From: Macrostomum hystrix
Taxonomy: Eukaryota; Animalia; Platyhelminthes
DNA length: 64,000 bases
Direction: 5' to 3'
Assembly (NCBI GenBank): GCA_950097015.1
Contig: CATNEN010000005.1
Coordinates: 3,472,001-3,536,000 of the forward strand
Part shown: one piece after another, positions 1-64,000 of the stretch
Layout: each line of letters starts with the position of its first letter
How positions within the stretch are numbered: the stretch's first letter is position 1
Position numbers and translations under genes: made by a program
Notes under the pieces: generated by a model
Databases searched by the model: none
Told to the model about the DNA's origin: nothing
What the model saw: the letters and a program-made list of their open reading frames with translations, nothing else

Positions 1-540
1 GTGATAAGATATTAAGTGTTGATAAGATAATAAGAGGTGATAAGATAATAAGAGGTGATAAGATAATAAGAGGTGATAAGATAATAAGAGGTGATAAGAT
101 ATTAAGTGTTGATAAGATAATAAGAGGTGATAAGATAATAAGAGGTGATAAGATAATAAGAGGTGATAAGATATTAAGTGTTGATAAGATAATAAGAGGT
201 GATAAGATAATAAGAGGTGATAAGATAATAAGAGGTGATAAGATAATAAGAGGTGATGAGATATTAAGTGGTGATAAGATAATAAGAGGTGATAAGATAT
301 TAAGTGTTGATAAGATAATAAGAGGTGATAAGATAATAAGAGGTGATAAGATAATAAGAGGTGATAAGATATTAAGTGTTGATAAGATAATAAGAGGTGA
401 TAAGATAATAAGATGTGATAAGATATTAAGTGTTGATAAGATAATAAGTGGTGATCAGATAATAAGAGGTGATCAGATAATAAGAGGTGATAAAATAATA
501 AGAGGTGAGACTATAATAAGATGTTAGAAGATGACAAGAC
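1..540. repeat. Intronic minisatellite, 18-bp unit (gataagataataagaggt) with variants
   Basis: Tandem periodicity is directly visible. It lies upstream of the first visible TMEM63 exon. The end coordinate is approximate. Confidence 0.95.
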
Positions 541-695
541 ATAAGGAAATTAGAAATACGAAAGGTAATAAGATGTAAAAAGTGGTTAAATAAGGGTTAG
601 AAGGAGATATAAAACTTCTTTAGGTTAGAAATTTAATGATCACGTAATGAATATTGTTTAATAAAATTCGTCCCAAAATGAACATTTGTTGACAG

Positions 696-2954
696 TTCCA
701 ACGCAACTTCGCCACTCAGTTCCTGCCGACCGTATTTATGTGGCTATTCTCGGTTCTGCTGCCTCTAGTTGTCTACTTTTCAGACGTATTTATTCAGCAT
801 TGGTCTAAATCTTCCGAGCACTACGCTATTATGGTAAAGTGCACAGTATTCCAATTGCTAATGATTCTAATTCTGCCTAGCTTTGGCCTGGTGCGAGCCA
901 ACGAACTAGTTAAATGGCTATTCTCAATGAGCGACGAGAAGTCTTACAATGCCATGCAAATTAGATGGCACTGCGTGTTTGCGTCCGAGAATGCGTCATT
1001 CTTTGTTAATTACGTCATCACAATGTCCCTAATTGGCAGCTGCGCCGATCTGCTGCGCTTCTCCGAGCTCATTGTCTACACTTTTCATTGGATGAGCGCC
1101 AGGTCTAGCGCCGAAGCTAAATTGGCTTATAAAAAAGTACAATGGGAGAATCAGTACGGCTTTAATTTGTCTTGGATGCTGTGCATCTTTGGCATTGTCA
1201 TGACCTACGCTAATGTGGCTCCCCTGATATTGGTGTTCGGTGAGTTGGATAATTATAAAAGATTTTTATCTGCTTTCACTGACAATAATAAATGCGTACA
1301 ACTGCCCAGTCCATAGAACAAACAGTTTCGCTAAAAATAGCAATCTTATAAAGGCATTTCCCCGGATGTTTATAAAAGATGTTGCTAAAAATATAAAATA
1401 ATTCCAATTGGGAATTTACCAAACTTAGTTTAAAACTTATCACTTGTAATGCCGATAACAATTCCTATATCGATCTTAAAACTATCAATATTTAAATTTT
1501 AGCTTTGGGAATTCCCAAATCGAGTTGCTGTTCTAAAAATATCAACAATTTATCAGCTCTTAGAATCTCCCAATGTTCATACCATTTAAAATAGATTTAC
1601 GAAAGTGTCATTTATCGGTGATTTTTGGTTCACAAAAAAACATTTCCAGGCATTCTGTACATGATCATGAAGATGGTGGTGGATCGCTACAACATCTATT
1701 ATGTCTACCTGCCCTCCGTTATGGATCGCGACGTGCACAGACTGTCGCAGTCTCTAGTGCTAGTCTGCGTATTCCTAGGCGTCACTTTCATCCTCGGCTA
1801 TTTCTTATTGAACGACGCCTATTTGCAGAAGATGAGCTCTAGGACTATGTTTATGATCTTCGTGGTTGTCGTGAGTCTGGGATACATCTTCTCCAGAACT
1901 ATTGTGAACCTTCTAAAGAAGGCTGGTTGCTTCGAAGAGCAGGTAATAATTGTTCTCCACTTAATCGTCCCGATATTTCCCATGCCAAATATTTTCTTAT
2001 TCCCGAACTTCAATATTGACTCTACTTTATATCACTTATAGTCACGATCATTCAAATTCATCCTCATTAAACTTATAATTCCATTAACTTCATTATCCCT
2101 AATGTTCACTATAATTCAACTTTCTAATCCCCAATCTTCATGACCAACAAACTTCATAATCCCCAATCTTCATGACCAACAAACTTCATAATCCCCAATC
2201 TTCATGACCAACAAACTTCATAATCCCCAATCTTCATGACCGATAAACTTCATAATCCCCAATCTTCATGACCGATAAACTTCATAATCCCCAATCTTCA
2301 TGACCGATAAACTTCATAATCCCCAATCTTCATGAACATTAAAATACATAATCCCCAATCTTCATGACTATTAGCCTTCATAATCCCCAATCTTCATTAC
2401 TATTAGCCTTCATAATCCCCAATCTTCTTGACCATTAAACTTCATAATCCCCAATCTTCATGACCAACAAACTTCATAATCCCCAATCTTCATGACCAAC
2501 AAACTTCATAATCCCCAATCTTCATGACCGATAAACTTCATAATCCCCAATCTTCATGACCGATAAACTTCATAATCCCCAATCTTCATGACCGATAAAC
2601 TTCATAATCCCCAATCTTCATGAACATTAAAATACATAATCCCCAATCTTCATGACTATTAGCCTTCATAATCCCCAATCTTCATTACTATTAGCCTTTA
2701 TAATCCCCAATCTTCATGAGCATTCAACCTCATGATCCCCAATCTTCATGACCATTAAACTTGATAATCTCTAATCTTCATGACATTTCAACTTTTTAAT
2801 CCCTCATTTTCATGATAATTAAACTTGATCATAAACTTGGTGACAGAGTTTCGACGCCGCTTGCGTGGAGAACTGCGATAAGCTGCCCTACGTTCCCAAG
2901 GTGCTGATGAAACAGACGGGCAATAACCGCCAGCAGGGCACCGGAACTGATTGA
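696..2954 (+). CDS. TMEM63: CSC1/OSCA/TMEM63-like mechanosensitive channel, last three exons (5' part lies outside the window)
   Basis: Exons 696-1239, 1650-1942 and 2847-2954 join in frame with GT-AG ends. The motifs QFLPTVFMWLFSVLLP, MILILPSFGL and GILYMIMKMVVDRYNIYYVY match the TMEM63 C-terminal TM region as I recall it. Confidence 0.9.
2120..2830. repeat. Intronic minisatellite, 32-bp unit (aaacttcataatccccaatcttcatgaccaac)
   Basis: ataatcccc recurs at 2156, 2188 and onward, inside the last TMEM63 intron. Confidence 0.95.
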
Positions 2955-4164
2955 ATGAATGACAACTTACTTTTCGTTAGATCCAGGTGATTTTTTGGGT
3001 CACAAACCGCCAACCTTGGCGTGCCTCGGCTGATTAATTTCATTTTTTATCGGTTTTGGCTTTATTATTTGTTTTAATTATCGAATGCCTTTGGAGAAAA
3101 GTATATATCGCTCTTTCACAAAAATCACCTCTTCATTCTATGTTAGAGTTTTTGTGGCAACTTAATTATTTAACCTGATTGTATGAACTCAGAGTGGGTA
3201 TTCAGTGTGTAAATCCAGTTCATACGATTGTATTTAAATCGAAAATGTATTATATTCATTCTTAGTTGGTGAAAATGGTCTTTGTTTTAATCCCAATATG
3301 TATGCCAATAATTCAGCCAATATGTACTTAGTTTACTTATGTACTTATATAGTGCCATCAACATTAGTTGGACAGAGAAGTAAAAACTAAATTAACCATT
3401 TTAGTATAGACTAATAATGGCATATTAACCCTGAACATATGGTAATTAAGTATACTTTTTCTAGTCGAAAATTCTGAACAAAATGTATTTTTCACATTTT
3501 TTGTATTTTTTGGATATTGCTACTAACAAGTAACATGATTGTTATTGTTACGCTTCTGGTGTGCATAAAGTTATGTTGCTGCTTGTTAAATAACAAATTG
3601 TTGAATAAAAAAATCAATTGAAGCTCTTTGTAGGTCAGTTATGCAGAAGAAATAATTTTAGGTATAAAACGGCCCCTTTAAGGGCGATTCTAATAGACAT
3701 GAAGCACTACTTATTTCGTTCACCTCTTCTAAAATACCTATTTTTCTTTATATTTCTATTTTGGATTGCTTTGTTTAATAAGAAGTTTTTTTTTAATATT
3801 GCTAACGTTCATAACATAACCGTTTTTTCTCAGTTTAGCGTATCAGACTAACAAAAAGTTACTTGTAAATTATTGAATTTTTCTGTTCTGGTGTTATTGA
3901 ATATGTTTCGAGAGGATAAAGCTTGTCGTGTTTGTGGTGCATGAAAAGCTAGCTTATCAGTACTTAGAGGTTGCCGTGCTTGTAAGGAAAAGCATTAAAT
4001 GTGTGCCACAACTAATTCTTATTAATAGAAATACTTACTCAGTGCTTAGAAACCGGACTTCTGGTTTGTTTGCAGCTAAATAGAACTGCCATGATCGAAC
4101 GTTTGACTCTAGTCTCTGTTATTTTGTTGAAGATTGCTGGGAACAGATATTCGCCATTATTTTA

Positions 4165-7060
4165 TGCTTTTATTCACTGGCTATTGGGGTTGTTATTCAC
4201 TGGCTATTGGGGTTGTTATTCACTGGCTATTGGGGTTGTTATTCTCTGGCTATTGGGGTTGTTATTCTCTGGCTATTGGGGTTGTTATTCTCTGGCTATT
4301 AGGGTTGTTATTCTCTGGCTATTGGGGTTGTTATTCACTGGCTATTGAGGTTGTTATTCACTGGCTATTGGGGTTGTTATTCACTGGCTATTGGGGTTGT
4401 TATTCACTGGCTATTGGGGTTGTTATTCACTGGCTTTTGGGGTTGTTATTCACTGGCTATTGGGGTTGTTATTCACTGGCTATTGGGGTTGTTATTCACT
4501 GGCTATTGGGGTTGTTATTCACTGGCTATTGGGGTTGTTATTCACTGGCTATTGGGGTTGTTATTCACTGGCTATTGGGGTTGTTATTCACTGGCTTTTG
4601 GGGTTGTTATTCACTGGCTATTGGGGTTGTTATTCACTGGCTATTGGGGTTGTTATTCACTGGCTATTGGGGTTGTTATTCACTGGCTATTGGGGTTGCT
4701 ATTCACTGGATATTGGGGTTGTTATTCACTGGCTATTGAGGTTGTTATTCACTCGCTATTGGGGTTGTTATTCACTGGCTATTGGGGTTGTTATTCTCTG
4801 GCTATTGGGGTTGTTATTCACTGGCTATTGGGGTTGTTATTCTCTGGCTATTGGGGTTGTTATTCACTGGCTATTGGGGTTGTTATTCACTGGCTATTGA
4901 GGTTGTTATTCACTGGCTATTGGGGTTGTTATTCACTGGCTATTGGGGTTGTTATTCACTGGCTATTGGGGTTGCTATTCACTGGCTATTGGGGTTGTTA
5001 TTCACTGGCTTTTGGGGTTGTTATTCACTGGCTATTGGGGTTGTTATTCACTGGCTATTGGGGTTGTTATTCACTGGCTATTGGGGTTGTTATTCACTGG
5101 CTATTGGGGTTGTTATTCACTGGCTATTGGGGTTGTTATTCACTGGCTTTTGGGGTTGTTATTCACTGGCTATTGGGGTTGTTATTCACTGGCTATTGGG
5201 GTTGTTATTCACTGGCTATTGGGGTTGTTATTCACTGGCTATTGGGGTTGCTATTCACTGGATATTGGGGTTGTTATTCACTGGCTATTGAGGTTGTTAT
5301 TCACTCGCTATTGGGGTTGTTATTCACTGGCTATTGGGGTTGTTATTCTCTGGCTATTGGGGTTGTTATTCACTGGCTATTGGGGTTGTTATTCTCTGGC
5401 TATTAGGGTTGTTATTCTCTGGCTATTGGGGTTGTTATTCACTGGCTATTGGGGTTGTTATTCACTGGCTATTGGGGTTGTTATTCACTGGCTATTGAGG
5501 TTGTTATTCACTGGCTATTGGGGTTGTTATTCACTGGCTATTGGGGTTGTTATTCACTGGCTATTGGGGTTGTTATTCACTGGCTTTTGGGGTTGTTATT
5601 CACTGGCTATTGGGGTTGTTATTCACTGGCTATTGGGGTTGTTATTCACTGGCTATTGGGGTTGTTATTCACTGGCTATTGGGGTGGCTATTCACTGGAT
5701 ATTGGGGTTGTTATTCACTGGCTATTGAGGTTGTTATTCACTCGCTATTGGGGTTGTTATTCACTGGCTATTGGGGTTGTTATTCACTGGCTTTTGGGGT
5801 TGTTATTCACTGGCTATTGGGGTTGTTATTCACTGGCTATTGGGGTTGTTATTCACTGGCTATTGGGGTTGTTATTCACTGGCTATTGAGGTTGTTATTC
5901 ACTGGCTATTGGGGTTGTTATTCACTGGCTATTGGGGTTGTTATTCACTGGCTATTGGGGTTGTTATTCACTGGCTATTGGGGTTGTTATTCACTGGCTA
6001 TTGGGGTTGTTATTCACTGGCTATTGGGGTTGCTATTCACTGGCTATTGGGGTTGTTATTCACTGGCTATTGGGGTTGCTATTCACTGGCTATTGGGGTT
6101 GTTATTCACTGGCTATTGGGGTTGCTATTCACTGGCTATTGGGGTTGTTATTCACTGGCTATTGGGGTTGTTATTCACTGGCTATTGGGGTTGTTATTCA
6201 CTGGCTATTGGGGTTGTTATTCTCTGGCTATTGGGGTTGTTATTCACTGGCTATTGGGGTTGTTATTCACTGGCTATTGGGGTTGTTATTCACTGGCTAT
6301 TGGGGTTGTTATTCACTGGCTATTGGGGTTGTTATTCACTGGCTTTTGGGGTTGTTATTCACTGGCTATTGGGGTTGTTATTCACTGGCTATTGGGCTTG
6401 TTATTCACTGGCTATTGGTGTTGTTATTCAGTGGCTATTGGGGTTGTTATTTACTGGCTTTTGGGGTTGTTATTTACTGGCTATTGGGGTTGTTATTCAC
6501 TTGCTATTGGGGTTGTTATTCACTGGCTATTGGGGTTGTTATTCACTGGCTATTGGGGTTGCTATTCACTGGCTATTGGGGTTGTTATTCACTGGCTATT
6601 GGGGTTGCTATTCACTGGCTATTGGGGTTGTTATTCACTGGCTATTGGGGTTGCTATTCACTGGCTATTGGGGTTGTTATTCACTGGCTATTGGGGTTGT
6701 TATTCACTGGCTATTGGGGTTGTTATTCACTGGCTATTGGGGTTGTTATTCTCTGGCTATTGGGGTTGTTATTCACTGGCTATTGGGGTTGTTATTCACT
6801 GGCTATTGGGGTTGTTATTCACTGGCTATTGGGGTTGTTATTCACTGGCTATTGGGGTTGTTATTCACTGGCTTTTGGGGTTGTTATTCACTGGCTATTG
6901 GGGTTGTTATTCACTGGCTATTGGGCTTGTTATTCACTGGCTATTGGTGTTGTTATTCAGTGGCTATTGGGGTTGTTATTTACTGGCTTTTGGGGTTGTT
7001 ATTTACTGGCTATTGGGGTTGTTATTCACTTGCTATTGGTGTTGTTTTTCACTTGCTATT
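4165..7060. repeat. Large minisatellite array, 23-bp unit (ggctattggggttgttattcact), about 2.9 kb
   Basis: Direct periodicity. All the LLFTGYWGCYS ORFs are translation artefacts of this array. Confidence 0.98.
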
Positions 7061-7533
7061 ATGGGGTATGCTTTTAGGGTTGTAGTAACGTGTATATTAC
7101 CTATAATTCTTGCTGAAAGCTGGTAAATAATATATTTTGTAATTCTATAGGTAATTTGAGTCAAAGATACTTTATAAAGCGGTTAAGACTGTCGCATTCG
7201 GTTTTTATTTAATATTGTAGAATTATAATTCAAAGTTCGTTGTCACACGCTGAAAACAAACGTGTAAAAATAAAATATGTTATATAAATTGAGAATATCA
7301 TTTTGCTAGTGTACAGGTCTCTTAACAGAACTTATTATGTTTACAATAGCTCAAGTGTGCTGTTTACAGTTCAGTTAGCTACTGCAAATTCCTAGTTAAA
7401 CTGGTAAACTATTATAGTTGATTTTTAGGCTCTCAAGTCAAAAATGGTGTTACAATTTTGTACGATTTTACTTGATCAAGTAACTTATCGCTCTAAAGGT
7501 CAGTTGGTCTCAAACTGAAGAGAGTCTTTAGGA

Positions 7534-8204
7534 CTGGGGTCGGCAAAGTTATTAGCTAGCGGGCCAAAGAGAAAACCTGAAAACATACAGTCGCATTGAC
7601 TGTAGAAACGTGAGATAGGAAGGAGATGACAAGAGGAGATAAGACTCGGTATATATGAGATTTTGGAGAGATGAGACACGGGATAGAGGAAAAAGGACAG
7701 GGGAGAGATGAGACAGGGGAGAGATGAGACAGGGGAGAGGTGAGACGGGAGAGATGATACAGGGAAGTGATGAGATACGGGATAGAGGAGACAGGAGAGA
7801 GATAAGACACGGGAGAGATGAGACGGAAGTGATGGGACAGGGGAGAGATGAGACGGAAGTGATGGGACAGGGGAGAGATAAGACAGAAGTGATAGGACAG
7901 GGGAGAGATGATACAGAAGTGATGGGACAGGGGAGAGATAAGACAGAAGTGATGGGACAGGGGAGAGATGAGACGGAAGTGATGGGACAGGGGAGAGATA
8001 AGACAGAAGTGATGGGACAGGGGAGAGATGAGACAGGGAAGTGATGAGACATAGGAGAAATAAGACGGAAGTGATGAGAAAGGGGAGAGATGAGGCACGG
8101 GAGAGATAAGACAGGATACTATAGGTGTAGGAAGGGGCAACATGCCGGATTTGGGAGCTTCGAGGGCCGCATCTGGCCCGCGGGCCGGAGTTTGCCGACC
8201 CCTT
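7534..8204. mobile_element. Non-autonomous hAT (Charlie-like) MITE with an internal GA-rich 30-bp minisatellite
   Basis: Imperfect TIRs ctggggtcggcaaag (7534-7548) and gtttgccgacccctt (8190-8204) match at 12/15. There is a subterminal palindrome ggcccgcgggcc. I found no clear 8-bp TSD. Confidence 0.6.
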
Positions 8205-8232
8205 GAACCTGAGGGCATGGTCTCTTAATTAT

Positions 8233-11200
8233 TCATTCGTTGACCTCTTCGTCTTCCTTGAGCGTCGGCATCAGAAGACTCTGGCCAGACGAAGCCGCAC
8301 TCCTCGTCTTCGACAAGTGCGCAGTCGGACCTTCGGCTGGTCCGGCTCGCTGACTGACCAGACGCTTCTGGGCCGTTGTCAGTGGCGGTGGAGACGCTGC
8401 TCGAATGCTACTGGTAATTGTCATGTACGAGTCATCGAATGGAACGTCTGGACTTGGTGGCGGCGCGCCAGGCCCCTGGCCTTGAGCAGATGTCGTCGCC
8501 GGATTCAACAATCTGGCGCTGTCCTGGTCTTGCTCCGAAAATTCGTCTGTTCGATCTGCTTCGTATTTTTGTTTATCGCTGTCCAAGTCGGCATCTGGCT
8601 GAGGCGTGGTCAGAGACAGGCTCGCTCGGCCAGCTGCTGAGCTAACTTCGTCTTCGATTTCATTGCTGCCATCAGTTTGTAGAGGGCTTTCTTCTTCCTC
8701 ATTCATAGAGGAGGTGGCGATAGTCAGACGAGTGCCATCTCGCGTCGTCGGATGTGGCGCCTCGGCGTGATAAGCGTCGCCCCACGGATCGTCCAGATCG
8801 TAGGTTGGCCGATTCATGGCCAATAGGGTTGCTAGGGCTGAGTTCTGGAATGAAATCGGTGGTGTTTCAGGACTGGAATCGGTGGTGTTTCAGGACTGGA
8901 ATCGGTGGTGTTTCAGGACTGGAAACGGTGGTGTTTCAGGACTGGAATCGGTGGTGTTTCAGGTCTGGAATCGGTGGTGTTTCAGGTCTGGAATCGGTGG
9001 TGTTTCAGGACTGGAATCGGTGGTGTTTCAGGTCTGGAATCGGTGGTGTTTCAGGTCTGGAATCGGTGGTGTTTCAGGACTGGAATCGGTGGTGTTTCAG
9101 GTCTGGAATCGGTGGTGTTTCAGGACTGGAATCGGTGGTGTTTCAGGACTGAAACCGGTGGTGTTTCAGGACTGAAACCGGTGGTGTTTCAGGACTGGAA
9201 TCGGTGGTGTTTCAGGGTTGAAATTTACAATAAAACTCTTCAAGTTCACTGACCTTTCCGCCCGGCTTTCTACTCGGAAGCACTTCGTCTAGCAGCGTCG
9301 ACCGATCCGAGCGACACTCGACGGCCAATGACCCTGACCCGTCCTGAACAGATGAGTTCTGCGACCTGGCAGACAGAGGCGCCGAAGCTGACGGCGTGGT
9401 ATCAGCTGATACCGGACCAAGCATTAGCTGGCAGTCTCGGCCAAGAGATCGTTTAAAATGTCCAGTAACCAGTCTTGACGAGCCACCGCCAGTCTTCGGA
9501 TTGGGTTTTTTACTTTTCTTGTCTTGGTTTCCACTGTTAGGGGCTTCAATCGGTGGCAGGCGACGCTTTTCATGAACTTCACCCCCCGAGCTGTCCATGA
9601 GGAACACTGGCGCTTTGGCTGTGTGCTTCTGCGGCTCGCGCAGGTTTCTGCCAGATTCACTGTTGTGCAACTGCGCTCTGCGCTGGCGCAACACGTGACG
9701 CTCGAAATCGCTGGACGAAGCTTGCTGCTGCGCCTGTGCTTGGGTCTGCGTCTGCCCTGCTTGACCTGTCGGCGACTCCGCAGCCTGCTCCACCATGCGA
9801 GCCAGGCTCTCATTTGTCATTGGCTCTCTGAGAAGAGGCGTGAGGTGGGTTAGAGGCTTTCGCTTGTCATTGGCTCTCTGAGAAGAGGCGTGAGGTGGGT
9901 TAGAGGCTTTCGCTTGTCATTGGCTCTCTGAGAAGAGGCGTGAGGTGGGTTAGAGGCTTTCGCTTGTCATTGGCTCTCTGAGAAAAGGCGTGAGGTGGGT
10001 TAGAGGATCTCGTTTGCCATTGGCTCTCTGAGAAGAGGCGTGAGGTAGGTTAGAGGCTCTCGTTTGTCATTGGCTCTCTGAGAAGAGGCGCGAGGTGAGG
10101 CTCTGCAAACCTCGCTTGCTGTTGGCTTTTGTATGAGCTATTAAGGGAGTGGGTAATATTTTGGCGCATGTCTGCAATTGGCAATTACAACATTAGTTTA
10201 TAGTAATAATATTTTGCAGTTAGTGTGGAATTTCAAATAATATTATTTGTAGCTAATTTATGAATAAACCAACAGTTTTTCGGTTAATAGCAATCCAACA
10301 AGGTTAAGTACCAGAGAAGTAATATCAATATCATTTGATCCTCACTAAAAAACTACAATTCTACTGTTGACTAAAACAAATTCGCATTGTTAAAAGGTTA
10401 GTTAAAACAAAAGAAGCTATTTTCTAGATAAATATTCGGTTTGGCTAAAGGTTAAAGTTGATATATTTGATTTAGTGATTTGTTATTATTGACACCTCTG
10501 GAGCTATTGATTCTCACCCTTGGTCCACACTTCGCAGCACCTCTGACAGAAGTCCAGATGGCAATTTGAACAGGTCCACGCTGCTTTTGTGTTCATGTTT
10601 ATTAGAATTAAAATTAATTTATGAAAGTTGCATTTGCATTTAATTGATGCGATTATATAAAATGAGAAATAAACAGGTGAGATGTGTGTAGGAACATGTA
10701 TTTCGCATGTAAATCGCAACTTTCTTTGTATGAAAGTCAATTCTTTTAGTTTACCTTCACGCCGCAGTCAATCTGTGTATTTATTATTTAAAGAAAGTTA
10801 TAATTTATAGAGAGCTGAAATAATCTGAAGCTGTAATTGCGGAGAGATGACTCGGTTTTTTTAAATTATCGATCACGAAGGATAACGATAGCTCGATTGA
10901 TAAGAGAGCCAGGTCAGATAATCAGATTTACACCTGGCCCTCATGGGGGGGTCGAATGGCGACAAGCCTCAGGTTTTCTCTCCTCGGCCGCGCCTCAAAT
11001 GAATGCGACCTCGCCGCGGATTCGAACTCAGGGAACTCAGGGAACTCAGGAACTCGATTTCAACAATAAGTTGAAATGGGCAGAATTGCCTCCTCGCTGG
11101 CTGCGAGTCTAGTGTCACCAAATGATGTGCCATTTCCCGCAGCCCTCGTGCAATTATTATTATTATTATTATTATTATGAAACATTTCTAACACTTACGC

Positions 11201-12668
11201 ATGCCTATACTCACCTTTGCCTAGCTGCAGAGGTGGGAGCCAGTGTTTTAAAGAATCGCTGCACTCTAGCCGTTGACAGGTGAGACCGCTCCACCGCTCT
11301 TTCCTGGAATTCATTGTTTGAATTCATGTTGCAAAACAGTTACAATAACGAAAAAAAATCAAAATTAAGCGCTTCACCTGCAGAGCGGCTTGTCGTTGAT
11401 TATAGTTATCTTCCTGAAGGAACTGGCTCAGCTCGTCGTTGATGTTCACTCGGCCAAGCGAAGGATCTGCATCGCTGTGTCTGTTTGGAATTGAATTAAG
11501 AACTATATAAAGAAACTTTGCTTTAAAATAACTAGTTTATGTCTACTGCATTGTATTTTACATGTAGGGACAGTTCAGTTTCATTTTCAACTTCAGCTAA
11601 TTAATTTGTGTCTTTTGTTTAAACTTCTACACCTGAGCTTAGACGTCTGGGAGTTTTTAAGCTTGATCACCCCCGGTGGTTTGGAGTCAAAATAAAGTAG
11701 GGCTTTTTTAGCTTACAAACCCGAGCTACCAAGCTTAGATTCTTGAGGGCATTTCAAGTTGGAAGCCTTAGAATATTTTCCTTACCTGAGCGGTCCTTCC
11801 TTAGGTTTCCGATTGGGATTCGGCACCCAAACGTATTCCCTGCTGGCATTGTGAAGCCCGAAAAAATTTCGCGTCGCCTCTCCTTGTTGCTGCAGCTCCG
11901 ATATATCCTGCACGCGGAGAACCTGTTGCTTAGTAGCAGGACGACGACGACCACCATGTTGCCGCCTTCTACTAGAAAGCTTTTTCTTGTCTCCATCTTC
12001 CTCTTCTTCCTCATCTTCATCGAAATCGTTTTCTTCTCCATCATCTTGTTCCGGATCGTATCCTTCTTCACTGCTGCGAGTAACTCGCTTGTGCACCCCT
12101 TCCTGCTTCAAGTTCGGTTCCCTCTGGTGCCTGCTCAGACTGGACATTGGTGTCGGCATGTGTTTGATTGACAGCTGACCGGCCGAGATGCCCCGGCCTC
12201 CGCCCGTGGTGGATTGCCAGTCTTCGGCATCAAACGAGTGACCACCGACACTGTTGAACAATTCATTAACTAGGTTGTGCACCTTCTGAGTGGGGATCTC
12301 CGCAGCTGAAATTATTGTACGTAGCAGTGAAAGAAATAAAGTTGAAAAGGAAGAAAATGTTATTCCCTTCTCTAGAATTATTATTTTTAAATTATTCTTC
12401 AATTTATGCTAAGAAGGTACTCAATAATTAACTAAATTAAATCTACTGTATTGTTCTTACCTCTACGGGGCGCTGAATCTTGTTCAGATTTTTTATCTTT
12501 TTGATAGATTTCGCTTGGTGGTAGGCCTTTTAGCATAAGCAAATATGCATTTCTGCGGTACAGCTTTCTAGACGCCCAACATGATGGGTGGGAACAGCCA
12601 ACATCACTACAATGGTTTATCACCAAAGTAGGAGTCTCCATTCGCGCAATCGCTGCTAAAGCATCCAT
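8233..12668 (-). CDS. Uncharacterised protein of about 722 aa, possibly C9orf43/DUF4647-like
   Basis: Seven exons join in frame: 12668-12461, 12305-11786, 11480-11378, 11303-11215, 10580-10518, 9827-9254, 8844-8233. The motifs CSHPSCW, EYVWVP and LPSGLLSEVL recall CQHPQCW, VVLWIP and LPQDLLKELL of human C9orf43, in the same order (from memory). Confidence 0.7.
8860..9215. repeat. Intronic minisatellite, 23-bp unit (aatcggtggtgtttcaggactgg)
   Basis: Direct periodicity inside the intron at 9253-8845. Confidence 0.95.
9816..10110. repeat. 50-bp tandem repeat, about 6 copies, overlapping a splice acceptor
   Basis: Units start at 9816, 9866, 9916, 9966, 10016 and 10066. Confidence 0.95.
10941..11178 (+). 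mobile_element. tRNA-derived SINE copy with an inverted 5' part and an (att)n tail
   Basis: The 3' part matches the SINE tail at 34225-34305. Positions 10941-11035 are the reverse complement of the B-box and adjacent region of the same family. Confidence 0.65.
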
Positions 12669-13122
12669 TACTTACTTAATTTCTTTTTTATCGCAAAAGT
12701 AGCAAAGTATAAGATGTTAACCACACCACATTATAAGTCAAACAACCCAATAAACGAAACAAACTATGAATGTTAAAATCTCAAATGAGGTGATGGCTAC
12801 ACAGAATATTTTCTAGATTTTATAGCTTAACTAGTAACATTTGTTTATAATAAAAGTACCGAAAAGAAGAGAATAATTATTATGATTGCATTAATAATAT
12901 CTAGAAGGCAGATCTTGTTTTAATAAGTTGTTAGCGCGTAATTTAAAATATACAATTTTGAATTGCTCTTTGATACAAATATGTTCTCGGGCCGGAAAGT
13001 CACTATCGCAGCAGCAATAGCAGTTTCTGTGGTCACGACTTAATATCGCTAAAGTATCATTTAATTTATTAATAACACATTCTTAAATACTTTATCTTAT
13101 ACTTTTCAAATTCATCTAAAGT

Positions 13123-16100
13123 ATGACAGAACTACCACTGATTCCTAAATGTCAGGGAATCATCTTTGACACTGGAAACATACTAACATGGAGTAGGTTG
13201 CGAAAGAAGCCTCTCATCTCGGGAACTGACGAGGTGAAATTTCCTTTTATATGCTTCTAATTAAAATAGTATGACTATGAGCTAACTGTGTTTAAATTTT
13301 CTGTGAAAGGGTTGCATGTCCATGTCCCTAGGAGGCTAGGACAATTGCTAGACCTCTTATTATTAGTAACTTAATGAGTTATAAACTCCTATTCCGGAGC
13401 TATGATTTATCTTGCCTTAATAGTCAGGGTGAGTGGCAGAGTAGGTTATACATAATTGTCTATTGCACTAAGGTCCAGTCTCCTTAGCAAATCTTGGAAT
13501 TTCAAAGTTTAGGAAAGGTTTGACACTATATAGGCTGTAGTTTTCATGGATAGAAAGTAGGAGAGATCTCACTATCATTGAGAAATCTAAAAGCCCAATC
13601 ATTTATCTGCTATATTTATGTTTTACCTATTGAAATCAAGTCATTCAATTAGCTATGAGACTAGCAATAACTTAAGTATAATGGGTGTAAAAAGTAGCAA
13701 TGTAATCCCATTCAACTGTGAGTATCAGAGTCTCTTAATCTGCTAATACACCTGTGAGTAATAAAAGCAGTGATGTATTCTAATAAAAGTGGCCAAAATT
13801 TTTAACACCTGAAACAACCTGAATTGTCTAGAAAAGTTGGTGAACCTCTAATTAATCAGCTATAATTATGATTGATTTCACCTGAAGTGAAGCTTTTTGA
13901 CTTAAATTAAGATAGACTCTTGTAGTTGGCATGTCCAATAGAATTTAGATATTTCTTATTATGCAAAAATATTTTCTACTTGCCATATTGTATGAATTTC
14001 AATCTTAAAAGACAAATCTTAAGCAAAATAATTTCAATTTGTTCATGGTTTTATGCATTTCTGTGATTTTATATGAAGTTCACATAGTTTTTTTGACTTG
14101 CTCAATTAATTTTGTTACACAATCTTTTTTGGCTTAATTGTCAAATGCATTGATTACTTTCTGCAAGAATTTTATCCTGGCTATGTAAAAGCTAACAAAT
14201 ATTGATACCAGAACAAATAAAATTAAGGCCTTTCAATGAATGCTAGTAAGCTAGAGATCAGCTAGATTTTTTCTGTGAGCTATGGTAGCATACTCAATAA
14301 TTAACTATTAATTATTAATTATTATATATTATATTATATTTTCTTTATTTCTTATTTATTATAAAAAATTATTTTTTATTAAGAATATAATATATCAAGG
14401 TATATAAAATAAATGCAACATTCCTTTTTCTATATTTTTCTGTCACAATATCAGGCCATAGTTATATACTAGTTGCCTAGAACTTGCTATTTTTTGATGC
14501 TCATATGATTGATTAGCTCTTCATCTCTATGAACAATCCGACATAGATTCTGGACAGCACTGACTCGCTAGTGAAGTGCTGGTTAAAGCGCCAAGATCTA
14601 GACTCACTCCAACGCTCCGATCTTCTCCGTGTCTGCTGCCCAATCCATGGCAATCAAGCTGAACTGGAGCGATCGCATATGACGCCAGAGCAGCGAGCCG
14701 AATTGAGGATTAATCTCAAGGTGCTTTTGTCTATGGTTACAATCCCAAGGAAGACAAAGCTTCTTTAGAGTAGCATTGATATAGCAGTTTGTGTACTCTT
14801 TCCTTTGCCATCCTATGTAATATTGCTAATACCTTATCGTTCTGATTTTGAATAGCTAAGCAGCTAAGATAAAGATAGCTACTAGTCTAAATGATTTTAA
14901 AACCCATTAATTACCATTAATTACCCATTAATTTCAAACCTCAGGTGACAATTTGGCCCGGTGATTATCGTCACGGCTCCATCCGGGAGGCTGTAGGAGA
15001 AGCCCTGGCGTCTCTATCGGCTACAGACTGCGACAGTGTTGTACTTAGCATCGCCGGCAATAGCTGGGTTAGACCGCCAGGCGGCGGACTGCTCCTAGAA
15101 GACGTGAAGCCGCTCTGGTTGGAATTGGAAGAACTGCTGGCCAATGACACGGTTGCTAGCCTGGGGGCGGCCGACTTCACGCCTGATTTGCTCGAGTCGC
15201 TTTACGCCTGGGCCCAGGTTAAGCCGCGCATTTGTCAGCTGCATACGCAGGTGAGACTAAGAGAGCAAGTGTGTAAAATAACTAGTGTCACGGAGACTGT
15301 TAGTGATAGTCTGGGATAATTGATAAGGATCTTGGCATGGTTAGTGAGGATCTGGGCATTGTTATTGAGGATTATTGAGGATCGTGGCATTAGTTAGTGA
15401 GCGTCTTGGAATATTAGTGAGGATCTTGGGAGAGCTATTGACGATTATGGATGATTCGTAAGGCTTTAGAATGGTTGGTGAGGATCTGGGATGCTTGGTG
15501 AGGATCTGGGATGTTTTGTAAGGATCTGGGATGCTTGGTGAGGATCTGGGATGCTTGGTGAGGATCTGGGATGCTTGGTGAGAATCTGGGATGCTTGGTG
15601 AGGATCTGGGATGTTTTGTAAGGATCTGGGATGCTTGGTGAGGAACTGGGATGTTTGGTGAGGATCTGGGATGCTTGTTGAGAATCTGGGATGTTTGGTA
15701 AGGATCTGGGATGCTTGGTGAGGATCTGGGATGCTTGGTGAGGATCTGGGATGTTTTGTGAGGATCTGGGATGCTTGGTGAGGATCTGGGATGCTTGGTG
15801 AGAATCTGGGATGCTTGGTGAGGATCTGGGATGCTTGGTGAGAATCTGGGATGCTTGGTGAGGATCTGGGATGCTTGGTGAGGAACTGGGATGCTAGTTA
15901 GAGGGTCTGAGATCCTTTATTAGGATCTGTAGTAATAGGTCGGTATGATCCAATGATCAGGGGATAGTTTATTAAGATATTAGGCGACCGATTGGTTGAC
16001 ACAGCTGTTTTCATGGGATCCTTATCTGGGGATTAAATTTTTCGTTTCCTCGCAGGTTGCCTGCACAACTCCGCTTCGCTTGCGCAATTTCGCCAGCGCC

Positions 16101-16325
16101 AATAATTTATTATTGCTGACGCACAGCGACAGTCCGGATCCGTTGCCTAGCGACCGATTGCAGAACTCCATCGCCGGCGCGTTCGGCAATCGAGAAGCGG
16201 ACGGCGCCGGCTGGCGACCTCGCTGGCTGGTCCGACTGTCAACTACGGTGCGCGATCGCGGGGTCGTCAAAACCTGGGGCTACGTCTACAAAGTTGAACG
16301 AGCCGGTCCTCGAGGAGGCTTTTAA
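13123..16325 (+). CDS. GCLM: Glutamate-cysteine ligase modifier (regulatory) subunit
   Basis: Exons 13123-13233, 14547-14720, 14945-15250 and 16056-16325 are all phase 0. The motifs TGNILTWSRLRKK, LYAWAQVKP, LLTHSD and WLVRLSTTVRDRGVVKTWGY match GCLM. Confidence 0.93.
15470..15895. repeat. Intronic minisatellite, 20-bp unit (aggatctgggatgcttggtg)
   Basis: Direct periodicity in GCLM intron 3. Confidence 0.95.
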
Positions 16326-16439
16326 ACCCGACACATTTTAGATCTGGTGCTGCAGAACTTCTAAAAATAGACAAACCTGTCTCTGTTATCCCATTTCTTC
16401 ACATCTTCCCTTAACCCTTTCTCTGCTCTTGCCCACTAA

Positions 16440-16590
16440 ATTCTGTCCCAGTCTTCATCAGCATCTCCTCTGCCACCAATATCTATCCCAGTCTTCATCA
16501 GCATCTATTCTGCCACCAATATCTGTCCCAGTCTTCATCAGCATCTCCTCTGCCACCAATATCTGTCCTAGTCTTCATCAGCATCTGCTC
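16440..16590. repeat. 40-bp tandem repeat, about 4 copies, downstream of the GCLM stop codon
   Basis: The (c)cagtcttcatcagcatct motif recurs every 40 bp. Confidence 0.85.
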
Positions 16591-19363
16591 CTCTAACCAT
16601 GTAACTGTCCTGTTTTCACAGTTCAGAATAGATCTATATTATTGTTCTTCTAGTAAGTTATTCAGGATTGTTTTGACAGTAAAACAGCCAAGGCCATGTT
16701 GCCTTTCAAAGCTGGTTAACTAAAACAAATGATACTTATATTAGCATAAGTTTTGCCTCCACGTGTCCAATGATATGTACGAAAGGTACTGAAATGTATT
16801 TTTTCAAAACAGAATAGCGAATTCTCTCTGCAGCCATCGGTATGCAAGTTTTAGCTCGTATTTATTCACTTTAAGGCACGTGGCGGCAGCTTAAGCAAGT
16901 AAATAAAAGACTTGTAGCAATATTTTTCTCTTTAATCGCTTGAAATATTTTCATACTGTCCTACTGCACTTTGTAGGAGTGAGATTTTTTAGTTTTTTTT
17001 TCAAATGATATATGTGCAGGCACACTACTGACAGTAGCTTCATGTCTTCTTTAAATAGCTACATATTTTATCGTTCATAAACTTATAACAGATGTTTCCA
17101 GCAATATCCCAGGTACTTTAGCTAGCGATTAAAATAGATTCCAGATGAAATGCTTTGGTAGGGCGGTCCTACCCGGCTTCATTTCCGATTATTCAATAAA
17201 CTTCTATTTCCAAGCATTTCTCTTTCCGATGCTCGATTATGTGAAGACTACTTTTTATTAGAATCGTATTTTCCTATACGAACATTATTGATCTTATGTG
17301 GCTTAGTTTTCAATGGATCAATATCTTTCAGTTCTGTTTTGTTTGGCAGGACTCGCGAATAATATTTTTTCTTATTGCAATCCAGATAATTTTTTGTATT
17401 CGATTGCTTTATCACTTAAACGCGCGCCAAAGCATTATAACAAAACGTGCGCTTATTCAAATAAAGAAGACATTTTCTTTTAATGTTTTCTATTATAAAC
17501 GAACTATATACAGTGAGTTCTATTTCAACTCCATAAATGGAAATAAAGTTCATGGTTTGAGAAAAAATGTTTAATAATTTTGTCTTTTTTTATCTTTTAA
17601 TTTAGATGTTGCTTGGCCTGGTAAATTCTTTATCGTATGAATAATTTTTTTAACAGTTTAAAAAACGTTTTGAAAAAAATATATAAGGTCAAAGTTATAG
17701 CTTTTTTCTTATCAAGTTTTAAATTTGAACTGTACAATATCAATTCGAAAACCTGCTAAAATGCACTCAAATAGATAACAAGTGTGATTAGAAGCACTAT
17801 GACACACCCGCTGGTAGCACGTGGATCTGGTTGTCATAGAAACTGTAGTTAAGAATCTAGAATTTTAGTCTAGGAAGTTTTTGCTTCGAGATGACACTGT
17901 GCAAACTTCATAAAAATGTCCGTTTCCATAGTGACTGCGACAAGGCTATGTGCACTAAGAGAAAGGACGAAATCTTCTGAATCCAGTGTTTTTGTTAAGA
18001 CTTAAGAGTAAAGCCAATATTTTTCACGACAAATTTTTTAATTCATTTTTCCATTTCAATGTGTCGTGAAACCACTTCAAGTAAACCCGACGTAAAATAC
18101 AGCTAATGTTTAGTACAGATCATTAAATTTACTAACACGCATTGCAGACACTACTGTAAGCAGTAGAGAAAATGAAAGTTTGACGTAACTCTTACTTCTC
18201 TGCTGGGACAAAAAACTAATCGCGATGAAATCTTCTCTAAACGCGGATTATAGTTCAAATTCACACTGGCTTAACGCGCCTTCGGATATATTTATAGATT
18301 TACTTTATTATAGATAAAATTTTTATTTGAAGAAAAAACGACCACACGGTTTCGTCAAACTCAGACTATAGGTAGTAAATTAAGGAATATTTGCATCAAG
18401 AAATTAATATTTTAATGAAACAAACAACTAGGCATATTGACGTTGGGCTTGGAGAAGGGCAATGGGAAACGAGCACAAAATGATGAGCATGAATTAGTTT
18501 CGGGAATATTATGATTTGAGAGCTCTGATCTCAAATCGATTATGACACTCGGTGGGATGAAAATGTACTATAATTTTAAACAAATAAAGAAGACAGGAAA
18601 AAAACGGTAATAGCTAATGTCCTCAGAAGAAGCCGAACCCAAACAAAAAGAAAACTGAATTGACCTAAGAAACAATGGGAGCGGACTGGAAAAAATGCGC
18701 CATTAGCAGAACAGACACAAAACAGTTTATATAGTCTAGAGCTTAGATTTAGCCGAATGAATAATTATTCTTATCCGTACTATTGCTGCTGCTGCTGCTG
18801 TTGCTATACTGATGTTTTTGCTTTGTCTACAATTCGATACAGCTGTATTATCAGCTGATTTACTCGCAAATAAAACAGGTTGGCAATCTGGGAAAATTGC
18901 AAAAAAAAACGGTGACAGTAGGGAAATGACAAAGTAGGGAAATTTTAATGGCCACAGAGGTAAAGTATTTTTTGTTAGACCATGTTAACTATTATTTAAT
19001 AATTTTAAGATCTAACGAGAGAGAAGAGGCCACTCAATGACTGGCAATAGAGTACAAATAAAAAGACAAAAAACACTGCATATCACTGCGTACGGTACGG
19101 TTGATTTTCGCCTGTGTGTGTGTATGCGAATAGTTGCTTTTCATTCCAATGCGGGCCAATATGAATATGAATGAATTTTCGAACGAAAAAAAGAGAAGAG
19201 AGCATCCGACACACTGTAGAAGGAAACAAGCAAGATTCAAAAAAGCAAAACAAACAAACACACAAACACAGACAATGAGACAGATGGAAATCGAACTGAA
19301 GCCTTTACTCTCGCTTATTGCAGAGATCGTCTTATTGCTAACAGTCTTCAAGGTTGCACACTT

Positions 19364-21998
<2,635 letters not shown>

Positions 21999-23089
21999 GA
22001 TCTGAAACTGTTTAATTTATACAGATGAGTATAAAAAGAAAATGTTGTAATTATCAGCAAAAATATGCTTTACATTAAAAGCTACTCTAAAAAAATATGC
22101 AATAGTATATATTTTCATGATAGCATTGAAAATTACCTAATTTAAGCTCTTTGCATAATGCATAACACAAGCTAGACTAGGTAATAGAATGTAAAAAATA
22201 GTCTACAAATTTTTGTTGTTAAATTAAACTTTATATTTACTTTTTTATATACTCTTTTACTTATTTTAATATAGGCTTGAATTTTTTCAGAGACGAAATA
22301 AGCAACTATAGCTAGCTTAAATACAAAAGAAACAACAAATACTTAAAATGACTATAACTAGCTACTTTTATTATAATTAGCTTGTTAAATAGTTTTTTTA
22401 AATATAATTCTGCACAAATAAACTATATTGGCAATATATCTATTTCTCTTGTCTCAAGCTTAATAGTCAGAAATGCTAGAACTAGGCCAAACTAGGCCTA
22501 GCAAAAAATAAATACATTAGGCTGATGTCTTAGCTAGTACAAAATGTAAGTCAATAGGCCTAGTTCCTAACATACTAGAGCCAAAAGCAAAACGAAGAAA
22601 TGAATAATAATTTTGCTAAATAGGATATTTAAGGATAGTCAGCTAGGTATCAATCCCTGTTACATGTGCTAGCTAGCTCGCTCATATAGCTATATAGCTA
22701 AACATGGACATGGCTAGGTAGGTATGTCGGACTATTAGTAGACAAAAGGAAAAACCATGCTAAACAGATGGCTTTTGATGCACTCTACAGTTCTTGACAG
22801 CTGGATTTTAATGTAGCGATCAGAGCGATTGTAGATAATGTGGCAAGAGCCATGAGGCAGACTGGCTGTGGCTAGGACCGAGTTGCAGGTCGCAGAACAG
22901 GACTGCTGTGGTACTGACAGTGAGTCACAGGTACTGCAAGTCTGAAATGACTCTTTCTAGACAGGACAAGTCTTAAACTTCTTTGATTTAGCAGATTTTG
23001 CTACTTCAGCTGCAATAAATAAAATATGTGTCTTCAGGCAAATGCCACCTTATATTTCACAGCTTCGACAAGAAAAAGAGGAGCACAGC

Positions 23090-23218
23090 TTTATAAAGCA
23101 GTCGCAATCTGCTTGGCTAAGCTCAATTCACACTAAAAGACTGCACAATTCAAATTGGCGCGAAAACCAACTTTAACATTTTTATGTTGACGTGTCGCTC
23201 GTGGTGCGCTGCTATTGG
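23090..23218 (-). promoter_or_regulatory. BiP promoter: ERSE (CCAAT-N9-CCACG), adjacent UPRE-like TGACGTGT, and TATA box
   Basis: The minus strand reads CCAATagcagcgcaCCACG at 23218-23200 (spacer exactly 9 nt). TGACGTGT lies at 23188-23195 and TATAAA at 23095-23090. The site is about 1.1 kb upstream of the ATG, across a probable 5' UTR intron ending at tttcag just before the ATG. Confidence 0.8.
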
Positions 23219-23664
23219 CTGGCATTTCTCAGAAAGACAGTTCATGACGTTTTCATACCAGCATTTTTTCTAAATTTATACCTCAACCACTCGTTACCCT
23301 ACTGAAAGTAAAAATATGGAGATTATACTAAGAAAAGAGTAAGCAGCATTATTTTTATACGAAAATGTAAAATCTTTTCTTTCACATACAAAATTGCTAT
23401 ACCCATTTTTGCATTCGTATTTCATAAATTAAAATTAAAAAAATTAATAAAGTGCTTCACATAATAGATACGTTAGTTAAAGCGCCAGAAATGGGCAGCT
23501 TTTTTTGCAAATCTACACAATATAATCTGCTTGTTTTACATACTCTTATACGTTGTCAGATGAGAGAATTACTCTCACCTACTAGGTTACAATGAGCAAT
23601 GACAAGAGCATCATTGTTGCTGCTTATAAACATACGTTTATCTAATGGCTTAAAAGTAATAAAC

Positions 23665-23850
23665 TACGAGGGCTGTCCCAAAACCCTGTCACTTTAATCG
23701 TATATTTTGTTCTGCAATGGTCCAAGTGATGTGAGAATTTTCACAGCCCAACCTGAATCCTATAGATGAGGACTCGAGCGATGGCTTACAGGCTGGATAT
23801 TCCACGATCAACACTTCATCGAAGCCTCACCAACTTGTTGATTAACTGCA
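23665..23850 (+). mobile_element. Degenerate Tc1/mariner relic (left end plus HTH fragment)
   Basis: It begins TACGAGGGCTGTCCCAAAA, resembling a mariner-type TIR after TA. The translation TRAMAYRLDIPRSTLHRSL resembles a mariner HTH. No right end was found. Confidence 0.45.
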
Positions 23851-24649
23851 AGTCTATGGTCATAACTCTGTTCCCTTTTTCGTCCATAACTTTAGCTTCC
23901 CTAGTCAGTTTTAAAAGATTAAAAGTTATTATATGTAATAATTTGATTAGAAATTTAATCATTTCAATAGCTTTAGTCAGCAAAAAATCGAGACCAAGCT
24001 TGTCATCCACTTTATTGTACGGACGTACGGTAAAGAAAATACAATAATACTGACACAATCAGGGCTAATCATGTCGTATTAGCTAATAAGTAGTATTTAG
24101 TGCGAAGTTGAAGCTGATTCTGCAGAGTTTATCAAAAATATTTTTTACAGATTAAATTATTAAATAATTAAAGAACTGCTGTGGACGCATAAAAACGCAT
24201 ATACCATCGCCAGATTAGACGGAATCATCAAATTAGTACCAATTTAGCACCTTGAACTTTCAAGAGAACTTCACAGATTTACGCAATTACAGTAGTGCAT
24301 AAGTGTTCCAATTTTCAAAAATTACCATGCAAAAAAGTGCGCGAGAAAAAAACAAAAAAGGAAACACAGCTGATATAAAATATTTTGGAAAATAGTAAGA
24401 ATCTGAAGTAAACAATGAAATCAGCTGATAGTTTGCCATTTATCTTACTTCTATTGAATAATTAGCTGAACTGCATGAAAAAAATATACGAATATTGCAT
24501 TTTGCATCGCAAGGCTTCAGATTTCAGATGAGTGGCTTTTTTAATCTAATATTATCACTTTTAAGCTTAAACTGAGGGTTAGAATGGTGACTATATAGCT
24601 CTGGTAAGAGAAGCTTGTACATATAGGGATTTGAAAGGACTGTTGGTCA

Positions 24650-25230
24650 ATCTGAGGATTTGGGATGTCGCTGCTTGATCTGAGGATTTGGGATGTCGCT
24701 GCTTGATCTGAGGATTTGGGATGGTTGCTGCTAGATCTGAGGATTTGGGATGGTCGCTGCTTGATCTGAGGATTTGGGATGGTTGCTGCTTGATCTGAGG
24801 ATTTGGGATGGTCGCAGCTTGATCTGAGGATTTGGGATGGTCGCTGCTTGCTCTGAGGATTTGGGATGGTTGCTACTTGAACTGAGGATTTGGGATGGTT
24901 GATGCTTGATCTGAGGATTTGGGATGGTTGCTACTTGATCTGAGGATTTGGGATGGTTGCTACTTGATCTGAGGATTTGGGATGGTCGCTGCTTGCTCTG
25001 AGGATTTGGGATGGTTGCTACTTGATCTGAGGATTTGGGATGGTTGCTACTTGATCTGAGGATTTGGGATGGTTGCTGCTTGATCTGAGGATTTAGGATG
25101 GTTGCTACTTGATCTGAGGATTTGGGATGGTCGCTGCTTGATCTGAGGATTTGGGATGGTTGCTGCTTGATCTGAGGATTTAGGATGGTTGCTACTTGAT
25201 CTGAGGATTTGGAAGGTGCCTTCTTAATCT
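24650..25230. repeat. Minisatellite, 29-bp unit (gatctgaggatttgggatggttgctgctt)
   Basis: gatctgagg occurs at 24792, 24821 and onward. Confidence 0.95.
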
Positions 25231-25929
25231 GAGAATTTTGAGGGTCTTAATTAGAACTCAGAATATCATTGATACTGAAGCAAGAAGCTTAGCGATTTAA
25301 TCGCTTGTTTAGAAAAAAATATTCCACAACAAAAAGAGCAGCTTCGAGAAACGCGAAAATCAAATTAACAGCAGCTGGCTTAAATCTCTATAGAGCACTG
25401 ATTTTAATTTACTCGTTGAAAATAAAGCCAATTATTACCACTTCGACTATAGCAGACAAATACTTGTAAATAGAGAAAGATTAACTCAATCATAGAAAGA
25501 AAAAGCAGATTTACAATGAAAGCTAGAAACTAAATCGGCGCACTGAGATCCTTGATTCATTTCTGCGACTACGTAAATTTATTTTAATACATATCAGTAG
25601 TAAGAAAAGTAAATAGCAGTCATAATAAAATACTTTGTTATATTGACGAGCGAATCATTTTAAGACAATCAATTTTAGTCTGACGGCAAGGAAAAACTTT
25701 TAATGTGCGTTTAAAATAATTTGAGATAATTGCTTAAATACAATTTATTTTTCCAGCTTTACGTATTTTTCTAATTGATTTAAACAAAAATTTATAATTT
25801 CCGTGCTCTTTCAGCTGAAAATTTTCCGTCACAGTTCTGCAGTGTTAAAAAATCAGCAAATCGTATTTTAGTGTTTCTTTAACTGAATTGCAAAGAAAAA
25901 ACTCGCTTTTAAAAAGACAAAACGTCAAC

Positions 25930-28900
25930 TCAATCATCCCTACAGGCGGCGGCATCGGCGGCCGCTTTCTCCATTTCTTCCAGACGGCGCCTTTCAGCTG
26001 CGGATCGATTTAAAACACCATTCATGCGCTTCAGATCCCACAGGTAGATTACGGAACAGAAGATCAAGGTGAGACAGAGCCACATTAGAAAGAAGACTTC
26101 TAGCATTAGGTAGCCCTTAGAGTCAACAATGGCTCCAGTGGCAATATTGACGCAGGCTAAGCCAAGGTTCTGCACAGATTGCATAATACCATAGGCTGTG
26201 CCCAGCATTTTAGCTGGCACACAATAGGATACCAACGGCCACAATGACGATGCCAAGATGCTGTAGCTAATGCCGAACCAAACCATCAGGGCGTAGGGAT
26301 TGAGAGTGTAGGTGAATGCCAGACAGGCGTGACAGCCAAGCGTCATGGCAACGCCCAGCATAACCCAGAACAGATTGCGACCAGTTCTGTCAATTAGAAA
26401 GCCGCAGACTGGGCTAGCAAAGGCGCTAACAATGTAGGGCACACTGACAACAGCGTCTGAGGCGTCAGGCGTCATTTGATAGCGCCTAAGGAAGAACACT
26501 TCGCCAAGGCTGATAAATGGGAACACTGTGACGTAGAAGCATACACAGATTGCGCACAGTAGCCAGATAGACACTGGGAATTGGGAGATGTCTCTCAATT
26601 CGATCTTTTCTCCTGTTGCAGCGGCCTAGTTTTATTTAGGGAGAAAAAAATTATTAACTGAGATCTATGAATAAGTATGGGCGACTTACACGGGATATTT
26701 CATCTGATAAGGGACTGAGGGACAATATTAAACCAGCTGAGTGAATTGTCTCAAAACAGCTAAGGGATTATCTCAAACCAGCTAAGGGATAATCTCAAAC
26801 CAGCTAAGGGATTATCTCAAACCAGCTAAGGGATAATCTCAAACCAGCTAGGGTATTATCTCAAACCAGCTAGGGTATTATCTCAAACCAGCTAAGGGAT
26901 AATCTCAAACCAGCTAAGGGATTATCTCAAACCAGCTAAGGGATAATCTCAAACCAGCTAAGGGATAATCTCAAACCAGCTAGGGTACTATCTCAAACCA
27001 GCTAAGGGATAATCTCAAACCAGCTAAGGTATTATCTCAAACCAGCTAGGGTATTATCTCAAACCAGCTAATGGGATTTTCTTAACCAGCTTAGGGATAA
27101 TCTCAAACCAGCTAAGAGATAATATTAAACTAGCAGAGGGGAAACTCTTAAATGAACTGAAGGGATAATCTTAATCAAGTTTAAAGGACAAATAATACGA
27201 ATCAAAAGCAATGTCGCATCACCTCCTGTCTAAGCATGCGCTTAGCCCGTCGATCGATAAAGCCCAGCAGTACAGTGCAGATGACAGAGAATAGGCAGGT
27301 GCTAGAAGCAATCAACAATACAACTCCCATGTGATGCGTGGGCGTCAAATCCTTAAAAATATGCGATTTGTATATAGGCTGCATGACATTCATATTAACG
27401 GTGCTACCAATACGGGACATGCTGAGCAGGATGCCAAACACCATGTTGAGCTCGCGTCCAAAGAACCAGGATGTTGCATAGGCATTCTGAGCAACGGCCA
27501 AACTTTCGCCTCCAATGCCAAACAGGAACCTGGCTAGGTACATGACCCAGAGACTATTATTAAAAGCGCCCAGAGCGAACACAAGTTGGCCAACTAGACA
27601 GAAAGAGGCGAATATGAAAGCACCCAGCCTGATGCCAAACACACGGTCGATAAGGAATCCTCCAACCATGGCTAGAATAACATTAGGCCAAGAGTACCAA
27701 GAGTACAGGGCCGAATACTGGCCAGTTGTTAAGCCCAGCTTTTCAATGAACAAATCCTGCAACGCGGCCGGATTGTCATAGCAGAAATAGGAGCCAAATG
27801 ATAGAAAACACATCACAGACAGGGCTAGGTAGCGGTGTAGACTATTCTTTGGGTTGCAGCATTTCTCAGGTTGGCAGCCTTTGAATAAAAAAATAAAAAG
27901 ATGTTTACTGCAAGCAAGGCCATAGGCCAAGGACATAGCAAGGCCATGTTAGTAGCACAAATCCTTACAAGATAGAATTAAAGATAGTCTATCAAAGTCC
28001 CTCAAAAAATCTAGAGAAATGTATATGCACAATAATTATTATATACTGAAATGCTTTAATAATGTAAAAAATAACTAGTAATTATAACATCACATAACTT
28101 CTTTATTTCTTATTTCTTTTCTTCAAAAAACTAGAAGATACACACTTATAAAATGGGCACAAAAATTGAAGTACATAATATTATAAGTTCTTAATGTTCT
28201 TTTATGAATTATGAATACATTGTACAGAGATAAACAAGTACAGTTCAGGCATAAATAGCTTTTGAACTGTATAATGTATTGATGTCATACAGTATGACAA
28301 TTAAAAAACTGAGTGAATAGATGCCATGCACAAAAAATAGGATGAAAAGCTGCTCTGCCACACAAGTGCTCTGAATATTTAAACTAGGTCTAGACTGATA
28401 CAATAATGTCAATAAAATTCGTTTTAACAGGTAAATAAAACATTAAAAAGAACAGTAGAAAAGTACTAGCAACTGGGACCCCCTTTGGGGGAAGAAGATC
28501 AGGCTTAAAAGCCCCGAGAAGAATATAAATTTTAAATATGCAACTTCACAACTTGATAGATCACTTAGATGCTTTTCCCTAGATGGATCAGGATTTTCCA
28601 TCGAGAATTCATGCTTCCCCTTCAATAATTTGTGCTTTTACTTGATAACTTTTTATTCCCTTTAATATTTTCACACTTTTCCTTTTGATAATTCATGCTT
28701 TCGCCTAAATAATTAGTCCTTTCCCATCAATAATTCATGATTTGCCTTGATAATTTAGGCTTGATAATCCATGCTCCCTCTACAATAATTCATGATTTCC
28801 ATTCTATAATTTGTGCCTTCACTTAATAACTTATTCTTCCCCTTAATATATTACGCTTTCCCTTTTGATAATTCATGTTCTCCATTGATAATTGATACCC

Positions 28901-31715
28901 CCTGATAACTCACACTTTCCTTTAATAATTTATGCTTTCCCCTTGATAAATCAGGCTTCACCTCAATATTTAATTCTTCCCCTCAAAATCTAATGCTTTT
29001 CCCTTGATAAATCATGTTTTCCCTTCCATAATTCATGGTTCTTTCTTGGTAATTCATGGTACTCCCTCAATATATCAATTTGCAGACATAACAACATATT
29101 CTTCCCCTTGATAATTTATTCTACTCACTTGATATATCCAGTTTTCTCTCAATAACTCATGCTCCCTCTACAATAATTGCTGCTACCCCCTTGTTAATTC
29201 ATTCTTTTCCTAAGATGAATCATGCTTTTCCCTTGATAATTCATACTTTCCCCTCAATATATCATGCTTTTTCATTGATAATTCATGCTGCCCCTTGATA
29301 ATATGTTTTTCTTTAAAATTCATACTAGGCCTATTTCATCAAAAATACTTGCTTTCTATTTGATACTATATTCTTCCACTTGATAATTCACATTTCTTCC
29401 ACAATAATCCATGCTTTCCCCTAATAGATCCATGCTCCTTCTATGATAATTGATGCTTACCCCTTAATAATTTATACTTTACCTTCACTAAATCATGCTA
29501 CTTCCCTCAAAAATCAGTCTATCCTCTTGAAAAAGGTGGTATACCATCAAAGTATTATGTTATCCCCTAGAAATTTCATTCTTACTCTTGGAAATGTCAT
29601 GCTATCTCTTCAAGAAATCATGATACTCCCTAGATATATAATGTTTTCCCCATTATTGTTATTTACATGATATCTCATGCTGCTCAGCATTGATATTTAG
29701 CACTATATTATTATGTTTCATCTTTTCCTTTGAATTATTAATGCTTTCAAAATATAGAAAAAATAATGATCGCCACCATACATGTGCAAAACCCAAATTT
29801 TAGCCAGCCTTGCGACTTAGTTTTTGCTCTATTTACGACTTAGTTGGCTCTCATTTGCTCTATTTTTCTCTCCCCTTTTCCTCTTCTTCACACACTCTTT
29901 TTTTGTCCCTTGGTCCCCTTTGAGTTTTTTGCTCTTGGTTCATTGGTTTTTGTGACTTACCTTGCTTGGCTCTTGTTTCACCCGGCTGGTTTGGCCAGGT
30001 CGGCCGGTTCAGCCAGGTCGGACGGGTGTAGACCTAGCGCATGGATGATTGCCACCCTCCTTGGTTTTGAATCTAATAACAATTGTAACAATGCTCAGAG
30101 TAGTTCTCTTAAGATTAAAAAGAATGCAAAAAGCAATATATGCCCAAACAGCCTTTATTGAGTTTTAAATTTAATAACACTTTATGTTTTGCATGTGTTG
30201 CATTGTGCTTTGGAGCCACATTTTTGACACCCATGTCGCACATCCTCCGGTTTTGGACATTTATTTCAATAGGGTACTTGCAGCTATGCTCAAAATGTTA
30301 TCTTTGTTTTAGCATTGAATAACACTTAAAGCAGTGCTCAAAAATGTAAAAATGTGGAAGAAATACCTCTTTTAGCTGTGCTCAACATGTTTTTTCTTGT
30401 TCTGAATCTGATAAAATTTGCAGCAATGCTTAAAAATGCTCAATAGTTTTCATGAAAACTATGCTCCGTCACCGAAGCATGTGGTCCAGTCGCTTGCGTT
30501 AAAGCGAGAATGAGCTCCTCGTTCTGTTGTGTCAATTGATGCAGTTGATCACGGGCGCGTTCAAGCCGCAACTCAAGCTCCTCTCGCTCATGTTCACTCT
30601 TTCGAAGTTCTTCCTCAATAGTTTTGTTGGCACCATCTTGCTTAGCCAGTGCGACAACATAAGACGCACACTGCGGACACGGTTTAGGCGTTGGTACCTT
30701 GGGTAAATGAGCACATGTGGGCTCATGTCGCTTGGCCTCGGCATACGACTGATATGGACCCTTCCGAATGTGAGCCTCATATCGCGACCCGCGCAGTTTG
30801 TCGTCCGCCGTGACAACAAGAACGCGAGCACCGAGACTCGACTCCGCTGCCAATGGCGCCGGAGCCAGATCGACAATGCAGTCGTGGTCGACAGCCTGGT
30901 GGTTGCCCTTGGACACGAACTGGACAACCCAGAAGGTCTTTTGCCCAGAAGGCAAAAGAGCAAAAATAACAAGCCAAGGCCGAGATAGCTCGTACTGGCA
31001 AACAAACAGTCAATTATATATTTCGTACCAAAAATATAAGCTTTGTTTACTATGCCTGGTGGGCACAAAGAGGACGGACAAAGACATTTACAACTGTGCT
31101 AAAGGGCATAGCTGTGGCACAACTGGCACATTTGTTACAAGTGTGCCAAGTGTGCCAATTGGTTTCAATGGGCAATTATCGTACAAAAGGTTATTTGTGC
31201 CACTTGTGCCAAACAGGACAGACAAAGACAGTTATAACTGTGCAAAAGGGCATAGCTGTGGCACAACTGGCACATTTGTTACAAGTGTGCCAAGTGTGCC
31301 AATTGGTTTCAATGGGCAATTATTGTACTAAAGGTTATTTGTGCCACTTGTGCCAAACAGGACAGACAAAGACAGTTATAACTGTGCCAAAGGGCATATT
31401 TGTGGCACAACTGGCACACTTACTGTTTTTGAGAGGACATTTATTTTCGGTCGGGCATTTTTAGTATAATAAAGAAAACTTACACAGTTTATGTGACTGG
31501 GCCAATAATGCACATTAAAAATAACAACAGACTAAACATAATAGAAATGATAAAACTTATACATAAATAAAATACATTTTATATTGCAATAGGCCTAGAA
31601 TAAAACTCATTTTGCTTTACAACTTACCATCATATTCTTCTATGTTTTCAATTCGACTTTCATCCTCATTTTCAACACTTGAGCGAAGAAGTGGACTCCT
31701 TTCATTTTGATCCAT
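25930..31715 (-). CDS. MFSD1: Lysosomal MFS transporter MFSD1, about 479 aa
   Basis: Exons 31715-31628 (MDQNERSPLL..., with an ExxxLL lysosomal dileucine motif and a phase-1 GTAAGT donor), 27878-27223 and 26625-25930 join in frame. The motifs FGSYFCYDNPAALQ, YSWYSWPNV, GIGGESLAVAQN and GTAYGIMQSVQNLGL are present. Confidence 0.95.
26730..27170. repeat. Intronic minisatellite, 22-bp unit (tctcaaaccagctaagggataa)
   Basis: Direct periodicity in MFSD1 intron 2. Confidence 0.95.
28600..29650. repeat. Old, degenerate minisatellite (ataattcatgctttcccttg-like) in MFSD1 intron 1
   Basis: Eroded ataattcatgct and tccccttgat motifs recur. Boundaries are approximate. Confidence 0.7.
30440..30955 (-). 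CDS. Intron-nested 171-aa ORF (beta-rich N-terminus, CxxC, coiled coil), possibly transposon-derived
   Basis: A GC-rich uninterrupted ORF inside AT-rich MFSD1 intron 1, on the same strand. I recognise no family. Confidence 0.45.
   Translation of the reverse strand: MPSGQKTFWVVQFVSKGNHQAVDHDCIVDLAPAPLAAESSLGARVLVVTADDKLRGSRYEAHIRKGPYQSYAEAKRHEPTCAHLPKVPTPKPCPQCASYVVALAKQDGANKTIEEELRKSEHEREELELRLERARDQLHQLTQQNEELILALTQATGPHASVTEHSFHENY
31072..31425. repeat. 144-bp tandem repeat, about 2.5 copies, rich in tggcaca/tgtgcca inverted motifs
   Basis: Units start at 31072, 31216 and 31360. Confidence 0.9.
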
Positions 31716-31944
31716 ATTACTAGCTTTTTAATAGACTTCTAATTTGTAAAAGCAGATGCAGTGCAATATTTAACAATGTAACAGTAACCTTTTTATTCCA
31801 AAGAAAAGCAGTTTAGTTCAAGTAATCCAAGCTAATTTAAATGTGTGTATTACAAGTGGTTACGGTGGATCTACTTTAAAGAAGGTAGGAAGGAATCGTA
31901 AATTCAGAATTGGAAAAAATCGCTCTTAACAGTTAATAATGATA

Positions 31945-34815
31945 CCGATAACCTTGACGCGATAATAAAAACCTAAAAATCTTGAATTTGAGACTGATAA
32001 GTTGTAAAAAACCAATCATGTATACATATGCAGGACGCATTTTGATTCGCGTTGAGATACTTTTTAGCAGAATTTCAAGCACATCTGAACTATCAATTTT
32101 TTCAAAGCTGTAAATAAATATTGTTTGGATTTGTACTTTTTTTCCGGAAAATTTGACAGTTGATTTTGATTTTTGAACTACGTCATCTGAAACTAACGAT
32201 CAAGGGTATTTTTTGTTTGGGTAAATTAGGAATACTAGTTCTTAAGTTGCCCAAGTTGCTTATAAACTACCAAAGTTCAAAATAAAAAGGCTGGAGAAGG
32301 TTTTCATAATTTAAATTTTTGCATGAATTCTAAACAAGCAATCACTAAAAGTCATATCACTAAACAAAAAGTGACAGTATTAGTCGAAATCGGATTTGTA
32401 ACAAACTTTGAAAAATAATTAAAGGGTTTAGTGATCGAAAGGGTTTCGTTAGTTAGGTAACGAAAGTTAATAAATAATTAACTTTTGAGGAGTTGATCGT
32501 ATAAGAACTTATCGTTGAGTGTTGCGTTCTGGCATAATGATCGTCAGTTTTATGCACATGACTAAATTGCTCATCTAGTATTCTAGATGCTCGTGGACAT
32601 AAATATAGCTGATCGATACAGGCCGCGATCGATCGACGCGTTCGTCTCTTTTAGTATAGTGACTCATCTTAAGCCGATAATTCGAGATCGCAGCCAAAAT
32701 AAAAAAAAATAGTTTCGAATTGCTTCCATGCAGCAATGCAGTTGCGCGCACGAGTTAATTATTTCACGAGTCGATCATACTAATAAAATCATCAAAAATA
32801 CATATATGAAATGTCATGAAGACTCGATATACCAGTTCTCTATTTATTCATTGCGCATCATGATTCTACCGACGAATCAGATGTGTACATGCAAATATAC
32901 GAGTATATGATCGCTTGTCATATAGAGAAGTCTAGATTTTAGAAGACAGATCACAACAAGTGTAGGGATGCATAATGTACTACCACAAAATTCAACTAAA
33001 AGCATTCTGGAGTAGATGAATATTTTAGTGCAATCCGAATAAACAAAGGATCGCATCATGCTATCAGCCGCTTGATAAAAAAGCAATACTACAAAAACTT
33101 ACTAAACCTATAATGACAGATAAATTACTTGTGGATTGCAACAAAATGTGTTACAGTTGCCATCTAAAAGTCATTACATACGAGTGTTACTTGAATAATA
33201 ATGTAATTCTTGAAGAGCGTCTCGAATAAACAATATTTTATCATGGCTGTGAAAACTACATAATTACAGGTTCACATGCCGTACGCTGGCTATATGTAGT
33301 GAAATGTTAAATATTTTTTATTAGAAGAAAGCAATAAGCACACGATGTAGATAAAGAAAGTCCAACTATATAGAGCGAAGCTTTTAAGTTGAAATCGTCG
33401 ATTACTTTATCTGTCAGCCACAATTTCTGTGTATTCTGTAACGTCACTGACGGGTCGTGAGTTCGAGTCTCGGATTTCCGTGCTACCACAGTTTTGCTTC
33501 GGCATCATGGAGAAATAGATGCAGTTGTTGTCGTCCTAAATAGACAATTAAGTGGCAATTTTTAGCGACATAAGATAGATAGAAACTACACCGGTCGAGA
33601 TAGCTCTTCAGTAGAGTAATTTCTGCCACACCCACGTACACCAACTTTCTAGCCTAACTCATGCTGCAGTACCCATCACAATTTAAATGCATGAGATCAA
33701 GCTCGAGGGAATTAAATGTAGTCGGAAGTTCTCAATGACGCTCTAACAACAGGGCCACAAGCTCCCCTGTAGCGCACTGTACTAAATATAATCATGATAT
33801 GGTACAGATCTATAACAGCCTTACATCTGTATTGTTTAAACCTGGTGCATCCGTAGTTGAAAGCTGCTGCAATGGCACCGGCACCTCCTCGGACATCGCT
33901 GCTTTCAACACCTGTACGGGAGGCCCTTGTGTTAAGGTCATCTGCGGGGGTGCAGAGTGGCATTGAGTGAGTTAACGTGTTTGCCTCTCACACCAACTGA
34001 GGTCCCTGAGCTCGATTCCGCGGTGAGACCACATTCATTTAGGGCGCAGCCGCGCAAAGAAGGCTTTGAGGGCTTGTGGTGCAATTTACGCCCTTGAGGG
34101 CCAGCCTCCAAGGCAGAGTGAAAGTGTACACTGCCTGACGATGAGAAAGTCAGGGCAGATGTACACACTTGGTGAGTGTGTGCCTGCGTACAGTATCTGT
34201 GTGCCTGTTTGATCAGGAGTAAGCGGAATGGGCAGAATTGCCTTCTCGCTGGACGCCGGTCTAGTGACACCTAATGATGTGCCATTGCCCGCAGCCCTCC
34301 TGCAAATATTTTTATATTGTTATGAGGTCATCTGCAATCTATGTACCATGAGTAACGATCGAAACTTAAAATAATAAAACGCTTTGTTTCGCAAAGCAAG
34401 ACTTGCAAAAGTTACCTTTCTTCGGTAAATGAAAGTGACGGCTGATATGACAAAAACATTCGCAAACATTAGACCCACGGTCAAGAGGACGAACATCAGA
34501 AGATCTTGATTGCGGTCTATAAATAATCAGGTAATGTTATGAAGTTCAATTCAATAATAAGCTGGTCCTCGATCACTAAACGCATACTCACCGCAATCAG
34601 ATTTAATACTGGTGCAAAGGGTTTTCACAGTCACATTTGAGAGCCATGTAACATTCGCTTGAGCAGCAGTGCATTCTAACTTAAGTTGAGCTTCCTTGTT
34701 TCCACTGCAGCAGTTAAGGCACCTCCAATGTGATGTCAGGGACTCACTGAAACCACTGCTCAAGCTTTTATTCGCTGCATCACTGGATGACACATTTAAG
34801 TTGTTTCCCATGTTG
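31945..34815 (+). repeat. Segmental duplication, copy 1 (direct copy at 61129-64000)
   Basis: Near-identical by eye, with an offset of about 29,185 bp. It includes the 3' exons of receptor gene A and its SINE. Confidence 0.95.
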
Positions 34816-36650
34816 TCAAACGCTACGCACTGATGCTCTGATTTCGGATCTGAGGTGGATGACGTGAAGCTGAATGTCACGTGACCAAATGACTCGGCGC
34901 TGCAGCTTGACGGCTTGTCAACCGCGATTCTCAAATTTTTTGGCGGATCTGTTACGTAACGAACGCGATAAATGCGTTTTATGCAAAAATAAAATTAGGC
35001 ATAGTTGAACTAGCTATGGATAACTCACACAAAACCCGCAGTCTTCGAGTACTGGATGCTTCAAGACCAGTTCCACCTGAACTGCAGGTGTAGCTCCCCC
35101 CATGGTGCAACTCCAGCTGATGAATTGTGTAAGTTCGGTTTCCACTGTCCAACGTCACATTGAAAGTTGAATGGGTGAGTCTGATTGGCTCTGAGGAAAC
35201 AACTGGGCAGAGTACATCGCATTGCACGGTCACACTGGAGCCAAGCTCTGCTGCGTTGTTGAATGCGCTCGCTGGATGAAACACGGCTGCAATTTTGGGG
35301 ACGGCTTAGTAACGGATTTTCTATTTTTAGATATAGGTATGAAATTTTATTCGCTGTATTGTTGTACCTACTTTCCAAAGTAATACTCCGATTAATCCAC
35401 ATGTCGACAAAGCTCAGGCACTGGCGCACAAATTGAGTTTCGTTTGCAACATTTCTTCTTAAAATAATTATTCTCACCTATAAAATGTACATGAGTAGAA
35501 TTTTGTCTTGACAGGTCAAATGGCTGTTGACGAGCAGTCAATATAATTATTTTCTGGAAATTTTCGTTAGGCTGCAAAAAGATTCGTGATTAGACTGATC
35601 ACAAAAAACTTGCTCAACTTCATGTTTAAGCTTTTACCCACTAGTAGGGGACTATATTAATAGTCCAGACTTTTACGTAAAGGTTGACAGCTCGAATCTC
35701 GGTCCAGGGGAGGCAGTTAGACTTCTTGCTCAAGCAAGACACGAAATTCATTAGCCAGTTGTAAAACGGGTGCCAGATTCAGCTGGGGTAGAAACTGGGT
35801 GGGTTTGAAGGCTTCCACAGTCCACGGACTGAACGAATTAACTGTGGCTTTTCCACTGGCTGCATTATCCCCATCAGAATTATGAGTGTAAATACAAAAT
35901 ACTTAGTAATTTTTTAGAAAGAATAGTATTTTCGTTCTGTCAAACTTTTATGATTACCTTATGTCTAGCGCAGTTCACAGTCAAGATTTCCCCAGAAGAT
36001 ACGCTGGTTGGCGTCCTTCCGCACAGCCTCCAGGTTCCGTTTTCCGCCCCCTGAAAGACGGAGCTGATGTTTCTCGAGTCGCAGTGGTTCGAGCCGAAGT
36101 CCAGGTCTTCCGGCGATGTCCACACCTCAATGTCTGCTGCTCGAGCGGTCAAATTGTCTCCGTAGGTCGTAAGTTCACTTGGAGTCGATGCTTTTAAGTT
36201 AAGAAAAAATATCTGTATTAAAAAAGCAACTTGGGCGTTTTATATGGCAGGATAAAAATCACAGGAAGAGTAAGTGCTCACTTCTGACTCTGATGGACAC
36301 AGGGCTGATGCTCTCCTGCTGTCTCAGTTTTATCACAAACCAGTGGAATCCGGCATCAGCGCTTTGCAGACCTACCTTGGAGTGAAGAAATGGCCAGTTG
36401 CCAACTTCATCAGCTGAGCGACTCCAGAAGCAAGTGCTCGGTGGTTGATCGAAGCTGGATGACTGCCATGATGCTTCAATGGTGCTCTTTCTGATTGGAA
36501 GCATACCTGTTTGAAGCAATTGGGTTAACAAACAATGGAAAGCATTATAGATACATAAATCCAGTATTGGAAAACCTGACCGTCCCCTCGAATCAGAATG
36601 GCGAATCCAAGAAAAGCCAGGGTGACACGCAACACAGCCAGATGGTTCAT
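33407..36650 (-). CDS. Receptor gene A: SP + F-type-lectin/F5-8C-like + Ig + Ig-like + TM + tail with YFSM and ITSM-type TEYTEI, about 531 aa
   Basis: Exons 36650-36581, 36506-36282, 36190-35958, 35477-35372, 35286-35029, 34948-34592, 34516-34416 (TM), 33941-33825 and 33535-33407 join in frame. The Ig motif is HGGSYTC. Splicing into the tail exons depends on acceptor choice around a SINE (see findings). Confidence 0.75.
33946..34322 (+). mobile_element. Full-length tRNA-derived SINE with a target-site duplication, antisense in an intron of gene A
   Basis: It has an A-box-like agtggcattgagtg, a B-box-like ctgagctcgattcc, a 3' stem (complete as ggctgcggg/cccgcagcc in the 63-kb copy) and an AT-rich tail. 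It is flanked by aggtcatctgc at 33935-33945 and 34325-34335; the duplication is 13 bp in the 63-kb copy. Confidence 0.85.
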
Positions 36651-37769
36651 GATTTCTATTCAGTTGCACAAGGCTTTCTGGGTGAAAACTTTTATAATTC
36701 TAGATTAACTTGTATACACATATTTCTAAATTTGCGTTTCACGTCTCAATTAGGAAATTGTTTGCATGCAGCATTGATTTTACAACTCATTTTAGATTTG
36801 CTAGATATTTATGTCGTCAAGATGACTTGCATTTTCGAAAGGCGACAATATGCCATTGACAAGCTAAATTTAGGACGAAACACCACAAATGCTTTTCAAA
36901 GGCCGCTACATATGCAAATCAAACGTGCATTTTCTGTAAAGAGTTAGAAAGTTTGACTCGACAAGAAGATAAAATAAAATCAGGTTTCAGTAGGATCCAG
37001 GATGTGCTACTTGTTTCGCATCCAGAATATTCTAATAGTGGCCTGTGGGAGGGACAACAGCAATATTCAACTCTGGTGCCGTTCAGCACCATCGTCGCCA
37101 GTCAATTAAGGGCCGTGGTTCTCGCACAGCATGCTCAGAAGCCCCTCTCAAGCTCAATTGCAGTTTCTGTTTCTCCCGTCTCCGCTTCCTCCAGGGCCAG
37201 ATATAGCAGGGCAGCTGTGTCCCTTTTACCAGTCCGCCAGCGAAAAGGCGGAACGTTCAGTTTACCTGCCACTGCCCAGTCTCTCCGAGGCACGGCTAGA
37301 TCATCTTGGGCCAACGGGCTCTCCGACTTTTGCAGGCCCGACAGCATCCAGCTTCGTGCGCGCACTGGAGGAGGCAAGACCGATGTGTCCCCTGAGCAAT
37401 ATCACCTCCTCACTGGAGGTCGTCTGGTTGCTCGGAGCTAGAGGAACAGGTACGTGGTCCTGCTGATGCACCCTGCCGCTAAGTCAAGTACTCGTCTTGC
37501 AAGGTGCTACTTTCTTTAGCAAGGTGGAGATGAAGCCTCTCTTTTAAAGAGTCCAAGCTTAAAGTCCAAGACATTCTAACCTTGCACTGACTTGTTTGCA
37601 AGACAAGTAACTCTAAACGCTATCGATCATATCTTGAAGCAAGTGCTTGAATCGGATTTTTACTTTTCTATTGTGCTTTTTAAGCATAATAGATGCATTT
37701 TTTTCAGAATTGCGAACATGTAGTGAACACAGATCGGCCTTTTTAGATCGATGACCATGAACTTCCTCC

Positions 37770-38045
37770 TAGGGAGGAAGAGTGGCACGACGGTCCAACG
37801 AATTTGCTTCTCACAACAAGGTCCCTGGGTTCGATTCCACTGAGGACACGGCCTCAGGCAGAATGTATACCGCATGACGATGAGAAAGTCACGGCAGATG
37901 TGAGAATGTGAGACTGTGCGCCTGCATAAAGTATTTGTGTGTGCTCAGGAGTCATCGAGATGGTAGAACAGCCTCCTCATTGGCTTCGGGTCTGCTGTCA
38001 CCAATGGATGAGCCAGTGCCCACAGCCCACCTGAATATATTAGTA
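37770..38045 (+). mobile_element. tRNA-derived SINE copy (diverged)
   Basis: agtggcacgacggtccaa...ggtccctgggttcgattcc carries the A and B boxes. The body and tail are homologous to 33946-34322. Confidence 0.8.
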
Positions 38046-40187
38046 TTTTTACAATATTGTGATGGCGAAGCGCAGATCAGATAAATACTTCATGCTGTGA
38101 ATGTTGCATTCGACTTGGTGGAGACCAAATCCTTGGACTAATAATTTATAGGTGAAATGCAGCTAAAGCTGAATTCTCTAAAATTTTACTTCCTGTGGTC
38201 GCTTGAATGTTTTTGATTTATTTGTGGCTACTATTGTTTAAACGATTCGTTTAACGCTGTTGCAAAGGGCGATGCAATTCTATTGAGTAAATAAAGATAG
38301 ACCAAAACTGTTTCTTTTTCACAGTCTGAGGGCCTTGTCTCATCCGCACACCCTATGGATCGTTTACTCGAGTGTGTATAGATACACCATAGGTCATGGG
38401 AATGCCAGAAAATTTCTTGAACTTTGGTGGCATTGTTGATGCTGACACTTATAACCGACGAGTATCTCTTGTCATTCAATCAGGTGTTCGGTCAATTTTT
38501 GGCGTCAAGGGCAAATCTATATGACAATGTAAATATTCCTGAACACGTCTTTTAGATTCCCTTCATCTTTTGTATGAGAACTGTACTGATACATTGCTTA
38601 AAAATTTCTTCGACATTGAATATCGTCAGTAAAGTTTTTCTCTTTATCAATTAGTTTAGCACAAGTTGACTTGCTAGTGATTTGAAATTTATTGCAGTTC
38701 CATTTTTCCTGCGCTGGCTTGCATTTTGATTAGATGTTTGAGTCAGCTTGCGGAAACCATTTAACTTGTATCAGTTATATGCCGCACGTTTATAGGTTTT
38801 TAAAAAAGAGTTGCTAATTCTTCTTACCCACTCCGATTACCCTGCAACAAAGAAGTAGTGCTGATTCTTGGTTTAAACTTTTCGAGTCGTCAAGATGATC
38901 CTGTCGTCCCTTTTCGTTCTTCTCGCTGTATTTCCATCAGACGCAACCGTATCTGCGTTTCAAGAAATGCACGATTGTTTTAACTTCATAAAGAAGGCAA
39001 GCAGCGAACGACGGAGACCATCGATGACGACGAACTTGATGAAGATTATGAGCCTCCAAGGAAGTCACCGTGTGCCAGCAAAAATGTTCAGTCCGCCGGT
39101 GCTCTATCAGGCGGCCGTCCAAGTGATACCCGGCTGCTGAAAGAGATGCAGAAAGAAAAAGCTCGGCCTTCATTGGATCTCAATCACCGTTATCTGCTGG
39201 AACACCGCTAGCAAGGGATTCTGCGGTGCCTACGACCCAGTTAATTCTACTCAAGATGCACATGCAAAGAAGAATTATGAGTCAGATGTCTCAAAAGCTA
39301 GACGATGTAATCGAAATATACACCAACTATTAGACACCACGAGAAAACGAGAATCGCGAGGACCGGGTAATTTACGACTTCTCTGGTCAACATTTTCGTC
39401 TCTCAGAACTTTCGATAGTTCGTACAGTATTTGCTTGGCCACTAGTTCGTCACTAATTATTTAGTCACAAACAAAGATCAGCGGTTGTCTAATTGGACAC
39501 TGCATTACTTCAAGTAGAATGGTAAATACATCTAAGATGATAATTATAATCTAATTGCTGTTTACAAGATATTTAGTGTAATCCTCATGCCATTTATCTA
39601 TAATTGACATGCAATTAAATTTCTAGAAAATCTCGCCGAAATTGCAACAAAGGTGTCATTTAGATTAGGCTTCTTGCACTTTAAACAACAACTCACTGGT
39701 AATTGGAGTGCAAGAATTGCGAAATTATCGCGTCTCCAATGACAACTTCTGGTAATTCTGCGCAGTTTTGTTCTTCGAGACGCTCTCGGCTTGTCTTACA
39801 TATTTATAGGCTGTTCGTGCCTATTTAAATGGATAGTCGAAGCCAAAGTCAAACATCTTCACACAAACCAGTCGTGACTTCCTGTATGCTGGCAAAGCGG
39901 ACCTTAATTCAAGACACAACAGCTCTGAACTGTGCTCTGGTTTCAGCTAAACTCATTGCATGTAAGTGTGTGGCTGACAGCGACAGCTTTGACAGCTTTG
40001 TCATTCCAAAGAACAATGATTTGGTCAGACTAGTCAAGCAGTGATGATTCAATGTAGATTTTTAATGAAGGAATTAAAATAACTAGATAAACTTCTTTGC
40101 GTACATTTCAACGAGAATTCATTTCACTTGTTAGCGTTTTCTTTTAGAAAACAAGATCCTGCTTGGACGCGGAACAACAACTGAGGC

Positions 40188-43038
40188 ATGGCTGCAGCCC
40201 AGGAATGCATTTTGCTGGCCCTCCTAGCTGGACTGTGTGCGGCTGACAGCAGTCAATGTGAGTTGCAGTCCATGGACATTCTTGTCCGATTGAGCACCAG
40301 TCCGTAGGTTGTCTCCCCTAACATGATTCTAAACTTATTTTCGTTTCAGGCACTCTCAACATCACCAAAGATTCCATCGCTGACTCGTGGCAGTCGTCCA
40401 GCTTTATTGATCACCATAAAGTTGCGCTGTGCTTTAAAAACCAGTCCACAGAGACACATTCCCAGCATTTCTACAGATTCTTCCACTCGAAAGTCAGTAA
40501 GAATGACTCAGATGCAGGCTATCACTGGTTTGTGATCAACCTGAAGAGGCCTGAGCTGATCAGCTCTGTGGGCATCAGTGCCAGAGCAGGTGAGCGATTC
40601 AGTTAATTTACAATCAAGAGCTACTGAATACCTGCTCCTAGCGACTCTCTTCAAGCTCTTGTTTGCAGCTCAAAAGTAGAAAATAATTGACATTGCAGAA
40701 GCAGATAAAGTTCCCATCGCTAAATTAAACCCCAGAGCAGCAGACATTGAGATCTGGACTTCTCAAACAGACGTGGATTTTGGACATGAGCACTGCGACT
40801 CAAAGAACATCAGCTCTACTTTCATTAGAGGAGAGAGCTCAGGTATCTGGAAGCTGTGCGGCAGGACGCCCTCAAATGTTTCTGCAGGACAAGAATTGAG
40901 CATTCCCTGCGTCAGGCAACAGGTGAGGCCATCAGGTGACTGATGGTTCATAATTCATGAGCAACCTTGCAGGTTTAATTAGGCGAGTATAATGCAAGCC
41001 AATATTCTGTATCAGCAATGCAGCTTAGGGTTTCTCTGGAGAAATATCCACATATATTTTATTTTAGTAGATTTGCAAACAAAATGACTAAAGATCGAGG
41101 CATAAACAGCAAGCAAAAACACAAATGTTGACTGTAATTTAGCATGGAGAATGTGGGTCACATGCTTTAGGGACAAATTTCTGAAACCACAAAAAGAGAC
41201 ACATTTTATTCCGCTTCTATTTCACCTAATTTAACAGTGCTGACATAACCAGAAACTGTATGCGGTTTTCAGGTCCAAATGATTCTGCTGAGAAAATACG
41301 TCGCAAACGTTGCTGATGCAGAAAACCAGTGCATGAACTTTATTGGTATGTGGATTCATAAATTTGAAATACAAGGTGAGTTTGCCGAACGGCTTTTGTT
41401 ACTACAACAGTACATCCACCGATACTATATCTCTTATCCACCTATATTAAATCCCTACGTATTCTAATGCTCGAAAATGAACATAATTGCTGCCAAGGCA
41501 GGATGCTTATAGAATAATCTTTTAAATAATTACTCCCCAAAAGCAACAGACCGATAATTTAAACTATTTCTTGTTCAATTCTGTCGAGCAAAGAAACTGT
41601 GCAAACTGATGTCATCGTCACGGTATGGAGAGAACGCCTTCTTCTTGTTGGATTTTCTGTTTTAAGTTACATTAGAAGTAGTAAGCTATAGTCTACCTCG
41701 CTAACCAAACCCCAGCTAGCACATAGGTAGCATTTTTGTGTTGAAATTGTGTTGAAATGTGTTGAAATTTGTGCTGAGAATTTTGTAAATCTTGGATAGC
41801 AGTTACTAAAAAAACTAAAAATAACAACAGCAAATCTATTTTGCGAATCTCTCCGGATAAAAATATAGAAAACATTGAGTCAATCGTTTCTTAAAACGTT
41901 TAGCTACAATTGAGCCATCCGATGAAGTTGTGAGAAACTCAAACGTCACAGTGAGCTGTCGGGTCCAGGTGTGCCACGAAGCACCTGTCGATCTGCCACC
42001 TGTTATTCTGACTCTCGCAAAGTCCAACGGAGATGAAAACACGATTAGCACCTTTCGCACTTCTGGCAACTCGAGTGCCAGCAGCGTGTCAGAATCCATT
42101 CAAAATGTGAACGAAAGTCACGCTGGCAACTACTCATGCAGAGTGGGTGACGAGGTCCTCAGCTCCCGACTGCTCAAAGTCTACTGTGAGTATACAAGAA
42201 GCCCGCAAAAGTGCCATTTCACAAGAGCACACAGCAATGTCTGCAGTCTCAAAAACTCAACAATCCCTGTTCTCAGATCCGCCAAGCAACCTGAGCATCT
42301 ACCGATCAAATGACACCTGTGCCACTGAGCCATCATATTGGAATTTCATCTTCGAGTCAACGCAGTCAGATCCACGTCCTCTGCACAAATGCTTTCTCAG
42401 AGACCACCAAGACAAAATAGCCACAGTAACAATGGCATTGAGTGTCACGGAATTGGATGGCAAATTCAGGTCGATTTGGAAATGCGAAAACTGTCTGACT
42501 GTGAATGTGACATGCACAGCACATTGGAATGATGATAAACTCTCATGGAGCGTCAGCACCACAGCGAGTCATTCTTGTCCTTTGACAACGGACTCTACCA
42601 TTCGGACTGAGGCACCTCATGTTGGCTCCAAGAGCACGGAGAAATATTCTCATGCTGAAACCATTACAATGGCAGACAGGCAGTCAAGCACTTCCCCAGC
42701 TACACCAGTTACCGCAGAACCAGCTGTTAAGAGCTCTTTTAAACCGGTGCTGTTGGCGATCGCAGTTGGACTCGTTGTTATCGGTACTTGGCTCGCAGTC
42801 ATACTCAGCAAGGTAAATATAATGTTGAGGAATTGAAATATCAAAAGTGAAACAATCCGTCATTGCTCCAACTGTCTGTTCTATGCAGCGATTCGCCTCG
42901 AGATCTCGCGACAGGTCACAGGAGGCAGGGATGGCTTCGCCACTGGAACGGCTCAGAGAGACGACAATCAATTGGAGTAAATTTCGTGTAGCAAATTGGA
43001 ATAAAAACAGGGATAATGTGGAACTCTTGATTGAGTAG
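40188..43038 (+). CDS. Receptor gene B: SP + lectin-like + Ig + Ig-like + Ser/Thr stalk + TM + Tyr-free tail, about 534 aa
   Basis: Exons 40188-40257, 40350-40589, 40699-40922, 41273-41375, 41904-42185, 42277-42812 and 42889-43038 join in frame with canonical sites. The Ig motif is HAGNYSC and the TM is VLLAIAVGLVVIGTWLAVIL. Confidence 0.85.
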
Positions 43039-43574
43039 TGAGTTAGATGAGCAATGATTACCTTCTGTTGCTATGCTGTTCCACAAAAATTGAAAGCTAT
43101 CCTCTTCTACCAATTGAGTAGCGTGAGTCCTGAGCGGATTGTCTGGGGTCATTTTTACAGTAAACAGTAAATTTGTAAGAAGAGTACAGCTCAGCTCAAT
43201 AGCGAATTTCACTTTCACTTTTAATTTTTCAATTTCAATTTAGTGAGTTTCAATGCTTTACTAGTGAGCCTGTGCATCGACTTTTCCCAATAATTTTGGG
43301 ACATCCTACGTGCAAAGATTAAGACAGAAATGCTGGGTATTGAAACAGCACAAAAAGCGTCGGATTCTAGAAAGATCGGGCGTGACTTGTTTACATGTTT
43401 CCAAGAACATTCGTCACCCTTCTTTCTGGAACTTTCTTTGGCGTGAATGAATAAACGAGCCCTTCCCCTTATTGGCCAAGAGTGAACTTTCAGCGCGACT
43501 CACGCCTTGTGGCTAAAATCTCCGAGTTCCGTGTTATTCATTTTCACAGCGGAACAATAACCTGTTAATACAGT

Positions 43575-43745
43575 TATGGGGAGATGGGAATTGAGCCTGA
43601 GGATATGGGAAGATGAGAATAGAGCCTGAGGATATGGGAAGATGGGAATCAAACCTGAGGATCTGGGAAGATGAGAATTGAGCCCGAGGATTTGAGAAGA
43701 TAGAAATTGAAACTGAGGATCTAGGAGGATGAGAATCGAACCTGG
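43575..43745. repeat. 29-bp tandem repeat (gagcctgaggatatgggaagatgggaatt-like)
   Basis: gagcctgag occurs at 43593, 43622 and onward. Confidence 0.85.
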
Positions 43746-43784
43746 GCAGTGGTCCTAGCTGAAGACCCAGTCAGCCTGTGATTT

Positions 43785-44134
43785 TCACACCTCAATGTCG
43801 GCTGCTCGAGCGGCCAAATCGTCTCGGAATTTTCTGCTGTCATCTGTACAAAAGGCTTTCACAATTTTCAAAATATTCACAATTAAGGCAGAATAAGTGC
43901 TCACTTCTCGCCGTGATGGACACTGAGCTGATGCTCTCCTGCTGTCTCAGTTTGATCACAAGCCAGTGGAATCCGGCATCAGCGCTTTGGGTGCCTTGAA
44001 TTAGTGAAGAAATTTCGAGGTGCCAACATGATTAGCTGAGCCACTCTAGAGGCAAGCACGATACGTTGAATGATACATATAGCTGGACGACTGCCACGAT
44101 GCTTCGATGTTGCTCTTGCGTATGAAAATATTAC
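43785..44134 (-). pseudogene. Receptor family pseudogene F (lectin exon 2 and the start of exon 3 only)
   Basis: It translates as IEASWQSSSY...AC L* ... FLH*, with in-frame stops and a frameshift. Exon 3 breaks off after AARAADIEV. Confidence 0.85.
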
Positions 44135-44284
44135 CTGCTACAAAAAATTTGCTCTAAAGAGTATCGATGGAATTTTGAAACAAGTGCTTGCAGAAGCTAG
44201 CAGAAGATGCCCGCTTTTAAGAAATGTGAACATTTCGTAAACACAAATCGTTCTTTCAGACCGATGTCCATAAACTTCCTCCTA

Positions 44285-44995
44285 AGGAGGGAGAGTGCCA
44301 GAGCGGTCTAACCACGTTTGCCTCTCGCAACAAGGTCCCTGAGTTCGATTCCACTGAGGACGCAGCCTCAGGCGGAGTGTACAGTGCCTGATGATGAGAA
44401 AGTCAGATCAGATGTGAGTGTGTGCTCAGGAGTGTGTACTCAGGAGTGTGTGCTCAGGAGTGTGTGCTCAGGAGTGTGTGCTTAGGAGAGTGTGCTCAGG
44501 AGTGTGTGCTCAGGAGAGTGTGCTCAGGAGTGTGTGCTCAGGAGTGTGTGCTCAGGAGTGTGTGCTCAGGAGAGTGTGCTCAGGATTGTGTGCTCAGGAG
44601 TGTGTGCTCAGGAGTGTGTGCTCAGGAGAGTGTGCTCAGGAGTGTGTGCTCAGGAGTGTGTGCTCAGGAGAGTGTGCTCAGGAGTGTGTGCTCAGGAGTG
44701 TGTGCTCAGGAGTGTGTGCTCAGGAGTGTGTGCTCAGGAGTGTGTGCTCAGGAGTGTGTGCTCAGGAGTGTGTGCTCAGGAGTGTGTGCTCAGGAGTGTG
44801 TGCTCAGGAGTGTGTGCTCAGGATTGTGTGCTTAGGAGTGTGTGCTCAGGAGTGTGTGCTCAGGAGTGTGTGCTCAGGAGTGTGTGCTCAGGAGTGTGTG
44901 CTCAGGAGTTAGCGGAATGGTAGAACTGCCTCCTCAATGGCTGCGGGTCTACTGTCACCAATAATGGATGTGCCAGTGCCCTCCAAAAATATTTA
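44285..44995 (+). mobile_element. tRNA-derived SINE copy containing an expanded 14-bp minisatellite (ctcaggagtgtgtg)n at about 44420-44910
   Basis: The head (gtgccagagcggtctaa...gagttcgattcc) lies before the array and the tail (gcggaatggtagaactgcctcctc) lies after it. Confidence 0.85.
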
Positions 44996-45364
44996 GTATT
45001 GTTGCTACCATGCAGCTGCTAGGCTGAAACACGCAATTGTCCGAGGCAACTCTACCCACAATGGCGCACGTCAGTATTGTGATGGCGAGGCGCAGATCAG
45101 ATAAATACTTCATGCTGTGAATGTAGCATGCAATTTGCTGGAGACCAAACCATTTGACTTATAGTTTTTCGGTTAAATTCAGCTAAAGCTAAATCTCAAG
45201 AATTTTATGGCCCTTGTACCCCAGATTTTGTTTACGGTTATTCGTCTAAACAATTCGCTTTTCACCGATGCGTTTTGCTTGCGATGCGATTCCATTGGGT
45301 AGTTATCGACCACAACTGCTTTGATCGCGTTATGAGGGCCTTGTCTTATCCACACACGCAATAG

Positions 45365-46455
45365 ATTGTTTAGTCGAGTGTGCCTTACGGGCTTTAAACA
45401 CTCAGACTTCACATTCAAATATAAACGATAAAAATATTCTGCAGGTTTATTCGAACTGAATCAGCTGCATGCGTGGAAGCATTTTTATCTTGTCGGACAA
45501 TATTTTGGATCACGTTAAAACAGCCACAGGTCTTTACTTTCTGAGTCTGAAATCGTTAGTCAGAGTGGGTGACACTGTGAGAGAGTGGTGGAGAGTGTGC
45601 GAGGATGGAAGAGAGTTGCTGAGAGCGAGGTAGAGTGGGAAGGATTCGTGGCTGACAGACTCAGTTGGCATAGTGAAAAGCAAATATAGTACTACATGTG
45701 CAACATGCTTATCAACATGTTTATGCTTATTAGAAATATCGAGACTTTGCCAGTTTCTCTGTCCATTGCCTCTCAGCTCAGGTCACTCGGTAACGTAAAC
45801 ACTGCGTTGCCATCGCGGACGCTCGGGCCTCGTTCGATTTTGTCGACTTTCGTGACTCCTCAGCCGACTCTGGAATTTTCGGCGAATTATCAGGTCGCAA
45901 CAATGAGTCCTGCAAGATGAATGCAGCATGTCGCAGCACAAACATGGACTTTAAAATCGGCTTGCAACTACATTTTAACTACCTTTCACAATTTGATGGT
46001 CGTGGGTCATTCTGATTTTGTAGTCCCTCATGGCGGCATCAATGAGGCATCTTTGATTGGATTACCTGGCTCTAACTAGCAGGATGCTGCCGACAATGAG
46101 AAATAGTATCAGAACAGAAACAAACCCAAGTAGAATCCCAATGGCCGGTTGCAGCTGAACAACACATTCTGTAACACTATGTCTAGCAACAGAAATCATA
46201 TGTTAAATCAAGATACAGCTTTGCTGGTTCAAAAATTTGTCTTTGCCTGTCTTCCGCTTTGAATTCAGATCAGGCGAACTAAATATTTGAAGGTATAAAT
46301 CTTGTCAATTAGATTTCTTTGGCATTGTGCCTCGATTAAGGGCGGATGATACACGAAGGTTTTGCGGACATTTTGCTGAATTGCCTCGTTGGCTGCGGGC
46401 AAATTGGCTAACCAAACAACATGCCCACTGCCCTCCTGCAAATATTAATGTCTTG
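45365..46455. repeat. Dispersed repeat block, present rearranged at about 58690-60010 and partly at about 52620-52760
   Basis: 45715-46290 is inverted at about 58815-59400. 45365-45535 and 46318-46455 are direct at 59715-60010. Confidence 0.8.
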
Positions 46456-47190
46456 TGTCTCATCTATTCCGTGTCTCCTTTTTCCCTTGTCTCATCTCTC
46501 CGTGTCTTATCTATTCCGTGTCTCTTTTTTCCCTTGTCTCATTACTCCGTGTCTCATCTCTTCGTGTCTCATCTATTCCGTGTCTCATCTCTTCGTGTCT
46601 CATGTATTCCGTGTCTCTTTTTTCCCTTGTCTCATTACTCCGTGTCTCATCTATTCCGTGTCTCTTTTTTCACTTGTCTCATTACTCCGTGTCTCATCTC
46701 TTCGTATCTCATGTATTCCGTGTCTCATCTCTTCGTGTCTCATCTCTTCGTGTCTCATGTATTCCGTGTCTCATCTCTTCGTGTCTCATGTATTCCGTGT
46801 CTCATCTCTCTGTGTCTCATCTCTTCGTGTCTCATGTATTCCGTGTCTCATCTCTTCGTGTCTCATCTCTCCGTGTCTCATCTATTCCGTGTCTCATCTC
46901 TCCGTGTCTCATCTCTCCGTGTCTCATCTATTCCGTGTCTCAGTTATTCCGTGTCTCATCTCTCCGTGTCTTATCTATTCCGTGTCTCATCTCTCCGTGT
47001 CTCATCTATTCCGTGTCTCAGTTATTCCGTGTCTCATCTCTCCGTGTCTTATCTATTCCGTGTCTCATCTCTCCGTGTCTCATCTATTCCGTGTCTCAGT
47101 TATTCCGTGTCTCATCTCTCCGTGTCTTATCTATTCCGTGTCTCATCTCTCCGTGTCTCATCTATTCCGTGTCTCAGTTATTCCGTGTCT
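46455..47190. repeat. Minisatellite, about 16-bp unit (tgtctcatctattccg / tgtctcatctcttcg) following a SINE tail
   Basis: Direct periodicity starting immediately after ccctcctgcaaatattaatgtc. Confidence 0.95.
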
Positions 47191-47551
47191 CTTCTTAGCG
47201 ATAACATCTGGGCTGGTAACCCTCATGCCTTATAGAGCTGACTACCAGTGGAGGTCATGGTTGAACTAACAGCTGTAATTTACTCAATTCATGTGAGCGA
47301 AGAAATTACAACACATGGAATAGCTGCATGTGAGAATGTAAAAATTTATTTCACTTAGTAGACAACAAAGCTTTAGATTGACTTCCAAGTTGTGATTCGA
47401 AAATTTGAGATTGAAAATCGAGTAACAGCCAGGCAAACATGACGTCCTTATTTAAAGGACCCGCTGATATTAGCTTGAACATAATATCTACTAGCCATGC
47501 TTATTACTTGAAGTTAGCGCGAGTAAGATGTGGCTAATAAAACTATTATTG

Positions 47552-47690
47552 GTTACAGTGGCACAGCGGTCTAACGCACTCGCCTATCGCACGAAGGTCC
47601 CTGAGCTCGATTCCACATTAATTTGGCGCGCCCCCGCGGAAAGAAGGCTTGGGACTTGATGCCCACAGCCCTCCTGCACATATTAATATC
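47552..47690 (+). mobile_element. Internally deleted tRNA-derived SINE copy
   Basis: The head agtggcacagcggtctaacgcac...ggtccctgagctcgattcc is joined to the tail cccacagccctcctgca. Confidence 0.7.
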
Positions 47691-48319
47691 TGTTGTGTCT
47701 CATCTCTCCTGTGTCTCATCTCCCTTTTAGTCACTCACGAACAGCCCAGCGAACTCACCCAAGTAAATTCACCCAAGTACTCATTTGTTACGAGTGTTTA
47801 GTGCTGGATCACTTTTTAGTGATACTAAAACATAATTTAGTCTAAAACATAAAACATAATAGTGATTACTAAACATAACACATTTAGTGCGATTGCAAAG
47901 TACTGAATAAGCATAAAGACTTGATACGAAGACTCAGCGCAGAGCTTTCAGGCACACTTGTTTAACAAAAGCCTTCTGCTTTAACAGCAGAAACTGTCGA
48001 AACATATAAACAGGACTCAGTCAAAAACAAAGAAAACATTTCCGGTCTAAAATAGTATTGGTTTCACGGCAAACGGTATGATTAATTAGGAAGGCTAGTT
48101 CTGTCACCGCATTCATGAGTACATCATCCAACAGTGACTGAATTCGTGCTGAATATCATATTAATCAAATCTGCCATGGATAAAATGTTCCAAGAGTAGG
48201 CACAGTGAAAGCTGTCAGCACATGCAGTTCATTCCGTGTCGACAGCAAAACCAGTTTCCGAAACATCAGTTCCAGCATGATCACCTCCAGCAATGCAGCG
48301 CATTCAACACGCATTGGAG

Positions 48320-51026
48320 CTAAGCTTCGATGTAGATGCTTGCTCGAGATGGTCGAGCTGCCGACATCTTGATGGCTTGCTGGCGCTCAACAATGGCCAG
48401 CTGCCTCTGAAACAGTTGAGCACTGATTTATCAAAGCCAGATTTCATAAAAAGTTTGTCAGGTAAAGCTGCTACCTTTGTTTTCACCAGATAACCGCAAA
48501 CGCTCAAGAGTGCCGCGGTGAGAACAGCAATGAGCAACCAAGGAAGCCAGATCACTGAGCACACTTGCTTTGGCTGCATGTCGGATTTCGTTGCAGCTGA
48601 AATCACAGAGCAGCGAGCATCAAATTTCATTGCGACTGATTTTCTACAAAAGCTTAAACTCTTCTTACACTTCTGTTTCCAGTCGATGCTTGCGTGAGTT
48701 GAGAACAGCAGTCGAGACTGGCTCACTTCATCAAACTGATGAGCTGAGCAGTTTGCAGTCAGCCTGTCAACATAGGAGCACTTCTCACAGACCCACACAG
48801 AGGTCAGTGACTGTGAGCTGGTCATACTCGAGTTTCCAAGTCTTCGCAGAGTGAGCAGTCTGAGACTCGAGTCGGTAGCAATGCACTCATGCTCAGGAGT
48901 AGGCTCTGACACTGACGACTCAAAAGTTATTGCGAATCGAGCTCGAGACCCCACACTGAGACTGTGCTCATCAACGGAGATCGACAGATGTCTCGGAGGA
49001 TCTGCAATGTGCACTTTTATGAGTGAGTGTTGGATAGTTTGATGGGCTCATTGGTAACGAGCCACTCACGGAGTACTCGCAGGGTCTGGCTGCTGAGCAC
49101 CTCATCGCCTAGGCTGCAGATGTAGTTGCCTGCATCAGACAGCTGCACCTGCTCAATCAGGTGAGCTTGCAATCCGGTGGAGAGTGTCAGAGGGGAGTTT
49201 TCACGAGTCAGTCTGACCATTTTGATCGTCTCATTGTTCTGTATGCAATCGACATGGCATCTGACGGTGACTTGTGAGTTTTGAATCGCCGAATTCTTTG
49301 ATATATTCGCTATTGATGAAATTCGGAATTAGGTATGAAAAACATTGTAAACGGTAAGAAGGTCACATGGAGTATTTCAAACTCCAACATTTTGTCTGTA
49401 TCTCCTAAATTATTCAACCATTCGCCATGAAAGTCCTTAACCCGGGCTAAAACTTTTAGCTCTATCCGATTAAACAACTTCCAGAATCACAAAACGTCAG
49501 CATCGTCGAGATATTTAAGAATTCTCGTCGGGGTGTCTACTATTGTGAGGCTACTATTGTGAGGCTACTATTGTGAGGCTACTATTGTGAGGCTACTATT
49601 GTGAGGCTACTATTGTGAGGCTACTATCGTTAGTCTATTATTGTGAGGCTACTATTGTGAGGCTACTATTGTGAGGCTACTATTGTGAGGCTACTATTGT
49701 GAGGCTACTATTGTGAGGCTACTATTGTGAGGCTACTATTGTGAGGCTACTATTGTGAGGCTACTATTGTGAGGCTACTATTGTGAGGCTACTATTGTGA
49801 GGCTACTATTGTGAGGCTACTATTGTGAGGCTACTATTGTGAGGCTACTATTGTGAGGCTACTATTGTGAGGCTACTATTGTGAGGCTACTATTGTGAGG
49901 CTACTATTGTGAGGCTACTGTTGTTGACTATTTTGCATTGATTGATATTGTTATTTTTTTACTTTTGAACCGCTAGAGTTCGCCAAGAGGTTTATACAGA
50001 ACAATGTCACTAGTCCATGTCACCTAGGACTTCGACATGCATCGCTGAATATCTCGACTATGCTAGCTCAGACGGCTCTAAAAGCTAGTTCATCGTAAAA
50101 GATGGAAAACTTCATTCATACGTGATATCTTACTGAATGCAGCAAATCTTCTGAGCCACATGTCGACGAAAGCCATCGCTCGTCTAATGGGCTTTGTTTC
50201 TGTCGCGACAAATCTCCTTAATAAAACAATGCGGACCTGAAAAGGGTCTCACATTCCGTACTGATGTGGAACGGACACGAATTTTTACCTTAATTTTTGC
50301 GTCTGCAATTACCTTATGTGTAGTGCAGTTTACAGTCAAAGTTTGTCCGTATGAAACTTTGTTTGGCGTCCTTCCGCACAGCCTCCAGGTTCCGCTTTTC
50401 GCCCCCTGAAAGACGGAGCTGATGTTTCTCAAGTCGCAGTGGTTCGAGCCGAAGTCCAGGTCTTCCGGCGATGTCCACACCTCAATGTCTGCTGCTTGAG
50501 CGGTCAAATTGTCTCCGTAGGTCGTAAGTTCATATTGACTCAAAGCTTTTAAGTTGAGAAAAAATATCTGTATTAAATAAGCAACTTGGGCGTTTTATAT
50601 GGCAGGATAAAATCACAGGAAGAGTAAGTGCTCACTTCTGACTCTGATGGACACAGAGCTGATGCTCTCCTGCTGTCTCAGTTTTATCACAAACCAGTGG
50701 AATCCGGCAACAGCGCTCTTGGTGCCCTCCTTGGAGTGAGCAAATCGCCAGGAGCCAACTTCATCAGCTAAGCGACTCCAGAAGCAAGTGCTCGGTGGTG
50801 GATCGAAGCTGGATGACTGCCATGATGCTTCAATGGTGCTCTTTCTGATTGGAAGCATACCTGTTTGAAGCAATTGGGTTAACAAACAATGGAAAGCATT
50901 ATAGATACATAAATCCAGTATTGGGAAACCTGACCGTGCCAGCTCACATCTGTCTGAGTCCCCTCGACTCAGAATGGCGAATCCAAGAAAAGCCAGGGTG
51001 ACACGCAACGCAGCCAGATGGTTCAT
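48320..51026 (-). CDS. Receptor gene C: SP + lectin-like + Ig + Ig-like + TM + short tail ending SIYIEA, about 497 aa
   Basis: Exons 51026-50948, 50860-50636, 50545-50313, 50236-50134, 49309-49070, 49001-48475 and 48406-48320 join in frame. The Ig motif is DAGNYIC. If the last intron is retained, the ORF reads to 48304 with a Tyr-free tail. Confidence 0.8.
49545..49920. repeat. Intronic minisatellite, 14-bp unit (ctactattgtgagg)
   Basis: Near-perfect periodicity in intron 4 of gene C. Confidence 0.97.
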
Positions 51027-51434
51027 GATTTCTATCAATTGATCAAAGCTTTGTCGAGCTTTCATATCGAAATACTTCTAAACTTTAAGATCGCAGTTTA
51101 TATGTGAATCTGCTGTTGGCATGTTGACTGAATAGTTGTTCCTGTAAATAGTGCATTCTTAGAGCTTAATTTAAACTGGGTCCGTTATTCTAAGAGTTAT
51201 TTGTGTGGGTCTCGGAACTAAAGATAACGAATCATTTTCCAGAAGGAAATTTCCTGATGCTATTCAGTTGAATTTTATTTGGTAACTGTGTGGGGACAAG
51301 TCAGAATACTGTGTAGAATTATTCACTTTTATTTGCAAACAAAAGTTGCATTTTTTTATAAAGAGTTGGCAAGCTTCACTCGGAAGGTGCACGAATAAGA
51401 ATTTAAAGAAAGAGATGAACAGTTCAATATTTAC

Positions 51435-52221
51435 CTTGCTGAGTATGACTGCGAGCCAAGTACCGATAACAACGAGTCCTACTGCGATCGCCAACATCAC
51501 CGGTTTAAAAGAGCTCTTAACAGCTGGTTCTGCGCTAACTGGTGTAGTTGGGGAAGTGCTTGACTGCCTGTCTGCCATTGTAATGGTTTCAGCATGAGAA
51601 TATTTATCCGTGCTCTTGGAGCCAACTTCAGCTGCCTCAGTCGGAATGGTAGAGTCCGTTGTCAAAGGACAAGAATGACTCGCTGTGGTGCTGTAGGTCC
51701 ATGAGAGTTTATCATCATTCCAATGTGCTTTTCGTCTCGGTGGTCTCTCAGAAAGCATTTGTGCAGAGGATGAGGATCTGACTACGTTGACTCGAAGGTG
51801 AAATTCCGTCCGACGGCTTAGTGGCGCAGTTGTCATTTGAGTAGATGCTCAGGTTGCTTGGCGATCTGAGAACAGGGATTGTTGAGTTTGTGAGACTGCA
51901 GACATTGCTGTGTGCTCTTGTGAAATGGCACTTATGTGGGCTTCATTGTATACTCACAGTAGACTTTGAGCAGTCGGGAGCTGAGGACCTCGTCACCCAC
52001 TCTGCATGAGTAGCTGCCAGCGTGACTTTCGTTCACATTTTGAATGGATTCTGACACGCTGCTGGCACTCGAGTTGCCAGAAGTGCGAAAGGTGCTTGCG
52101 TTCTTGTTTCCGTTGGGCTTTGCGAGAGTCAGAATAAAACTTTCTTCATGGCACACTGCGGCCAAACAGCTCACTGTGACGTTTGAGTTTCTCACAACTT
52201 CATCGGATGGCTCAATCGTAG
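51435..52221 (-). pseudogene. Receptor family pseudogene E (Ig exon plus a deleted Ig2/stalk/TM exon; no lectin exons visible)
   Basis: The Ig exon at 52221-51958 is intact (264 nt, as in gene D). The next exon, from 51865, has two 1-bp deletions and lacks about 100 bp relative to genes B and D. Confidence 0.85.
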
Positions 52222-52764
52222 CTAATATTTTTAAGGAACGAGTGACTCAAGCTGCGATAATCGATCGCACTAAAAGCCTAAATTTCTTTACTTTTTGATA
52301 AAGGAATTTTCCAAGTAAAATTTTATTTGTAGGAGTTCCTAGTAAAAGTAGTATGAAATGAGACTTGTCGACATTTTAAAGTTATAACAATGGTGCATTT
52401 CTAGAAACGCAGATACGGTTGCGTCTGATGGAAATACAGCGAGAAGAACAGAAGTGATGACAGGATCAACTTGACGACTCGAAAAGTTTAAAACCAAAAT
52501 TAGCACTCCTTTGTTGCAGGGTAATTGTAGTGGGTAGTGGGTGGCACAATATCGAGAAAACTTTCCTGCATAAACTACCATCTGCTTTTACAGGGACACA
52601 ATGCCTATGATATTTAAAAGACATTTAAATTATACCTGAATATATTTAGCCCGCCTGATCTGAATTCTAAACGAAGATTATTTTTAAACCAGCTAAGCTG
52701 AATCTTGATTTAAAAATGATTTCCGTTTCTAGACATGGTTTGACAGAATGCGTTGTTTAGCTAA

Positions 52765-53345
52765 ATATCATCCCATGGTTTACCTGTCTCATCATTTGAT
52801 AGGGTACCTGTCTCATACCATGGTTTACCTGTCTCATCATTTCATTGGGTACCTGTCTCATCATTTCATTGGGTACCTGTCTTATACCATGGTTTACCTG
52901 TCTCATCATTTCATTGGGTACCTGTCTCATACCATGGTTTACCTGTCTCATCATTTCATTGGGTACCTGTCTCATCATTTCATTGGGTACCTGTCTCATC
53001 ATTTGATAGGGTACCTGTCTTATACCATGGTTTACCTGTCTCATCATTTGATAGGGTACCTGTCTCATACCATGGTTTACCTGTCTCATCATTTCATTGG
53101 GTACCTGTCTCATACCATGGTTTACCTGTCTCATCATTTCATTGGGTACCTGTCTTATAACATGGTTTACCTGTCTCATCATTTCATTGGGTACCTGTCT
53201 TATACCATGGTTTACCTGTCTCATCATTTCATTGGGTACCTGTCTTATACCATGGTTTACCTGTCTCATCATTTCATTGGGTACCTGCATCATACAATGG
53301 TTTTCCTGTCTGATAATTTCGTTGGGTACCTGTCTCATCACTTTT
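52765..53345. repeat. Composite minisatellite of 24-bp and 21-bp units (tacctgtctcatcatttcattggg / tacctgtctcataccatggtt)
   Basis: The alternating units give an approximately 45-bp higher-order repeat. Confidence 0.93.
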
Positions 53346-53430
53346 TTGTTAGCCCCTTGTAATAGCTGCGGCTGTGTCAGTGGCTGTTAATCTGGCTCAA
53401 CTGTCGCTACTCCCAAAATAATTGTCTCAG

Positions 53431-53869
53431 GCCACGCCAAGAAGAAGATCTTCATGCTATTCGATCTGGAGCCAGATGCTTCACTCCAGGCTGGAACATT
53501 CTTCTCTGGCGACGGCTTCGACCAGGAATTCGTTGACGTGCTGTGCCAGCAATGCACCCTGTATCTGCGCAGGAAGGCGGAAATTTTAAATCGCGTGTTA
53601 GCACCGTGTCGCTGAGCCTGGATGATATTAGGCGCGTACTACGGGCGCTAATTTTAGAAGGCCTAGTTGAGACTAAAAGCGGACTAGCTAGCGGATCTAG
53701 TCTGTACAGGTTGGCCAAGTCTCAGCTGCCGTCCAGTTCTGGTGGTGACTTTGGCGCAGTTCGGGTGCCCTGCGTCTCCTGTCCTGTGTCTGGCGACTGT
53801 CGAATTGGTGGGGATATATCGCCTATTGGCTGCGCTTACCTAACCGACTGGGCTAAGGGACAGTTTTAG
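53431..53869 (+). pseudogene. POLR3F: Orphan, frameshifted last exon of RNA polymerase III subunit RPC6
   Basis: KKKIFMLFDLEPD...DQEFVDVLCQQC...KAE is followed, in another frame, by VSTVSLSLDDIRRVL...VRVPCVSCPVSGDC..GGDISPIGCAYLTDW, which carries the four Fe-S cysteines. About 25 aa are missing at the junction relative to human RPC6 (from memory). No upstream exons are visible. Confidence 0.85.
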
Positions 53870-54214
53870 CTGCGACTACTTACAGTAGCGACGAAGCCTT
53901 TTTAATACATTTGCTCTGCTGTTCTGTCTTTCAATCGCATTGCTTGCTTAATTTGCTGTTTTGCACCCTCAGTGCCAGGGTTTGATTGTTGGGCATAAAC
54001 GTGAAGTACTCGTATATAAATTATAGCTTGTTAGAATATTCTATACTAACTGCCCTACTAACTACTAACTTCTATACTACCATAAATATTCAGGCATTCA
54101 AGCATTCATCAAGCTAAACATTCTGGTGGATATAAATGCGTGTGTGGTACAATTCACCAAGAAATCATTTAAATTGTCAGTGTTCCTTTTTTTAGGCAGA
54201 ACAACAACTGAGGC

Positions 54215-57200
54215 ATGGCTGCAGCACAGGAATGCATTTTGCTGGCAGCGGCCCTTCTAGCTGGACTGTGTGCGGCTGACAGCAGTCAATGTGAGTTGCA
54301 GTCCATGGACAATCTTGACCGATTAAGAATCAGTCAGTAGTGCGTCCACTTCAATTGATTCTAAACTTATTTTTGTTTCAGGCACTCTCAACATCACCAA
54401 AGATTCCATCGCTGAATCGTGGCAGTCGTCCAGCTTTCTAGATAACAATCAGGCAACACTGTGCTTTAAAAACCAGTCAACTGAGAATGATTCCCAGCAT
54501 TTCTACAGATTCTTCCACTCCAAAGCCAGTAAGAATGACGCTGATGCAGGCTATCACTGGTTTGTGATCAAACTGAAGAGGCCTGAGCTGATCAGCTCTG
54601 TGGGCATCAGGGCCAGGTCAGGTGAGCGATTCAGTTAATTTACAATCAAGAGCTACTGAATACCTGCTCCTAACGATTCCCTTCAAGCTCTTGTTTGCAG
54701 CTCAAAATAAATAACTAACTGACATTGTAGAATGGATGGGAGTTTCCATCGATTATTTAAACCCCAGAGCAGCAGACATTGAGATCTGGACTTCTCAAAC
54801 AGACGTCGATTTTGGACATGAGCACTGCGACTCAAAGAACATCAGCTCTACTTTCATTAGAGGAGAGAGCTCAGGTATCTGGAAGCAGTGTGGCAGGACG
54901 CCCTCAAATGTTTCTGCAGGACAAGGCTTGAGCGTGCCCTGCGTCAGGCGACAGGTGAGGCGATCAGGTGACTGCTGGTTCATAATTTATGAGCAATATA
55001 AAATTTTGGGTTGAAGCTTAGTCGTTAAAGCGTCAAACCCACACCTTGAAGCGAGTTTCTGGGTGTTCTATTCCTGACTTCATTGGAACAATTTGAGTTG
55101 TTTAGCAAGACACTTACCTCTGCATTGCTTCAGTTCATCCAGCTGTTAAATGTGTACCAGAATCAGCTGGGGTAATTGAAGGTGGGTGTGGCGTCCCCCC
55201 AGTCCATGGACTGAACAGCCAAACGCAGCCTTCAGATGCTCCCCCAATAGCTGCCGCTGTGCTGTCGGCTGCACATCTGACCCAATGGGGCAGGTGTAAT
55301 CAGCCAACTGTTACTCAAGAGCAAACGGTTGACAGCTCAGTGAATCGAACTCAGTTTACTCAGTGAAGTAAACAAAAATTTGCTAGGAAAAGGAATACCT
55401 TAGGATTGTTTTCCCGAGAAATGATCTACATTAGCACAGTATCTATTTTGTGGCACACATCGACTAAAGTTTGAGGCAAATAGAAGCTATAGGAAGGCAT
55501 CAAGGTCGATTTTACTTGAGCCGAGAATGTGAGTCACAGACTTTAGGGACAAGATTCTTTTGCATCTGTTGAAATTTCTCTAAAATTAATAACTATATTA
55601 TTTCTCTAAATCCAAACATAACGAGAAACTATACGCGGCTTTCAGGTCCGAATGATTCTGTTGAGAAAATACGTCGCAAACGTTTCTGATTCACAAAACC
55701 AGTGCATGAGCTTCATTAGCATGTGGATTCGAAAAAGTGTATTAGAAGGTGAGTTTGTCCAACGATTTGTCATTAAAATTATTCCTAATAAAAAAGCAAG
55801 CATGTGATGAGGCCTATAGAGTCAAATCATTCAATAAATGTTGGTCGCGGTATTGAGAACGCTTGAAATTAGACTAACAGTTCTACTTTGCTAACTCTCG
55901 CTATGGTGGGTGACATGCTTGTGCTGAAGGAGAGCAGACTAGGAGAGCACATACTGAAATAAAGGAGCAAAAGCACATACTCAAAGAAAATGAAAAGCAC
56001 ACTTAACTATCTCGAAAATCACGTATGCTTAGAAAATCTGATATGCTTAGAAAATCTGATATGCTTAGAAAATCTGATATGTTTAGAAAAAAACATAGAC
56101 TCACTCTTTTCTTTTGGCGTCTAGCTACAATTGAGCCATCTAATGAAGTTGTGAGAAACTCAAAAGTCACAGTGAGCTGTTGGGCCGCGGTGTGCCATGA
56201 AGACAGTTTTATTCTGACTCTCGCAAAGCCCAACGGAAACAAGAACGCAAGCACCATTCGCACTTATGGCATCTGGAGTGCAAGCAGCGTGTCAGAATCC
56301 ATTCAAAATGTGAACGAAAGTCACGCTGGTAACTACTTATGCAGAGTGGGTGACGAGGTCCTCAGCTCCCGACTGCTCAAAGTCTACTGTGAGTATACAA
56401 TGAAGCCCACATAAGTGCCATTTCACAAGAGCACACAGCAATGTCTGCAGTCTCACAAACTCAACAATCCCCGATCTCAGATCCGCCAAGCAACCTGAGC
56501 ATCTACTCAAATGACAACTGCGCCACTAAGCCGTCGGAACGGAATTTCACCTTCGAGTCAACGCAGTCAGATCCACATCCTCTGCATAAATGCTTTCTGA
56601 GAGACCACCGAGACGAAAATGCCACAGTAACAATGGCATCGAGTGTCACAGAATTGGACAGCAAATTCAGGTCGATTTGGAAATGCGAAAACTGTCTGAC
56701 TGTGAATGTGATATGCACAGCACATTGGAATGATGATAAACTGTCATGGAGCTACAGCACCACAGAAAGTCTGTCTTGCCCTATGAACTCAGTCTCATTC
56801 AGTGAGTTGGAGATTATGTCTGCAGTACTTGTCACAGTTTCTATAGTACATAATGATCTAGGCGGACTCTGAACTTTGAAATGTTACTGATTCACTTTGT
56901 CCCCTCCCAGTTGGGCTTGACTGGAGTCTTGACTTCACATAAAACATGATTTCAGGTGCCCTTCGATGTGCTTATCAGATGCAAGCCTCCATTTGGATTC
57001 TGTTGGCAGTCATTTCGGTCCTGACATTGCTCCTGATTGTAGTCAGCATCTGTCTGTGGAGAACTCGGGTAATGCACTCCAGGATGCTAGCTGTGCTCAC
57101 AATTCATGCTCCATTCAGTCTGACAGCAACTGGTTCGTGTAAATAAAAAACATTCACATTTCAGAGCCGAATAAAAGTGTTGCTCGAAGATCAACAAAAT

Positions 57201-57257
57201 CCAGCAGGACACAGAGGGGCTGCGAAATCTCGACAAAGTGTTTACATGACTGAGTGA
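54215..57257 (+). CDS. Receptor gene D: SP + lectin-like + Ig + Ig-like + TM + short tail ending SVYMTE, about 477 aa
   Basis: Exons 54215-54290, 54382-54621, 54731-54954, 55646-55748, 56125-56388, 56481-56801, 56956-57068 and 57165-57257 join in frame. The TM is IWILLAVISVLTLLLIVVSICLW. Confidence 0.82.
56025..56082. repeat. 18-bp tandem repeat, 3 copies (atgcttagaaaatctgat)
   Basis: Direct periodicity in intron 4 of gene D. Confidence 0.9.
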
Positions 57258-57414
57258 AACTTCTCATGATCATGATTGTGGGACATTGTGCCAACTCTGA
57301 TCTGTGCATCACAACGAGATGTCTTTGCTGAAAATGTAAAGAAAAATGGCTTAGCTTTTTATTCAACTATTTCGTTCCTGTAACGCTGCTAAAAGCTTCA
57401 CTTACTATACAATA

Positions 57415-58130
57415 GCCAGTCACTTGTCACTCTCTGCTATGATTGTTGATTGCATGACAACATGACTCTGAGAATTCTGGTAACTATACTCTTTATACAA
57501 TTCAAGACTTTTAAGTAGAGTAAATTACACGAAATAAAAGTTTGTGTTTTACTCTATCAGTGCAGTATCATGAACCTACTATGTTCCCTTCCTTGCGAAT
57601 AATTAACCATATTATAGTAATTAACAATAACTCTATTAATTGCAGGGCTGTAGGCACTGGTACGAGTACATCATTTGGCGCAGAAGTAAGTTTTGCATCA
57701 TTTGGTGACAGTACACCAACAAAAACAACTTAGAGGAAAAACTTCTCGAAATAACTCTGAAACGCTGATGGTTAGCGTGAGAGCGAAATAAATTCTCAGA
57801 CCACCTCGCTTCTGAGTGCAGGCGATATAAATAGTCACTTGTAGTCACTTCTCACTCTATGCTATAATTGTTGATTGTATGACAACTTGACTCTTGTAAT
57901 TCTGGTAACTATACTCTTAATACCATTCAATAATTTTGTGTAGAGTAAACAACACATAATTAAAGTGTGTGCTTTACTTCATCAGCTCTGCATCAGGAAC
58001 TTATTAAGTTCTCTTCCTTGCGAATAATCGACATAGTAATATAGTAATATTTATAGTTTTAGTTATAACTATAGTAACCAAATAATATTGGAGGGCTGCG
58101 GACACTGTTTCATCATTTGGTTAGCCTATT
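57415..58130. repeat. Diverged local tandem duplication of about 420 bp
   Basis: gtcacttgt...attctggtaactatactct...ttccttgcgaataat occurs at about 57420-57605 and again at about 57835-58030. Confidence 0.75.
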
Positions 58131-61100
58131 CCCGCAGCCAGCTGTGAGGATGTCATTTATTTTATAGCCGTATTTTGTCGTTATTTATCTATTAATTTTT
58201 AGTTTCTATGGGAGTTGCATTTTTGTTTTTCTAGTGAAGTATATTAATGTGTAATTTCTCCTATTTATCTATATTAAATCTATAACAGTACATATATTAT
58301 TCATTATTTATGCAGCATGGAAAGTCCGTTGGTCGGATACTATATTTAATGTCTCTGCGCGCCGTATTTAAAAGCCGATGTGTTTTCTTGCGCCACGTGC
58401 TCAGTGCTGAAAGTGGAGCTGCTGAATCGCCAGCATCGCCAGAGACTATTAATACCATTTTGCTAGGCAGTCAATTAAATACAATAGTCCATATTCGAGT
58501 TGGGGTCGTTATCTTAATAATAGCACGAGAGTCCATTGCCGCTACACTATTAAGTCCAGCCTTGGTCTTACTTACTTCTGCAATCGAGTCCTCGAGTGTT
58601 ACACAGCGATGCAATTCTGCCCAAAATCAGCAAAGCTTTCGTGCATAAACTATCATCCTCTTTTATCGAGGCGAAATGCAAGTCCGAGAATTAGACAAGA
58701 TTTATACCTTAAAATATCTACGTTGCTCCGGTGATCTGAAGTATCAGCAATACTTCAATCTAAATATTACAATGCCACCGACTTTTAATAGACAAGATTT
58801 ATGCCTGAAAATAATTAGCCCGCCTGATCTGAATTCTTAGCGAAAAACAGACAAGACAATATTTAAAACCAGCTAAGCTGCATCTTGATTTAAAAAAGAT
58901 TTCTGTTGCTAGACATAGTGTTACAGAATGCGTTGTTCAGCTGCAACCGCCCATTGGGATTCTACTTGGGTTTGTTTATGTTCTGATACTATTTCTCATT
59001 GTCGGCAGCATCCTGCTAGTTAGAGCTCAGGTAATCCAATCAAAGATGCTTCATTGATGCCGCCATGCGGGACTACTAAATCAGAATGACCCACGACCAT
59101 CAAATTGTGAAAGGTAGTTAAAATGTAGTTGCAAACCGATTTTAAAGTCCATGTTTGTGCTGCGACATGCTGCATTCATCTTGCAGGACTCATTGTTGCG
59201 ACCTGATAATTCGCCGAAAATTCCAGAGTCGGCTGAGGAGTCACGAAAGTCGACAAAATCGAACGAGGTCCGAGCGTCCGAGATTGCAACGCAGTGTTTA
59301 CGTTACCGAGTGAAATTGTGCTGTGCTCTGAGGACCTGAGCTGAGAGGCAATGGACAGAGAAACTGGCAAAGTCTCGAGATTTCTAATTAGCATAATAAT
59401 AATAAAAATAAAAATAATTGACACTAGACCCAAGGGCCAGTGCAGGTGTTGTGTGTCAAGCACACTAGCAGGTGGGGACTGCACACCTAATGTACACCCC
59501 GGCTCTCTCGGACACCGGTTGACAAATAAAATGGAATTTATTTTTCCAAACATATCGGCAGCATCCAAACCCCACAGAATTGCCGCACAGAGCTGATATA
59601 TTCCACGCCAGCCGTAATTATTATTACACGACGACATGTCGGTAATCATTTGCAGCTGAGCTCTCCGCCCCTGAGATGAGACACGGTGGAGATTAGACAC
59701 AAAAGAGAGACACAAAAGTGCCTTACGGGCTTTAAACACTCAGACTTCACACTCAAGTATAAACGATTAAAAGATTCTGCATGTTTATTCGAACTGAATC
59801 AGCTGCTTGCGTAGAAGCATTTTTTTTCTTGTCAAAAAAGAAAAAAAATTGTATCACGTTAAAACAGCCATTCTTTGGGATTGTGCCTCGATTAAAGGCG
59901 GATGTTTATATACGAATGTTTTGCGGATATTTTGCTGAATTGCCTCGCTGGCTGCGGGCATTGGCTAACCAAAAAACATGCCCAGAGCCCTCCTGCAAGT
60001 ATTAATGTCTTGTGTACAGGGCGGCTGCTGTGGTCGGACTGTCCATTCATACCCAGAAGATAATGGTGCTGACCGTGCCAACTGACTTTCGAGCTGAGAT
60101 TTGCTGCCGTGACGCGAGTGGAACAGCGACGCTGCTGCCCCGCTGCGAAGACTTCACCTAACCTCGGCAGTCTGGTGCTACGAGTAAATATTATTGACGT
60201 CATGACCCGGTGCAGGGCGCTTGCCGCCTTCGGTGTCCACTACTCGCCGACCACCCCCCACCAATATCAGCAATTAATGTGGAGCCCAGCTCTGCCAGCC
60301 AAGCTTGGGCCTAAAGCTTGCCGGCCACGTCGTTCTTGAAGAACAGCGCTATCCTGAGCCACTGCAGGATGTACTGTTGCTTTCCCTGAAGGGGCCGCAG
60401 CGGCGTGGCCAGGCGAGATCGCACCATTTTGTCGACCTGCTATTGAATGTCGCAGGCATTTCTGACTCGCGATTCTGCGCAGGTCTGCGAAGATCGCAGG
60501 CGGCATCCAGGGAAACGGAGGCAATTTGCGCGTAATGCCGCGACGTCGGTCCCCGCGTGAATGGAGCGTCCTTTAATCGACCTCCCCGTTGCGACCTGCC
60601 CCAATTGCTGTGCTGGGTCTCATTGCGTGGTTTGGCACCTACTCATGAAACGATGTCCGCCTGTCTCTAAACCAAATTTTCAGGGATGCTGCTGCTAAGA
60701 CCAATAAGAAGTGAATTCGCGTGCATTTCACAATACTTATACAAGAAACTGTTAACAGGGTAGAACTGTATTAGGAAATATTTGAAATATTTCCTAATAT
60801 TTTTGATAAATATATTTGAAATCAACTCGATTGGCTCTGATGGCTGAAATGATAAATTTTCGATTTTCAGCAAAAAATCACAATTGCATTTTAAAATGCA
60901 TAGCGTTCAATGGGACATGCATTCTATAATAAAGTAGAAGGCTATAACTCAGTGATTAGGCAGAGAATCTGGATGAAATTTATTTTTGAGTAGATTTCTT
61001 CTGGCAGTTTTGATATTTTAAAGCATTTTGTGCTTAGAAATGCACAAAGTTGTTTTTTTGTTTTAATAAATTTCCCACTATGCATTCTTTGGAACTGGAA

Positions 61101-62592
61101 CTGGAACTGGTACCGAAAAATCGGCCATCCGATAACCTTGTCGCGATAATAAAAACCTAAAAATCTTGAATTTTAGACTGTTAAGTTGTAAAAAACCAAT
61201 CATGTAGACATATGCAGGACGCATTTTGATTCGCGTTGAGATACTTTTTAGCAGAATTTCAAGCACATCTGAACTATCAAATTTTTCAAAGCTGTAAATA
61301 AATATTGTTTGGATTTGTACCTTTTTCCGGAAAATTTGACAGTTCATTTTGATTTTTGAACTCCGTCATCTGAAACTAACGATCAAGGGTATTTTTTGTT
61401 TGGGTAAATTAGGAATACTAGTTCTTAAGTTGCCCAAGTTGCTTATAAACTACCAAAGTTCAAAATAAAGAGGCTGGAGAAGGTTTTCATAATTTAAATT
61501 TTTGCATGAATTCTAAACAAGCAATCACTAAAAGTCATATCACTAAACAAAAAGTGACAGTATTAGTCGAAATCGGATTTGTAACAAACTTTGAAAAATA
61601 ATTAAAGGGTTTAGTGATCGAAAGGGTTTCGTTAGTTAGGTAACGAAAGTTTATAAATAATTAACTTTTGAGGAGTTGATCGTATAAGAACTTATCGTTG
61701 AGTGTTGCGTTCTGGCATAATGATCGTCAGTTTATATGCACATGACTAAATTGCTCATTTAGTATTCTAGATGCTCGTGGACATAAATATAGCTGATCGA
61801 TACAGGCCGCGATCGATCGACGCGTTCGTCTCTTTTAGTAGTGACTCATCTTAAGCCGATAATTCGAGATCGCAGCCAAAATATAAAAAAATAGTTTCGA
61901 ATTGCTTCCATGCAGCAATGCAGTTGCGCGCACGAGTTAATTATTTCACGAGTCGATCATACTAATAAAATCATCAAAAATACATATATGAAATGTCATG
62001 AAGACTCGATATACCAGTTCTCTATTTATTCATTGCGCATCATGATTCTACCGACGAATCAGATGCATGTGTACATGCAAATATACGAGTATATGATCGC
62101 TTGTCATATAGAGAAGTCTAGATTTTAGAAGACAGATCACAACAAGTGTAGGGATGCATAATGTACCACAAAATTCAACTAAAAGCATTCTGGAGTAGAT
62201 GAATATTTTAGTGCAATCCGAATAAACAAAGGATCGCATCATGCTATCAGCCGCTTGATAAAAAAGCAATACTACAAAAACTTACTAAACCTATAATGGC
62301 AGATAAATTACTTGTGGATTGCAACAAAATGTGTTACAGTTGCCATCTAAAAGTCATTACATACGAGTGTTACTTGAATAATAATGTAATTCTTGAAGAG
62401 CGTCTCGAATAAACAATATTTTAATTATTATTGCTGTGAAAACTACATAATTACAGGTTCACATGCCGTACGCTGGCTATATGTAGTGAAATGTTTAAAT
62501 ATTTTTTATTAGAAGAAAGCAATAAGCACGATGTAGATAAAGAAAGTCCAACTATATAGAGCGAAGCTTTTAAGTTGAAATCGTCGATTACT

Positions 62593-64000
62593 TTATCTGT
62601 CAGCCACAATTTCTGTGTATACTGTAACGTCACTGACGGGTCGTGAGTTCGAGTCTCGGATTTCCGTGCTACCACAGTTTTGCTTCGGCATCATGGAGAA
62701 ATAGATGCAGTTGTTGTCGTCCTAAATAGACAATTAAGTGGCAATTTTTAGCGACATAAGATAGATAGAAACTACACCGGTCGAGATAGCTCTTCAGTAG
62801 AGTAATTTCTGCCACACCCACGTACACCAACTTTCTAGCCTAACTCATGCTGCAGTACCCATCACAATTTAAATGCATGAGATCAAGCTCGAGGGAATTA
62901 AATGTAGTCGGAAGTTCTCAATGACGCTCTAACAACAGGGCCACAAGCTCCCCTGTAGCGCACTGTACTAAATATAAACATGATATGGTACAGATCTATA
63001 ACAGCCTTACATCTGTATTGTTTAAACCTGGTGCATCCGTAGTTGAAAGCTGCTGCAATGGCACCGGCACCTCCTCGGACATCGCTGCTTTCAACACCTG
63101 TACGGGAGGCCCTTGTGTTGAGGTCATCTGCGGGGGTGCAGAGTGGCATTGAGTGAGTTAACGTGTTTGCCTCTCACACCAACTGAGGTCCCTGAGCTCG
63201 ATTCCGCGGTGAGACCACATTCATTTAGGGCGCAGCCGCGCAAAGAAGGCTTTGAGGGCTTGTGGTGCAATTTACGCCCTTGAGGGCCAGCCTCCAAGGC
63301 ACAGTGAAAGTGTACACTGCCTGACGATGAGAAAGTCAGGGCAGATGTACACACTTGGTGAGTGTGTGCCTGCGTACAGTATCTGTGTGCCTGTTTGATC
63401 AGGAGTAAGCGGAATGGGCAAAATTGCCTTCTCGCTGGCTGCGGGTCTAGTGACACCAAATGATGTGCCATTGCCCGCAGCCCTCCTGCAAATATTTTTA
63501 TATTGTTATGAGGTCATCTGCAGTCTATGTACCATGAGTAACGATCGAAACTTAAAATAATAAAACGCTTTGTTTGCAAAGCAAGACTTGCAAAAGTTAC
63601 CTTTCTTCGGTAAATGAAAGTGACGGCTGATATGACAAAAACATTCGCAAACATTAGACCCACGGCCAAGAGGACGAACATCAGAAGATCTTGATTGCGG
63701 TCTATAAATAATCAGGTAATGTTATGAAGTTCAATTCAATAATAAGCTGGTCCTCGATCACTAAACGCATACTCACCGCAATCAGATTTAATACTTGTGC
63801 AAAGGGTTTTCACAGTCACATTTGAGAGCCATGTAACATTCGCTTGAGCAGCAGTGCATTCTAACTTAAGTTGAGCTTCCTTGTTTCCACTGCAGCAGTT
63901 AAGGCACCTCCAATGTGATGTCAGGGACTCACTGAAATCACTGCTCAAGCTTTTATTCGCTGCATCACTGGATGACACATTTAAGTTGTTTCCCATGTTG
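62593..64000 (-). CDS. Receptor gene A' (3' exons of a near-identical copy of gene A; 5' part outside the window)
   Basis: Exons >64000-63777, 63701-63601 (TM), 63127-63011 and 62721-62593. The tail ends VTVYTEIVADR. Confidence 0.75.
63132..63508 (+). mobile_element. tRNA-derived SINE with a 13-bp TSD (tgaggtcatctgc), duplicate of 33946-34322
   Basis: The TSD lies at 63119-63131 and 63509-63521. Confidence 0.88.

Follow-up and report, generated by a model that had tools for sequence, protein, structure and literature searches.

A probably lineage-restricted flatworm gene family encoding membrane proteins with a predicted F-type-lectin-like head and sharply divergent loop patches

Two paralogous genes of the flatworm Macrostomum hystrix, termed A and D, encode N-terminal domains (heads) that are ~98% identical apart from three loop patches, which are 31% divergent. 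They lie in a gene cluster within the 64,000-nucleotide stretch of DNA analysed here (the window). The cluster is probably part of a family of type-I membrane glycoproteins that is restricted to one lineage and has been duplicating recently; the jelly-roll head of these proteins would function as a ligand-binding module, with loops that are diversified and that are moved together with the head between different tails. Two well-known recognition folds, a lectin-like jelly-roll and the immunoglobulin (Ig) domain, are joined in these proteins in an arrangement that is absent from the F-type lectin (F-lectin) reviews consulted, and the family has expanded in tandem. To our knowledge, flatworms have no described counterpart of the diversified families of recognition receptors that other animals carry on cell surfaces or deploy in recognition, such as the FREPs of snails, the VCBPs of amphioxus or the Siglecs and KIRs of vertebrates.

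The cluster extends from ~33.3 kb to the end of the window and contains four in-frame genes (A, B, D and F), two pseudogenes (C and E) and a further copy named G (Table 1). A motif scan located the set WQSS, HSK, HWFVI, SV.I..R, (R/Q)AADIE and CGRTP, in frame, in five heads that are distributed over both strands. Searching the window by tblastn with the exon translations paired most paralogous exons at E-values of ~1e-9 to 1e-69, and gave no family match upstream of 33.4 kb. Three further occurrences of WQSS, at positions 14648, 28360 and 30054, were considered as additional copies and rejected, having neither companion motifs nor tblastn support. Minisatellites and SINEs are plentiful. The spliced models of A, B, D and F keep an open frame throughout and use GT-AG introns, the phase of which is 1 everywhere except between head exons 2 and 3 and in the introns 3' of the transmembrane (TM) segment. 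Motif scan, tblastn and spliced models thus confirm the four in-frame genes, two pseudogenes and one recent copy with common motifs, exon layout and phases that an earlier note on this DNA had listed, whereas the two-exon head of its gene model is replaced by one of three exons. The third head exon was revealed by RNA contigs, and all four genes carry it as an extra exon of 103-106 nt with the motif VR.(I/L)LLR...F.DMW, located between head exon 2 and the Ig exon. Each intact gene encodes a signal peptide, a head of ~190 amino acids, an Ig domain, an Ig-like domain, a TM segment and a short cytoplasmic tail.

Table 1. Coordinates of the gene family members, their exons, the hypervariable patches and the diagnostic motifs in the window.
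Feature	Position	Strand	Remarks
Gene A	33407..36650	-	RNA-derived junctions and translation
A signal exon	36650-36581	-	
A head exons 1 / 2 / 3	36506-36282 / 36190-35958 / 35477-35372	-	
A Ig / Ig-like / TM exons	35286-35029 / 34948-34592 / 34516-34416	-	
A tail exons	33941-33824 and 33534-33407 (stop)	-	carry YFSM and the ITSM TEYTEI
Hypervariable patch 1 (A coordinates)	36356..36400	-	codons around His of F.HSK; loop before HWFVI strand
Hypervariable patch 2	36176..36190	-	5' end of head exon 2; loop separating the two Arg positions; F-lectin CDR4 equivalent
Hypervariable patch 3	35958..36007	-	loop before LTVNC strand and turn after it
Gene B	40188..43038	+	534-aa model, all junctions GT-AG, in frame
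B exons	40188-40257, 40350-40589, 40699-40922, 41273-41375, 41904-42185	+	
B Ig-like domain, stalk and TM exon	42277-42812	+	
B tail exon	42889-43038	+	predicted from splice signals only; no Tyr
Pseudogene C	43746..44144	-	A/D-type head fragment; tblastn and alignment
Gene D	48320..51065	-	510-aa model, GT-AG introns
D exons	51065-50948, 50860-50636, 50545-50313, 50236-50134, 49309-49070	-	
D Ig-like domain and TM exon	49001-48475	-	
D short tail exon	48406-48320	-	ends SIYIEA
Pseudogene E	51420..52246	-	headless; B-like Ig exon, then disrupted Ig-like/stalk/TM region
Gene F	54215..57068 and beyond	+	B-like; in frame for 447 aa, GT-AG introns
F exons	54215-54290, 54382-54621, 54731-54954, 55646-55748, 56125-56388, 56481-56801	+	
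F separate TM exon	56956-57068	+	
Copy G	62183..64000	-	continues past window edge
WQSS of head loci	36468(-), 40388(+), 44096(-), 50822(-), 54420(+)		motif scan, with companion motifs
Ig motif [DH]xGxYxC	35104, 42119, 49136, 52024, 56322		motif scan; carried by A, B, D, E and F

Gene A is transcribed and spliced, and the possibility that the models are not transcribed, considered in the earlier note, thus does not apply to this gene. A 1,613-nt RNA contig matches it with 0 mismatches and all junctions, RNA contigs provide 8 exon junctions without mismatches, and translation of the RNA-supported exons is open from the head to the terminal TEYTEIVADR-stop. However, alignment with D shows that the normal donor of intron 1 is gone through a 22-nt deletion, and RNA contigs retain this intron, so that the frame ends after 41 codons and the head has no signal peptide; a weak donor, G|GTCAGG, might still serve the intron. 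Gene A, the one copy with direct evidence of splicing, may therefore be a transcribed, newly disabled copy. Of D, one RNA contig joins the D-type end of exon 1 (10 extra letters) to head exon 1, and 25-28% of the words of this locus are present in four runs. The model of gene F comprises 447 or more residues, no tail exons having been found 3' of its TM exon. Copy G is 98.7% identical to the 3' half of A over 1,821 bp and contains A-type tail exons, a SINE-bearing intron, the TM exon and part of the Ig-like exon. The reading frame of pseudogene C is broken three times, by a TAG, by a 1-nt deletion at the HSK codons and by a TGA within head exon 2, and the variable patch of this pseudogene is a mosaic of A and D variants. 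Pseudogene E is 88-96% identical to B at the nucleotide level.

Paralogues of the cluster have recently been duplicated and have exchanged sequence. Genes A and D have in common a segment of ~725 bp with ~98% identity that includes the promoter, the signal exon, head exons 1 and 2 and their introns; the protein identity between their third head exons, stalks and tails is 36-57%. Differences between the two heads are concentrated in the three patches, outside of which divergence is 2%. In fact, 34 of the 41 exon differences are confined to the 110 nt of the patches. Exons differ at 41 of 458 positions and introns at 3 of 164 (Fisher p 0.0012), and the divergence of the patches is 15-fold that of the surrounding introns. 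An RNA variant at position 36374 falls inside patch 1, and it is likewise in the patch-2 loop that B and F differ most within head exon 2. Judging from strand order, the patches likely occupy alternate loops of the sandwich, all at the same end. The A-D pattern, in which near-identical copies carry sharply differing head loops, resembles that of immune or mate-recognition receptors. The combination of a conserved framework, variable loops and head modules swapped between different tails is often found in receptors driven by their ligand.

The Ig exons that follow the head are bounded by phase-1 introns, as derived from RNA in A and equally present in the B, D and F models. The Ig exon of D passes the Pfam Ig_2 profile (31.4 bits versus a cut-off of 27) and those of A and B score under this cut-off. 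For the second domain, modelling gave a C-type Ig sandwich. The Ig, Ig-like and TM architecture proposed earlier is thus borne out by the Ig_2 match of D, the C-type sandwich model and the TM segment. The cytoplasmic tails vary between paralogues. Tyr-motif tails had been proposed for the family, and the tail of A indeed contains an ITSM (TEYTEI) and a YxxM motif (YFSM), both in RNA-supported exons. However, such tails are not general: the lone Tyr of the D tail lies in SIYIEA, which is off consensus, and the predicted B tail has none. Neither a charged TM residue nor an ITAM partner is evident.

The head is predicted to fold as a galactose-binding-domain-like (GBD-like) jelly-roll that is closest to F-lectins. 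This fold was modelled for the paralogue P0013, which is 35-40% identical to the window heads, with the window exons included in the alignment (pLDDT 77, pTM 0.81). Among 48,161 PDB representatives, the structures nearest to the model are the F-lectins 3CQO and 1K12 (17-18% identity), although their lead over IFT25 and CBM32 is small, ~1 Z unit. Foldseek retrieved 126 PDB matches at E<=1e-3, the best 50 of which are all discoidin-like (GBD-like) jelly-rolls, mostly CBM32, F5/8C, F-lectin and galactose-oxidase domains. In AFDB Swiss-Prot eel fucolectins rank highest. In the AFDB clusters a family member that had been modelled independently matches at TM 0.81, and F5/8C, fucolectin-domain and bindin entries rank next. 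The language-model neighbours of the head are F5_F8_type_C and fucolectin clusters. This paralogue model agrees with the galactose-binding-like sandwich and the F-lectin-like head with longer loops that had been anticipated from the letters, the head being ~190 amino acids long versus ~140 in F-lectins. The sole match of the family profile to PDB sequences is 1K12 at E 0.38, which is insignificant taken alone, and the exon-level profiles A1 and A2 gave only chance matches to PDB sequences. Pfam recognised nothing for the head in the single exons of the window; for complete paralogue heads its best match is F5_F8_type_C at E 0.15-0.26 (12 bits versus a cut-off of 28), with no match to F5_F8_type_C_2.

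In F-lectins, CBM32 and discoidin domains the ligand binds at the end of the sandwich where the patches are placed, and the head can thus be considered a putative ligand-binding module, the ligand of which would be a glycan or another surface molecule. Its specificity loops would be diversified by selection and/or short-tract gene conversion, and the head module would be moved between receptors with different signalling tails, as in paired receptors. In the case of A, phosphorylation of TEYTEI and YFSM would allow the recruitment of SH2 proteins. Candidate settings include immunity, self/non-self recognition, mating and tissue recognition; an immune or allorecognition role, as put forward in the earlier note, is suggested by analogy only. 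The layout resembles that of vertebrate paired receptors (Siglecs, e.g., Siglec-5/14, with a KIR-like logic), which are type-I proteins in which the N-terminal domain binds the ligand and is followed by an Ig stalk, a TM segment and ITIM/ITSM-type tails. As in Siglec-5/14, near-identical heads (A and D) are found on genes with different tails and are kept alike by sequence exchange. However, the head is a predicted jelly-roll where Siglecs have a V-set Ig, the two kinds of receptor are not homologous, and only one clear ITSM is present. In a more extreme version of this comparison, flatworms would possess a receptor system of their own that has converged on the paired receptors of vertebrates, with CDR-like loops diversified by short-tract gene conversion and selection, an R/Q polymorphism at position 36142, a putative ligand-contact Arg, and a head shuttled among activating-type, inhibitory-type or silent tails for innate immune or self/non-self (or mate) discrimination. 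This is a speculative and rather doubtful extension.

Other known systems share single features with the family. F-lectins, e.g., eel agglutinin AAA (1K12), striped bass MsaFBP32 (3CQO), lectinolysin and S. pneumoniae SpX, have the jelly-roll fold in common with the predicted head, and their isoform variability concentrates in the binding-site loops (PMC5712786), so that variability is focused on loops in both. The head differs by its longer loops and is linked to its membrane anchor through two Ig-like domains; the F-lectin reviews consulted do not list such a combination. The snail VIgL proteins (FREP, CREP and GREP) form diversifying lophotrochozoan multigene families that combine IgSF with a lectin-type domain (PMC5433772). 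In contrast to the family described here, in which the lectin-like domain comes first and a TM helix is present, they are secreted and have the reverse order, with N-terminal Ig and a C-terminal lectin domain of fibrinogen, C-type lectin or galectin fold. Drosophila Furrowed, the discoidin-domain receptors and the neuropilins are conserved, low-copy molecules with other partner domains (CTLD/CCP, kinase and CUB/MAM, respectively), and none has the head-Ig-Ig-TM layout or a tandem expansion. Oyster bindin has the F-lectin fold, like the predicted head, and owes its diversity to positive selection and recombination among repeats (PMC5712786); it is a secreted sperm protein of F-lectin repeats that contains no Ig, TM or tail.

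The structural proximity to F-lectins raises the alternative that the head is a true fucose-binding F-lectin with a His/Arg/Arg triad, the family then being fucose-specific pattern-recognition receptors. Besides the nearest structures and the sole PDB sequence match, several landmarks in common with 1K12 point in this direction: a QSS close to the N-terminus, a strand of the form aromatic-W-x-V-x-L, SV.I..R with the spacing of SVTITNR79, an R-x4-E-I/V in which RAADIE resembles R86-x4-E91, and the Cys of HC aligned with Cys108. In the 1K12 alignment SV.I..R falls opposite R79 and R(AADIE) opposite R86, and B and F carry an acidic residue (Glu) two positions past the first Arg. However, F-lectins are defined by the motif HX24RXDX4(R/K), an h2DGx calcium site and a Cys82-Cys83 pair (PMC5712786), and the motif is absent from the four window heads, where His and first Arg are 33 residues apart (versus 27) and the two Arg 14-17 (versus 7). 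The acidic residue after the first Arg is lacking in A and D, and a regex search for the calcium motif [VAI][VAI]DG[NDS] and for CC gave zero matches in the four head models. Of the His/Arg/Arg equivalence claimed earlier, the pairing of both Arg agrees with the 1K12 alignment, but the second Arg is Gln in D (QAADIE) and is also missing in some RNA variants of A, in P0015 and in P0011, and the family His lies opposite His47 and not His52 in the ungapped HMM alignment. Together with the poor Pfam score for F5_F8_type_C, this makes a true F-lectin unlikely; since the canonical fucose motif, calcium site and Cys-Cys pair are absent, sugar binding is not implied. The missing sugar motifs favour another reading, possible but doubtful, in which the head is a discoidin-like protein- or lipid-binding module for cell adhesion or tissue/neuronal recognition and not for glycan sensing or immunity. 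DDR1, neuropilin b1/b2, factor V/VIII C2, muskelin and IFT25 have the same fold, use it to bind collagen, peptides or lipids, and score within 1-3 Z units of the F-lectins. In Drosophila Furrowed, which functions in adhesion, the F-lectin domain is non-canonical (PMC12221842). Such molecules are, however, usually conserved and low-copy, while this family is duplicating and was found in one lineage in our searches, and loop patches that are 31% divergent on a 2% background are not expected of them. If the role were nevertheless ordinary adhesion, the family would be a divergent branch of the F-lectin/discoidin superfamily missed by current profile libraries.

Macrostomum is a sexual-selection model, and the head could evolve fast from sexual conflict in proteins for gamete or mating-partner recognition, as oyster bindin does. 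This F-lectin-repeat protein is among the structural neighbours of the head, F-lectins have roles in fertilisation (PMC5712786), and loop-focused diversification with exchange between paralogues would fit. The layout is, however, that of a signalling membrane receptor with TM segment and ITSM tail and not that of a secreted acrosomal protein, and this role appears quite improbable. It is also very unlikely that the cluster is mostly decaying, with transcribed non-functional copies and patchy differences that result from relaxed constraint and random conversion. Decay would be in line with three of the seven copies being broken or partial (C, E and possibly A), with the retained intron 1 of A and its lack of the conserved N-terminal Cys, with a head dN/dS of 0.6-0.9 when the exons' own dS is used, and with the abundance of minisatellites and SINEs. 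Against it, B, D and F are open for 447-534 codons over 7 exons with canonical splice sites, framework residues are kept across paralogues of 35-40% identity, and the differences cluster in loops and are not evenly spread.

Within the databases searched, all members of the family come from M. lignano, except for one on a metagenome contig of unknown organism. Libraries of 1.8 and 5.8 billion proteins yielded members from M. lignano only, in addition to P0011, the source of which is this JGI metagenome contig. The earlier note had considered that the family might prove to be a single-copy, conserved molecule; instead, it is multi-copy and has this narrow distribution in the searched databases. 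Word-indexed searches with P0010 alone or with P0010 and the window exons did not recover the window's own proteins, and full-length annotation of the window genes is thus apparently lacking in the searched sources. An exact look-up of P0013 returned no contig, and the Macrostomum literature on F-type lectin or lectin plus immunoglobulin contained nothing relevant and no description of the family. Because RNAi, transgenesis and in situ work are feasible in M. lignano, ligand, cell type and role of these proteins are directly testable. Against 1.84 billion representatives, the head-exon-2 profile gave 12 matches, none of them an F-lectin; ~8 are family members, one of which sits inside a chimeric prediction of 2,224 amino acids, and the others are repetitive proteins.

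The receptors form a real, at least partly expressed and lineage-restricted family, with a new architecture made of known folds. In six-frame searches all motifs of the earlier note came up, in frame and co-linear, at five head loci that are spread over both strands, and tblastn with the exon translations located seven copies from 33.3 kb to the window end and none in the window upstream of that point (Table). The proposed census of four in-frame genes, two pseudogenes and one recent copy stands: the models of genes A, B, D and F are in frame, C is disabled by a TAG, a 1-nt deletion and a TGA, E has no head and a disrupted second domain, and G is 98.7% identical to the 3' half of A.

Table. 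Receptor copies and other features of the window
Feature	Position	Strand	Search
Gene A	36650-33407	-	tblastn
Gene B	from 40188	+	tblastn
Copy C (pseudogene)	44144-43746	-	tblastn
Gene D	51065-48320	-	tblastn
Copy E (pseudogene)	52246-51420	-	tblastn
Gene F	from 54215	+	tblastn
Copy G	62183-64000	-	tblastn
BiP/Hsp70-type gene, unrelated upstream neighbour	19844-21328	-	
MFS-type transporter, unrelated upstream neighbour	25930-27936	-	
Multi-pass membrane protein, unrelated upstream neighbour	738-2041	+	
Minisatellite arrays, 14-78 bp units	44416-44909, 46455-47195, 49537-49924, 52768-53340, 4134-7126		

The left edge of the cluster lies at ~33.3 kb, the genes in the upstream 33 kb being unrelated. 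Large minisatellites are interspersed with the receptor genes and also occur within them, one array in the head3-Ig intron of D; far upstream of the cluster there is another, of 3 kb. A 162-bp element is found in two places, 89% identical and in opposite orientation, upstream of B (38825-38986) and beside pseudogene E (52379-52536). About 2 kb downstream of F there is an orphan transmembrane (TM)-like exon (58941-59030, +), with an acceptor and donor layout matching that of F's TM exon (56956-57068), which may be the remnant of a further copy or an alternative exon.

Of the D locus's words, 25-28% are present in four RNA runs, all from one study; two of these runs also contain 20% of those of the A+B stretch. 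Among the RNA contigs compared with window 33200-39100, one of 1,613 nt matches gene A with 0 mismatches and resolves it into eight exons separated by GT-AG introns; one of the eight is an extra 106-nt exon (35477-35372) that follows head exon 2 and precedes the Ig exon. Since B, D and F have a counterpart of this third head exon, the head consists of three exons (~190 aa), and with it in place no phase conflict is left. The A transcript is open from the head through to the stop at 33407, in the order head, Ig, Ig-like domain, TM exon and two tail exons bearing YFSM and TEYTEI. Templated on this structure, the models of the other genes are in frame and have canonical splice sites: the D model is complete at 510 aa, that of B has 534 aa with its last exon predicted only, and that of F covers 447 aa as far as a separate TM exon, no tail exons being found for it. 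Apart from head2|head3 and the introns that follow the TM exon, all introns are of phase 1.

The head exons have no Pfam match. A profile of head exon 2 retrieved only 12 proteins from 1.84 billion representatives, the real relatives among them being Macrostomum lignano entries, which UniRef names merely 'Ig-like domain-containing protein', and one JGI metagenome ORF; F-lectins were absent from these matches, and the window's own receptor proteins from the protein collections searched. Two fragments, P0012 and P0015, are called 'Fibrinogen C-terminal domain-containing protein' in UniRef although they have no such domain, and P0004 is a 2,224-aa chimeric prediction in which retroelement domains are fused to a family head, TM and tail.

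For the fold, the complete head of the paralogue P0013 was modelled, which is 35-40% identical to the window heads and conserves all motifs, with the window's twelve head-exon translations in the alignment (pLDDT 77, pTM 0.81). Foldseek gave 126 PDB matches at E<=1e-3, and the best 50 of the 126 were all (50/50) discoidin-like (GBD-like) jelly-rolls, mainly CBM32, F5/8C, F-lectin and galactose-oxidase domains; among Swiss-Prot models, the best structural matches were eel fucolectins. Another member of the family, modelled independently in AlphaFold DB, matches the P0013 head at a TM-score of 0.81, and the language-model neighbours are F5_F8_type_C and fucolectin clusters. The only PDB sequence matched by the family profile at E<=10 is the eel agglutinin 1K12, an F-type lectin (E 0.38), the alignment pairing SV.I..R with SVTITNR79, the Arg of RAADIE with R86 and the Cys of HC with Cys108. 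The structural comparisons are in accord with those of sequence, and the model of the paralogue has the galactose-binding-like jelly-roll that the earlier note had expected: the head probably belongs to the galactose-binding-domain-like superfamily, as a divergent member whose nearest known relatives are the F-type lectins.

The head is not a canonical F-lectin domain; by the published definition (PMC5712786), such a domain needs HX24RXDX4(R/K), the calcium motif h2DGx and the adjacent cysteines Cys82-Cys83. Neither a CC pair nor a DG motif occurs in the window heads, 33 residues separate His and first Arg (27 in 1K12) and 14-17 the two Arg (7 in 1K12), and the acidic residue that the definition places behind the first Arg is missing from A and D. 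Of the suggested His/Arg/Arg triad, the two Arg pair with R79 and R86, the family's candidate His lies opposite His47 and not His52 in the ungapped HMM alignment, and D has Gln at the second Arg position. Fucose binding by some paralogues is possible, and is not implied.

Genes A and D are ~90% identical over a block of ~725 bp that spans the promoter and continues up to the head exon 2 donor, where the similarity stops abruptly; at the protein level, their third head exons are 57% and their Ig domains ~36% identical. Within the block, 3 of 164 intron positions differ as against 41 of 458 in the head exons (Fisher p 0.0012), and 34 of these 41 fall in three patches totalling 110 nt, so that divergence is 31% in the patches and 2% in other exon sequence, like in introns. 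Uniform decay of the copies does not fit such patchy differences, whereas short-tract exchange among paralogues, selection on putative ligand-contact loops, or both, would. Patch 1 encloses the conserved His, and pseudogene C combines A-type with D-type variants there, as a mosaic; patch 2 is the loop that joins the two Arg positions, and it is here that head exon 2 of B and that of F differ most; patch 3 precedes the LTVNC strand. In the P0013 head model the patches map to the loops that follow strands 3, 5 and 7, which are low-confidence, family-variable segments and, by strand alternation, would lie at one end of the sandwich.

The Ig exon bears the [DH]xGxYxC signature and passes Pfam Ig_2 in D, falling just under threshold in B and A. 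TM segments contain no charged residue, and the tails are heterogeneous across the family. Tyrosine-motif tails, attributed earlier to the family, are not general, as consensus motifs (one ITSM and one YxxM) are confined to A, the D tail ends in SIYIEA, off the ITIM consensus, and tyrosine is absent from the tail predicted for B; in the database paralogues the tail ends in YENSEYKLEN..IYIL. We take Siglec-type paired receptors to be the closest functional analogy. Full-text searches found no literature tying Macrostomum to F-type lectins or describing such receptors. The partner domains given in two F-lectin reviews are CTLD, pentraxin, CCP, FA58C and TM, Ig not being among them (incl. PMC5712786). 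Snail VIgLs, which share the Ig and lectin combination, are secreted proteins with the domains in reverse order (PMC5433772).

A stretch of 22 nt present in D, including D's exon-1 donor, is missing from gene A (window 36507-36602). Contigs from three runs read straight through its intron 1, and the sole spliced form seen at the intron-1 acceptor carries 10 extra letters equal to D's exon-1 end. With intron 1 retained, the start-codon frame ends after 41 codons, and a weak alternative donor would turn the signal/head-junction Cys, conserved in B, D, F and database paralogues, into Gly. A may be a copy that was disabled recently and is still transcribed. It may also have a minor spliced form, since a contig is evidence of what is present and not of what is missing. 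In some runs the contigs depart from the A sequence at 36374, within patch 1, and at 36142, where the second Arg becomes Gln as in D; these variants could be alleles, homeologues or an A2 copy beyond the window. A SINE-like repeat lies within A's TM-to-tail intron (33988-34381), in copy G (~63170-63560) and at 37875-38029; its word depth in RNA contigs is 1,000-3,000 as against 5-10 for A's exons, and several contigs join or loop inside it, one joint running from 34168 to 37937.

Follow-up and report, generated by a model that had tools for sequence, protein, structure and literature searches.

A conserved TEY-x-[ED]-I tyrosine motif, a candidate ITIM/ITSM-class docking site, ends the tails of putative Macrostomum surface receptors

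Introduction

Vertebrate immune receptors turn cells off mainly through tyrosine motifs of the ITIM/ITSM class, and the age of such logic is debated. The motif of PECAM-1 is TVYSEV, and the distal motif of PD-1, as quoted in a preliminary description of the DNA studied here, is TEYATI. The ITSM owes its 'switch' meaning to SAP and EAT-2. To our knowledge, adaptors of the SAP/EAT-2 type are vertebrate proteins and we know of no SAP-type adaptors in flatworms; because these adaptors belong to vertebrates, the name 'switch motif' is purely formal for the sequences below.

The ITIM consensus is (S/I/V/L)xYxx(I/V/L), whereas the ITSM consensus is TxYxxV/I, and the class with threonine at -2 binds SHP-2 and SHP-1 in vertebrates (PMC8631942). 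In PD-1, the ITIM is at Y223 and the ITSM at Y248 (PMC7078208). Among the CD33-related Siglecs, Siglec-5 for instance, the distal motif is TEYSEI (PMC2722167). F-type lectins, which enter the comparison through the receptor head, have the fucose motif HX24RXDX4(R/K) (PMC5712786). Our literature search turned up no account of flatworm receptors with an ITIM or ITSM, nor of the Macrostomum receptor family described here.

The locus lies in a stretch of 64,000 nucleotides from Macrostomum hystrix, the whole of which is called the window. Taken alone, its gene A is one more invertebrate receptor with an ITIM/ITSM-class tail. New here are a 117-nt exon of this gene, the keeping of the TEY block across species and a damaged intron 1 of copy A.

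Results

The motif exon is spliced in frame downstream of the transmembrane exon

The preliminary description had placed the last exon of gene A at 33407-33535 and had given its peptide as ending in TEYTEI. Minus-strand translation bore this out and yielded 42 residues, DDNNCIYFSMMPKQNCGSTEIRDSNSRPVSDVTEYTEIVADR, followed by the stop. The peptide starts with DDNNCIYFSM and ends with SDVTEYTEIVADR, so that YFSM is encoded at 33506-33517, TEYTEI at 33422-33439 and the TAA stop at 33407-33409. The four residues VADR lie C-terminal of the motif isoleucine. A tttag acceptor (33536-33537) is found directly upstream of the exon, and an AATAAA on the minus strand at about 33317-33322, about 85 nt past the stop. 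Both tail tyrosines of gene A come from this exon. The features of the 3' part of the gene are:

34416..34516, minus strand: transmembrane (TM) exon of gene A, 101 nt, ending ...IYRRK at a codon boundary
33825..33941, minus strand: penultimate exon of gene A, 117 nt, 39 codons, phase 0 to 0, in the middle of the cytoplasmic tail
33407..33535, minus strand: last coding exon of gene A, 42 codons and the TAA stop, from translation and the spliced contigs X2 record 8 and X4 record 15
33300..33406, minus strand: 3' untranslated region of gene A, from the contigs X4 record 15 (to 33341) and X3 record 9 (33300-33465)

Contigs from three public runs of one study (X2-X4) showed seven joints in gene A, which are GT..AG on the minus strand. 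Since the exons are covered in these runs and most introns and flanks have a depth of zero, we take the runs to be RNA-derived and not genomic. The spliced contigs X2 record 8 and X4 record 15 had zero mismatches to copy A. The contigs also contain the A-specific bases at 33435, 33934 and 34481, showing that copy A itself is transcribed. The exon chain read from them is 36622-36282, 36190-35958, 35477-35372, 35286-35029, 34948-34592, 34516-34416, 33941-33825 and 33535 to at least 33341.

The gene model of the preliminary description lacked the exon at 33825-33941 and had to be amended, as the contigs place these 39 codons between the TM exon and the last exon. The joints run from 34416 to 33941 and then from 33825 to 33535, GT..AG on the minus strand; on the plus strand they read 33941->34416 and 33534/5->33824/5, with CT..AC. 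Because 117 nt are 39 codons, the frame proposed earlier was kept despite the extra exon: the frame of the TM exon (...IYRRK, phase 0) passes through the 117-nt exon and enters the last exon in exactly the frame described before. In the spliced translation, a single open frame extends from the head of gene A to the stop. It had been pointed out that the motif would lose its meaning if its exon were never joined to the TM exon; contigs of three runs join them. The motif is therefore encoded downstream of the TM exon and in frame with it, which is the location of an ITSM.

The acceptor AG of the penultimate exon (33942-33943) adjoins a tRNA-derived SINE. In the runs X2-X4, this SINE, at about 33944-34310 in an intron of gene A, has a depth in the thousands.

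A repeat or tRNA origin of the last exon was considered and rejected, as ARAGORN finds nothing and the depth is exon-like and not SINE-like. The plus-strand stretch TTCGAGTCTCGG resembled a tRNA T-arm; ARAGORN made no call at this site.

A duplicate and further copies lie in the window

The 3' part of gene A is present twice in the window, and the motif exon of the second copy, A2, is:

62593..62721, minus strand: last exon of the duplicate gene A2, encoding TVYTEI, inside the duplicated block

The two blocks, 31945-34815 and 61129-64000, are 98.4% identical. The window contains only the 3' part of A2, with its head lying beyond. When the last exon was searched against the window by low-stringency blastn, the A2 copy was the only match. 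The last exons of A and A2 are one base apart (33435 T vs 62621 A, plus strand), which gives TEY in the one and TVY in the other, and translation agreed with the earlier claim that the duplicate encodes TVYTEI. The same description had held that the change falls on a free x position. This stands for the vertebrate consensus, whereas three of the four family sequences have a glutamate there, and by this alignment the TVY of A2 reads as a departure from the Glu usual in the Macrostomum receptor family. In all, the 571 coding nt of A and A2 show 5 differences and the 2193 non-coding nt about 30 events; with so few differences between such similar copies, the comparison is uninformative on constraint.

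More copies of the family were found in the window: B (40337-42836) and D (54369-57143) on the plus strand and C (51039-48667) on the minus strand, together with receptor-family fragments at 44174-43746 and 52250-51427. Searches of the window by tblastn and regular expression found no tail exon near the genes B, C and D.

Relatives in Macrostomum lignano and the predicted receptor architecture

A word search with the membrane-proximal exon of gene A gave zero matches. A HMMER profile of this exon, built from the genes A-D, was searched exhaustively against 1.8 billion representatives and returned three weak but true relatives only, all from Macrostomum lignano. Word searches from these three led to two fuller proteins of the same species, P0007 (A0A1I8J1S8, 446 aa) and P0008 (BOX15_Mlig021334g1). 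Both proteins are uncharacterised, and their automatic names say nothing of use. A word search with the tail of P0007 matched P0007 itself and nothing else, the protein libraries contained no relatives closer to gene A than those of M. lignano, and one M. lignano locus had no nucleotide similarity to the window. Between gene A and P0007, the identity is 40% in the head and 24% from the membrane-proximal domain through the TM to the tail end. So far, the receptor family is known only from Macrostomum flatworms.

The extracellular part of gene A is encoded by the following exons:

36506-36282, 36190-35958 and 35477-35372 (together 35372..36506), minus strand: head domain in three exons, from contigs, translation and the head fold of P0007
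35029..35286, minus strand: Ig-like domain exon, from contigs and weak Pfam Ig matches below curated cut-offs
34592..34948, minus strand: membrane-proximal domain exon, from contigs and homology to the Ig constant-type domain of P0007

In Pfam, no exon of gene A and neither of the M. lignano proteins gave anything above threshold; the exon 35029-35286 matched Ig_2 and Ig_3 with an E-value of about 7e-4, under the curated cut-offs. A sequence search of the PDB likewise returned nothing above threshold. With the whole P0007 model, Foldseek found only generic two-sandwich matches with an rmsd above 12 A, and this comparison was replaced by domain-wise VIA structure searches.

In these searches, about 90 residues of P0007 within 209-307 matched the sandwich fold of Ig constant-type domains, with Z 10-11 and an rmsd of 2.2-2.8 A. 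Through this modelled domain of its homologue, the gene A product would have the Ig-fold ectodomain, at least one, that defines the Ig superfamily. In the AlphaFold model of P0007, a TM helix spans 312-340 and the tail, 342-446, is disordered with a pLDDT below 50, which suits a linear motif. By analogy with this folded relative, the tail of gene A is taken to be disordered as well.

When the P0007 head was folded alone, the model had a pLDDT of 67.8 and a pTM of 0.72. It aligned with CBM32 modules at Z 9.9-10.0 and with the F-type lectins 1K12 and 3CQO at Z 9.4-9.5, the latter with 16-18% identity, the top identities of the list. A strict regular expression for HX24RXDX4(R/K) found no match in the heads of gene A, P0007 and P0008. 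Since the fucose motif is absent and the jelly-roll score is tied with CBM32, the head is best described from the model as a lectin-like jelly roll of the galactose-binding-domain type and not as an F-type lectin. Putting the parts together, we propose with moderate confidence a type I receptor with a signal peptide, a galactose-binding-type jelly-roll head, Ig-like domains, one TM and an 84-residue tail.

The TEY block is kept at the tail ends of distant relatives

The tail of P0007 ends with SRVNSDATEYLEIISD and then six residues. Aligned with SRPVSDVTEYTEIVAD from gene A, this block has 12 of 16 residues in common, whereas elsewhere the tails are barely alignable. The local score of the two tails was 59, a value reached in 2 of 5000 shuffles. 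At the genomic locus of P0008 (L001), an exon ending in KLFR is followed by a GTGAGT donor, a short intron, a cag acceptor and an unannotated last exon. This exon encodes SRRLNGDVTEYLDIVSIGVVRQPK and then a stop, with the motif block SRRLNGDVTEYLDIVS. In the public model of P0008, an AG 5 nt further on serves as the acceptor, so that the protein ends with KA-stop and the motif is left out.

In the four-way alignment of the tails of A, A2, P0007 and P0008, the residues R, D, T, Y and I are invariant. The block kept at the tail end is S-R-x3-[SG]-D-[VA]-T-E-Y-x-[ED]-I-[VI], and the rest of the tail has diverged. The conservation is drawn from three independent tails, those of gene A, P0007 and P0008. 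Each has exactly two tyrosines, spaced by 28, 25 and 18 residues, respectively, and the flanks of the proximal one are unlike: CIYFSM in gene A, CCYDTV and EFYINS in the M. lignano relatives.

The preliminary description had cautioned that short motifs can also arise by chance, and TEYTEI might be no more than a chance hexamer of a fast-evolving tail. For the hexamer by itself, the caution was justified. When the 84-residue tail of gene A was shuffled and scored for TxYxx[IV], the pattern appeared in 2.2% of the shuffled tails, within 6 residues of the end in 0.2%, and the six frames of the window contain 39 such hexamers. However, the last exon is expressed and in frame, and the check on relatives that had been called for found the TEY-x-[ED]-I tail end in both P0007 and P0008, two distant M. 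lignano proteins. This recurrence of the whole block lifts the motif above chance, and we consider a chance origin highly improbable. The alignments indicate that TEYTEI is very likely a real, conserved and functional tyrosine motif.

The motif fits the ITSM consensus and may dock an SH2-domain protein

TEYTEI of gene A, TVYTEI of A2 and both TEYLEI and TEYLDI of the M. lignano relatives fit TxYxxV/I, in keeping with the earlier assignment of TEYTEI to the ITSM consensus (PMC8631942). TEYTEI also resembles the Siglec motif TEYSEI, as noted before (PMC2722167). None of the tyrosines fits the ITIM consensus: the distal motif has a threonine at -2, and the proximal tyrosines lie in NCIYFSM, ECCYDTV and DEFYINS, with C or E at -2 and M, V or S at +3. 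The proximal tyrosine of gene A had been read as a YxxM site for PI3K p85. YFSM is indeed present in A and A2, whereas the aligned tyrosines of the relatives are found in YDTV and YINS; since the flanks differ in this way, the PI3K reading gains nothing from the relatives.

Judged by its residues, the motif most likely belongs to the ITIM/ITSM class of phosphotyrosine docking sites, and the distal tyrosine probably serves as an SH2 docking site. In the mechanism that we propose, a Src-type kinase would phosphorylate the distal tail tyrosine upon receptor engagement, and the phosphorylated motif would then dock an SH2-domain protein. The threonine at -2, the isoleucine at +3 and the second tyrosine 18-28 residues upstream would best fit the tandem SH2 domains of a SHP-2/Corkscrew-type phosphatase, in the manner of the ITIM/ITSM pairs of PD-1, PECAM-1 and CD33-type Siglecs. 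By analogy with the vertebrate receptors, a SHP-type phosphatase with a dampening effect, as suggested in the preliminary description, is a possible partner, though a rather tentative one. A PTPN11 homologue is included in a transcript list of M. lignano (PMC5946080), which is weak evidence. For the mechanism as a whole, phosphotyrosine docking in the tail of a type I receptor, we see about even prospects.

The YxxI of the motif could also be a YxxPhi sorting signal that is read unphosphorylated by clathrin adaptors and leads to endocytosis or lysosomal delivery, not to signalling. YTEI, YLEI and YLDI as well as the proximal YFSM all fit a tyrosine followed at +3 by a bulky hydrophobic residue. 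The motif lies near the C-terminus of a short tail that is predicted to be disordered, and such a position is also seen in some lysosomal membrane proteins. However, much more than the tyrosine and +3 is conserved: position -4 is Asp, -2 is Thr, -1 is Glu, +2 is acidic and +4 is Ile/Val. Adaptor binding needs none of these, and ligands of SHP-type SH2 domains typically have a conserved residue at -2. Sorting in place of signalling is unlikely in our view; the two roles are not mutually exclusive.

Alternatively, the phosphotyrosine might dock a Src-family kinase, a Syk/Shark-type kinase in a hemITAM-like way or an adaptor, and the receptor would then be activating and not inhibitory. The pattern pY-x-[ED]-I resembles pYEEI, the optimum of Src-family SH2 domains, and would fit these domains equally well, and the acidic residues at -4 and -1 recall the hemITAM, in which acidic residues precede the YxxI. 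A canonical ITIM beside the distal motif is absent. These points have to be weighed against the spacing of the two tyrosines, which at 18-28 residues exceeds that of an ITAM and is near that of ITIM-ITSM pairs, and against the TM segment of gene A, which has no charged residue for adaptor pairing. In addition, the threonine at -2 is invariant, and this residue sets apart the ITSM class, to which SHP-2 and SHP-1 bind in vertebrates (PMC8631942). We give an activating receptor only an outside chance.

The 5' end of copy A is damaged

The gene starts with the following exon:

36581..36650, minus strand: signal-peptide exon of gene A, with the ATG at 36650 and the donor of intron 1 deleted

Compared with gene C, gene A is missing 22 nt; lost with them are four codons and the intron 1 donor, GTGAGC. 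In the genes C and B, intron 1 is in phase 1 and splits a Cys codon after the first base, and in an X1 contig it is spliced in a C-like transcript. In copy A, the contigs X2 record 8, X3 record 13 and X4 record 17 are unspliced across 36507-36580, and intron 1 is retained in every contig among those listed. With the intron retained, the frame from the ATG at 36650 reaches a stop at 36527, after 41 codons. In the spliced translation, the long frame of gene A has no upstream in-frame ATG and no signal peptide. Because the donor is lost and the intron is retained in the transcripts, copy A may yield no membrane receptor, leaving its motif idle.

These findings are what one would expect if gene A were a young, transcribed pseudogene in which the motif does nothing and the intact tail reflects how recent the damage is. 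The split Cys codon of gene B and the X1 splice show that the intron is real, the 22 nt with the donor and four codons are gone, three contigs retain the intron so that the first frame closes after 41 codons, and the long frame has neither a start nor a signal peptide. On the other hand, splicing from a cryptic donor, G|GTCAGG at 36581/36580, would bring the frame back (...ILIRGD-G-MLPIRK) but replace the conserved Cys. A joint at 36581 was not among the joints listed from the contigs, to which 17 further joints have to be added. The contig X3 record 12 has its start right at 36506, a possible sign of branching at the acceptor, and the remaining 546 codons are open. The head of A2 is outside the window. 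We put the pseudogene only slightly below an even chance.

Discussion

Our analysis finds an expressed and conserved hexamer of the ITIM/ITSM class where the tails of a hitherto undescribed family of flatworm surface receptors end. A wider reading, built on analogy, would be that Macrostomum has a lineage-specific set of fast-duplicating, jelly-roll-headed Ig receptors whose TEY-x-[ED]-I module recruits a phosphatase of the Corkscrew/SHP-2 type, a convergent, Siglec-like inhibitory system; we think this improbable as a whole. In such a system, forms with the motif and forms lacking the tail might arise by choosing between neighbouring acceptors, as is suggested by the pair only 5 nt from each other in the M. 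lignano gene. RNAi and transgenesis are available in the laboratory model M. lignano, which makes the motif experimentally tractable.

Among the known systems, the CD33-related Siglecs share with the proposed receptor the type I topology, a head of glycan-binding type, Ig domains, one TM and a tail with two tyrosines, the distal of which lies in T-E-Y-x-E-I near the C-terminus (PMC2722167). In contrast, gene A has a predicted jelly roll as its head where the Siglecs have an N-terminal V-set Ig domain with the Arg that binds sialic acid, and its proximal motif is not an ITIM. No sequence homology of gene A to the CD33-related Siglecs was found. The likeness would be convergent, and the receptor Siglec-like in its working at most, not a member of that group.

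PD-1 and PECAM-1 resemble the flatworm receptor in the distal TxYxx[IV] and in the second tyrosine about 25 residues upstream, and TVYTEI of A2 comes close to TVYSEV of PECAM-1. Unlike these two, the flatworm receptor has no canonical ITIM partner. The F-type lectins, represented by the eel agglutinin (1K12) and striped bass FBP32 (3CQO), align with the head model at Z 9.4-9.5, but the scores of CBM32 are equal, there is no Pfam match and the fucose motif is absent from the heads of gene A, P0007 and P0008.

Since its head is not V-set and an ITIM is absent, the receptor belongs to none of the Siglec, PD-1 and PECAM-1 groups. Its true homologues are P0007 and P0008, with an identity of about 40% over the head and about 24% over stalk, TM and tail. 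They are without the extra Ig exon of gene A but have the same head, the membrane-proximal Ig-like domain, the TM and the TEY-x-[ED]-I tail end.

Repeats and partial gene copies in the receptor cluster

The receptor cluster was flanked by long tandem satellite arrays (1-540, 2081-2829, 4170-7060, 24650-25238 and 46448-47195). Two incomplete copies of the receptor genes were also found in the window. The repeats and copies described here are:

4170-7060: satellite array with a 23-nt unit, 2.9 kb
33942-34310, plus strand: tRNA-derived SINE with the head GGGGTGCAGAGTGGC...
43746-44174, minus strand: head-domain fragment of lectin-like exons that share 44-81% identity with gene A
51427-52250, minus strand: incomplete inverted copy, 88-96% identical to genes B and D in their Ig, stalk and TM exons

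The inverted copy sits between genes C and D, and its stalk exon carries a frame break. The head fragment adjoins a tandem array of a 14-nt unit (44416-44909), and no recognisable remainder of a gene accompanied it.

The SINE adjoins the acceptor AG of the 117-nt penultimate exon of gene A. Its word depth among the RNA contigs ran into the thousands, so very many transcripts carry the element.

Splicing of intron 1 and the tail exon

When gene A (36507-36650) was compared with gene C (50862-51026), 22 nt were absent from gene A, within which the intron 1 donor and four codons fall. Intron 1 was kept unspliced in the gene A RNA contigs. An in-frame cryptic donor is located at 36581, and splicing there would put a glycine in place of the conserved cysteine.

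The longest spliced contig, X2 record 8, ended at 33436, one base short of 33435, the sole difference between gene A and its duplicate A2 within the last exon. Such an end is the pattern expected of an assembly bubble if the TEY and TVY copies were both transcribed.

In Macrostomum lignano, the locus of the relative P0008 (BOX15_Mlig021334g1) has two acceptors ahead of the last exon:

12051-12131 of the locus (NIVC01003065.1): segment with the acceptor pair, 5 nt apart

The upstream acceptor leads to the conserved tail end ...GDVTEYLDIV..., and the downstream one, taken by the public gene model, to KA and a stop. The pair could reflect a mis-annotation or a genuine switch between motif-bearing and tail-less forms.

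Follow-up and report, generated by a model that had tools for sequence, protein, structure and literature searches.

Two receptor genes and their lectin-like heads

The window analysed here, a stretch of 64,000 nucleotides (C5:3472001-3536000) within a 220-Mb, 42-contig assembly, carries two genes, A and C, on its minus strand (Table 1). These genes would be neighbours within a large flatworm family of membrane receptors in which a lectin-like domain is the outermost part of the protein. The start codon of gene A, at 36650, is a small correction to the original prediction, which had placed the limits of exon 2 correctly (AG/GTATGC...TCAGAA/GTGAGC). Exon 2 codes for the N-terminal half of the lectin-like domain, with the first of the conserved Args at its end. 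The loop between the Args (TSTPSEL...) is supplied by exon 3, as are the second of these Args (RAADIEVW) and the strands with CG..TVNC. The TSTPSEL cluster at the start of exon 3 is private to gene A. Exon 1 of this gene also has a 22-nt deletion relative to gene C and to two further copies, A2 and C2, that lie beyond the window. The deletion removes the usual GTGAGC donor together with the residues SDRC, and the donor that remains is a weak GTCAGG, with the phase unchanged. The SDRC lost at the junction of exon 1 and intron 1 (36581-36610) includes the Cys that precedes the lectin-like domain.

Table 1. Features of genes A and C and of their duplicate copies (positions in the window unless preceded by C5; a slash marks the exon end).
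Feature	Position	Strand	Remarks
Gene A exon 1 (signal peptide)	36581..36650	-	ATG at 36650
Gene A exon 2	36282..36506	-	225 nt, phase 1 at both ends; AG acceptor, GTGAGC donor
Gene A patch, 15 codons (NWPFLHSKVGLQSAD)	36355..36399	-	end of pre-His loop, xFxHS motif and post-His loop
Gene A intron 2	36191..36281	-	2 substitutions and 1 indel versus C
Gene A exon 3	35958..36190	-	donor CATAAG/GTAATC
Gene A exon 4 (VRIIILRR...)	35388..35477	-	predicted to complete the jelly roll; outside the A-C common block
A-C common head block	35958..36680 (C: ~50313-51052)	-	~2% background divergence, three divergent islands
Gene C	51026-50147	-	layout as gene A
Gene C exon 2	50636..50860	-	homologue of gene A exon 2
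Gene C patch, 15 codons (SWRFAHSKEGTKSAV)	50709..50753	-	unique in the 220-Mb assembly
Gene C exon 3	50313..50545	-	second Arg replaced by Gln (TAQAADIEVW)
Gene C exon 4 (VRIVLLRR...)	50147..50236	-	~60% protein identity to A exon 4, peptides compared by eye
Copy A2	C5:3537128-3537875		just past the window end
Copy C2	C5:3549650-3550380		just past the window end

The block common to genes A and C has sharp ends, one about 28 nt 5′ of the ATG and the other at the donor of exon 3, and exon 4 is excluded from it. Within exon 2, 17 of 225 nt differ between the two genes, resulting in 10 amino-acid changes and one purely silent codon. Fourteen of these differences fall inside 44 nt (36399-36356), a degree of clustering that was reached in none of 200,000 permutations, and they occupy the loops on either side of a conserved His in the lectin-like domain. 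The introns are nearly identical, with three substitutions and one 1-nt indel per ~165 nt (one substitution in intron 1; two substitutions and the single-base indel in intron 2). Variation is seen again at the start of exon 3, where TSTPSEL of A corresponds to TLSQYEL of C, and C has Gln at the position of the second Arg. Each of these features had been pointed out in the original prediction, and the dense 15-codon difference around the conserved His is confirmed as genuine.

Exons 2-4 are predicted to encode a jelly roll that resembles F-type lectins, though divergent, and in which a His and two Args are conserved. Among the copies of the family, the His is retained in 47 of 50, the first Arg in 47 of 47 and the second Arg in 44 of 45. 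Single exons gave no match in Pfam, and 10 of 50 exon-2 pieces weakly matched F5_F8_type_C (best E 0.032). With the curated profiles PF22633 and PF00754, full-length homologues scored 14-17 bits, below the cut-offs of ~28. A profile of the exon 2 family retrieved 19 proteins among 1.84 billion representatives, and the matches that were looked up are all from Macrostomum lignano, save one metagenome fragment and one protein of the copepod Tigriopus. This last protein (E 3.5e-5) bears the UniRef name fucolectin/tachylectin-4/pentraxin-1 domain protein, and its comparison with the family by hhalign yielded a probability of 64% over 111 columns. When the PDB was searched with a profile in which full-length database proteins were combined with exon pieces as separate alignment rows, only two matches were obtained. 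Both are F-type lectins, namely MsaFBP32 (3CQO; E 0.001, both domains) and the agglutinin of the eel (1K12; E 0.047). In alignments with these eel and bass proteins, the two Args of the family match Arg79 and Arg86.

Structural comparisons agree with this assignment. The AlphaFold model of P0008, a homologue from M. lignano with 42% identity to gene A in the exon 2 region and with loops as long as those of A and C, gives the head a pLDDT of 80-98. By Foldseek, the model belongs to the galactose-binding-domain-like superfamily, and in VIA-align the ranks 1-9 are all taken by F-type lectins, including 1K12, lectinolysin, SpX-1 and 3CQO. The match to 1K12 has a Z of 11.6 with 142 of 158 residues aligned, and CBM32 is within 1 Z unit. 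On the evidence of the model, we regard the F-type jelly-roll fold class as certain and membership in the F-type subfamily as only favoured. The family departs from the sugar-binding motif H-X24-R-X-D-X4-R/K, as its spacing is longer and there is no Asp two residues past the first Arg. Moreover, in three alignments His52 of the eel lectin falls 2-6 residues after the conserved His of the family, not on it. Because this His is present in so many copies (47/50), sugar binding by it is nevertheless plausible. By analogy with F-type lectin topology, the loops of the patch would lie on the ligand-binding face; in lectins of this type, the elements joined by these loops are located at the end of the barrel that has the pocket (PMC5712786).

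Full-length relatives in M. lignano (P0002, P0007 and P0011) contain a signal peptide, the head, Ig-like or Cys-rich stalk modules and a transmembrane helix. At the end of their tails are ITIM/ITSM-like motifs, for example TVYLEI, SEYENSEYKLENATGIYIL and TEYTEIV.

Probable exchange among four copies of the head

Copies A2 and C2 originated by segmental duplication of the unit that extends from A to C, with a period of ~27-29 kb. Flanking sequences are common to A and A2 and to C and C2, with a divergence of 1.5-2%. A direct repeat that is 98.7% identical and ~29.2 kb apart (34000-34815 versus 63186-64000) corresponds to the duplication unit. There are also several inverted repeats of 95-99% identity between oppositely oriented family members (42047-42820, 51427-52224 and 56122-56483). 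The direct and inverted repeats of this cluster are substrates for ectopic exchange.

The version of the patch carried by gene C is private to it. In the patch, A, A2 and C2 differ from one another at no more than one position, being identical except for one base private to A, and C differs from them at 13-14 positions. C2 has the A version of the patch set within C-type flanks. The divergence between C and C2 is ~2 per 100 bp across more than 2 kb, versus 14 per 100 bp at the patch, a density with a Poisson probability of 8e-11 if the flank rate applied. Between A2 and C2 there are 2 differences in the 225 nt of exon 2 and 0 in 90 nt of intron 2, and these two copies have variants in common that are missing from both A and C. 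In the four-copy alignment, 20 sites group A with A2 and C with C2 (pattern 0011), 9 sites group A with C and A2 with C2 (pattern 0101), and the pattern 0110 is found as well, together with clusters of private sites in each of the four copies. Since such site patterns are incompatible with one another, they point to non-allelic gene conversion, as do identity tracts that are longer than chance would give.

The low intron divergence between A and C appears, from these sequences, to be due to gene conversion between the heads and not to a low neutral rate. Given such conversion, the near-identical introns are no neutral yardstick for the exon. Furthermore, because the patch is private to C and its A version is present in C2, the contrast between exon and introns would reflect a mosaic history and not accelerated substitution. 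A caution for tandem families in general is that an exon more divergent than its introns can arise from conversion mosaics and is not proof of dN/dS above 1.

On balance, it is probable that the patch of gene C is an island within a conversion mosaic, private to this gene. Exons 1-3 and the introns of A-type and C-type genes would have been homogenised by non-allelic gene conversion, giving the background divergence of ~2%. The patch would be an island that was spared this homogenisation, or one that was imported from a donor now gone, and it would persist only in C. After the segmental duplication, A2 and C2 may have exchanged a tract of ~300 bp or more (~36434-36117), as the site patterns suggest, and C2 would thereby have lost its C-type patch, and A2 its A-type start of exon 3. 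Short cassettes would likewise be exchanged between distant copies, and selection for diversity of the pre-His loop probably helps the islands to persist. An example of exchange at this scale is provided by copy D (C5:4.28 Mb), which diverges from A by 25% in exon 2, yet has an identical run of 47 nt with it over CFWSRSADEVGNWPFLHS. The run coincides with the loop considered here and was matched in none of 20,000 permutations. Micro-conversion within the patch loop itself is thus demonstrable.

Several observations count against the mosaic reading. One conversion tract alone cannot skip an internal island of 44 nt. In addition, polarity derived from D as an outgroup is unreliable, since this copy has an A-type loop that came through conversion, and polarisation by D was dropped for this reason. 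No donor of the C patch was found when either half was searched with up to 3 mismatches throughout the 220-Mb assembly, nor when 11-mers were compared among 52 loci, so import of the patch by conversion is unproven. The assembly likewise gave no donor, at up to 3 mismatches, for the private cluster at the start of exon 3 in A.

Alternatively, the patch of C could be an artefact of assembly or haplotype, such as an allelic variant or misassembled reads in a collapsed tandem duplication. The segmental duplication is recent (~27-29 kb period, 98-99% identity) and thus prone to collapse. However, the patch lies inside C-specific flanks and keeps the reading frame, with no sign of a join in the sequence, and an allelic origin would leave a real divergent cassette still to be explained. 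We therefore hold an artefact to be very improbable.

Silent and replacement change in the loops around the His

For the pair of A and C, the NG86 method gives a dS of 0.086 and a dN of 0.079 in the whole of exon 2 (omega 0.92). A 17-codon patch has a pS of 0.32 and a pN of 0.26 (omega ~0.8), and the rest of exon 2 has a pS of 0.00 and a pN of 0.022. The original prediction had expected dN/dS above 1 in this segment, and the pair does not bear this out, in a comparison of low power. Outside the patch, silent divergence is 0 of 35 silent sites for the remainder of exon 2, and the introns differ at 3 of 166 nt. Relative to these regions, the silent excess of the patch has a Fisher P of 0.03 when only the two unambiguous silent differences are counted, and of 2e-4 with the NG86 count. 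Such high silent divergence implies older or foreign sequence, and not replacement-only change on a young background. The data thus show what appears, at the sequence level, to be an old divergence that has affected silent and replacement sites alike. Nevertheless, the six differences between A and C in the pre-His half of the patch are all replacements, a result that also fits recent positive selection.

A different picture emerges from the family as a whole. At least 61 homologues of exon 2 are present in the assembly, on six contigs, and we pooled 16 phylogenetically independent close pairs with a nucleotide distance below 0.16. Exon 2 was divided into regions bounded by the invariant motifs SWQSS, CF, xFxHS and GFHW. 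In these pooled pairs, omega is 0.22 for the N-terminal strand, 1.35 for loop 1 (SWQSS to CF), 6.3 for loop 2, the pre-His loop (CF to xFxHS; Nd 61, Sd 3, P = 5e-5), 0.55 for the xFxHS motif, 0.89 for loop 3, the post-His loop, and 0.79 for the strands after it, so that the framework ranges from 0.2 to 0.8. Without the pair of A and C, the counts for loop 2 are Nd 58 and Sd 3, and pairs with less than 8% divergence give Nd 29 and Sd 0 (P = 4e-4). The changes in this loop are mainly isolated single-base replacements and occur in 13 of the 16 pairs. For the inter-Arg loop in exon 3, the pooled pairs yield an omega of 3.9, which is not significant. Single-omega maximum likelihood estimates over the whole, largely saturated tree, from a nucleotide tree and per-partition GY fits, are 0.82 for loop 2 and 0.32 for the framework, and loop 2 does not exceed 1 by this measure.

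From these counts, replacement diversity in the pre-His loop is probably favoured among young paralogues. The diversifying selection that was originally proposed for the segment around the His thus finds partial support, across the family, in the pre-His loop, which makes up the first few codons of that segment, and is not supported for the patch as a whole (omega ~0.8). The post-His half, where most of the nucleotide differences between A and C are located, has no replacement excess family-wide.

It is conceivable, though quite improbable, that point substitutions under diversifying selection on the sugar-binding site rebuilt the loop of C after the heads had been homogenised. Such a history would account for the 10 replacement codons against a single purely silent one in exon 2, for the replacement-only change in the first, pre-His half (Nd 6, Sd 0) of the patch, for the omega of ~6 in the pre-His loop of the family, and for the absence of a donor sequence from the assembly. 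However, it would require 13-14 changes in 44-51 nt against a background of 2% (Poisson 8e-11), among them silent changes and a codon altered at 3 of 3 positions. It is also difficult to reconcile with a patch in which pS is at least as high as pN (0.32 versus 0.26) and with an omega of 0.9 in the post-His loop of the family. Finally, the Ser and Arg of gene C, which are the family-majority residues, may be old states and not new ones.

At other conserved positions, gene C has unusual residues. A Ser found in 37 of 50 copies is replaced by Leu, the Phe/Leu beside the His (Phe in 39 of 50) by Ala, and an Asp found in 44 of 50 by Val, and Gln in place of the second Arg is the sole case among 45 copies. 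Relaxed constraint or altered specificity of gene C is consequently a live rival to the mosaic reading. If the binding site of this gene were decaying or repurposed, radical changes around the His could accumulate under relaxed constraint and without selection for diversity. The unique or rare states at conserved positions (Leu, Ala, Val and Gln) would be expected in that case, as would the near-neutral omega of ~0.8-0.9. We consider this unlikely, given that exons 1-4 of gene C are open with good splice sites and that relaxation alone cannot yield a divergence of 30% in 44 nt beside codons and introns at ~2%. Moreover, functional isoforms of F-type lectins without the triad are known from the oyster bindin (PMC5712786).

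The flatworm heads are similar to eel fucolectins in their predicted jelly-roll fold, in their conserved His, Arg and Arg, and in having loops around the putative pocket that vary between copies. In the eel agglutinins (AAA and eFL-1 to eFL-7), the loops around the pocket vary among isoforms of one genome and the basic triad is conserved (PMC5712786). However, the spacing H-X24-R-X-D-X4-R of the eel corresponds to H-X32-R-X17-R in gene A, and the flatworm head is without the vicinal Cys pair that eel fucolectins have between the Args. In addition, the eel fucolectin is a serum lectin, whereas the flatworm domain would be the head of a membrane-bound receptor whose stalk is Ig-like and whose tail carries Tyr motifs. 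Sperm bindin of the oyster Crassostrea gigas offers another comparison, as its F-lectins experience positive selection at pocket sites and recombination in an intra-domain intron, and some isoforms replace the His-Arg-Arg triad by, for example, Val, Gln and Lys (PMC5712786). Gene C, with Gln at the second Arg, is like these triad-less bindins. Nevertheless, the diversity of oyster bindin is allelic, concerns few genes and relates to gamete recognition, whereas that of the flatworm lies between tandem paralogues among more than 60 receptor genes. Unlike in oyster bindin, omega above 1 is limited in the flatworm to the pre-His loop in pooled recent pairs.

Families such as KIR, Ly49 and MHC have framework exons and introns that are homogenised by non-allelic conversion, with short ligand-contact segments remaining divergent, and similar heads are found there on different signalling tails. 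The flatworm family has an unrelated type of domain, a lectin-like jelly roll, and belongs to an unrelated phylum. It is possible, but doubtful, that a Macrostomum-specific family of more than 60 receptors varies its sugar-pocket loops by cassette exchange and positive selection and is an invertebrate counterpart of immune receptors of the variable or paired type, gene C being a variant that has lost the canonical Arg. If true, this counterpart would be independent in origin. Loop variability, positive selection with recombination, and loss of the triad are already known in F-type lectins, and the flatworm receptors would add a further case. The innate recognition molecules of flatworms are poorly known, and a lineage-restricted family of this kind offers candidates for the recognition of self and non-self or of microbes, in a genus that is tractable in the laboratory.

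Other features of the receptor cluster

The pre-His loop also varies between other copies. THSV and TESK are alternative tetrapeptides of this loop that turn up repeatedly among different close pairs of B-type genes (loci L008, L009, L010 and L011, at C5:4.25-4.26 Mb and 3.56-3.63 Mb). This recurrence is the pattern that would be expected if short cassettes were shuffled between paralogues. In E-type copies of the lectin head, found at 43746-44130 on the minus strand and also at L004 and L005, exon 2 is broken by a frameshift and in-frame stops, and exon 3 contains a stop as well. These copies are pseudogenes inside the cluster, and they are potential but unproven donors for conversion.

The start of exon 3 in C2 (L002:1340-1365; C5:3549839-3549864) has a private cluster of its own, GACCGCTCGGATACC, with an insertion of 3 nt. 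The cluster repeats GACCGCTCG, which lies ~30 nt downstream in the same exon, and has the appearance of a mutation by local template switching within the inter-Arg loop. Elsewhere in the window, a minisatellite with a 23-bp unit extends from 4009 to ~7000. It comprises at least 127 register-shifted copies at ~96% identity and has a strongly skewed base composition.
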